From Vitrella brassicaformis CCMP3155 (Eukaryota; Protista; Chromerida): 54,996 bases of DNA. A model generated the notes under the pieces. It ran no database searches, was not told the origin of the DNA, and saw only the letters and a list, made by a program, of their open reading frames with translations. A program made the translations under genes and the position numbers. Each line of letters begins with the position of its first letter. Positions within the stretch are counted from its first letter, which is position 1. Of this stretch, positions 1 to 54,996 are shown piece by piece. The stretch is from assembly GCA_001179505.1 (NCBI GenBank), contig CDMY01000543.1, positions 1 through 54,996 of the forward strand, given 5' to 3'.

Positions 1-592
1 GCCGAGGTCGAGGGTGTGCTCTATCTTGCTAAGCAGCTCGTCCACCTTGGGCAGCACCTCCTGCTCCAGCTGCTCGAACCCCGCCTGGTTGTTGCCCTCC
101 ATCATCATGTTACGCAGCTGGTGAAACGCACCCTTGCGAGGGTAGTTGCGGCGGGGCGCTGGCGTCTGGCTCCGCGGGCTGTCGGGTGACGAGTTCTCGT
201 CGGGCGAGGGGGCGCGGGGACGCTTCTCGGCACGCTGGATGGGTGGGGGGGTCACCTCGGCTGCCGCTGCTGCACTGGCCGGTGCAGCTGAAGCGGAAGA
301 CGATGCCTGTTGCTGGTGGGGGATCTGGGGGTTCTGATGATCTTCGTGGGCGGCGGCGTTGGTGGATGCACCCTCACCAGGCTGCTGAAGGGAGGGGTTC
401 GTGTGCCCGACAGCCCTGCGAGGACATCACAGGAGACACCACGCAGATCTCGTTGAAATGCGTCCATGGAATCCGCTTTCCTTCCATAAAATGCTCATCT
501 GTGCCCTCCGGCCCTCCCCTGTGTGCCCCTTCTCACCGTCTGTTGCGTCTGGGCTGCGGTGCAGCCCCCGAGTCGGGATTTGTGTCCTTCAT
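1..592 (-). CDS. Hypothetical protein, 5' part of gene (runs off the window edge); exons 592-537 and 415-<1
   Basis: ATG at 592. Exon 1 MKDTNPDSGAAPQPRRNR, then a phase-2 GT-AG intron 536-416. The frame stays open to base 1: ...RRNYPRKGAFHQLRNMMMEGNNQAGFEQLEQEVLPKVDELLSKIEHTLDLG. No family recognised. Confidence 0.7.
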
Positions 593-1320
593 GGCCTTCT
601 GCGACGCGAGTGAACCGTCAGAGTCGTGATGGGACCGTTGAAATAGCGATAGGTGGCCTGGAAAATGCAGCGCAGGTCACCCGACAGGCCTCCTCTACTA
701 CAGGTTATGCCGCCTTGGCTGCCTGGACGACAAGTGGCTGGAAAGGGGCAAGGGAACCGACCTCGATGCACATCAATGCTCAACGAAACACGCTGAGCGA
801 CCTAAAAGGCGAGGGAGAAAGAAATTTTGTTTGCGAGCTGTTGGCGATGTTTCGCTTTCTCGCCGAGACTTGGGGGTTGCCGTCTCGGCCTTTTTTTCGC
901 ACCGAAGTGTTTGAAGCTTCCTGACATTTCCTCTGCCTCCTTCTTCTCTTCCTGCGCCGTGACACGCGGCCATTTCGTCATACTTCCCCCGCTAAGCCTG
1001 CGCATGGCTCGTTGGTGGCGCACGGTGGGCTCACCGCGCAATCGACGGCCACCGGCAGCATGGACAGCATCGACCGACAAACACAGGTACCAGGATGAAG
1101 CGCTCTCCTGAGAACTGTTCTCAAATCAGCCTGTGTTCTCTCAGAGAAATCTCGCCCTGCGGAAGGGCACGTTTGCCGTGAGGAGGACACAAAGAGGGCG
1201 AACATGGCGACTCCCCTGCGCGCCAGTTGCGCTGTCAACTGGCGCACGACGAGCGGCGCAGAGAGGAGGAGGGACGACACGGAAAGCCAAAGCGGGGAGG
1301 GACTTGGGGAGGGATGACGT

Positions 1321-3200
1321 GGTGGTGTCGGGCCGCTTTCGCATGGTCTTGAGCCTCAAAGACAAGAAGATTATATTATGCACCAAGAGCGCACTTCTCT
1401 TTCGCTGTCCACATGCACCGGTGACGCTTGGACCCTCTACGGTGGGTTCGACTGTCACCGTAGGACCATGCATGGCGCCGCCTGACATCTGCAAAGCTGA
1501 ATGTGGACTTGTGTGCGTTGCACAGGCGTTGACGGGCACCACGTCAGTGCGTTTGTACGCCAGCACCTGCCTCCCTTCTGCTGGCGGACCCCCTGTTCGA
1601 CGAGGATCCGGCGCAAGCACTTCGGCGGGCGTTCAGACAGGTAGTCACATATGTCCAGACATTAACGCACATGTGATGCCACTGGGTGTGATGCTCATGT
1701 GCGTGACGATGTGTGTCTTCAGGCGCACGACAAGGTGGCCCAGCATGGGCGGCATGACGACTCGTTCAACACCACTATAAGTGGAACCACGGCCGGCGTG
1801 GCCCTCCACAAGGCCAACAAGGTCTTCATCGCCCACGTCGGGGACTCGCGCGCCATCCTGGGTATCAAGACAAACGACAGTAAGACACACGAGCAGTGAG
1901 GGCGGCGAGGGGGCAAAATGAACCTATGTTGACGTATTTTCCTCTTTGCATTCCAATTCAGGCGAGTCGTTTGTGGCGGAGACACTGACCCAAGACCACC
2001 ACCCACGGCGACCGGACGAGAAGGAGCGCATTCGGGCGGCAGACGGCCTGATCGGGCGCTTTCCAGGCGAGGAGAGGATTTCAGAGGTGAATGAGTGATG
2101 TGTTGGCAGCGGAGATGAGATCAGATGAGATGAGATGAAAGCATTATACCCTGCACTGTCTCTTGCACCTTTGTGTGTGTGTCAGGACTCGCCATGTCAC
2201 GGGCCATTAGCGATGTGTCGTGGAGCAAGGAGGGCGTGATCCCCGACCCTGACGTCGCGTAAGACATATAATCACAAGCAGAGATGGCTTTGATAAGACA
2301 TGTACACTTGTTCTTTGTGACGACTTTCAGGGAGACGACCATCGACGCCACCCATAGGTTCATTATCCTATGTAGTGATGGACTATGGGACGAGCTGTTG
2401 GCATCTGCCATGGCCGATGTGGTCGGCAAACAAGGACCGGAGGGCGCGCAGAAGGCAGCAAGCACGCAGAGCCAACAACATCATGCCATATGCGGATGTT
2501 TTCTGCATGAAATCGCATTCTGCAGTCTCATGGTGTTGAAGGCAAGAGCATCGGCCACGGCCCCACCCCCCGTCGTCCGAGCCCTCTACGACAACAAGCT
2601 AAGGGGCGGCACATTTCAAGCATACGTAGATGGTACCCACTAACACACACATAAGAGGAGACGGCCGATGTCATGGCATTCACTGCTTTTGTGTGTGTGC
2701 AGACATGACGGCCATTGTGGTGTGGTTGTCGCCGCCCGAGCAGGTTGGTGTCCCCGCCCGCCTCCGTGAAATCGTGTTCGAGTACTTGAGGCAGTGGCCG
2801 CCTCCTAGTGGCGAAACACCGCCATCAACGCTGCTGGACGAGGGCCTGCCCCGTCAAGACATCACCAACCTGCTCGAGGACCTGGTGACGAGCCTGCAGC
2901 AGCGCTCCCCCACAGCAGATGACACCCACCAGCCACCAGCAGAGGGGAAGAAGACGGCCACCCACGGCAGAAGAGCCGTCAAGCCCAGGAGGAGACCACC
3001 AAGACGAGCTGCAGCACAGGGCGCCACCACACCAGCGCGCAACAAGGGTACGACGCCCCTCAGACAGTCGATGGGAGGCAGAACGGGTGGATCATTTGGA
3101 TACGTGCAGTCCTCCTCTTTGCTGATGGGCGGTGTATGTGTGTGTGTGTAGGTGGCACGGCGGGAGAGTCGGCTGCACCACATTCAGGGGAGGGCTCCCT
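1321..3200 (+). pseudogene. PP2C/PPM-family protein phosphatase, probably decayed; 5' start and 3' end uncertain (exon-like pieces extend to about 3786)
   Basis: Spliced motifs appear in the correct order: RQEDY, YGGFDCH(R) for FDGHG, SGTTA, AHVGDSRAILG, LTQDHHP..PDEKERI, GLAMSRAISD, FIILCSDGLWD, VDDMTAIVVWL. Exon 1526-1640 is 115 nt and changes frame between HLP and LLADPLF (one base short). Confidence 0.75.
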
Positions 3201-4415
3201 GAAAACCTGGCTGGCGAAAACGATGCCGTGAGATGGGCGGGAAAGACACAGGGTACGCGGTGCATATTACCGATTGTGTGTTGCCCTTTCTCTCAGAGTA
3301 AGTCCACTTTCGGCCAAGAAGACGACGTCCGGGCGATCTGAATTGGCCAAGAGACTACGTAAGACTAAGATAGCAGCATTTGAGCTCATCACGATGCATG
3401 TGGCTGGGCAGGCGAGTCGCTTCTGCGACAGAAGGAGCCTAAGGAGCTCCCCCAATCAAGGCAAAACACCACACCACGTAAGCACAGCACCGGTACGAGT
3501 TTCTGGTGCATGCATCGCCTTCTCTTTGCAGCAGCCAAGGTGTGCCCGTCGGTAGAGCATCATGCCGTGTTCCGCATCATGGCCCCCACTCCCTATGACT
3601 ACTTCATCGCACGCGACTACGCATGTTTCCGTGCAGGTGAGAGAGACATATCACGCCCACCATGAGACGATGTGCATTCGCCTCTCTCCTTCCTGCGTTT
3701 CAAATGCAGTTGGTGCGATGTCGGGGCCGGCGGTGGCGGCCACGACGCCCGGGGCGTGCAGATGCAGGCAGAAGTCATGTTGCTGAAGGGATGACGGGAG
3801 GGAGGGGGTCTGTCTATCAGCGAGTGGCCAGCTGCTAGACAAACGGATGGTTCATTGCTTTCGCATGACAACCGGCTGGCTGGATGGCTGGTGTGTGTGT
3901 TGGGATTTCTTCTTTGCCCACCTGACGGGCCGCCTGGCTGTCTGTCTGTCTGTCTGTCTGGAAGAGTGGATGGATGGATGGATGGATGGACGGCCGTGTG
4001 ACGGCAAGGTAGAAGGCAGATCAGATCAGCTGAGATGAGAGTGTGCTATGCCTGGCTGACCGACGGCATGAGCCCTTGACGCACACGACGCAGCACCCTC
4101 CCACACGACGTCCGGTTGGCTGGCTGGCTACTTCGTCTCATGCTATCTCTCTGCCCCGTGAGAGTATGTGCGTTGGTCTGCGTGCAGACCAACCAACGCA
4201 GACCATCTGGCTGCCTGCCTGCCTGGCTGCCTCCCCGTGTGTGTGGGTGCATGATTGGCGGACACAGTCAACGTGACGGCGGTCCACATTACTATCAAAG
4301 ATGTACGCTTGTAATGATGCAAGATCAACAGACAGACGCCCTGCAGTCTTCTCAACATTCTTTAACAGCATTTGCACGCCCCGCACCTCTCCCCATGTGT
4401 GTCGCGTCACGTCAG

Positions 4416-5559
4416 TCACTTGCCCTGTGCGGCCTTCCTCTCGAGCTGTTTCCTTTGCTGCGCGTCGAGGATCTTCTTGCGCATGACGATCCGCTTGGGC
4501 GTCACCTCCACCATCTCATCGTCCTGGATGTAGGACAGCGCCATCTCAATGGTGAAGTCTCGCGGCGGAGTCAAGGCAGCAACGATCTCCTGCACAGACA
4601 AATCATGCCCCACGCAGACCACCGACACTCTGGTGTGTGTGTCTGGGAATGGTCTTGGTCCTTTGTCTGCCTGCAGGAGCTCCTGCGTGCATTCGTACGT
4701 ACCTTCTGTTTCTCCCTGCCTTTGTATTTGGGGTGCTCTTTGATGGCGTTCATGACCACGTCGTCTGGGTTGTTACTCTCACCCAGGATCTGACCCATGT
4801 AGATCTGACACACAATCACACACACACGCACATGGGAGGCAGGGGGGACGAGAAACATGCGCCGCACTCACCGGGACTGCATCTCTGACGAACAGAGTGC
4901 CCTTGGTCTGCAGGTCGACCAGCGCGAATTCGGTCGTCGTGCCTGCATGCACAGCACAACGTCAGAGCCAGCACATCGACACACACACGGTGGCCGAAGG
5001 TGTTTGCACAATAAATCTCTCGGTGGCCACTGACTGACCTGATCCAGCGGCGAGGATGAGCCCATTGCGGTCGAGCTTGATCGACGGAGCCTTCGGCCGA
5101 TACTCAAGGAATTCTACACGCACGCAACAAGCACACAATGAATGAGTCCGCACATCTAGAGATTTTATACACGTACAGCGACCTGATGAGACGACGGCCG
5201 TCCCCTTGGTGACGTCACGCAGGAACGTCCGGACACCCAGGAAGTTCCTGTGGAACGGACACACAACAGGACACAAAGGAACAACAAGCAAACGAATGCA
5301 CTGCACACACCCAACCGACCGACTGATTGACACGTAGGCACCTCAGTCCCTCACCTGGATGAGCAGTGGAATTTTATCCTTGAGTTGTCGCCGACGTCCC
5401 TCATGTCGACCAGGTCGGCCATCCTCTGGGACATCTTCTCAATGATGGCGGCCGAGGTGGACAGGGGCGCCTCGATGGTGAACTCCTCCCATGGCTCAAA
5501 CACCCTGCCCTCGTCATCCGTCTGGTACACCACCGTCGGCTGCGTCACTTGCATCTACA

Positions 5560-5595
<36 letters not shown>

Positions 5596-7634
5596 CAGAA
5601 TGCATGTGTGTGTGGGAGGGAGGGGGGTGGCTGAGGCCACTGACCTCGAATCCTTCCCTCCTCATGGTTTCGAGAAGGATGCCGAGCTGCAGCTCGCCGC
5701 GGCCCTTGAGGTTCACCCCGCCGGCCACCTCAGCCACATCGATGGCCACGTTGACCAACGCCTCCTTCCTCAACCGCTGAGCTATCGACTGCAGCGTGTT
5801 CTGAAGAAAAGAAGAAATGCATGATGAGTGGGTGCACAGCGTGTGTGGATGGATGTATGTGTGCATTCATTGTGTGCATGTGAAATATGTCTTACGAAGG
5901 TGCCGTCTTGTCCTGCCAGGGGCGAGGTATTGGGGCTGACCTCCACACAGATGACTGGAGGGTCGATCAACCTGCAGGCAATGCATTCACACAGACACAG
6001 ACAGACAGGCCACAGAAACACGCATGAGTGAATTAATCAATGAACACGTCCGTGCCGTGTGTGGCGTCCTCTCTCTCCGCTGACCTTGCCGGAATGACGT
6101 CGAATTGTTCTTGTGTGGATATGCAGTCGGTGGCCTTGGGCACCGCACCCAGCACAGATATCGACACAATGTCCCCCGCGCCAGCCACGTCCGTCTTCTC
6201 CCGGGTCGTCCCGCGCACAATCGACAGATCGCGAAGCTTGGACTTGCCCGACAGCTGACCAAGCAAACCATAACACCTGTTCAATGCTGAACAAACCGAT
6301 ATGATGCCCCACATCGCTTCTCACCTTGTCTTCCTGTGTGCGATAATAGAGGTCGTTCTTGGCGTTGATGAAAATGCCGCTGTACACCTTGCCCGTCGCC
6401 GTTGGCCCGAACCCCTCTGCCTGCTCGATGAGCGACACCAGCTGCCTCGGGGGGTCGTTGTGCAGCTTCTGCGCCTCTGCGTTGGTGAGGGGGGGCGGGA
6501 CGGTGCTGACGATGGCCTCGAACAGCGGCAGCACGCCCTGGGGATGCTCCTCATTCTTGATGCTATCCCACTCAGTCTCGACCCAGCCTGCACGTGCATG
6601 TGTGTGCCTCATACGAGGTGCGTGTGTGGCGTGGGTGTTAGTTAATGTAGCTACCATTCTTGGCTGACGCGTAAAGGACGGGATATTCCATCTGGTGGTC
6701 GTTGGCCTCGAGGCTCATGAAGAGATCGAAGATCTCGTTCTCGATCTCGCCGGGCGGACGCTCACCTGCACGTCGAGAGCAGGAAGACCACACACAAATG
6801 GACGCGGCGCGATGGTGAGTTGCCGATGCTCACTCACATGGCCTGTCAACTTTGTTGATAACGACAATCGGCTTCAGCTCGGGATTCTGACCGAAGACAC
6901 ACAGCCCATCCATCCATGGCACGTCTGCGCGCCTATCTGTGCGTACCAGTAATGCCTTTGAGAGCACAAATTTCGTTTGTGTGCGGGGTCCCTCCACGAT
7001 GTCCACCACGAGGCACACGCCGTCGACCATCGACAAGATCCGCTCAACCTCTCCTCCGAAATCAGCATGGCCAGGGGTGTCCACTATCTGCAACAAACAC
7101 CAGCACCAACTCCCTCCCTCCCTCCCTCCCTCCCTCTCTGACGCACCCAGGCTTACATTGAGGATTTTGTCCTTCCACGTGAGTCGTGTGCATTTCGACA
7201 GGATGGTGATGCCCCTCTCCCTCTCGAGGTCGTTCTTGTCGAGCAGCCTCTCCTGGTCCACACTCAGCCCCGACTGCCGCAGCAGCTGGTCGACCAGCGT
7301 CGTCTTGCCGTGGTCGACGTGCGCTATCACCGCCACGTTGCGCACCCTCTCGATCTCCACTGGCACCGGCCGTGGGCCTCTGCGACCTGCATACAGTGAG
7401 TGAGTGAGATGCAAAGAGAGATCTCATCAGCTTGGTGCATGAATTGAATGGATGTCTGTTTGCTGACTGACCTGCTGACAGGGCGAGTGACCGTCGCTGC
7501 GTGATGAAAGGCGGGAAGGGGCGAGGGAGAGGAGAGCTGCTGCAGAGAGCGGCAGCTCGTCTTGACAGTGACCCTAGATTGGAGGGCGAACAGGGCATCT
7601 TCAGATCTGGCGCGGGTGGGACTGGCGCACCCAC
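4416..7634 (-). CDS. typA: TypA/BipA translational GTPase, multi-exon, probably organelle-targeted (likely mitochondrial)
   Basis: G1 [10 protein letters not shown]2 ERGITI, G3 [15 protein letters not shown]4 NKVDR. Also [25 protein letters not shown] and the C-terminal [25 protein letters not shown]. Stop TGA at 4418-4416. The N-terminal Arg/Ser/Leu-rich extension starts at ATG 7634 or 7598 and splices in frame. Confidence 0.95.
5556..5596. repeat. Intronic compound microsatellite (CA)n(GA)n, typical of many introns here
   Basis: Read directly. Similar (CA)n, (GT)n, (GA)n, (CAGA)n and (GGAT)n tracts occur in most introns of the window. Confidence 0.95.
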
Positions 7635-7847
7635 CCTTCTTTCCTTTTGCTCTGGGCAGCGGTTTCACGGAATGTCGTCCCGAAAGCCCAATATTTCTTT
7701 ACCCAACTCGTCTGGACATTTCTGAGACTGGCTTGGAGACTGGCATGCTGTTTCGTTGCCTTCCTCGAAGCAGTCTCTTCATAGATCCAGGCTCATTGGA
7801 GAAAAAGGTCACAACTCGTCTCACTGAGCCCCACGCCCCTGTCTCAC

Positions 7848-10800
7848 TCACTGCAGCAGCTGGAACACTTCGATCTCATCGGCGAGAAACGCCCTCAACT
7901 TATGCTGATCCCATGCAGTCAGGCTCACCGTCTCCCATCTCACTCGCACCACACATCCCTCTGATGCCGAACAACTCAAGGTGTCTGGCGCCCACAGCCC
8001 CAGCCACTCGCGTGCAATCGTGTTCAATGTGTGAGAGCGGCCAACCATGAGCTTGGCACACGTGCTGTGGAGCTCGTTGTACCCTCGAGAGAGAGTCACA
8101 CACTGCGCTTTGAGGAAGGGGAATTGAAAAGTAAGCGGCGAGGGCCCTGTGGCAGTGAAGACGAGGGCGTCCGCGTCGTAGCTCTTGAAGGTGTGGCGAC
8201 GGCCTCTTTCTGGGTTGCGAGGAGGCTGCAGGCTGCTGGTGATGAGGCACCCGTCCATGTCTCCATTGGCCCGCACGAGGAACAGCAAGCAGCTTGCATC
8301 ACCCACACGATCGAGCATGTTGGTATAGGCAAATCCGTGCACAGTGGCCCTGTAGTAAAACACACCAAGGAGAGGAGAACAGACAAGAGAAGACAACCAT
8401 ACGCAGAGGTGATCGACGGCTCTTACTTGTAGAGCAGCTCGATGCCTGTGGTCTGTTTGCCCGTCGTCTGCAGTATGGCCATCAGCTGAGCGGGGGATGC
8501 GATCACAGAGGGACTGGGGAGGCACGGCCCATCGCCATGCAGCCGCAGCATGGGCTCCATCGCCACGCCGTGTCTCTCCATGGCCGCCATGAGTGGTGCC
8601 TTGAGCCGTCGAGGCGCATAGGGGGGGTCGACCACAGTCATAGGCGCCGCAGCACGCATGCGGCCTGCAAAGTCGCTAGTTAGCGCCTCGGCTGAGACAT
8701 TGGGAGGCAGAGAGGGGAAGTAGCGCTCGAACATCAAAGAGAGCTGGCGGACTGTCAGTTTCTTGTGCGCGCCTTCTGTGTTGAGCATATCATCGACTGA
8801 TGAGTGGGCAAACGCTGCCTTGCGTAACTGATGAACAGAGACACAATGCAAGGAAGAATGTGCAAGTAGGAACTTTGAGATCTGCTCCCTTACGGCTCCA
8901 ATGCGATCAGCCGCCAAGACGAAACGCAGCTGCCCATGCATGACGGTGATGCGGATCTGCTGGCTCCCAAAGCGGCGCTGTAAAGCGTTTTTGAGGGCAT
9001 CCAGATGGAAGTGCTCTCGCAGGACCACCGTCAGCTGCGAGATGGACTCAATCTCGAGAACCGACCAGATGCTCGACAAAATGAAGACGCCTGGGTTGAC
9101 GACATCGGCAGACGGCACTGAAATAAGCGATACACCCGATATAGTTCTCGTCCTCAGAGCAATGCGTGGGTGCAGGATCCATTTCGGGCCCCTTCGCACT
9201 TACCGTCGAGGTACATGACTAAGCTCTTGATCCGGGGGAGCTGGTGTCTATAATCGCCGGGTGTGATTCCCTCCCTCTCGTCCTCAGCTTTGATGAACTC
9301 GTGGCGACCCTCACACACGAAGCCCAGAGACACTTCATTAATTGCACCACGGCCAGCGTCAATGACAAGCTGACGCATCTCTGTCTCGGTCCCGCACATG
9401 GTCAAGCTATCTAGTAGTAGCAGCTGCTGTCTCCGACCTCCAAGCATCATCTTCGCCACCCCCAGGCCGATACGGTTCTTCACCACCAAACTTTGCACCG
9501 GCTCCAGTCTAATTTGGCTGACTGCTTTGAGCTCGGAAGGCTCATGTGCGATGCCATCAGCTGGCGAAGGCACACCGTCCGCACAGTCAATGGATATGCT
9601 GCAGCCTCTCACTCCTGGGCCCATAGTGTGGAAAGTCGGGCAGACGATGTGGCCATGTGAGGCGGCGAGGCGAACCTTGTACCCACTCAACAACGCATCG
9701 AGCAGTGGAAGGCTGCAGGCGGGCAGCTTGCCGAGGTCGACTTGGGTGTTGGCCAGCAGATGCGCGAGGGGGATGTCTCGCATCTCCGCGCCATAGGAAA
9801 GAACAGAGAAGGTGACCTTGGCCGATGGCGAGCAGGTCGCGTCGATGAATGAGGCGAGGGCCTTGAATCGTTGAGGAACAGCGAATGGCAGTCGTTGCGA
9901 TGAAGCGATACGGACAGGGCGTCGAGAGACTTTGAACAGCCGCGATCCACCAAACACTTCTGCAAGCAAAAGGACAATCGAAGCGAGAAGATGTCTATGT
10001 CATGGCCTCGCCGCCCGCCGGTCTGTGTCTCTTCCTCTTATGTCCTTGCCTGCAGGTCCCGGAGGCCGTCTCTGCAGGCATCACTCGACTCCATCGTATG
10101 GAGTTTGATGCCGGTAATCTTTCGAAGCCTGGCGAGAGGGCCCGGGCTCCCCCGCTGCCCCACAGGGATGCAATCTAGCAACTCAGCCAGCTGCGATGGC
10201 GCCGGCAGGCCCCCATCCAGATCGACGAGGGATCTCGTGGTGGTGACGAATGGCCTGATGTCTACGATCTCAGTGGGCGAATCTGGTACAGACAGAGAAA
10301 GCCGCTCGACAGCCGGCATTGTCCATCCGCGCCCCTCGATCACGAAGTGGCCACGTCTGACCCCTTTGACGTGTGTAAGGGTCGGGAAGCTGATGGACTG
10401 AGGAAGGGCGGCAGCAGGAGGGGTAGAATTGATGGTGGCCAGCTGAGTGATCTCCGGAAATCCGCTGTCTGGAAGCACTACCGGCTCGAAGGTCAGTGAC
10501 TTGAGCGAGCCCTCACTCATCGTTGTGGACTCACCGTTGATCGACCAGGGACGTCGATGTGACGATCAACGGTCGGATCTCCGCGACCTCAGAGACCGTG
10601 CATGGTGCAGACACCCGCTCGAAAGCCGGTGTTGTCCATCCCCGCCCATCACTCACGGAGAAGTTGCTGATGACGCCATTGACCTCTGTGGGGGCCGGCA
10701 GGCTGATGGACTGGGAAGGAGCGGCAGCAGGAGGGGCAGAGTGGATGGTGGTCAGCTGTTCAGCCTGGGGAAGTGCGAGGTCTGAAAACACCACCGACTC

Positions 10801-11631
10801 GAAGCTCAGTGACTTGAGCGAGCCCTCAGTGACTTGAGCGAGCCCTCGGCCGACGTGTTTCCCGGCCCCTCCCTGTCGCGCGCTGCCTGCCGTCCCAACG
10901 CATGACCCACCACCATCGCAATGACGTTGCCAAAGCACCATCCTGTTGCGAAATAATGCCAACCATCTGCTAAGCCATCTATTCCGGCAGGTGTGGCCGG
11001 AGAGCGATGGATGAGACACTTGAGGTTGATCATCTGTTTCCCGAGCTCGTATGCCGTCTTTGACGTCATGTCCTGCCAGAAACTCCGCCGTTGTGAGTTG
11101 CTGCAGTCGATGACGAGCTCGGTGTGGTGCTGCAGGACGGCTCCGCTGAGGGGGGAGGGCAGGCGCGGCTTGAGGCACCACACGGGATTCACCAACGCAT
11201 ACACACCGATGTGCAGCTCCCGAGGCTGCACACAAGGATAAAAGATGCAAAGGAATGGAATTCAATGCAGCCATCTCTTGTCAATGCATTCTTACCATTT
11301 GGATGCCCGACCAGCCCTGCATCCGAATGGCCTGTCGTTCAGCATCAAACCAACAGCAAACAGAAGAGGTCGCACACCCGTGCAACCATTGGATGATGTT
11401 GCTTGTGATCATTACCTTGACTGCCGCAACAGCCTCATTATCAGCCGCACCGCCACCAGGGGCATCATCGCCATCAGCAGACGGTGAATTGGCTTCAGCG
11501 TGGCCTTCAGCGTGGCCACCACTACCTGCAGAAATGAGATGCATCAGCAACAGCCGAAGAATGCACCATCAATGGCCCTCAGTACCTGGCTGCCGGGCGA
11601 CTGGCCGCCAGATCTGCCGCTTGCGAGCCAT
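7848..11631 (-). pseudogene. Family copy 1: F-box-like / LRR-like / linker / TLDc-like protein, frameshifted
   Basis: Shares motifs with copies 2-4: AIRMQGWSG|PRELHIGVYALVNPVWCLK, AYELGKQMINL, KCLVDRGCSKSLD, PPYAPRRLKAPLMAAMERHG, LLYK|ATVHGF, LADEIEVF. Lesions: 20-bp tandem duplication 10807-10846, out-of-frame ~310-bp internal duplication with stop at 10533-10531, and a 10-bp deletion near 9868. Confidence 0.85.
10807..10846. repeat. Perfect 20-bp tandem duplication CAGTGACTTGAGCGAGCCCT x2
   Basis: Read directly. It shifts the frame of family copy 1. Confidence 0.95.
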
Positions 11632-11970
11632 GCTTGAGCGTCAATAGGGATATCTACCACCCGGCCTACCCATCGTGAAAAACGGCGGCGGAACGGCGAG
11701 GGATTCTGCGAGCTCTCGGCCAGGAAAGCATAGCAAGAAAGACAAACGACGAAGCAGGGTGGACCTCTCGCAGCACCGGCAACCTCCTGCTTTTCGCGTA
11801 TCTGCTCGAATCTTCGGGTCATCGCTCTCCAGGTGAGGCAACGAGCAGCAAACGAGAGGGTGATCTGCCCAGGAGAAGAAGCAGCAGCATGATCATTCAA
11901 TGAAGCATCAGTAGCAATCATCTGTTGCTTTGTGTGTTGTGTTGTCTTGTGTTGTGTTGTGTGTTGTCAG

Positions 11971-13813
11971 ATGAAGCGTGGCTTCCTGTTGACAAAAGCC
12001 CAGCAGAGGGCCGCATCGACTCAGTCTGCCGAGGAATCAGTTAGTCCTGAGCCGAAACGAAAGGTACAACACACAATGACGTTCCTGAAATGCCCCTAAA
12101 TGACACAGTGCTCTGTCTGTGTTCACTCAGGCGAAGCCTCCTCCTCGTGTGTCTGCGGCCGTCAAACGGCACTATCCGCACCTCGAGCACGCCTGCGGCC
12201 GGCCACTTCTTCTGCTGCAAGCCTCCCTCGGCCCCTCGCTCTTCCTCACGCCCACCCCTGCCAAGGCCCGGTGTCTGGTCATCGACTGCGCCCACAGAAA
12301 CACCCGCCGTATGTGGGAAGCGGTTTCTCTCGAGGCGGCATACCAGTGGGGCATGGCTGCCAGGACTCTCGAGAAGATCGTCATCCGCTACCCAAAGCCA
12401 GCGGTTTCGCGGCGGGAGCGCAGCAATGCACCAATGTGGTGTATGGGCATGTGGGTGGCGATCCTAGAGGGGCATGCACACGGGCGGCAGCGGGCCGTCG
12501 CCGTGAAGAACAAGGCAGACAAGAAGGGCAAGGGCGAGATGGAGGCGACCGGCAGCAGCAGCAGCAGCAGCAGCAGCTCTCAAGCGGCGTCAGTGGCAGC
12601 TTGCGATGGGTCGCTGCGGGTGCTGGAGTTCGAGGCGGTGGACATGGGAGGGCCGCAGGAGTGGGAGAATGAGGACGACTACAATGTGCCATGCTCGGCC
12701 CCCTCTTCACAGCCCCTCCCTCCCAAGACTGATGGTGGTGTCCCTCCCCGCATCCTTCCCGTCCACCTGCCGGCCCTCACGGAGGTCCGCAACATGCCCG
12801 TCGAAGTCGCTGCTGTACGCATGGACCGCTCTTGGTGCGATCGATCGACACACTCCCACGAGAGTGAGGGATCAGGCGTCCCTGGTGTGTGTGTGTGTGT
12901 GTGTGTGTGCAGGCATACGCCTGGCATTCGAGTCTTCACCGTTGGCAGCCACCGCATCTACCCATCGGTCGAGCTGCTCTCGTGGGCGCGGACTAAGTCC
13001 CCGTTCCTGGAGCGCCACGTGGAGGAGCTCGCCCGCATCGTCCCCCGCGTCACCTATCAGGGCCGACCCGAACCACACCAGCCGGCCGCTACCGCCATGA
13101 CACGATCGACCTTCCCCCGAGCCGACTGCTTCCACCTAGCTGCCTATTCGCTGACGCGCTACACGATGCGCCGGGCGGTGTCCGTGGCGACGGCAATCGG
13201 CAAGACCTACATCCGCGTGTCTGGGGAGGAAGGGGAAGATGCGGCTCCCAGGGAATTGGCTGTCGAGTTCCTCAAGGCACTACAAGCAGCCCGGCTGAAC
13301 GAGGGCAGTGAGACGGCACTGGACGTCCACTATGCATTGTCGCTGGGCGGCGAGGACGTGGGATCCTTATGGGAGACGCATGCTGTCGAACTGTCCCCGA
13401 TCAGATGCCTGGAGCTGTGGATTACCGGTACGTACAGATACGTGGCTATGGAGAGGGTCCTGTGCATGTGTGTGGATGTGCGCCGCTCAGATACGTTTCC
13501 ACCGGGCGCCTGAGACAACGAGCGTCGGGCCTTCATCGAGACCGTCAGCAAGAACCTCCTGGCAATGCTCACGGCGTCCACCCGCCTCGGTGGCCATCGA
13601 GAGACGTACGTCCGCTTCTTCAGCCTCCGTGGAGATGTGCGTGACTATTTTGCGCGGCACCATCTGTCAGACGACTTCGACGAGACGCCTTACACATTCA
13701 CCTTTGATGGCACGTCCCTGAGCCTGCGCAGGCGCAGGTGGGGAAGCGAAGGAGGGAAGGGGAGGATGACTCATTGTCTTCATTGCCTCCTTTTGTGCAG
13801 GAGAGGCGTGTGA
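11971..13813 (+). pseudogene. Distant member of the LRR-like family, no TLDc end; one in-frame TGA at 13511-13513
   Basis: MKRGFLLTKAQ..|AKPPPRV. CLVIDCAHRNTRRMWEAVSLEAAYQWGMAARTLEKIVIRYP aligns with ELVIDYSNRRQRTFWESMAPQTAYELGKQMINLRCLIHRFP of copy 2, and it has HLPALTEV. The frame continues after DTFPPGA* as DNERRAFIETVSKNLLAML. Confidence 0.65.
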
Positions 13814-14228
13814 TTGAGAGCCATTATTTGGTGCGTCCAGTGCATGCCCCGTGCTCGAGTCATGCCTGTCTGTCTGTCGGAGACGCATGGATACAAAAGG
13901 GATTGTCCCTGTCGATCTCTGGGCAATCCTATTGGCTCGCTGCACATCTAATGGGGCAAACGCAGAGGAAGAGTGTTTTGTCAGGCGGGTGATTGGATAC
14001 ATCGCATTTCGTGTTTGGTTTTTGATCAGCCCATCAATGAATGGTCCATCCATCACACACGCACAGTCGCCAGGCTCAGCAGATCCTCGCACTCGTCACA
14101 CCACTCACACACACGCCAACCATCGAAACCACCACTCCCACCAAGCAGCACCCAGACCGCTATTGGGGCTGTGTGGCTTCATGCGCTGCACATGGCAGAG
14201 CTTGGCGGCAATGGCGGCAAGGCACGAG

Positions 14229-16752
14229 TCACACACGTTCATGAAGCCGCTGTGTCTCTTCCTGTGGGACATTTGCTCCTAAGGCGCCACACCTGGGCAA
14301 GGTCGGTGTAGCCTGCAAAGAGAAACAATGCAAATGTGCCTTTCCATCTCTGACAAGTGTACCGGCTAGGTGGTCGGGAGGCATAGAGTCCTCAGGCACG
14401 GCCGGGACGGGCGGATCTGCAAATGCACACATTTAGTGTGTGTGTATGTGTGCGTGTTGGTCTCGGTGCCCGTGTGTGTGCTGTCCTCACTCACCGTAGA
14501 TATGCAGCCGCACCCTCTTGACGATCGGCCCGCCCCTGTGCATATAGGCAGGGGATGCACATCAGGGCGTGGCGTGTATTGGATATGCACGTGGCGTGAC
14601 GTACCCGTATCGCGTCACCCAGAAGCGCCAAATGGAGGAGTTGACACCGCTGCACACATATAGATGGTACACTGATACGTCTGAATGCCTGTGTCGGTAT
14701 CGATAGTCTGTCGAACACACGAGGCCACTGCGCAGACTGTCCTGTAAGGAGGGAGGACATGTGCACTGATGAGCTTCGTCTGCTCGCGTATCTGTGTGTG
14801 AGTGCTCCTACCTGTCCGTCGAAGAACACCTCATTGGTGATCCGGCCAGGCAGGGGGCCCCTGCACACATTCACACAGATATACGTGTCGGTCGGCCTAG
14901 TGTGAGGGCGTGTACCGACCTCCTTCTGACGAATGTCTTTCAGGTGTCAATCCACTGGTTGTCGACCAAATAGTAGCACTCCTGCACACACACGGTAAAC
15001 GCACACACACGCCACGCTAGAGTGTGTTGATGGATGTGTTCGTACGGCGTATGTCGTGTCGTATTCCTTGATAAACGAAATCTCGTCATTTCTCCTGCGG
15101 CGTATGAGTTGCTGCATTGCACAAGTAAAGACGCCACACACGCTTGGATAGACCCGTCGACTACGTCACGGGGCATGTGTCTGTGCCTACCTCTTCTGAG
15201 GGTGTGGTTTCGATGATGGCTGTCGGGGCGTCCTCTTCTTTGACACCAACACCGTACATGGCCGCATTGATGTTGAAGGCCTCCTGCTCTCGGGCGTCGG
15301 CCATCTTGAGGGCAGCAGCCATGCAGGCCGCAGACGCGCCGAGCCGCTTGCGGCGATAGAAGTCGACCATGCGGCCGATGTGGTCGGGCTGCACCACCTC
15401 CACTGCAAGTGAGGACCACTTGGTGTGTGTATGCATCGATGGACGGACACGACTACGTGTGTGCATGTGTGTGCATGTGGATGTGTGTGTATCGTGCTTA
15501 CAGATCGAAGCGATGGCTGAGGGCGATGTCGCCCATCTCGTCAAGGGTGGACTGCACGGTGGAGATGACCTGGCCACACACCTCCACTGAACGAACAGCA
15601 TCGCCTCCACTCATGGGCAGCAGGAAAGGCGTGACAGCCTGACGCGCACACACGCACACACACAGTCAGCTAACACAGTGAGTGCATCAGATGACCATTT
15701 CTACCCACCCGGATTTCTTCATCAATCTTTGCGCGCCGTCTCTGGGCGTCCCGCAGCTGCTCCTCCAGCCGGGCCTTCTCAGCGAGGACCCCCTTCATGA
15801 CGGCATCGACCGTCTCGGCGCCGCTGTGTGTGGCCGTCACCTGCAGCTCTTGCACGGCACTGCTGGAGGCCTCAGCGGCCGTCTTATCGAGCGTCGACAT
15901 CATCCACCTGACCCAAAAGTCAGGAGTTCCGGTGTAGTCCCGCTTGGCCGCGTCGTCGAGCAGGTGGTCGACCGACGCCGCCTTGCCCGCACTGCGAATG
16001 GTTTCGGCATCGAGTATGGCCTTGTGGATGGTCTTGAAGGCCTCCGGGTCCATGTCAAGGAACACCCGCTGCGCATCGTCCTTGACCAGCCGGCTGTCCC
16101 AGCTCCCCGACAAGGGCGCCGCCAGGGGAGTCCCCTCCACGCCATCCCCCTGCGTCATGTGCCGCCGCGACACGCTCATCAGATGGCCGCCCACATTCAG
16201 CAGCAGCACGTCGTTTGTCGCCTCGGAGGTCGCAGGCGGGTCCAATGCGCCGTGCCTCTGCCTCTCATGCAGGGCATCGTCGTCAGCCTGGCGGATCTGG
16301 GCACGCAGCTCGATGATGGCGTCGCTGATAGAGGTCACGGGATCTCCCAGCTTCGAGAAGATAGCATGCACGCTGAAGTCTTGAGTCGCCGACTCAGCCT
16401 GACCCTCCATTGCCGCTGCACCTCCGTCCTGATCAGTTGCTGCAACTGCACGCAGCAAAGGAAACCAAGCAAAACGAAAATGGCCAGATCTGATCCATTG
16501 TCGGCCGCTCTGGCCTCTCGCACTTACCTCCAGTGCATTTGTTGCCCATATTGGCTTCGCACTCTCTTCCACTGCGAGCTTAGACAACGATCGGTCCGTT
16601 CTTCCGCCTGCGCTTGTGCTTCTCTCCCCAGACTCCATGTTTCTGCCGTCAGTGTCGATGCTGCAGCATAACCTCTCGTCAAACAGACGATGAAGGCCTC
16701 CTTCTCGCCGTTGGTCATTGCTATCATCATGACGCGCTTCCTCAGTGGTCAT
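14229..16752 (-). pseudogene. BTB/POZ-BTB-like plus DUSP-domain chimeric gene with inactivating lesions
   Basis: BTB-like LLLNVGGHLMSVSR...RVFLDMDPEAF, then a second degenerate BTB (VRSVEVCGQVISTVQSTL...DHIGRMVDFYRRKR). DUSP exons follow: ECYYLVDNQWIDT*KTFVRR, GPLPGRITN, LRSGLVCSTDYR, GVNSSIWRFWVTRYG, GGPIVKR. Lesions: AA instead of AG acceptor at 15421-15420, TGA at 14942-14940, AT instead of GT donor at 14700-14699. Confidence 0.7.
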
Positions 16753-17777
16753 GCAGCTGATGATGCCGGCTCTGAAGCGGTGTGCCCGAATCGGATGATG
16801 GGTGAGGACTCTCTGCGGCCATCGGAGTGTGCAGAAGAGGCGGCTGGCGATGCGATGGACAACCTGCGAGTGAGTGGGTCTGACGACAGGCGCGATGAGG
16901 GTGCGGGGGAGTTTCGGGCAAAGGAGGGGGGAGGGAAGGAGAAAGACAAAGATGCAATACCGCTGATCATTAAGGTGAGCTCTCTGAGGCAGACACATGC
17001 ACTCATTTCCTTCTGGATGGTGTGCTGTGGTGTGGTGTGGTATTTGTGTTTGCCCGTGTGTGTGTCATTCAGATAACAATGATCCTCACTGGCATTCTGA
17101 ATTTCATCCTGATGGTCGGCACGACCGTCAGTCTCATACAGAGCCTGTGAGTGATGGCCCTGGGCGGAGCAAGCCTTGTACAGGGAGAGTCATCGGCTTG
17201 CTGTGCTGTGAGCTCTGCTGTGCTGCTGTCGCCATCATGCCACTATGCGAGCAGTCGGTTTCTATTGGTCGGTTTGTCGGAAGCGTATCCGTCTTGTGTA
17301 CAATCGTGCGTTCATCTCATCCTGCTTGAGGGGGTGTGTAGTCCGTGTGTCTGTCTGTCTGTCTGTCTTTCTGTCTGTCTTGGTACAGCTGATGCTTCCT
17401 TCATGTGGTTGACAGACGTTTTCTTACTTCGTCTGGTTCATGCGAGTGTACGCGTAAGTGATGTGATGTGATGTGATGAAACAGACGTTTTGACTGCTGC
17501 ATCTGGAGACAGGATGCAGCACCTGAACACCCTGAAATGCTGCGCATCTTACAGCAGGGGGCTGGGTTTTTTCGTCATCATCGATGCACGATGGCCCTGG
17601 AGTCCATTGCAAAAACGGTGAGCCCTCGTAGATTGACTTCTGCATGTATCCGGAGAAAGCTTTAAGACACCAGCGCGTCTCAGGCTGCACCTGCATGCAG
17701 AGGCCCACTGGTGCCCACAGGTGCCCACATGCGACCAGCTTCTTCAAAGTTGTCTTTTTCCCGTCGTTCTCGTTTGC

Positions 17778-20601
17778 AATGCGGTTCTCTCGTCGTTCTT
17801 CCCGGCCAAGCTCTCGCAGCTGCAGCGGCCAGGCGGCAATGGAGGCCGAGGACTCCCCTGTCACGGATGCCACTGAGTCCTGTTCATCGAGCAGGGGCCA
17901 GTCCTTCAGATCTCGGCTGAGACAGCAGGGGATCAATCATGCACCGATGCGGCCCAAGGGGGGGACGCCGGGCGTCCCGCCCCTCCACATCTACGTCTCA
18001 CAGCCGTCTTTCCATCCTCCTGGCGATTTGCAGCGGCATCCGCATATCAGCAGTCCACCGTTTGCTCATTCATCGCCTGTCCGACCGCCCATCGCAGCGG
18101 CCGCACCGTCTCGTGCCTCTGCCCCTGTGGCCCTCCCCCTCCCTCCTCCAGCCACTGGATGCCCGGCTGCTGCTGTCCCCGCGCACGCAACGGCCACCCC
18201 GTCCTTTGCCCCACAGGCGCCGGTGGGGCAATTCAGAGTGTCCCACCAGCAGCCCTCTTCGCCGCCTGGCTTCCCCTCCCCCAATGCCGCAGGCGCAGTG
18301 GTGCCGAACAAAGTGCTCATGAGTCCATGGAGGATGGCTCAGCCCTCGGCAGCAGCCTGTGCCGTCCCTGTGAGGCCTGAGAGGCAGCTGGGGCTGGGTG
18401 AGGGCCCGGGAAAGGACGACAGTGTCCTGAAGGAGCTCATGCAGAGAAAGGAGAAGGTGTTTGGCCATCTGCAGCAGCTCGCACAAGACTTCAGGTCGAC
18501 GCTGGACCGGAATCGGCGGGTCACTCCATCCCCCAGCAACCATTCGTTGTCTCTTTCCCTGACGGATCAGAACAGCTGTCTCTCCAAGATATCGTCGCTC
18601 GTGCTGCCCTCGAGACGGCAGATGTCCCCAGCACCAACACCAGCACCAATACCGACTCAGATCCATGCGACCACTCCTTCCTTTGAGTCGCCGGTTCTAA
18701 GGCGGAAGGTCACTCGAGACGTCGCTCTGGGCCCTGATGAGAAGGATCGACTTATGTTCTTGCTGGGGGAGAGGCGAAGCACAGAGACACAAACCGAAGT
18801 GGACGAGCCGGCTCGAAGAGACAGTTCAGAAGAGAGCTCGCAGGACGAAAGGACGTCATCGATGCTGTGGGAGGTGCGGCTGGCCGAGAAAGAGGCTGAA
18901 GTCGCCAAACAGCTGGTGGAATCTTCCCGATACCGGGAAGCGCTGGGGCAAGTTCAAATCGTGGTGAGAGATCTGATGAAGAGACTCGAGCAGGGGCTGC
19001 TAGCCGGAAACGAGGCTGACGTCAAATGGGACGCACTGGTGAGATCAATGGCATAGGTCTCTGCCCTTTATGTGTGCGTTTCTACATCCGCACTTTGCTG
19101 TCTTTTGGCCAGAATGAAATTCACCGCCAGCTGTCGTCCTTGGGTTTTGACGACCCAAACGCCCTCGAGAGGCTCGACGTGGACCTCAAGGCCCACATCC
19201 ACTCCCTCCTCTCGCAGAATGAGCGCCTCATCAAGGCCAAGATCGGCGCACAGCTTCTCCAAGTCTCATCTTCGCCAGACAGCCGCCCTCTTAAGAAGAG
19301 CCGCATCGTTGAAATGATGGAGGGCAAACCATCGAGAGAGATGCGAGCGCTCGAGCCGGCATGCGAGCCTTCCCCAGTGTGGCGAGAACAGGAAGCTCCC
19401 GCTCTCAATGCCCATGCAGATGTCCGCACTCAGCCCATGCAGCACACGGATGTCAGTCCATCGGCCCAAGCGCTTCTGAAGCCCAAGCCGTCCCCCGAGA
19501 TGCCGCCGGCTCCCTCTCCCCCTCCATGTCTCTCGCCAATGTCTCCGTCGAGCCCATGCCGACTGAGCCCCCCACTCCCGCCCAGCAGACGGCACGAGAC
19601 ACCACAGCCGAGGAACATTGAGAGACACAAGGAGGAAAATTATGGCGATCTGGTCCGCATGGCGACTTCCGCGCTTGAGGACTCGATCGCAGATGAGGAG
19701 AGGAAAGAGAAGATATGGGCGGCCGATTGCATTCTGGAGGAGCTGCACGCGTTGAGAAGGGACATGGACGACCTGCGGTCGATGCAGAGGATGGAGGAGG
19801 CCAGGAGGAGGGAAAGGCCTGGACACCAGACCGATACAGCTGCCGCGAGAGGAGGGATGGAGGATCTTTGGGCCTTAATGAGGCAGCACAACGATGAGGA
19901 GCAGCCGGAGTATTGGGAAGACCGACGCGTCAGCCCCGCTGACTCTGTCCACTCGCCTGTCTTCGGGCATCCCACACTGATGTCGCCTGTGTCTCGTGAA
20001 TCGTCAAGGGACGAAGGGAGAGCCGTCGAGACACACGAACAGCCACACAATTCGGTACGACTGGAAGAAAGAAAGCGACACGAGAAAGCGAAAAGCAATG
20101 TGTGTGTCTTGTTGCTGCAGCATGAAGACAGCTCACGGACCTCCAGTGTGTCGTCACCGCACCATCGGCAGCAAGAGGTAGACAACAAAGGAGACACACC
20201 CAAGCCTAGCTGCGAATGTGCGTGTGTGTCCCTCACCAGGTCTCCCGGCCCGTCTTTGCTGCCCCATTTTGTCCTCCCCCCATCAAGGCGTTACACTTGT
20301 ATCCGAGACGGGGCAGCAGCGCGTCACGTGTGGGCAAGATAGTCGCGGTCAACCGGCCGATGCCGCCACCGCTGTTCGACGTGCGGTGTTTGCTGGGTTG
20401 CAATGGCGAGAGGGGGGACCACCTGCAGGTGAGCTGGGTGGGGGAGGAAATATCTGCCTGTGTGTATGTTGGATTGTGTGTGTGTGTGTGTGGGTGGGTG
20501 TGGGTGTGTGGGTGTTGATGCAGGGGTCGTTTCTGCCTGCTCATGGCGATGCGATGGGTTCGTCCGAGGCGTGTGAGTGGACATTTCGAATGAGGGGATG
20601 A
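17778..20601 (+). CDS. Hypothetical Pro/Ser-rich protein with predicted coiled-coil segments; 3' exons uncertain
   Basis: Two long ORFs (17644-19056 and 19026-20342) join through a phase-0 GT-AG intron of about 19039-19110. Heptad-like stretches (ELMQRKEKVFGHLQQLAQDF; EVRLAEKEAEVAKQLVESS...DLMKRLEQG). No family recognised. Confidence 0.7.
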
Positions 20602-21163
20602 CGGGATGGTTGATGAGGTCATGTGTGTGAAAGCTGCCGAGGGGCAGCCCATCAATGGCGTGGTGTGGTGTGGCTTTGCGGGGTCGCTTATACCAACTGT
20701 GGCTTTGCAGACAGACAAGCAGCAATTCACACACACAGAGACAGTCACGCAAGGCATGTACTAAGCACGCCCGACTGAATGTGCGAAGCCGCCGTGAATG
20801 CTTATCAGCATCGAGTGCACTTGGTCGAGCTGCACAAGATGTCGACGCACATTCATGACATGGGCGGCTCGGTTGGTTGCCGTCCATCGATACGTTGCGC
20901 CCACACTAGTGCGTGCCAGGTGTGAGTGTCACGACCAGACTCGTCAAGAAACAACGCATCCTGGCAGCACCGTAACATCGCTCGCAAAATCCTATGTACA
21001 CATGCATGTATCGCAACTCGAGCCACAAGACGCGGGCGGGCTCCTTCTCAAGCACGTCCACGCACCCACACAACGCAATACAACACAATACAATGCAATG
21101 CACACATGTGAGTCGCTGCTACTCATGGCTACTGTCTTCTCCTTCTCTCGTCGATGTTATTTA

Positions 21164-23387
21164 TCATTGCTCGTACTCGGTGTGCAGCACCTCCACGTCG
21201 TCAATCTGGAAGTGGTAGCTGCCTCCCAGCACCGCGTCGCCGTCAAACGTGTCAGACACAGCACCCTCGTACCCATCCGGCACCTGACAGACAGACAGAC
21301 ACCCATACACACACCATGCCAATAAATACCCTGTGTGGTGGCCTCCTTGCCTCCTTCCTTGTTGAGCTGCCTACGTCGTAGTGTGCGATGCCCTGCAGGC
21401 AGCTGCGGAGGTCCGTCGACTCATCCGCGCCGTCGCCCGCATTGGCCATCGTGTGTGCGAAGCGGAGGTACCCGTTGGTAAGTCGGTAGCTCTGGTGGAG
21501 CGCCTTGCCGATCACCTGCTTGACACATGGCGAATTCATTGACGGCATCCATCGTGTAAGATCTTCTCCTACCAGCTTGGCCTTGCCCATGTTAGCCGTG
21601 TCAAACGCGTCAGTGCCCGCCACCCACACACGGTGGCGGTTGGCGGCGATGGGAATCTTGGTGCAGCCCTCATCAAAATGACCTACACACACATACGCGC
21701 ACACACGCGATGCTATCGGTGCTGTGAAGCTTTGGCCGTGTGGCTGTTTCTGGATGGATGGATGGACCCACCTTCGAGTGAGAAGAAGAATACGGGGCAT
21801 TCGTAGGTGTTGACCGTCGTGGAGTCGGCCGGGGGCGTCAGACCGCCATCGACATGGCAGCCGAAGAGGTACTCGTCCTTGCGAATGATGAACGCGAGGC
21901 CCTTGGCGTCACCCACACACTCGAGCAGCTTGCTCAACGCCCAACCGTGCTCTCCACCTCTGCATCAGACACAGGCACACAACACGCATCAGTGTGACCA
22001 CTCCACCTGCTGCCCACTTTCCCCTTCTCTCTCGCTGCATGACCCATCTCACTCACGCACCTGTACAGAACTCTCACACTGGCCACCTTTTTGCTGTCGA
22101 CCATGCGGACCACATCCATGAGCTGCGATGCGGATGCCAGGCTGGAGGGGTTGGCCATGAGGGAGGCGCCCAGCTTGAGCATGGGCTCCAGCGTCATGCC
22201 GCAGCGCTCGACGACGAACTTGAGCGATCGGTTGAGGGGGCGGGGCGCGTGTGGGGGGTCGATGACGGTGCTGGGCGCGGACAGTCGCTGGCGGCGGGCG
22301 AAGTCGATGGCGCTCTGGAAATGCGATGGCGAGGTCTCAGTCACGTCGCCTACCCACCTGCAGGAGACACACACGGCACACAACACAATACAATACACCA
22401 AATGGACGGAATTGCCCCTCCCTCATTTGTTGCCTGCCTCCCTCTCCTCCGTTGTTCTCGTACGTGGTGTTGAATCGATGGTGCAGTGCCCGGTGAATGT
22501 TGGGCTGCGTCAGTGTGGCCTCGACCGTCGCACACAGGTGGGACCGCACCCTCACACACATGACCTCCCCCGTCCCACCCGTCGTGAGGTAGCCCCCTAT
22601 CGTCTCGTACAACTTGGTGACGGCCGCCGCGATGCGCTGCGTCTTCTTCAGGGCGCTCCTAAATGCATCGGCCGTGCTCTCCATGCCCGCATCCCTCGCC
22701 CACCGGAGGAACTGCCGCTCCTCCACCCCCTCCCCCGCATCCTCCCCCGCCGCCTCGGTCTCCATCTCCTCATCATCGTCAAGCACCAGCTTGTTGTCGA
22801 TCAGTGCCTCGTGGTAGAACCGGATGGACACATCCTCACTCTCGTCACCCGTCAGGTCGGTCACGAACCGCCCGTCGCCTTGCGCCATGGCGGCGCGGTC
22901 CTCCAACCACAAACCGAACGACGGACTGGCGTCCAGGAACGGCAGCGGGCGGCCGTCGGGTGTCGTCTGCTGGGCCTGAATGATCCGGGGGAGGGCGTCG
23001 GTGTGGCTGCAAACATAACAAGTAGTGACATAGAAAACGATGAGCCTCTCTCCACACCATTATGTGGACGTACCGGAGCAGCAGGATGGAGCAGTAGGTG
23101 TCGCGGATGCCGTCCATCTTCAATGCGTCGGCGCCAATGACCACCGTGCGCCCTCCAACGTTCACGTACATGTCCCCCGTCACCGCTTCAAGTGCGTTGT
23201 CGTCGAAGAGCGTGCCTCTGTGTCGGCCGATCTTGTCTGCGATGCCATCCACGACGCTCTTGACCTGGCTCATGCCGTCGGCTGATGAGGACGCTGCCGA
23301 ACGGGAGAGGGCCTCGCTGAGGGAGGAGGAGGCCTGCTGGGCGGTCTGGACAGAGGATTGCAGGATGCTGTTGAGTGATGACGCCAT
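21164..23387 (-). CDS. BTB/POZ (KCTD-like) x2 plus TLDc-like domain protein
   Basis: ATG 23387. BTB-like MYVNVGGRTVVIG...LPFLDASPSF; linker VIDPPHAPRPLNRSLKFVVERCGMTLEPMLKL; TLDc-like VLYR|GGEHGWALSKLLECVGDAKGLAFIIRKDEYLFGCHV...FFFSL...FQIDDVEVL. Stop 21166-21164. No lesion seen. Confidence 0.8.
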
Positions 23388-23786
23388 CTTGTAGGCGAGT
23401 CTGACTGGAGCTCGGAAATTTGCAATCGCAGGATCACAGACGACGATGGCACTGCAGAAAGACAAGCTGCACTTCGAGAGCCCCTTGCGAACGCCGTTCT
23501 GTCTTCTGGGCTCCTAGGGTGCTTCACGAAACCGCTGCTGCGATGATGATGATTGCATATCCTCCTCTCTGCTGCATCTGCCCTCTGCGTGCTGCGTGTT
23601 GCGTGTCCGGGTTGCATGTTAGGGTGCCTGTTTCATGTTGGACAGACCGACAGGGGACTTGGCCGTCAGGCCACCTAGGGTGCTCCCTGAAACCGCTGCT
23701 GCTGCGAGCTGAGAAAGATTTCCGCGCGGTTTTCGTCAGATCCCCTTGTCACCTGAGAAGAAGTCGCACTCACTCACCCAACCGCA

Positions 23787-25463
23787 ATGGCGACGAATGC
23801 GCCGACCGGCACGCACACGCCCAATGAGCGGTCGGTGGTCGTATCCGGCAAGAAGATCCCGCCTCCCACACGCACGGACATCTTCACCGACGCCGTACAG
23901 GCCTTGTCTGGCAAAAGCGCTGCTTGCGGGGACAGACTCGTGCAGATCTTACGTGCCTGGGACACCGATGGAAACGGTGAGGACGATGAGGACGATGGCT
24001 GTGTGACGTGACGCAGGGGAATGTGTGTGCTGTATATGCAGGGAAGTTCGATGTGGCTGAGGTCATTCGAGCTGCGCAGCACATCGAGTCTGAGCAGCGG
24101 AAGAGCAAAGGCCTCAGGTGGCTCATCGCTGCCATGTGCGTCATGTACCTCATCACAATCGGTATGCAGCCGCCCATCCACCCACACCTGAGCACGCCAC
24201 AGACACAGCCCAGCCCACACAAGAGTAAAACAAACATCTGCCGTCGATCTGTTCCCATCCCATATGCTCCTCAGTGATCTTCTTTGCGGTTGCGTACGGC
24301 GCCAACGAAGTATCAGAGGACTTCCGTATCGACAAGAACACTGCCGACCTGGGCACCAAGAGAAGGCCCCGCAACACCGTCCTCACCAAGCAGACATTCG
24401 ACGGCGTGGACATGTTCGATTTTCTCACAGAGGACCTGGAAGACCTGGTGAGGAGTGCGTGGGGTGAATGATGGCACACGCTTCAAATGATGGATGCCAC
24501 GCCAGCCCGATCATCCTCTCGGCTGTCTGTCTGTCTGTCTGTCTGTCTCTTGTGGGTGGCTGCATGCAGTACAAGGTGGAGAGCCTGTACCTTAACTACA
24601 CTGCGGGCGAGGGACAAACCGTCGAGAAGTACTTCAGAATATCCGGTGGGTGAGGGGACAGGGGACAGGGCGGAGGGAGGGAGGGAGGGAGGTCGGCATC
24701 TTCTGCATGAGGGTTTTGTGGTGTCACTGTGTGAGTGTGCAGAGATTACCCGGAACAAGGCGACAGACCTTGTGGAGGTGAGTAGAAGCGAACAAAAGGC
24801 GTCCAGCGAATCGAATCCACAATCTGTCTGTCTGTCTGTCTGTCTGTGTATTCCTTCTTCCTTCGAACGAACCCGAAGGTGAAGTTCCTGACGGGATCTA
24901 AGCTGCAAATCATGTCCGAGGGCGCCAACCTGATCCTCGCCGGTGACAATGATACGCAGCCCGTGACCCTCTTCGAGGGGCCTAACTACACCTTCGACAC
25001 CAAACGACTCGTCTGGTAAGCCTTGTCTACCAAAAGACCCATCCATCCATCCACCGGCCGGTCTGTTGTGTGTGTGTGATGCCTGCCTGCCTGCCTGTCA
25101 GGGATGAGGATGGCGACGGTGTGCCTGACGACGAGAGCCGCATCGTGCAGGCCAACGCCACCAACGGCGATGTCAACGGCACCGACGGCAGCCGCAGGCG
25201 GCTGGCACCCACAAGATTCGGCAACCCAGGGAGAGGCAACATCTTCTTCAACAGGTCAGTCAGCTCTCGCCCACCCACCAGTAGCCCTCTTCTCTCCACG
25301 CCGCTTTGCCACACCTTGTGTGTGTGTGTGTGTATGTGCCTTCTTTGTTTGTGTCAGTGGTCGGCTCTACGGTCGTGGCATCAACGATCTGGGGGCGTCG
25401 CGGTTCAACGCATTGGCGGTGCGCGGCCGGTGTCTCGGCACACGGTTTGCCTGTAGAGGCTAG
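23787..25463 (+). CDS. Predicted type II membrane protein with an EF-hand-like loop and a C-terminal RRRL motif
   Basis: Small exons join in frame: WDTDGN|GKFDVAE (EF-hand-like), hydrophobic WLIAAMCVMYLITI|VIFFAVAYGA, lumenal region, then DGSRRRLAPTRFG...GRCLGTRFACRG*. Confidence 0.65.
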
Positions 25464-27080
25464 ATGAACACAGACATACACATACACATAGCTACACACT
25501 GACTGACCGACCAGCAGTGTACTTCTGAGAGGGAGGGAGACAACGGGGTACGCGTTTATATACCTGTATGTATGTATGTATGTATGTGTAAGTGCTCATA
25601 TCCATGTGTGGGCGTGGGCGAGACCGTTGCCCGTCGCTTCTTGATATCTGTCTGTCTCTCTGTCTGTCCGTGTGCACCTCCGCCTATCTCTGCCTGTATC
25701 GTGAGTGTGAAATGTGTGTGCCATGGAAAGGATCCATCCATGTGTTTATTGGGTATAGTAAGGGTGTGTGCGTGGGCGCAAACGCACCAGGCTGGCCACG
25801 AAGGTTTTCTGCTCGCCTGCCCGCCTGCTTTGCGTTGCTTTTGTGTGCAGCCGATATAGAGGCAGCCACACAGACAGACAGACAGACAGACACACAGACA
25901 GACAGACAGACAGACAGAAAGACAGAGCCACCGTCCTCTCTCTACGCTGACGATGACAGTCAGCGGCCTCTCTCTGTTGCCAGCCAGTTAATCGGAATAA
26001 GGAAATTGTCTTCCCTCAGTGGCCTCGATTCCCTTCCGTGGCTGCTTTGCACTTGCGTGTCCTACCTGCGGCGCAAGGTATCCGAGCAGCTTTGCCGCTG
26101 GCTCGGATGAGCTTGGGCCGCAGGCGGGGAACGCTGGTGTAAGGCGGTCTTCAGACGGTGATCGAAGCTCAGGGAGGGAGCGATATGGGCAAGAAACAGT
26201 TAGAGAGTTTGGTTTGGTTGGGATTGGTCGGGGTTGTCTGTGCGGCGGGGCCGTTCACATGATGGCATGCATGGTTGGCACCCAGTGACGTGGTGCAGGC
26301 CTGCATGGAGGCGGGCAGACCGACCAGACAGACAGACAGACAGCCAATACAGTGAGGCCTCTGACGGGTTTAGTGCGGCCACGCCCCATCGACCTCTCGT
26401 GCGTGTCTTTTTGCTTTCTTTCTTTCGATCCGCTTTATGTCGCTCTGCCGAATTGACGTCTGTCTGCCTGCGTGTGGATTGGATGGAGGTGCTGTGCACC
26501 CCGTGTGTGTGTGGTGGCGATCGCTGTAACGTATTGCTCTCTGCCCTTTTTCTGTCTGTGGGTCGGTGGTAGCATAGCGGTGTGTGTGCTGTCGGCTGTC
26601 TGCGAAGACATTCGATGGACGAATGAATGCACTCAATCAGCCTAAACGATGGCATATGTCATATAAATGTCATGTGGCAACGAACGAGTCGCAAACACAC
26701 ACACACACACACACACAGACACAGCGGGCAGGGGAAGGTGAGTCGTGAGTGGCGAGTGGTGAGTGTGGTGGGTGCGTTGGCACAGAGGGCCCTTATGTAA
26801 TTTGATACACACAATGAAGCACACGCAAGGCAGCTCCGATGGATGGATGAGTCATGCCGACCCGACGCGTCACAAACCTACAACCATCCGCACACACACA
26901 GACACGCACAGCATAGCACAGCACACGGTGCGGTGCACAGGCAGGGGGGGCAACAAGGAGGGGTATATGTACACGCCACCCTCCCACCTCACACAGCCCG
27001 GCCCGGCCCGCAACACACACACACACACACACACCGACCGTGAAGATGCACGCAGTCACCCCATCTGTCTGTCTGTCTGT

Positions 27081-29684
27081 CTACTGCTGCATGGTGTCAT
27101 TCTCTCCGCCACCATTATCCTGCTGCTCGCCCTCCTCCTCCCCCTGCCCCGCCCCCTCTCCCGCCCCCTCGTGCAGTGTGTCCATGTCGATGTCCTCATC
27201 GCTAACGAACGACTCGTCCATCTCGCCGCTGGCGTGGCCGGGACGGTAAAGGAAGAACACACCGTCGCGCGTGAACTGACCTGACACACACACACACACA
27301 CGCACAGATGGATGGACGGATGGATGGATGGCGGTGGCTGACCGTCCTGTACCTACCGGTGTTGCAGAATAGGGTGCCCTCGTACGTTGTCTGGAAGGGC
27401 GACGTCATGTCACCCAACAACACCTGCTCACATAACACGTCATGGTATGGGTGCAGTTGTTTCTTCCCACTGCCTGGCTCACCGACCGACCCACCAACCC
27501 ACTTACTGTGTGCGGCATTGGGTAGAGCGCGAGTGTGTAGTCAAAGTCCCAGACAACCGAGCGCACCTTCAAAGGCACCGGACACACGTGGCCGCTGTCA
27601 GCCAAGGTGCGCACCACCTGACCAGTATCACCATGCACAGCACACGAATCAGATGAGGTCGGTCGGGTTAGGTCGGGTGGTTCTTCCCTCCCCATATATC
27701 CGAGTGACTGACCTCCATGTGTCTGTCCTTGTCCTTGGCGCCGGGGTCGAGGTTGGCGAAGAGAGCGAAGCGGTGCAGCAGGCGGTGCAGGTTCTGGCGA
27801 AACACCACGATCTCGCGGTGGAAATGACGCACCCTGCAGGGCACACACACAGACACGCACACACACACAGAGGGTGGGTGGATCGATGTGATGTGCCCCT
27901 CTCTCTCCGACCTGACTGACCTGCAGGGGTTGGTGGCCATCTCGACGCTGTCAGGGAAATGCACTGCACAGACAGACAAACAGACACGGGGTGACCATGC
28001 CATCGATGGCATGGCCACACAGATCAGATCCCATCACACTCAACACGAACACTTGGTGTGTCTGTCTGTCTGTCTGTGTGTCGCTTACTTCTGAGGTAGT
28101 CGGTGAGGTACTCTGCCAAAGGCGGCCGGGGCAGCACATCGCAGCCCGGATCGCTGGGGCCAGGCACGATGATCCATCTCGTATCTGATTGATGCACACA
28201 CACACACACATACACACACAGACATGTGGCGGTTGGTGAGAGTCTGTGTGTGTGTGTGTGTCGTGCTCACTCACTCTCGGTGAGTTGTGGGAAGGCCTGC
28301 ATGAGTTCTCGCAGCTTCTCGAAGCCGCCACGATACGCTCGCACACACGCGGCCGTCTGTGTGGACACACACACACACACACATAGGGAAGATGCGTGTG
28401 TGTGTGTGGAAATGCTGACTCTGAAGAATGGTTGAGAGGAGAAGTTGCCCATGAGGATGAAGCCAGTGGGAATACCGCCACTAATCACGAAACCTGACAC
28501 GCTCACACACACACACGCAACACACACGTGTGATGCCTCCCTCGAGGCCGCAAGCCACCTACCCACCCCGCTCCACCTTTGCACAAGTTGTGGAGTCTGC
28601 AGAATGTCTCCTCTCTGTCCAGATGGACCTCGCTGCACACCACAAATATCCCCCGCATGTGCGCCGGGCACCGGGCGTCCAACTCACGCATCAACTCCTG
28701 GACGAACGATTGATTGGTCCAACCAACCAACCAACCAACACACACACACACATTCACAGACGCGATACACGAGCATTTCAGCTGCTCTCTTCGCTTCGCA
28801 CCCTGTCCGCTTTGGACACTTTTGCGCCGAACAGGTTGGGCTCGCGTGGACAGTTGGCACAGCTCTCTGCGTCGCATGCACACACACATACAAACAATAC
28901 ATGAGGCCGAGATGGCGTAGTGTGGTGTGGTGTGGTGTGCGTCTTACCAGCCGGCGGGAGTGAGAGGGCACCCACATGCAGCACCTGGACGTTGGTTGAC
29001 ACGATCGTGTGTGGTGTTGATTGTGGGTGGCTGAGTGAGTCCCATGCACGCGCCCCCCCCCCCCCCCCNNNNNNNNNNNNNNNNNNNNNNNNNNNNNNNN
29101 NNNNNNNNNNNNNNNNNNNNNNNNNNNNNNNNNNNNNNNNNNNNNNNNNNNNNNNNNNNNNNNNNNNNNNNNNNNNNNNNNNNNNNNNNNNNNNNNNNNN
29201 NNNNNNNNNNNNNNNNNNNNNNNNNNNNNNNNNNNNNNNNNNNNNNNNNNNNNNNNNNNNNNNNNNNNNNNNNNNNNNNNNNNNNNNNNNNNNNNNNNNN
29301 NNNNNNNNNNNNNNNNNNNNNNNNNNNNNNNNNNNNNNNNNNNNNNNNNNNNNNNNNNNNNNNNNNNNCCCCCCCCCCCCCCCCCTCAGCCCACCCACTA
29401 CACTCACCCCGTTGTGGACTTCTCCTTCGGCCAGCACGAAGCTCTCCTCCATGATGTAGCCACCGATGCTGTGCGCCTGCGCACCACACACACGTTCACA
29501 CACACGTCGTGGTGGATGGATGGATCTGGGCAGCTCGCTGTACCGTACCCTGTCTAGGTTGAGTGGAATGTTTCTGTGCGGGTCTTCAAGGAAGAAGCGG
29601 TCCTCCTCCAGACGAGTCAGAAAGCCATACGTCAACTTCCTGCCTGACGAACGAAACACAACACAACACAAGACACCACACACA

Positions 29685-29722
<38 letters not shown>

Positions 29723-30725
29723 TAAGGGCACACACAGCCCGCACGAAGGTCCCCCTTCTCAATTACCTGGGTTGCCCAGAAGTCCCTCTACTGGTGTGAG
29801 GACGAGCGACGGGTCTGCGCCGGACGCGCGGAGCAGCCCCCGCCTCTCCACCTCCATTGCGTCGCGGAACCGCTCGTCCCGTCCTAGCCGCTGCACATAG
29901 CATTCAAAGCAGCTCAGAGGAGTGTGTGTGTGCAGGTGTGCCTGTGTCTGTGTCTGTTGGCCTGACTGACGTATTTGATGAGGTTATATCTGTCCCGGAA
30001 GAGCTGGTTGCGATTGTCGGCGGCCGAACACAACGAGGGAGGCCGACGAGCCGGCACGAACGTCTGACAAACACACACACACACACACACACACAATGAT
30101 ATGAGCCAGCCAATTAGCTCCTCTCATGTGTCAGTCACCCTTGTGCCGCTGTCGAATTGGTGTTTGACTACATCTCTGTAGAGGTTGATGACGGCAAGGC
30201 AGTCCTTGGGCAGGTGGGCCGTCAGCTCGCGGAAGCTCCCGACGTCACTCGACCCCACACACTGCTGCAAAATCTCCCGCGCCACCGCCTCATCGATGGT
30301 CGAACTCTGCAGCCGACGCCGCTGCACATACGCCTGACATCCACACACACACACACACACACAGAGAGAGAGAGGTCCATGGACACAATCCCGCCATCCA
30401 CTTATTATATCATTTTTCTGACCTGCAGTTTCTCGATGAATCTCTGCAGCATCTGCTCCCTCTCCTCGTCAGTGGCGGCTCTCACCGCCGCGCAGATCTG
30501 ATTGGCCGCCTGCGGCCGCAACTGAAACCCCAGCTGCCCAATGGCCCGACATATGTCACGCTGCAGCTTCTGACGCCGCTCACGCTCATCCCTGCCCTCA
30601 CCGTCACCATCGCCATCAGCCGCTCGCTGGGACTGCTGCTGCTGCTGCTGGGGCGGTGGAGGGGCTTGTGAGCTCTGGTCGTTGAAGACGTCATCCAAGT
30701 CGGCGAAGGGGTCGTCCTCGTCCAT
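27081..30725 (-). CDS. POLE2: DNA polymerase epsilon subunit B (Dpb2), multi-exon, spanning the assembly gap
   Basis: Family motifs in order: GFLTRLEEDRFFLEDP, ESFVLAEG, FILMGNFSS, WIIVPGPSDPG..LPRPPL, ATNPC|R, LADSGHVCPVP....VWDFDYTLALYPMP. ATG 30725 (MDEDDPF), stop at 27081. Confidence 0.92.
29069..29368. other. Assembly gap of 300 N flanked by poly-C, inside a POLE2 intron
   Basis: Read directly. The flanking exons (AEGEVHNG | VLHVGALSLPP) join plausibly, so probably no exon is hidden. Confidence 0.97.
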
Positions 30726-30750
30726 GGCTGTGGGTGGATGGGTGTGTCGG

Positions 30751-31109
30751 TCAGCGCTGCTGGTTGCTGTTGGTGTTGCTCTTGAGCCTCTCCTCCCACA
30801 CCTTCCTGCTATCCTGGAGCTCCTTCTCAAGCGCAGCCTGCGCCTTCTGCTGCTGGGAGATGGAAATACACAAAAACACCACGGCAAATGAGCAAAATTT
30901 GGCCATTCCAACGGACTGATGGGCCATGCATGCCTCTCCTGCGTGCCAGAATGCGCCTATCCCATCCTCACCTCAATGTCGCACATCTTCTCTATGAGCT
31001 GCTCTACGGTCAGATCTCGCACCTCATGGCCATCGTCTTCGAGTTTCTTCACCAGTTGCCGGATCCTCTCGCTGAAGTGGCTCTGCGATGGCGCAGAGGG
31101 ACGCGGCAT
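30751..31109 (-). CDS. Small (~79 aa) predicted coiled-coil protein; exons 31109-30972 and 30852-30751
   Basis: MPRPSAPSQSHFSERIRQLVKKLEDDGHEVRDLTVEQLIEKMCDIE|QQKAQAALEKELQDSRKVWEERLKSNTNSNQQR*. The phase-0 GT-AG intron has a pyrimidine tract and codons are G/C-ending biased. An upstream exon is possible. Confidence 0.6.
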
Positions 31110-31381
31110 CCTGCCGAACAGATTCGAAATTTGCGAGCTTAGAAGATATCGAACTCATTGCAGCCACGTCCCTCCCGAGGCCACAGCGGCCTTCCAGGCC
31201 CTCAAAGCCGAGCACGACAAGACCCTCTCGTTCATCTCCGGCACTCTGGGGCTGCCCGGCTGCACAGAGAGACCACAGATAGCGATGTGTAGGTATCCAC
31301 TGGGTCCATCCAAGTCAGTGAGACCTGCTGCCTGCCTCCCTGCCTCCCTGCCTCCCTGCCTCCCTGCCTCCCTGCTGTCGT

Positions 31382-31412
<31 letters not shown>

Positions 31413-32172
31413 GGGGGCGGGGAGGGGGAGGACTGGTACATGTGTCGACAGTAGTTGTAGCGATTGTCTGTGACCATCGAGCGACCGCATGCTCGCACAT
31501 TTTGTTTTCATTAAGTGATCCATTGATGTTGGGGCGTCTCCTTGTCAGTATCTCCGTCCCGTCCCGTCCCTCCCATCATGTGCCATCCCATGTGTGTACC
31601 CGCCAGATGGACTTGTCCCCCCTTCCCCTCCCCTCCCCACCCCCACCCCCTCCCACATGCAATCGATCTCAGTCGAAAATCACTCACTCAAATCGTCACT
31701 TTCTCCTTCTCATCATCTCCTCACACTAACTAATGTACACGGAGTAGCATGCCAGTCACACAGATCATTTCAGAGCTCGGTGAGGCTCGGGTGAACGTGC
31801 ACTCTACTACAAATAACGAACGACTGACACAACACACACCGACGGGTGCTGAGAGTGCCGCCCACACACCCCAGACAAACCACCCACCGACCAGTCAGTC
31901 CACGACACGAATATGTCATGAAAAACATGATGTGCATTGAAGAAACATGAGAGGGGGGGAGGGGTGGGGGACATTCATCAAACTACTCGCCCAACCAACA
32001 ACAGCCAGACACACACACAGGGAGCCATAAGACGAACCACAGGCAAGCAGAGACGAGCTACTTATATTGATGGAACGTGCACAGCAGATCAGATCAGATC
32101 AGTTGGACCTCAGACGTCATGTGGCTAGTCTCGCTCCGCTTCCTGACTGACATCGACAGGCTACACAACACA

Positions 32173-32699
32173 CTAATAGCAGGTGCAGGTACAGGGGTGG
32201 TAGAGGGTGTGACGACCCTCGTGGTGGTGATGGTCACATGAACAGTCACAGCCCATCGCCCAGAAGGTTTTTTTGCCCCCGTGTCCGTAATGACACATGC
32301 ACGGACAGTTGTAGGTGCGCATGCCACCGTGGGTGCCATATCCCGGCAACCCCCCATCGCACCAACAATCACAGTCCTCTTCATGGGCGTGGTAGTTACT
32401 GGGTGGCGGGGGGACGTGGTGTTCGTCGGGGCCTAGAGCCCTCAGGTCAGGATTGTCGTCACCCACCTGCACGCACACACAATGACACAAGGGAGACAAC
32501 AGGGGAGAGACAGGTTGACACACACATGCATATGCGCAGACACAGAGCAGCAGCTCAGGCAGGTGGTCATCCATTTCATTACCTTCGACGGATCAGTGAC
32601 GGCTGTGGCCTCTTGAGGACTCAGCTTGCGCAGGGGTGTCGGGTCGCACACAGCACCGGCCACCAGGAGGGCACCAACAAGGCACAGAAGCACCTTCAT
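32173..32699 (-). CDS. Small secreted His/Cys-rich protein (136 aa) with four CxCxC motifs; exons 32699-32583 and 32466-32173
   Basis: Signal-peptide-like MKVLLCLVGALLVAGAVC, phase-0 GT-AG intron, then CDCWC, CPCMC, CDCSC and CTCTC-Y-stop. Confidence 0.8.
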
Positions 32700-33107
32700 C
32701 GCGGGAGAACAAGACGGAGTTCGGAAGGGGTTGACACACAGATGCAGCACTGCGGTAATGTCGACAGATGGTTGACGATTCAAGCAGCCAAGGGGTCTGA
32801 GTCTCGAGGGGAAGTAGCTGGGTCAGAGTTAAAGCACAAGTGTAGCGCTGCAGATGCCTACAGATGATTCAGGAGATGAGATGATGTAAGGAGGATCCAG
32901 GATGGAGGGAGGGATAGCTGCGCTATCTCCAGAAGACAGCTCTCCCTATCCAGCCGCTCTCGGCACATTCCAATTCGCATTCCGGGAACACTCCAAAACC
33001 GCACCCGTCCTCTGTGGTGGACTAGGGTCGAGGGCGTATAACCGCGGTTTCAGGGAGCACCCTAGGCGGCCTGGCGGGTGGAGAGAGAGGTTTGGTTGAA
33101 ACGGACT

Positions 33108-34553
33108 ATGGGAGGGGACGGCGATGGCCACCCTGATGGGGAGCCGAAGCGAAAGGAGAAGTTGGAAGGCTTCGCGTTCTGGGAGTCCATCGGACGCCCA
33201 AAGTTCGTCCTCGCGCCTATGGTGGACCAGTCCGAGCTGGCCTTCAGGCAAGATGGAAGAGATAGAACGCTCCTCGACCAAATGTTGCCTGCCATTTTCG
33301 CCGTTCCCCTCCCGGCTGCGTGTGTGCTGTCCCCCCAGGATGATGACGCGGAAGCATGGCGTCAACCTGACGTACACGCCCATGCTGCATTCACGGTAGG
33401 TGAGGCGCAAGAGCGCAAGACAAGGCAGATGGACGCACTCGATGCACTCGACACAGGTGATCTGATTGATGTATGTGCCTTCTTGTCTGCTCTCACTTCC
33501 AGGTTGTTTGTGGAGAACCCTAAGAAATACAAAAAGGAGAACTATGAGAGCGACCCGGCCGACAAGCCGTGCTTCGTGCAGTTCTGCGGTGACGACCCTG
33601 AGACCCTGCTGGCGGCGGCCAAGATGGCTGAGAAGGACTTCGACGCTGTCGACATCAACCTCGGCTGCCCGCAGAACATCGCCAAGAGAGGACACTACGG
33701 CGCCTTCCTCCTGGAGGAGAATGACCTTCTCAGGTAGATGAGCATCCGGTGGGTGGTTGGCATCTGGTGCTCCCGTTCGTGTCTGCCGTGATGCAGACGC
33801 ATTGTGTCGACGCTGCACGACGGCCTGAGCTGCCCCGTGACGTGCAAGATCCGCAAAGTCAACAGCCACAACTTCCAGGACACCCTCAACCTCGCATACG
33901 ACCTGCAGGCCGCCGGCTGCTCCGTCATCTGCCTCCACGGGCGCACCAAGGAGGAGAAGGGCCACCACACCCGCATCGCAGACTGGGAGGCCATCAAGAT
34001 CCTCAAGGGCCGCATGGACATACCCGTGATCGCCAACGGGGGAGTGGAGACCTACGATGACGCCATCAAGTGCCTGGAACAGACTGGGTGGGCAGGCACA
34101 GAACAGGCAGACGCAGAGACTCATTCATCGATGTGTCTGATGGGGTGGGGTGTGTGTGTGTGTGTGTTGTTGTTGTCAGGGTTGACGCGATTATGTCAGC
34201 TGAGGGTCTGTTGGAGAACCCTGCCCTCTTCTCGGGCAACACAGTGAGTGTGGATGACCTGGCGGCCGAGTACATCACATTCGCCGAAAAGTGAGCGAGC
34301 TGCTGGCGTGATGGAGACAGACACACGGCCGTCACCGACCCTCTGACTGACCGGCTACTGTCTGTCTGTGTCCCTCCCTCTGTATGTTGCAATATATATA
34401 TGTCAGGTATCCGCCGGTGCAGAAGGGTGCGGTCAAGAGCCACCTCTTCCGTATGCTGCACCCCAAGCTGCAGGTCCACACCGACCTCAGAGCCAAACTC
34501 GGAAAGGTAGGTACACTCATCGACACGGCCGTGTCTGTCTGCATGGCCTCTCC

Positions 34554-34586
<33 letters not shown>

Positions 34587-35064
34587 TGTGTGTCGTCTGA
34601 TATCAGAGCCACTCTTTCGCCGAGTACAAGGCTGTGGCGGATGAGATGCGGTCGCGCACCATGGGGCCCCACCACAGCCAAACGGGCTGGTACCGCAGAT
34701 ACAGAAAGGTCAGTCCCTGAGACCACAAACACGACGCAGCCACTGCCAGACCCACCATGACACCCACCTGTTTGTCCCCCATTGCTTTCAGAACGAGCCA
34801 CCTCGGAGCGGCAGCAGGCCAACCGACCATTCAAGCGTCCCGGTGTCCCATGCGGGCGCCTCAGCTGCCGAGCAGCCACAAGGGAGAGCAGAGGCGACTG
34901 AGGAGGAGGAGGGTGGTGAGGAGGAGGAGGGTGGTGATGTGTCGACCGTTGAGAGGGAGAGCAAGCGGCGTTGTCCGGACCCCAACCCATGCCTCGCGCA
35001 ACGGGGAGAGGCATGGGCAGCGGAGGGAGGGGAGAGGGGAGGGGAGAGTGGAGGGAAGACCTGA
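33108..35064 (+). CDS. DUS1: tRNA-dihydrouridine synthase 1-like
   Basis: LAPMVDQSELAFR, YTPMLHSR, VQFCGDDP, DINLGCPQNIAKRGHYGAFL (catalytic Cys), TCKIR, LHGRT, ADWEAI, IPVIANGG, MSAEGLLENPALF. Acidic C-terminal tail. Confidence 0.95.
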
Positions 35065-35522
35065 GAGGTGTTTGGTGAATGTGTGTTATATATGGGGGTG
35101 CAATTGGGTATGGAATGGTTTTGTCGGACGGACGTGCTGTGATTGTGATGTGACGCAGTGAGTGCAGTGGTGGACGAGGGAGGCGTGGGATGGATGGATG
35201 TGGATATCAGCAATGTCATTGCATGTGATGTGATGTGATGTGATGTGATGTGTGGTGCGTGTGAGTGTGGATTGTCCTCAGGTGGACGGACGGCACTGTG
35301 AGGTGAGGGATGCTTGCAGGTGTGTATTTCGTGTCGTGTCGTGTCGTGTACGTCTTGTGAAGCGGTTAGACAGACCATCGCCCTTACTTCATCTATCTGC
35401 AGCGCTAGCATGCGCCGTTGAATGAAGTAGGTCAACAACCTTGAACACGCTCAGCCGACATTTCTGAGAGAGGTGGGGGCGTCTCATGATCGCACGGACG
35501 CTGAAAACGCTTTGCAGGCATA

Positions 35523-36551
35523 ATGTCCAAGGCCTGTCTGTTTGTGGTGGCCCTCTGTGGCCTCATCGCCCCCAGCGCCGTTAAGGCCACTGACGGTACG
35601 GTCGGCATGCACACTGCACGTCGTCTCTTGGCATCTCCGGCATCACGCATGACGGATTCATTGCATCGCATCGCATCATTCCCACCACATAGGTTGGCGG
35701 TGGCCAGGCTTCCTTTAAGCTCATCAACAGCACCGCAGGCCGCCAGCGTACACGCAGGACACGAAGCACAACCACCCCCACACAAGTCATGCAGCACACA
35801 CATGATGGTCTTTTGTGTGTGTGCAGCTGGTGAGTTGTCCATGGTGCAGCTGCTGCTCCAGTCGAGCAGCTCGCTGGCTGCCTCAGCCATGGACGCCATC
35901 GACAAAGCAGAGGAGGGCCTCAGTGCCATCACGGGCACCACGATCAGCTCCGTGGATGAGTCTGCAGTCGTTGGATACCCCTGCAGACCCTGTGTTTCAT
36001 ATCGGTTCCTACCAGGACGCTGGTCCCAACGACAAGGCTATTGGCAAATGCACCCCAACGCAGAAGGCCAAAAAGACATGCAAGACGCATGGCATCATGA
36101 AGACCCTTGCGGGAGGGAAGCTTTTCTGCATGGCCAAACACGTGGTGAGTGCGTGAGAATGGACCCACCACTCCACACGCATGAATGCATTAATGTGCGT
36201 ATCCAGGAGTTTGCTCTCGGGCCTCATTCTCACCTCATGTACTCCTTCAAGGGTGGGAACTTCAAGTCGGAGCAGTACGACCGATCCACCGAGCGCCTCG
36301 TCGTGACCAAGTTGTTCCCCGGCCACCCCGACAACAAGGTCGCGGACAAACACAAAGGTGAGACGGATCGATCACATGCCGCTCCTCGTCCCTCGATGAC
36401 GAAGGCGTGTGCCAATGCTTCGATCTCTCTCTGTGTCGTCTTCCGTGTCGTGTGCGCGTGTGTAGTTGGGGAACAGAAGCTCTCCTTCCTGACGACGGCC
36501 ACGGACCGCACCAAGTCCACAGTCACACCTTCTGAAGGGAAGGAGGAGTGA
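35523..36551 (+). CDS. Hypothetical secreted protein; exon junctions near 35830-35990 unresolved
   Basis: Signal-like MSKACLFVVALCGLIAPSAVKA. Coding-biased exons DPVFHIGSYQDAG...KLFCMAKHV|EFALGPHSHLMYSFKGG...|VGEQKLSF...EGKEE*. Confidence 0.55.
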   Translation: MSKACLFVVALCGLIAPSAVKATDGTVGMHTARRLLASPASRMTDSLHRIASFPPHRLAVARLPLSSSTAPQAASVHAGHEAQPPPHKSCSTHMMVFCVCAAGELSMVQLLLQSSSSLAASAMDAIDKAEEGLSAITGTTISSVDESAVVGYPCRPCVSYRFLPGRWSQRQGYWQMHPNAEGQKDMQDAWHHEDPCGREAFLHGQTRGECVRMDPPLHTHECINVRIQEFALGPHSHLMYSFKGGNFKSEQYDRSTERLVVTKLFPGHPDNKVADKHKGETDRSHAAPRPSMTKACANASISLCVVFRVVCACVVGEQKLSFLTTATDRTKSTVTPSEGKEE

Positions 36552-37182
36552 GCTCAAGCTACACACTTCACAGTGCATGACACACAACCAACACAACTGA
36601 CAGACGACCTTCGGTTTTGAATGACACAGCTCATCAGGTGCCTGACTGTATGAGTGTCTGTCCGGATGGCTGCGCGAGTTTTCTAGAGAGAGAGAGAGTG
36701 AGAGACATGAGACGGAGCAACGCACCACATCCGCAGAGAGACACTCCCACGACAGACCAGAGTTTTTCGCATTTGCACGGACAGCGTTCGTTAATGGGGC
36801 TGGCTGGCTGCTTTCTTTTTGTTTGATGCGTCGGGATGCATGTCATGTTGTTTGTTTCGTTAGACCTGGAAGGGTGGGCCAACACAGAACAAACACAGTC
36901 ATCAAGAGGGTGGGAGTACACTGACTGACAGCCCCTGGAGACAAAACCTGCCCACCCCACTCACAGATAGATAGCTCTCTCGGTCCAAAATCGACACACA
37001 TGCACACCAATGTATCCATCCATCCATCCGTGTGAGCGCTACACGGAAGCGAAAAGGGGGCGCAGCCCACTGACTGACTGGCACCATGCCACCTCGTTGG
37101 CTTCACTCATTTCGCGCCTCCCTCGTCAAGAAGCCATCCCTCCCTCGACCAACCAACCAGCCCCAGTCATGCCCTGCCCGGG

Positions 37183-38832
37183 TCACTTGTCACATCTGAT
37201 ACGCTGATAGGCCTCCTCCACCTGCTGCTGCGCCACCTCAGTCGCGTGGTTGCGGCTCGCCTTCTCGGCTGCATACAGACAGACAGAGAAAGAGAGAGAC
37301 CAGGGAGAGGGCAACCTTGTCCCACTGTGGCCGTGTGAGTACTGTGTGTGTGTGTGTGTGTACCTGTTGGCGATTCAAGCTCAGGTAGGACGGCCATGCC
37401 GACGGGAGACCGCTGCACCGTCCGGACCTCACCCAACTCCTTCGACACCTGCACAGCACAGCACAGCACAGCACACGACAAGGCAGGCAGACGGACAGAC
37501 TGAGCAAACGCATCCTCGAGCGCATCGCATGTGTGTCTGTGCTGACCGTTGTGGGTGGGGGCAGGACGGGATGGCACCACAGCGACACTGGGAAGAAGTG
37601 AGTGGGCGTCCGGGCCTGACAACGGTCACACGAGCCGTGCGTGAATGAGGTTGCCCTTACAAATCTTGTCTCATCTCTCTGGTCAGTCACCTTTTTGGCA
37701 AGAACGTTGAACATCTGCACAGCCTTTGGGTCGAACGGCGCCACAACAAACTCGCCATTCTCATCCGGCCGGTCACGACCACCGCTGGGCGCCACCCATA
37801 GCAAGAAGCCGCCCTTGGCCAACAGCTCCTGCACACACGCATACACGACGTGTAATGGAAAGAACACGTGTTTGTTGATCTGATCGGCCGGCTGGCTGAC
37901 CGAGAGCGCCTGCATGGAAACGATGTTTTGCCTCTGTTTCTCCTCTTTGAGCTCTGGCGGGTTGTCGAGATGCCGCTTCGAGTTGATGCACAGCAGGTTG
38001 CGGCCCATCGAAAAGGGAATCGTCAGGGGGTCTGACGTCACCCTGAGGCAAGCAAGGCAGTCAGTCGCCATACACACACCACGCGCAGCGCGGCTCTATG
38101 CTCGCTACCGTACCTGTGTCCCGCGACACACACGATCTTCTCCCCCAGCTCAGGAAAACCCAAGTGCTCAAACAAAAGACTCATCAGCTGACCGCCACAC
38201 ACATCGACACGACAGACAGACATCACCGCCTGTGTGTGAGGTGAGATGTGCGTTGCTACCTGCGGGTCGGCCTCCGACTGGTGGTTCGACAGAAATATGA
38301 CATTCTCGCCCTTGTCGAGCAGCTCACGTACTCTCTGCAGCTGATCAACTCCCTCGAGCTGACAGACACCGATCAAGCCACGTAGACAGACAGACAAACC
38401 TATGGACGACTCCTCTCACGCGTGTGGTGTGGTTTCTGTGGATGTGTGGTCACCTTCGACTTTTCTAGATCCACAAGCGGCCTGAACAGATCGTTGCCTG
38501 ACAAGTTTGACAAATCGCCAGCACCATCAACAAGCAGCAGCGGTGGCTTTGCGGCCATGGCCGCGGCTGACCAAGCTTGTAAAGGTCCAGGGGCTGCCTG
38601 ATGGCGGTGTGGTAAGGCTCGAACTCATAGCCGGCCATATCACGCGAAGCCTTCAACACAGACCTGACCATGGATGGAGCAGTCGACACGCAAAGCATGC
38701 CGCCCACGTCGGTCGCTCGGCAATCTGCTCGTGTGTGTGCATGTGAGTACGTCATGATGTAGAGGTATTCCTTGGGGTCCAGCGTGCCGCTCTTCTCCAC
38801 CTCAGCAGTGTACTTGTCCACAAAACCCTGAA

Positions 38833-38863
<31 letters not shown>

Positions 38864-39408
38864 CACACAGATGAATCAATGAATGAGTGACAGGCCATTG
38901 AATGAGAGGCCTCTCACCATGAAGTTCTCCATCGCGGCGGCGTCGATGGCCGACGTTGAGGGTCCCCCATTCTCAGCCACATACGCGTAGATCTGATCCA
39001 TTGACACACCAACCAGAGCCAGACAGACAGACAGACAGACGGGCAGACAGACAGTGAGAGAAACACCACATCCATCAGACAGGGAAATTCCCGTGTGCTC
39101 ACCATTTTCTTGGCCTCCTGAAGCGAGCCAACAGGCGCTGCAGCCACGGAGGGACCAGCATGCCTCACCACAGAAGAGGCAGGACCAGAAGAGGACGTTG
39201 ACACAGATCTGCCCGCCTCTCTGCCCCTGAGCAGCCGCCGCACATCATCGCGAGCAGCGCCACTGGCCGGCCGCGTCAGGAAGGCGCTGTGCGGCCGCCT
39301 CTGCGGCTGAAAGGCATCTGCATATGAGAGGAGGCAGACGAGCAGCGAGAGACCAAGGAACTGGACGAGGCGGCACGGCAGCCTCAGAATGCACAGAGAT
39401 AGCGCCAT
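37183..39408 (-). CDS. ATS1: Plastid-type glycerol-3-phosphate acyltransferase with bipartite signal plus transit peptide
   Basis: IFLSNHQSEADPQ (HxxxxD), CVAGHR, PFSMGRNLLCINSKRHL, WVAPSGGRDRP. The N-terminus has a hydrophobic signal ending YADA-FQP followed by an Arg/Ser-rich transit-like stretch. Confidence 0.93.
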
Positions 39409-39523
39409 CCGCTGACAAAGATCGTTGTGTGCAAATTTGCGAGCTTTTGAAGTGGCATCTAAGCTCGCATCTTTCGTGGCGAGAGCGAGAGCGTCAAGGA
39501 GGAGCTGTGCTCTTAGTGTCAGC
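39409..39523. promoter_or_regulatory. Putative bidirectional promoter / shared 5' region of GPAT and RPS3
   Basis: Only 115 nt separate the divergent ATGs (39408 on minus, 39524 on plus). No motif assigned. Confidence 0.55.
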
Positions 39524-41267
<1,744 letters not shown>

Positions 41268-41846
41268 GCGTGACACTGTGGTGGGTGCACAGCCACATCC
41301 GTGGACACCAATCACCCCATCCACAGGGCATGACGGACGAACTGCATAATACGTAATACTTACACCACATCCACGTCACATCCACTGTGTGTGCGTGTGA
41401 AGTGTGTGTGTGTGTGTGCGTGACACCGTGTGATCTCGCTTCTCTTGTCCTTCTTGCAATCTGAATGACACTGTGTGCGTGTTGTGTTGTGTTATGATGT
41501 GATGTGACGTGGCCGCCACGTACGCGTGATGCATGTGCGCATGGACGTCGACCCGCCAAGGGGTCTGTCTCCTGCTGCTGTGCGAAGGGTTTTTTCGACG
41601 CAGCGACATGTGTGTGTGCGCCGCTGCGGTGGGACGGCCTGCGTTGCGATGATGAACTTTGTTTGAAGTCAAGTGATGAGTCTACCACTGTTGACGGAGC
41701 CAAGTTGCATACCGTGGCGAAAGCAATATTCGACAACAGGTTTGCGGATATGTTTGTTTTGTATGTAGTCGGTATCATAGGCTCCGTGTCGCGTCATGCA
41801 TATACTTTGGCCAGCACTGCATTTGACCGTCACAGCACAGAGTCTG

Positions 41847-42509
41847 TCATGAGAAGAGGGTGTCTTCCAGGTCTCTCGCTTCCACCAGCTCCCTGTACTT
41901 GTCTCCCTTCTCACGTATCTCTTCCACAGACATGCCCTGCAGCTCCCTTGTGATGTCAGCCACCTTAGCGCTCTTCTTAAGCGGACACGTCTCCACAGAA
42001 GGCGCCTCATACGTCTTGCTCGGCCTGTCGGCCTGCGCCGGATCTTCCTCCACTTGCAGAACATAAGTGCCGTTCGCTTCAAGCCCCTCAAACCAGTCTG
42101 ACTCACCGTCTTGTGATTTTTCTACTTGTTGGCCCTGTCCGTCTTCCATCGTGATAGCAGCGTTCTCGCCAAAGGCCAGTCTGATGCCGAACTCCTCGTC
42201 CAGCCTTGACATCGCCAGCCGCCCCCGGTCGATGTCGAATGGCTTGGTGTAGTGGAGAAACTTGACAGTCACAGTGCCCTTCTCCGGTGGGGCCGACTCG
42301 GACGCATTACAAGGCTGTGCGGGCGGGCCGGGGGACTCACTTACAGCGGCAGGCTGCGGCTCCTCCGCTACTCGTGGTGGTTTCTTCTTGCGTGTTGGGG
42401 CCGATGGTTGCTGGCCTTTGGTGGCTGCTTTCGCTTTGCCTTTAGGTTGCTGTGCCTTCGGCCGGCCTGCTGCCTTGCCTGAGATGGACAAGGCCATCCG
42501 AAAACCCAC
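41847..42509 (-). CDS. Intronless hypothetical protein, 220 aa (alternative start 42497)
   Basis: Single ORF with coding-like bias. Basic/Pro-rich N-terminus, globular core (VTVKFLHYTKPFDI...YVLQVEED) and helical C-terminus. Confidence 0.8.
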   Translation of the reverse strand: MGFRMALSISGKAAGRPKAQQPKGKAKAATKGQQPSAPTRKKKPPRVAEEPQPAAVSESPGPPAQPCNASESAPPEKGTVTVKFLHYTKPFDIDRGRLAMSRLDEEFGIRLAFGENAAITMEDGQGQQVEKSQDGESDWFEGLEANGTYVLQVEEDPAQADRPSKTYEAPSVETCPLKKSAKVADITRELQGMSVEEIREKGDKYRELVEARDLEDTLFS

Positions 42510-42874
42510 TCTGAGTCAGGCCTCCGACGATCGCGCTGCCGTCTCGCCGATCGAGAAGCGTGCCTCCTTTGGCCAAATCGCGCTCTTGAAAGGTAAAGAA
42601 TGCCCCAATCGCTCCACAGAGATCAGACTCGTCATTATTGTCACCCTCGGAGGATGGCGATGGACCGGGTGGATCATCAAGTGTTCGGACAGAAGAACTC
42701 CCCGTAGCACCGTCGCCACTCTTTGCACCATCCTCGCCACCATCGTCGTCAGTGAGGGAGGTGGTCTACCGCTGTGAAGGCCAAGGGACTCTCCCTCCCC
42801 AGGTAAGCGACGCCGAATGAATGAGCGAAAGGAGGACACGGCGAAATTGAGTCACGGATGTTGTTGTCGTACAG

Positions 42875-45800
42875 ATGAGACGGAGTAATCGCAAGATAGG
42901 GAACGCCCCCATCAGGAGGGCAGCCCGGGGTTCCTCGTCCTCGAAGGGTGATGGCAACATTGCATCTGGGTGTCCGGCCGATAACGAAGCAACCGCCGCT
43001 GTGTTCAGAGTAATAGACGACGATTCACTTGTATCACGAAGAATCTGTGCTCCTCTGCATTCACGCGTGCAGGCCATCCGGCTGCAGGGATGGTCCGGGC
43101 TCCGTCTGGTAAGCATGCATGGACAAACTCAGGATTCAACACCATACTGTAACTGTTCAATTTCGTCCCTGTGTGCAGCCTCGAGAGCTTCAGGTCGGTG
43201 TGTATGCGTTTGTCAATCCCGTGTGGTGCCTCAAGCCGCCCCTGCCCTCCCCACTCAGCGGAGCCGTTCTGCAGTACCACACCGAGGTCGTCATCGACTA
43301 CAGCAACAGACGCCAGAGAACCTTTTGGGAGTCGATGGCGCCGCAGACGGCGTACGAGCTCGGGAAACAGATGATCAACCTCAGATGTCTCATCCATCGC
43401 TTCCCAGAGACACCTGACGGAGCACAGGGGCTTCGAGCTGGCCAATATGTTCCCGCATATGGATGGTGCCTCGGGATTGTCATTGGACTCGTGGAGGGGC
43501 ATGTTAAGGGACGACAGGCAGCTCGCGAGGAGGAGGGATCGGCCACAACTATGAAAGAGGGGTCGTTACAGTCTTTGGTCTTTCAGGGGGTGGTGATTTC
43601 GACCCTTGGGCGCCAAGAGGCTGCGCGGCTTCACCGTATTATCAATTCTGCCGCTCTTGCTGCTGCCCCTTCTCGGTTTGTCGACCTTCCGGCTCTCACA
43701 GATGTTATCGGAGTCATTCACAGCGGCGACCCCTACACCCAGTCCGTGATCAAAGAGCGGAACTGGGCTATGACAGCCCTCCAGTGCTTATCTCGGGTGA
43801 ACACAGACAATGTGGCAAATCTTTGGCCGTTTGTCATGGTGACCCGGTCACTTGTCGAACTGAGTGCGATGCACCCCATGGCGCCATCGCAGCTGGTGAC
43901 GCTGCTAGGATGCATCCTGCCAGGGATGGAGCCGGAAAGTACGGGGCATCTTGCGTATCTCCGGGTGATTGGTAGCATCAAACTCTATGGAATTGAATCG
44001 GCAGATCTCAGGAACGGCATACGAGACATGCAGGTGGGTCAAAAAGCAAAGTAGCCGCGTAAGATGTAAAAAAGGAAAAGGGCATCTTATTGCTCCGCTT
44101 TGCAGAAGTCTCTGGTGGAACGCGGCTGCTCGAAGTCTCTCGATCTTCTCGCTTTCCGCGTGGATCGCAGCGACGCTCATTCACTCCTCCTCAACGACTA
44201 TGAGACGTTCAAGGCCCTCACCTCGCTGGTCGACGCGACATGCTCGCCATCTGGCCGTGTCGTCTTCGAAGCTTGCATTTCTGCCGACGACGATGTGCGA
44301 GACATTCCTCTCGCCCACCTTCTAGCCTACACGAGTTTTGGAAAGGTGCCTAGCTGCGGTCTGCCAATCCTCAGCGCCTTGCTAACGTGCTACGACCTGC
44401 GCATCTGGCCTGAGATTCCCCCCGATTGTCCTTCTGTCCAGAGCTACATCGATACAACATCGCCTTCTACTTACAGCTACGTGTGGACAGTCACAGAAGA
44501 CCAAGTTGCCAGACCACAGAACGGGCCCATCGACCTCAGTCTGATGGACGAGCTGATGTTCGACCGGCATGAGATCGACGGCGTGGTCTGCAGCATATCC
44601 ATCGAGTGCGCTGAGGGTTTCGCTCCGCCAGCGGATGCCATCCCGCCTGAGCCTCCGGAGCTGGAAGCACTCAGCCCATCTGGACTTGAGGGGGTGAAGG
44701 CTCTGATCGTCAAGCATCGCATCGGCCTGGGAGTGGCCAAGACGATCCTCAGCAAGGGCGCGCACTTGGAGAGCCTGGAGCTGATGGAGATGGGCATGAT
44801 GGACGTGCTGGCTCTGTTGGGGGGAATTCCCCTGCTGCAGATGCCGCAGAAGCTGAAGCTTGACTCCCTGCGGGCACAAGATGGACAAATTCAAGAGGGG
44901 CCCACCCAGCTGGACAGCGCATATGAGCTGATCGTCAACAAGAAGCTGCACGGGGTGAAGGAGCTCACGGCCAAGGGAGACTTCGCTTTGCGGCTTGCGG
45001 CCACCCTGAGACACCATATGCCATCGCTGGGCACCCTCACCATGTCCGGCGGCGAGACAGAGATGCGTCAGCTGCTCGTGGACGGGGGACGTGGGGCGAT
45101 CGCCCAGCTGTCTTTGAGATTTGTGCATGAGGGCGGCCGCGAGTTCATCAGGGCTGCCGACGAGAGCGAGGGCATCACACTGGGCGATTGGAGCGACCAA
45201 CTGCCCCACATCAACAGCCTGCTCATGTACCTAGACGGTAAGTGGCGAACAGATGTCAAGACCAACAATGCACCACTTGTGTATCTGTATGACGCCTCTC
45301 TGTCACCGTGTCTCGCTGATATCAGTGCCGCCTGCTGATGTTGTCGATCCGGGCGCCTTCATTCTGTCGAGCATCTGGTCGGTCCTCGAGATTGAGTCCA
45401 TCTCCGAGCTGACAGTCGTCCTGCGCCAGCGCTCCCATCTGGATGAGCTCAAGGCAGCTCTGAAGCGGCGGTTTGGGCCTGATCGACAGGAGAGGGGCCT
45501 CGTCACCACAAGCAGCCTGATCCTTTCATTTGAAGACATCAAGAAGGTGAGAAGAGACTCCTGTAAGCTCAGAAGAAACCCAGCGCACAAGGCATGTGTT
45601 TCTGTGACCTCAGTTGAACAAGGCGGCGTTTGCCTACTCGTTGAGGGCCGACATCGGATTCCTCGAGGCGCTGATAAAAACAGGAGACCCCCATCAAAGC
45701 CTGACGATGATCACCAGTCTGGCGGCCACCGTGAAGCGGCTGTCTTCGATTTTTGAGTATTACCTTCCCTCACACGATGCCAACATCGCAGCTGTGGCAC

Positions 45801-46626
45801 TCGCCAGTGACTTCGCCGGCCGCATGTGTGCCGCCACGCCCATGAGTGTGGTCGACCCCCCGTATGCTCCCCGACGGCTGAAGGCGCCACTGATGGCTGC
45901 GATGGAGAGACACGGCCTGGCGATGGAGCCCATGATGCGGCTGCATGGCGACGGGCCGGGCATCCCCAGTCCCTCTGTGATCGCATCCGCCGCTCAGCTG
46001 GTGGCTGTATTACGGAAGACGGGCAAAGACATTACAGGCATCCAACTGCTCTACAAGTAAGAGAGACACGAAAGATGCATCTGTCGGGTGCTGCGTGTAA
46101 TCCTCTCTTGTTGTTTTCGTCCTATGTCTGGTGTGGTGGCAGAGCGAGTGTGCACGGGTTTGCGTACACCGACATGCTCAGTCGCGTGGGTGATGCGAGC
46201 GGTCTCCTCTTCCTCACCCGCATGAATGCCTTCATTCATGGGTGCTTCATCAATGCCGATCTCCGTCCGCCACCGTCAGTTTCATCTTCAGCCGCCTTCA
46301 AGCAGTATCCGGCGGAAGTCCTGATCTTCAAAGCATCCGGCCATTCACAGCCCACCTTCCAGACATCTTCAGTGACGTCGAAGTGGGTCACTCTGTCGCG
46401 AGCAGATAACCATCCCCATGGCGTGGAGGCCAAACTGACTGTGGGCAAGGATGCGAGCGATCCATGTATACCGGAGTGGCTGGGGCTGTGGGCACCGGAC
46501 ACGCTGGGCTGGTCGGCATCGGAGGGATGCGTCGTGCGAGTGAGCTGGGAGAGGGGGGTGGGAGATGGTGAGGAAGACATCAATGCAATTCTTGCCGATG
46601 AGATAGAGGTGTTTCTCTACAAGTGA
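42875..46626 (+). CDS. Family copy 2: F-box-like / LRR-like / linker / TLDc-like protein, apparently intact
   Basis: ATG 42875 directly follows a 5'UTR intron. All exons join in phase: ..AVFR|AIRLQGWSGLRL|PRELQVGVYAF...DMQ|KSLVERG...YLD|VPPADV...KK|LNKAAF...LLYK|ASVHGF...LADEIEVFLYK*. Confidence 0.85.
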
Positions 46627-46629
46627 GGA

Positions 46630-46959
46630 AGACAGCGACAGTGGGTCTGCCATTTTCTCTATGTAAAACTTCTCCTCCTTTCCGTTTCTTAAGTGACTTG
46701 TTGCAAGGCGTCTGAGCATGGACATCGTACCTTTCCGTCATCCTTGACGCCGACGCACGTCATTGTCAAGCAAGCCATCAATACGGCGGTAGGTGCTCAG
46801 CTTGTGGTCGGCGGGCACGGGATGGACAGACTGTGGCTCTGGGAATCTGCGGTGGAAGGGCTATGTCTGGTGCGAGTCGGATGGGCTTTCTGGGAGGGGA
46901 GGCTTGAGTCGCTGTTTGCCGATGAGATGGAAGTGCTACACTTGCAGACAGAGGCGTGA
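46630..46959 (+). pseudogene. Orphan, internally deleted TLDc-like terminal exon with remnant intron
   Basis: Starts KASEHG after a CAA where the acceptor CAG is expected. Upstream GTGGGTCTGCCAT matches the pre-TLDc intron of copy 3. Ends GAQLVVG..LWLWE..VRVGWAFWEGRLESLFADEMEVL, resembling copy 4. Confidence 0.75.
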
Positions 46960-47283
46960 ATGGGGCGGGGCGATGTTACACTTGTTGCATTGTGTGGTCC
47001 GGTGAAGCGTGACAGTGAAGGGTGGGGTCGAGTCTCATATCTTTCGTGGGTTCAGGAGGACAGCTTTGTTTGTACGGTCTGGATGTACGGATGACATAAC
47101 TTCTCGCTCACACCAATGACTATCAAAAACAGTGCACGAAACCTGAATGGCCCTCAGGAACATTCAAATTGCATCCACTGTCGATGAGACATCACTCGTG
47201 CCCTCGACGATAGCGTCCTTCCTTGTTCGGAATGGATGTGTCTCCAGATTGCATCACATCACATCCACGCCACTGCCCCCCCT

Positions 47284-50200
47284 TCACGGTCCTGTCTGCA
47301 GACGCATCACCTCGATCTCATCGGCAAGCATTGATTCCGTCCGCCTCCCCCACATGACCTGCACCTGGCACCGCTCTGGAACCAACCCCTGTGCCGGCGC
47401 TGGATCAGGCGCCCACAGCCCCAGCCCTTCTTCGATGCGCGCCCCGCGTGTGACCGGCGGCCCCACCAATAGCTTGGTCTCGGTCAATATGGTCGGTCGT
47501 GAGACCGTGACATACTGCAACGTGAGGGATGCGGATTGGAAGACGGGCTGTGAGGGACCGGAGGCCTTGAAGACGAGGGCGCCTACCGAATACTGGTTGA
47601 AGGTGGGCGCATCTGGCAGCTGGGGGGGCGGTAGCAGGCTGCCGCTGATGAAGCAGCCGTTAACGGAGCCATTCGCCGCTCGGATAAGGATCAGCAAGCG
47701 GCCCGCATCGTCCACATGATTGAGCATGTCGGCGAACCCATAACCGTGCTCAGACGCCCTGCAGGAAATGAAAAGAATATGGCAGACCCACAGTTGGTGT
47801 ATCTTTTACTTGTAGAGCAGTTGGGTGCCTGTAATGTCTTTGCCCGTCGTCTGCAGTATGGCCATCAGCTGAGCGGCGGATGTGATCACAGAGGGACTGG
47901 GGATGCACGGCCCATCACCATACAGCTTGAGCATAGGCTCCATCGCCAGACCGTGTCGCTGCATGGCCGCCATGAGTGGTGCCTTCAGCCGTCGAGGAGC
48001 ATACGGGGGGTCGACGACAGTCATGAGGGCAGCAGCACTCATGCGGCCGGCGAAGTCGCTGGCAAGCGCCTCGACTGCAGTGTTGCTGTCGAGTGAGGGA
48101 AAGTACCGATTGAGCATTGAGGACAGCCGCTTGAGGGTCAACCCCTTCGGCATCGTATGTTGTTGATTTGCCTCCAGCACGGCTTTGAGAGTGTCGGCGG
48201 CCGAGGAGTGCGCGAACACGGCCTTGCGCATCTGGATCATCAAACTGAAACACGAAAAGGAGAGGAATGGTCTGCCGTAGGTCGATTCGGATCTCTCTCT
48301 CTCTCTCCTTACTGCCTGAATGTCGTCAGTCGTCAGAACAAAGCGCTTTTCGGCAGCCATCACTGTACCAAGGGTCTGGCCGAATCGGCGCTCCATGGCC
48401 ATCTGGACGCCACGCAGGTGAGATGAGACATCGGGGCTATCGGGCAGGACCACTGTCAGGGCGTTCGCATCCATTTCGAGCAGCGACCAGATGGACGACA
48501 GAATGAAGATGCCAGCGTCAGCAACGTTGGCAGACGGCACTGAACGGGGGCAGACATGGAGACACAGAGACACGTATAACAGAGTAATGCGGCATGATGA
48601 GGGCATTGTGTTGCTTACCGTCTAGATGGACAAGTACGCTGCGGATGCTGGGCATTCGGTCCTTCCAATCGCCCAATGTGATCCCTTCCCTCTCGTCCTC
48701 GGCCTTGATGAACTCATGGCGGCCCTCAGATGTGAAGCCCAGACACAGCCGGTTGGGCACCCCGGGGCCTGCGTTGACGAGCGCCTCGCGCACTTGCCCC
48801 TCATCCCCGTACACAATCAGCATCTCCAGCATCGGCATGTGGGGTCTCATGGTGGCGACAAGCCGCATGGCAAGCTCCCCCTTGACAAGTAGCGTCTTAA
48901 CCCGTTGACCCTTCAGCTTGACGGGCAGCTGACTGGCCTGCCGTCCATCGTCTGGCATGAAAGACTCCAGAGTCACCTCTCGGGGCATCTTGAACTCATT
49001 GATGCGATCGAGCAGGCCAAGCACGTCAGTCCCGGTCATGTGCATCAGCCGCAGCTTCTCGAGGCGCGCTCCTTTTCCCACCACCGCCTTGGCCACACCC
49101 AATCCAATACGGCTCTTCACTGTGAGGTTTTTCACGAGGTTGAGTCCCTCAGGCTTGAAGGCGTTCAGTTCCGGGGGCTCAGGGGGCCTGGCGTCGGCTG
49201 GCGGGGCCCAGCCATCGGCACACTCGATGGATATGCTGAATCCCGTTGAATGTCTGTCGGTAGAGTTGGCTCGCGTGGACGATGAAGGCCGCCCAAGCCA
49301 TTCGAGGACCAGCTCGTTCATTCTGGCCTTGTCGCTGTCATCGGATGCTCCCTGCGATCGGTCCAGTTGGTCGGGTGTGATCGTCCACACGTAGTGGCAT
49401 GTCGGACTCCATTGGACGTCGCCGGCGCTCTTGGTAAAGGGACTGAAGTTTATGGGGAGGCTCTCTGACTCAACTCGCAGATTGTACATCTGCAGCGCAG
49501 CATTGAGGAGGTGGAGGCTGCAGGCGGGCAGCTTGCCGAAGTCGAAGAGAGTGTAAGCCAGCAGCTTGTTCAGGGACATGGTGAGAGGGATGTCTCGGTC
49601 TTCGGCGGACGATGAGTGGACAGTAAAGTGCAATGTAGCCAGTGGCGAGCAGATGGCGTCGACAAATTTAGCCAGGACCTTGAATGTCGCGTAATCGTTG
49701 AGGAGAGTCGAATGGCAGTCGCTTCGATGCACCTCTATTGACAGGAGGTTGAGAGACTTCCAGCAGCCTCGATCAATCAAACACTTCTGGAATCAGAACA
49801 CAATCGAGGCAAAGGATGGCAATGTCGTGGCCCCTACCCCCCGCTTTCTGTGTCCTTCCATTCTGTGGCACCTGCAAATCACGGATGCCATCTCTGATCT
49901 CAGTCACTTCGATGCCGTAGAGCTTGATGGAGCTGACCATCCGAAGCTTTGCGAGAGGGCTGCAGTGCAATCCAGCTGCCCCGCGCTGCTCCAGAGGGAT
50001 GCAATCCAGCAGCTCAGCCATCTGGGGTGGCGTTAGGCTGGGCACTCTCATTTTGACAAGGCACCTCGTTGTGGTGATGAATGGCTTAACGTGCTCCATC
50101 TCGACCGTGCATTCATCTCTCACGCGCTGGAGGGCTGGGATGGCCCATCCCCGCCCATCAATCATAGAGCGAGGGTTGACGCCTTTGTGGTTGACACCTT

Positions 50201-50998
50201 TGACTTCCGTGAGGGCCGGCAAGTTGATGGATTGCAAAGGGTCGACAGCAGGAGGCTCAGACCTGATCTTATCAAGGCGCCGGATCTCCTGTAAGCCGAT
50301 GTCCCGAACTGGCACCGGTTCGAAGGCCAGTGACTTGAGCGACCCCTCGGACATTGTGGTAAGCGGACCCTCCTTGTCTCTCGCCAGTTGGCGTCCCATC
50401 ACATGGCCCTCCACAAGTGCGACAACGATGCCACGGCACCATCCAGCTGCGGCATAATGCAAGCCAGCCTCCAACCCTTCTGCCCCATCAGGTGTCCGCG
50501 GGAAGCGGCGAATGAGACATTTGAGGTTGATCATCTGCTGGCCGAGCTCGTACGCGGTCTGCGGGGACATCGTCTCCCAGAAGGTTCTCTGCCGTGTGTG
50601 GGTGTAGTCGATGACGAGCTCGGTGTGGTGCTGCAGCACGATGCCGCTGAGTGGGGAGGGCAGGGGCGGCTTGAGGCACCATAAGGGATTGACAAACGCA
50701 TAGAGACCGACGTGCAGCTCTCGAGGCTGCACACCGAGAAATCACAGACGAAAGAATTCAACGCGGAGTGAGGCGGATCCTCCGTTCTCCGTTGTCGAGT
50801 CATGCCCTGTTCACCCGCCCCTCTTACCACTCGGAGGCCGGACCAGCCCTGCAGCCGAATGGCCTGCATGCAACAGGCAGCAAGGCCACAAACGCCTCAG
50901 GCGATCTGCTTTGGTGGCAGTGGCACTGGTGGTGGTGTTACCTTGTAGATGGCCTTTGTGGCTTCGTTGTGCGTCCTTCTTTCATCAACTGCGTCCAT
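47284..50998 (-). CDS. Family copy 3: F-box-like / LRR-like / linker / TLDc-like protein, apparently intact
   Basis: Same exon series and phases as copy 2: NEATKAIYK|AIRLQGWSGLRV|PRELHVGLYAF...|KCLIDRG...|VPSANV...|MRKAVF...LLYK|ASEHGY...LADEIEVM. Start assigned to ATG 50998 because of an upstream in-frame stop. Confidence 0.82.
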
Positions 50999-51497
50999 CT
51001 TTCACAGTGTCACCCTGTTGAAGAGCCTCCGCATCACCACAAGTTGAACATGACAAGCAAGGAGGAAAGAAAACTGAAGAACAGCAGTAGAACAGCACTT
51101 CCCGCCCCCCGCGAGTTGATCGGCGAGAGGGGGGCGCGATCTCGTTCATTCATTCATTCCTTCATGAAGTTTCCCTCCTCTGTCGGGCTGGCGGGACTCG
51201 CGTACGCTTTCGCCGTTCCCCGAAATGCATCCAAAGCCCCCAAGCTCGCATGCAAGCCCCCACAAGGGAACCGAAGGAAGTGCTAGCTTGGCCCATATTA
51301 CGGACAAACAAACAAAGAAACACTTTGTTTCGTAAGAGCGTGCCACGCTCAGCAAGCTTCGCGAGTCCCGAATTCCCCCCTCTCCGTGAAAATGCGTCCA
51401 TGGAGAGGTCTGTGTGGAGAGGCATCCCTTCGACGTCGTCGTGTGCATCGAATGCACTCTGTCGGTGTGTGCTCGATGCAGTGCGCGCGATGCTGCA

Positions 51498-51531
51498 CGA
51501 CAGCCATGTGAGCGACAGCCATGTGAGCGAC
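51498..51531. repeat. 15-bp tandem duplication CGACAGCCATGTGAG x2.3, intergenic
   Basis: Read directly. Confidence 0.9.
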
Positions 51532-51676
51532 GAACAAAACCAGCAAGCCTGATTGAACAGGCGTGTACACTGCACGAAGTCTTAGTGGTCCTCAGGGGCA
51601 TTCAAAAAATCACTCGGACGTGCCCTCGAGAACAGCGTCTCCACGTCGCATCGAATCTCAGTCCACTGCCCGCCGT

Positions 51677-54600
51677 TCACGCACCCTGCAACTGCATCAC
51701 CTCCACCTCATCGGCAAGCATCGTTTCCACCCGCCCTTCCCACGCAGCCCATCCGACTCGCGCCAGACACGAGGCCCCTATTAGGCCCCCTACTGCCAGC
51801 TCCCACAGGCACAGCCAGTCCGCCCCTTGCCTGCCGACCACGAGCTGAGGGCCCACTGCCCTATCGTTTGGGGCGGCGGCTTCCGCAATCACCCGCGTCG
51901 ACATCAGGGAGGACGCAAAGGCGGGCTGGGAGGATCCGGAGGCCATGAAGATAACGCCAAGCGCCGTTCGAATCTGGGGAGGGGGCCGCAGGCTGGTGTC
52001 GATGAAGAAGCCGTGTGTGTCTCCATTCGCGCGGACGAGGAACAGCAGGGGGGTCGCATGGCCAACACGACAGAGCATGTCAGTGTACGCAAAGCCGTGC
52101 ACCGTCGCCCTACATGCATACACACGAGAGGAGAACGAGAGAACAAAATCAGACGCCTCAGGGGCCAGACTATCCACTTGGTGTTTCTCTTACTTGTAGA
52201 GCGGCTGGATGCCTGTGATGTCTTTGCCCGTCTTCCGTAGTACGGCCATTAGCTGAGCGGCGGATGCGATCACAGAGGGACTGGGGATGCCCGGCCCATC
52301 GCCATGAAGCCGCATCATGGGCTCCATCGCCAGGCCGTGTCTCTCCATCGCTGCAAGGAGTGGCGCCTTCAGACACCGAGGAGCATATGGGGGGTCGATC
52401 ACAGTCATGGGCGTGGCAGCACTAATGCGGCCGGCGAAGTCACAAGCCAGTATGTCCGTCGAGGCCTCAGTAGCAAGCGCAGCAAGAGAGGGGAGGTATC
52501 CATGCAACTGGGCCGAAGGGCAGGCAGTGCTATGGGAGCAGGCAAATGCTGCCTTCCGCATCTGGGCAATGGAGACACAGAAAAGACGAACGGTATAGTT
52601 TCCTGATACCTTCCATGCCAATACGACCAAGGCCTACCGCTTGGATGTCGTTACTCGTCAAAACAAGGTACTTGCGATTCGTCATTGCCCTCACCATGCC
52701 GCCCATCTGATCCAAGATCTGATCAGGCCCGAATCGCCTCTCGACGGCCAGCTTGAGGGCATCCAGATGGGAATGTTGGGGCAGGACCACTATCAGCTCA
52801 GTGATGGACTCGATCTCAAGAAGCGACCAAATGCTCCCCAGAATGAAGGCGCCTGGATCGACAATGTGGGCCGACGGCACTGAAAACCAGCGAGACACAG
52901 AGGTGCAACTTGGTCAGCAAGTTGATTCTTCTCCATTTCTTCGCCACTTACCATCCAAGTGCATGAGTATGCTCTTGATTGAGGGCAGTTGGTCCTTCCA
53001 ATCGCCCAGTGTGATCCCTTCCCTCTCGTCCTCGGCCTTGATGAACTCATGGATGAGACGAGCGGGATTCCTAGTCAGAGACATGAAGCCGAGAGACAGC
53101 CGGTTGATCGCACCACGATCTCCGGCCATGAGCGCCTGACGCATCTCTGTCTCGCTGCCGCACACTGTGAGCATATCCAGTGATGGCATGTGCCGTTTCA
53201 GCCTTGCCACTAGTCGTATCGCCACCTCTCCCTTGGCCATGAGCTCCTTCACCCCTTGCAGCTTCTTGTTGACGATCAACGCATATGCGCTGTCCAGCTG
53301 GGCCACTTGCTGTTGAATCTCTCCATCTTGTGCCCGCAAGGAGTCAAGCTTCAGCCTCTGCGGCATCTGCACGGAGGAAATTCCCTCCAGCAGAGCCAGC
53401 ACGTCCATCGCGCCCATGTCCATCAGCACCAGGCTCTCTAAGTGCGCACCCTTTGTCAGGACCATCTTAGCCACTCCAAGCCCCATACGGTGCTTGACGA
53501 TCAGAGCCTTCACCCCCTCAAGTCCAGATGGGCTGAGTGCTCTCAGCTCCGGAGGCTCAGGTGGGATGGCATCCGCTGGCGGAGAGAAACCCTCAGCACA
53601 CTCGATGCAAAAAATGCAATCCGCATGCCCATTCCCACAGCCTCCTAATGTCAGCTCCTCCATCAGGCTGAGATCGATGGGGCCGTTCTGTGGTCTGGCA
53701 ACATGGTCTTCTGTGACCGTCCAAACATAGTGGAATGCGGAAGGTGGCGCTGGCTGCGTGTAGCTCTCAATCGAAGGACAATCGTAGGGTGGCTCAGGCC
53801 AATCCTCTTCGGGCTTCATACACAAGTTGTGATGTGTCAGCAAGGTATTGAGGATCGGCAGACCGCAGCTAGGCACCTTGCCGAATCGCGTGTATGCTAG
53901 AAGGTGGGCGAGAGGGATGTCTCCCACGTCGTCGGTAGGAAAGCCAAGAGAAAAGACGACATCGCCGGATGGCGAGCAGGTCGCGTCGATGAATGTGGCG
54001 AGGGCCTTGAACGTCGCATAGTCGTTGAGGATCAGCGAATGGCAGTCGCTGCGATCCACGATGAAACACAGGTAATCGAGCGACTTCGAGCAGCCACGAT
54101 CGACCAAACATTTCTGAAACCAGAAGACAAGCGTGGCATCGTTTCCTCTTTCCTTTTGGAGCCACCTGAAGGTCTTGTAGGCCGTCTCTGAGATCGGTCG
54201 ATGCAATCCCACAGAGTTTGATGCTAATAATCACCCGGAGGTACGCAAGAGGCCCCGGACTCCCCGGCTCCCCCGTCTCGATCCAGTGTAGCAGCCAAGC
54301 CAGCTGCGATGGCGCCATAGGAAACACCGCGTTCAGTTCGACAAGCGACCGCGTCACCAAAAGATATGGCCAAAGGTTTGTCACGTCGAATGTGCTCAAC
54401 TCAGACAAGCGCTGGAGGGCTCCCATAACCCAATTCCGGTCATCGATGATGGAGTGATCAGAGTGGTCGGCTTCGTGGATAAGTCCTACAACATCCGTGA
54501 GAGCCGGAAGATCGACAAAACGAGAAGGGGGGGCAGCAAGAGGGATGTAATTGATACGGCTAAGTCGCTCAGCCTCAGGAAGCAGAAGGTCTGGAATCAC

Positions 54601-54996
54601 CTTCCCCTCGAAGACCAATATTTGTAACGAGCCCTCACTCATCGTGGTCCCCGGACCCTCCTTCTCTCTCGCCGCCTGTCGTCCCGACACATGACCCTCC
54701 ACAAGCCCGATGACGAGCCCCAGGCACCATGTAACCACTGCGGCATGGTGGCCATCTGCCCAGTCAGCTGTACGTGGATAGCGATGGACGAGACACTTCA
54801 AGTTGATCATTTGTTTCCCGAGCTCGTACGCCGTCTGCGGGGACATCGTCTCCCAGAAGATTCTCTGCCGAGTGTTGCTATAGTCGACGACGAGCTCGGT
54901 GTGGTGCTGCAGAACGGCTCCACTGAGTGGGGAGGGCAGGGGCGGCTTGAGGCACCACACGGGATTGACAAACGCATACACACCGACCTGAAGCTC
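51677..54996 (-). CDS. Family copy 4: F-box-like / LRR-like / linker / TLDc-like protein, 5' end outside the window
   Basis: ELQVGVYAFVNPVWCLKPPLP at the window edge. Same exon series down to PLYK|ATVHGF...LADEVEVMQLQGA*. No stop or frameshift seen in the visible exons. Confidence 0.82.

Follow-up and report, generated by a model that had tools for sequence, protein, structure and literature searches.

A Vitrella brassicaformis gene family predicted to join an LRR-type solenoid to a C-terminal TLDc domain

Oxr1/OXR1, NCOA7, TBC1D24, mEAK-7/TLDC1 and Rtc5 carry a TLDc domain (PF07534) at the C-terminus, behind an unrelated N-terminal module. Oxr1, NCOA7 and mEAK-7 are tied to the V-ATPase, and to our knowledge TLDc is known experimentally only as a V-ATPase partner, in a handful of architectures. 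In FBXL proteins (Skp2, FBXL2, FBXL5, FBXL17, TIR1, COI1) an N-terminal helical element is followed by an alpha/beta LRR solenoid, and plant NLRs, animal NLRPs and VLRs combine an LRR solenoid with tandem clusters, pseudogenes and exchange between copies. Here we describe a gene family of Vitrella brassicaformis CCMP3155, a free-living relative of the apicomplexan parasites, whose proteins appear to place an LRR-type solenoid ahead of a TLDc domain. The literature searched holds no description of a combination of LRR and TLDc, in line with the original prediction, which had called the architecture uncharacterised; several family members are auto-named 'TLDc domain-containing protein' in UniProt.

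Four copies in one contig

The window, which is the whole of contig C543 (54,996 nucleotides), contains four copies of the family. When the exon peptides of copy 2 serve as local tblastn queries, exons 2 to 6 appear, all present and in order, at four places: 7863-11502 on the minus strand (copy 1), 42875-46623 on the plus strand (copy 2), and 47305-50971 and 51695-54996, both on the minus strand (copies 3 and 4). Identity of the other copies to copy 2 is 35-80%, exon by exon, and the same four places are also linked by DNA repeats. The introns of copies 2, 3 and 4 lie at homologous positions and in the same phases, and all are GT..AG. Four paralogues with a common exon structure had been predicted here from the letters alone, and both points hold. 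The motifs quoted at that time are likewise all found in the window copies: exon 2 opens with LPRELxVGVYAFVNPVWCLK, exon 3 holds LESLELM, LKLDSL and LGTLTMS, LLYK and A.VHGF flank the last intron, and ADEIEV lies at the C-terminus. Two of the copies are intact (2 and 3), one is clipped by the contig end (4) and one is broken (1). An assembly gap of 300 N at 29069-29368, the sole N run in the window, lies between copies 1 and 2; it touches no exon of any copy, and the distance given between copies is therefore all that it alters.

Copy 2 opens with a variable N-terminal coding exon (42875..43009, plus strand) that matches the public protein P0002, the public model of which begins further upstream. 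An extra intron at 43010-43072, an addition to the earlier description, splits this leader from a 36-nt mini-exon (43073..43108) that encodes AIRLQGWSGLRL and is conserved in six annotated paralogues. Exon 2 follows (43179..44033, 285 aa), bearing the LPRELxVGVYAFVNPVWCLK motif and then the first part of an irregular, predicted LRR solenoid, and exon 3 (44106..45237, 377 aa) would encode the second, family-specific part. Exon 4 (45326..45546, 73 aa) is a linker that matches no Pfam family, exon 5 (45614..46056, 147 aa) adds further linker and the first ~35 TLDc positions, ending in LLYK, and exon 6 (46143..46626, 160 aa), the most divergent exon, holds the remainder of the TLDc domain. A contig from an RNA-type run, X1, aligns to 42872-43009 without a mismatch, and its GT..AG joints (42799/42802 to 42872/42875, 43009 to 43073, and 43107/8 to 43178/9) coincide exactly with three predicted 5' introns of copy 2, the last two bounding the mini-exon. 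Exact-match X1 pieces also fall within exons 3 and 6, and three DNA runs continue unbroken across the introns. We find that the 5' part of copy 2 is spliced, on a contig from one low-depth run whose RNA kind is guessed. The contig has 19 mismatches across its exon-2 part, and may therefore be a chimera of paralogues.

Copy 3 (47284..50863, minus strand) corresponds to the 1106-aa public protein P0004 and consists of the mini-exon (50828-50863) and exons 2 (49872-50726), 3 (48619-49786), 4 (48313-48539), 5 (47810-48231) and 6 (47284-47758). Copy 4 (51677..54996, minus strand), the public partial protein P0001, has lost its 5' end at the contig end and retains exons 2 (54166-54996), 3 (52952-54113), 4 (52638-52879), 5 (52194-52561) and 6 (51677-52109). 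Copy 1 (7848..11631, minus strand, mini-exon 11296-11331) is disrupted: a TGA enters the frame at 10806-10808 with an exact 20-nt tandem duplication (10808-10847), and the reading frame changes again and meets a stop (10531-10533) through another tandem duplication, of 313 nt (10296-10515 and 10609-10828, 76% alike). Its exon 3 is ~105 residues short, and its public annotation covers the 3' 568 aa only (P0011). Head-to-head with copy 1 stands a 464-aa open frame (12119..13513, plus strand) with a putative, distant exon-2-type LRR domain; paralogues of this neighbour, 82-90% identical, are likewise head-to-head with family members on contigs C688 and C284.

Domains of the encoded protein

As read from the sequence, the protein is ~1,100 residues long and probably cytosolic, with no recognisable signal peptide. 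A short variable N-terminus would be followed by the highly conserved helix motif AIRLQGWSGL / LPRELxVGVYAFVNPVW, a predicted LRR solenoid of ~650 residues spread over two large exons, a linker of ~190 residues and the TLDc domain. The spacing of the helix motif (L...V...V) also loosely fits a BC-box (LxxxCxxx[VIL], Elongin C), with the small residue replaced.

A TLDc domain had been predicted in the last exon; Pfam and hhalign both bear it out and place it across the last two. In seven spliced public proteins (P0002, P0004 and others) Pfam TLD scores E 8e-7 to 2e-4. Three of them exceed the gathering cut-off of 24.5 bits (P0004, copy 3, 29.5; P0006, 28.8; P0003, 27.6), and P0002 (copy 2), in which the match starts at residue 972, lies slightly under it at 23.2. 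TLD is the only or best Pfam family for 12 of the 15 family exon-6 peptides. Because the domain is very divergent in its second half, the Pfam alignment of the family reaches no further than position ~113 of 170. Aligned by hhalign with 16 Vitrella exons that cover Pfam TLD positions ~35-170 above the cut-off, family exon 6 reaches 99.3% probability and E 2e-20; the 145 aligned columns take in query positions 1-157 of 158 and set ADEIEV opposite dEiEVw. By these profile comparisons the C-terminus is homologous to TLDc over the whole domain. Many other Vitrella TLDc exons, of which the genome has at least 130, share with the family an intron at Pfam position 34-35, here after LLYK. In the window itself a BTB-linked gene is similar: its stretch at 22063-22311 matches the C-terminal 84 aa of exon 5, and over 21764-22311 the C-terminal part of exon 5 together with exon 6 is 35-40% identical to it. 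Sequence-profile searches of solved chains with exon 6 and with the C-terminal 230 residues give nothing below E 0.1 and no TLDc chain. The PhnZ and OmpA rows in the solved-structure profile searches are due to chance.

The middle of the protein had been taken as LRR-like in exon 3; an LRR-type solenoid is supported at the level of fold and would also cover most of exon 2. AF2 models of exon 2 (pLDDT 83.8, pTM 0.81) and exon 3 (pLDDT 79.0, pTM 0.79) show strands alternating with helices. LRR proteins occupy all 50 of the 50 best VIA rows for each model, with Z up to 7.7 for exon 2 and, for exon 3, Z 8.9 to CD14, 8.3 to LRRC8 and 8.1 to the NRG1A LRR. An atlas search returns TM 0.47-0.54, the exon 2 model reaching 0.50-0.54 to F-box/LRR, RNase-inhibitor and NLRP models. 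Foldseek on the predicted structures, a check proposed at the outset, matches exon 3 to TIR1/COI1 (E 8e-4) and agrees with VIA and the atlas on LRR. The matches are middling (Z 6-9, TM ~0.5), and the assignment is to a fold class only, with no subfamily. By sequence, no Pfam LRR family is found at E<=1 in the exon peptides or the seven spliced public proteins, and solved chains give nothing below E 0.1 with exon 2 and exon 3 profiles. No Pfam family matches the neighbour gene of copy 1, nor any of six long open frames from the distant exon-2-type superfamily. Insertions of 20-50 residues break up the repeats, which are irregular and depart from the regular LxxLxLxxN/C pattern of LRR profiles. 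Protein-language-model look-alikes are at noise level for exon 2 (0.80) and are weak LRR-type leads for exon 3 (0.86-0.87), the latter being matched later by the fold results.

Family size and mode of evolution

Counted genome-wide, the LRR-TLDc architecture (exon 3 present) is predicted at ~20 loci in Vitrella, roughly half of them with stops or truncations. Outside this contig, at least 12 more loci have the same exon order and intron phases, and at least 10 loci have open frames of ~1,100 codons with eight exons and conserved splice sites. Tandem clusters comprise the four copies described here, five to six on contig C341 and two on C568. A profile search of 1.84 billion proteins yields 23 matches, namely ~20 family members and three unrelated repeat proteins, and no relative outside the family; in a word search of protein records every match comes from Vitrella brassicaformis CCMP3155. 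As far as these sequence searches reach, the family is restricted to Vitrella brassicaformis, as the original prediction had proposed in calling it lineage-specific. No family member has an MMETSP (transcriptome) source on record.

That prediction also called the family fast-evolving, and we find its evolution to be fairly fast and mosaic. Median pairwise dN/dS per exon is 0.34-0.50, dS along single gene pairs varies five- to ten-fold, and the nearest relative switches from exon to exon. Divergence is highest in exon 6 (TLDc) and exon 3, where median pN is 0.35 and 0.33, and dN is 0.05 across the opening 50 codons of exon 2. A few 50-codon LRR windows in young pairs show dN>=dS, each on few changes. 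The family evolves by birth-and-death and by exon-level exchange between copies. An origin of the whole pattern in chance or repeat artefact is rejected on dN/dS below 1, splice sites kept in more than 12 loci and the spliced transcript contig.

Possible functions and known systems

What might such a protein do? We propose that family members are two-ended adaptors, in which the LRR solenoid would bind one protein partner and the TLDc domain would dock on a second, most likely the V1 sector of the V-ATPase because of the characterised Oxr1, NCOA7 and mEAK-7; the conserved N-terminal helix would offer an additional docking site. The structural part of this statement, taken alone, we hold with high confidence. 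The adaptor mechanism is tentative, and the statement as a whole stands about evenly between right and wrong. The number of TLDc exons in the genome suggests that TLDc may also have gained targets other than the V-ATPase.

The earlier interpretation had these genes as ubiquitin-ligase adaptors with an N-terminal F-box. Its TLDc domain, LRR solenoid, lineage restriction and fairly fast mosaic evolution are supported; its F-box is not. Pfam F-box models (PF00646 / PF12937) find nothing at E<=1 in the exon peptides and the seven spliced public proteins, whereas the genome has at least 14 canonical F-boxes by the same model, none of them at a family locus. Against the Vitrella F-boxes, hhalign gives the family N-terminus a probability of 5.3% over just 17 columns, all in helix 1, and the helix-1 motif LPxEL...V.AF is the sole part common to both. 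The spacing from Pro to the invariant Trp is 15 residues in the family and ~26 in F-boxes; with Trp ~11 residues early, helix 2 would be absent, and helix 1 is followed by a proline-rich stretch (KPPLPSPL). AF2 places helices at 5-19, 28-38 and 51-57 ahead of the first strand, with a pLDDT of just 54-73 over the N-terminal 50 residues, and a complex prediction of Skp1 (P0024) with the N-terminal 311 residues, made without family alignments and with the partner fold uncertain, scores 0.10 against a mark of 0.34, a result that bears on binding in neither direction. By sequence, the support for an F-box at the front goes no further than a motif of one helix's length. Could the LPREL helix nevertheless recruit Skp1 or Elongin C, as a degenerate F-box or a BC-box-like element, making the protein a substrate receptor of an SCF-type or other cullin-RING ligase, with the LRR and/or TLDc selecting substrates? 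The motif is in the helix-1 register of Vitrella F-boxes (LPPDVAHIVLAFLP against LPRELHVGVYAFVNP) and lies directly ahead of the LRR solenoid, the arrangement of FBXL proteins. A normal Skp1 is present in Vitrella, and in the same window BTB, also a cullin adaptor, is fused to the TLDc module. The top two VIA rows are FBXL5 and FBXL17, at Z 7.7 but tied with other LRR proteins, and F-box/LRR clusters make up 6 of the 10 atlas rows (TM 0.50-0.54, residues 1-308); such rows may reflect an RNase-inhibitor-like LRR subtype only. F-box/LRR and other LRR proteins score equally in the fold searches. We consider this receptor reading unlikely. The basis of the ubiquitin-ligase idea is a helix motif of 11 residues, and the F-box label is unfit for annotation.

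Compatible with the two-ended adaptor is a diversifying recognition repertoire, innate-immunity-like or for self/non-self, in which the LRR and TLDc surfaces would vary. The tandem clusters, the broken half of the loci, the mosaic kinship of the copies, the divergence of exons 6 and 3 and the few LRR windows with dN>=dS all accord with it, yet whole-exon dN/dS indicates no overall positive selection, those windows rest on few changes, and we know of no ligand or pathogen for Vitrella. We rate this reading, too, as improbable. The broken copy 1, the stops in several other loci and the lack of an MMETSP source for any member, would suit a recently amplified segment whose functionless duplicates are decaying into pseudogenes. 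Opposed to this are the ten or more full-length loci with their conserved splice sites, dN/dS well under 1 at dS 0.5-0.9, the constrained start of exon 2 and the spliced transcript contig of copy 2, and decay is very unlikely to account for the family. A wider conjecture, to which we give little credence, is that Vitrella turned TLDc from a V-ATPase partner into a diversifying recognition module mounted on BTB heads or on a cut-down F-box-like helix with LRR, a repertoire of ubiquitin-ligase receptors resembling innate recognition.

Read as putative two-ended adaptors, the family members can be set beside each of the known systems. They share with FBXL proteins, which are among their best structural matches, the apparent order of N-terminal helical element and solenoid, and the helix-1 LPxEL...V.AF is common to both. 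Unlike FBXL proteins, they have no detectable F-box, a shorter proline-rich stretch replaces helices 2-3, long insertions interrupt their irregular repeats, to which no LRR HMM matches, and a C-terminal TLDc is added. We know of no characterised FBXL protein with a C-terminal TLDc, and no F-box/LRR and TLDc fusion is described in the full-text literature searched. The tandem clusters, pseudogenes and exchange between copies recall NLRs, NLRPs and VLRs, and the structural matches include NLRP and NRG1 LRRs; the family, in contrast to NLRs and NLRPs, lacks NACHT/NB-ARC, TIR or any other signalling domain. From other Vitrella TLDc genes, whose exon layout and intron position it shares, the family differs in its predicted LRR solenoid and its own conserved leader motif, and the ~20 exon-3 loci form a family separate from them. 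Characterised TLDc proteins likewise end in TLDc behind an unrelated module, but that module is LysM/GRAM, TBC or a myristoylated region where the family would have its solenoid, and the family's second domain half is very divergent. By sequence, the family profile matches no solved TLDc chain. By the search of 1.84 billion proteins, the predicted LRR-solenoid-TLDc fusion appears to be an added TLDc architecture found in no other organism, and the partners of both its ends, if found, would show the uses of a radiating TLDc domain.

Four copies of one gene and a probable transcript of copy 2

One series of coding blocks is repeated four times in the window, as open-reading-frame lists and local tblastn with exon peptides of copy 2 indicate: copy 1 at 7848-11631 (minus strand), copy 2 at 42875-46626 (plus; annotated product P0002, 1160 aa), copy 3 at 47284-50998 (minus; annotated product P0004, 1106 aa) and copy 4 at 51677-54996 (minus), which extends past the contig end. 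The splice sites of copy 2 were read from the sequence, and a script search for GT..AG pairs in copies 3 and 4 returned unique or best pairs at homologous positions and phases, confirming the four paralogues with a common exon structure of the original prediction. A 36-nt mini-exon of copy 2 (43073-43108) encodes AIRLQGWSGLRL; the extra intron is shown by public proteins and a spliced contig. The window is contig C543 of the chromerid alga Vitrella brassicaformis CCMP3155 in its full length, with a G+C of about 58% throughout. The sole run of N (29069-29368) lies between copies 1 and 2, outside all family exons, and therefore continuity across this gap is irrelevant to any gene model.

Copy 1 carries two tandem duplications. 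The exact 20-nt one (10808-10847), which may be genuine or may have arisen in assembly, brings a TGA into frame; the 313-nt one (10296-10828; units 76% alike), which is the older, causes a second frameshift ending in another stop. Both begin at the same word, GAGGGCTCGCTCAAGTCACTGA, and their combined length of 333 nt is a multiple of three, yet in-frame stops persist. Exon 3 of copy 1 is short by about 105 residues, and the public annotation covers the last 568 residues only (P0011). Just downstream, an open frame at 6830-7414 (minus) with a translational-GTPase G1 motif, TypA/BipA-like, is an ordinary housekeeping neighbour. Copy 1 is arranged head-to-head with a shorter gene (12119-13513, plus) whose LRR domain is a distant relative of exon 2. 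Paralogues of this gene, 82-90% identical to it (L006 5601-6299 and L001 5746-6500, both plus), are likewise head-to-head with family members on contigs C688 and C284; the two divergent genes seem to have been duplicated together, as one block.

Three of the four sequencing runs that contain the stretch are DNA-like, with contigs continuous across introns. In the remaining run, X1, a 456-nt contig has GT..AG joints at 42799/42802>42872/42875, 43009>43073 and 43107/8>43178/9, and its 5' 138 nt match exactly; further exact pieces lie in exon 3 (44600-44814) and exon 6 of copy 2. Given these joints and exact pieces, copy 2 is very probably transcribed and spliced, as would be expected of an intact copy. 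With 19 mismatches over the 224 nt of its exon 2 part, the 456-nt contig itself is probably a chimera into which a paralogue was assembled. No X1 contig covers the 3' half of copy 3, which is no sign of silence. An exact 331-nt X1 contig at 46694-47024, between copies 2 and 3, may be the 3' UTR of either of these convergent genes.

A predicted LRR solenoid and a TLDc domain

By sequence, neither the Pfam LRR models nor any solved chain matched exons 2 and 3. An AlphaFold2 model of exon 2 (P0002 residues 85-395; 54-row alignment including 40 distant paralogues) reached a mean pLDDT of 83.8 and pTM of 0.81, with short strands alternating with helices; that of exon 3 (20 rows; pLDDT 79.0, pTM 0.79) shows the same alternation. 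When both models were compared exhaustively with the structures of 48,161 solved chains, the top 50 matches of each were exclusively LRR proteins, lending model-based support to the LRR-like middle originally suggested. Best matches were FBXL5 and FBXL17 (Z 7.7), then SDS22, FBXL2 and RanGAP, for exon 2, and CD14 (Z 8.9), LRRC8 (8.3) and NRG1A-LRR (8.1) for exon 3. For exon 3, Foldseek returned TIR1/COI1 (E 8e-4); its rows for exon 2, to NLRP and RNase-inhibitor proteins, were weak. In an ESM-Atlas shape search, the exon 2 model matched clusters of F-box/LRR, RNase-inhibitor, NLRP and COI1 proteins with a TM of 0.47-0.54. Such middling scores on predicted structures fix the fold class, LRR, and not the subfamily. 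Jointly the two exons make up a predicted solenoid of about 650 residues, in which the repeats are irregular and the insertions long.

Single exon 6 peptides give Pfam TLD hits below threshold (E 0.05-0.1), because the intron after LLYK, the end of exon 5, splits the domain; TLD is the best family for 12 of 15 such peptides. Spliced public proteins reach E 8e-7 to 2e-4, and P0004 (copy 3) and two further family members, P0006 and P0003, pass the gathering score, with P0002 at 23.2 bits versus 24.5. Since the Pfam alignment of the family ends near position 113 of 170, exon 6 was compared by hhalign with 16 other Vitrella exons above the Pfam TLD cut-off at positions of about 35-170. The match (99.3% probability, E 2e-20, 145 columns) spans the first residue through the C-terminal EIEV motif. 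In terms of sequence, the predicted TLDc-like last exon is well founded. Genome-wide, at least 130 exon-level matches to the TLD model were counted, and many of them start, like exon 6, at profile position 34-35, so that one intron position is common to most Vitrella TLDc genes. A BTB-type gene in the window (21764-22311, minus, extending to about 23465) has a TLDc module. The stretch before the module (PPHAPRPL...EPMLKL) and its LLYK-type intron match the family's exon 6 together with the C-terminal part of exon 5, at 35-40% identity.

Family size and range

In six-frame translations of the genome, exon 3 matches about 20 loci, which supplies the genome-wide count of members. Nearly all of the 16 stretches fetched with close loci have the full exon order 2-3-4-5-6, and loci are often clustered (five or six on contig C341, two on C568). 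For exon 2 there are at least 135 matching places: about 20 are close, and over 100 are distant and align over residues of about 20-280. The superfamily to which exon 2 belongs thus comprises over 100 Vitrella genes, many of which are single open frames of 600-700 aa; the examples L057-L063 have no Pfam match and no TLDc nearby, and by homology with modelled exon 2 the distant members are probably irregular LRR proteins. Among 1.84 billion representative proteins, an exon 3 profile hit 23, of which about 20 are the family and the three weakest are unrelated repeat proteins, and a word search with full-length P0002 returned Vitrella brassicaformis proteins only. Hence, as far as present data go, the family appears confined to this species, as its proposed lineage specificity implied.

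Rival readings and proposed role

The leader motif at the start of exon 2 (LPRELxVGVYAFVNPVWCLK) was first read as an F-box. Its first helix is aligned by hhalign to helix 1 of Vitrella's own F-boxes in the expected register, at a probability of 5.3% over 17 columns. The proline-rich KPPLPSPL occupies the place of F-box helices 2 and 3, the spacing from proline to the invariant tryptophan is 15 residues versus about 26 in F-boxes, and the modelled N-terminal helices have a pLDDT of only 54-73. The Pfam F-box model matches nothing in the family or beside exon-2-type domains, and at least 14 ordinary F-boxes elsewhere in the genome. Given that the likeness ends after helix 1, that the Pfam search is negative and that pLDDT is low, we do not class these proteins among the F-box proteins. 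Under the rival reading of cullin-RING receptors, the leader would be a cut-down cullin-adaptor docking helix, which we consider improbable. No part of the gene is more constrained than this leader: over the initial 50 codons of exon 2, two independent pairs have a dN of about 0.05. A variant of the motif, PRE....IYGY..PPW, is kept in two distant superfamily members, L027 and L039.

Two other rival readings are that the copies form a diversifying repertoire for recognition or that they are decaying duplicates. Within the LRR part, young pairs show dN>=dS in a few windows of 50 codons, on few changes, and exons 6 and 3 are the most divergent (median pN 0.35 and 0.33), exons 4 and 5 the least (0.18 and 0.20). 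Roughly half of the loci carry stops or truncations within exons uninterrupted in intact copies. By exon, the median dN/dS between pairs is 0.34-0.50, at a median dS of 0.5-0.9, values pointing to selection that is relaxed, not neutral. Relationships between copies shift along the gene: in exons 2-3 copy 2 is closest to copy 4 (dS 0.4-0.5), yet the two have an exon 6 dS above 1; copy 2 and a C341 gene have a near-identical exon 4 (dS 0.07); and at locus L016 the partner gene in exons 5-6 differs from that in exons 2-3.

What emerges is a species-restricted, clustered LRR-TLDc family with a conserved N-terminal helix and at least one transcribed member. Its proteins may act as two-ended adaptors, the solenoid binding one partner and the TLDc domain another. 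New TLDc targets are likely in Vitrella because the domain has radiated there on a large scale, with domain partners including BTB and now LRR. The LRR-TLDc combination was absent from the papers searched, in keeping with the architecture having been called uncharacterised. LRR and TLDc are both known kinds; the LRR part escapes recognition by sequence models, and the TLDc part is already annotated automatically, several family proteins bearing the UniProt name 'TLDc domain-containing protein'. To our knowledge every characterised TLDc protein (Oxr1, NCOA7, mEAK-7, Rtc5) binds the V-ATPase, which by analogy would be the default candidate partner of the family's TLDc domain.
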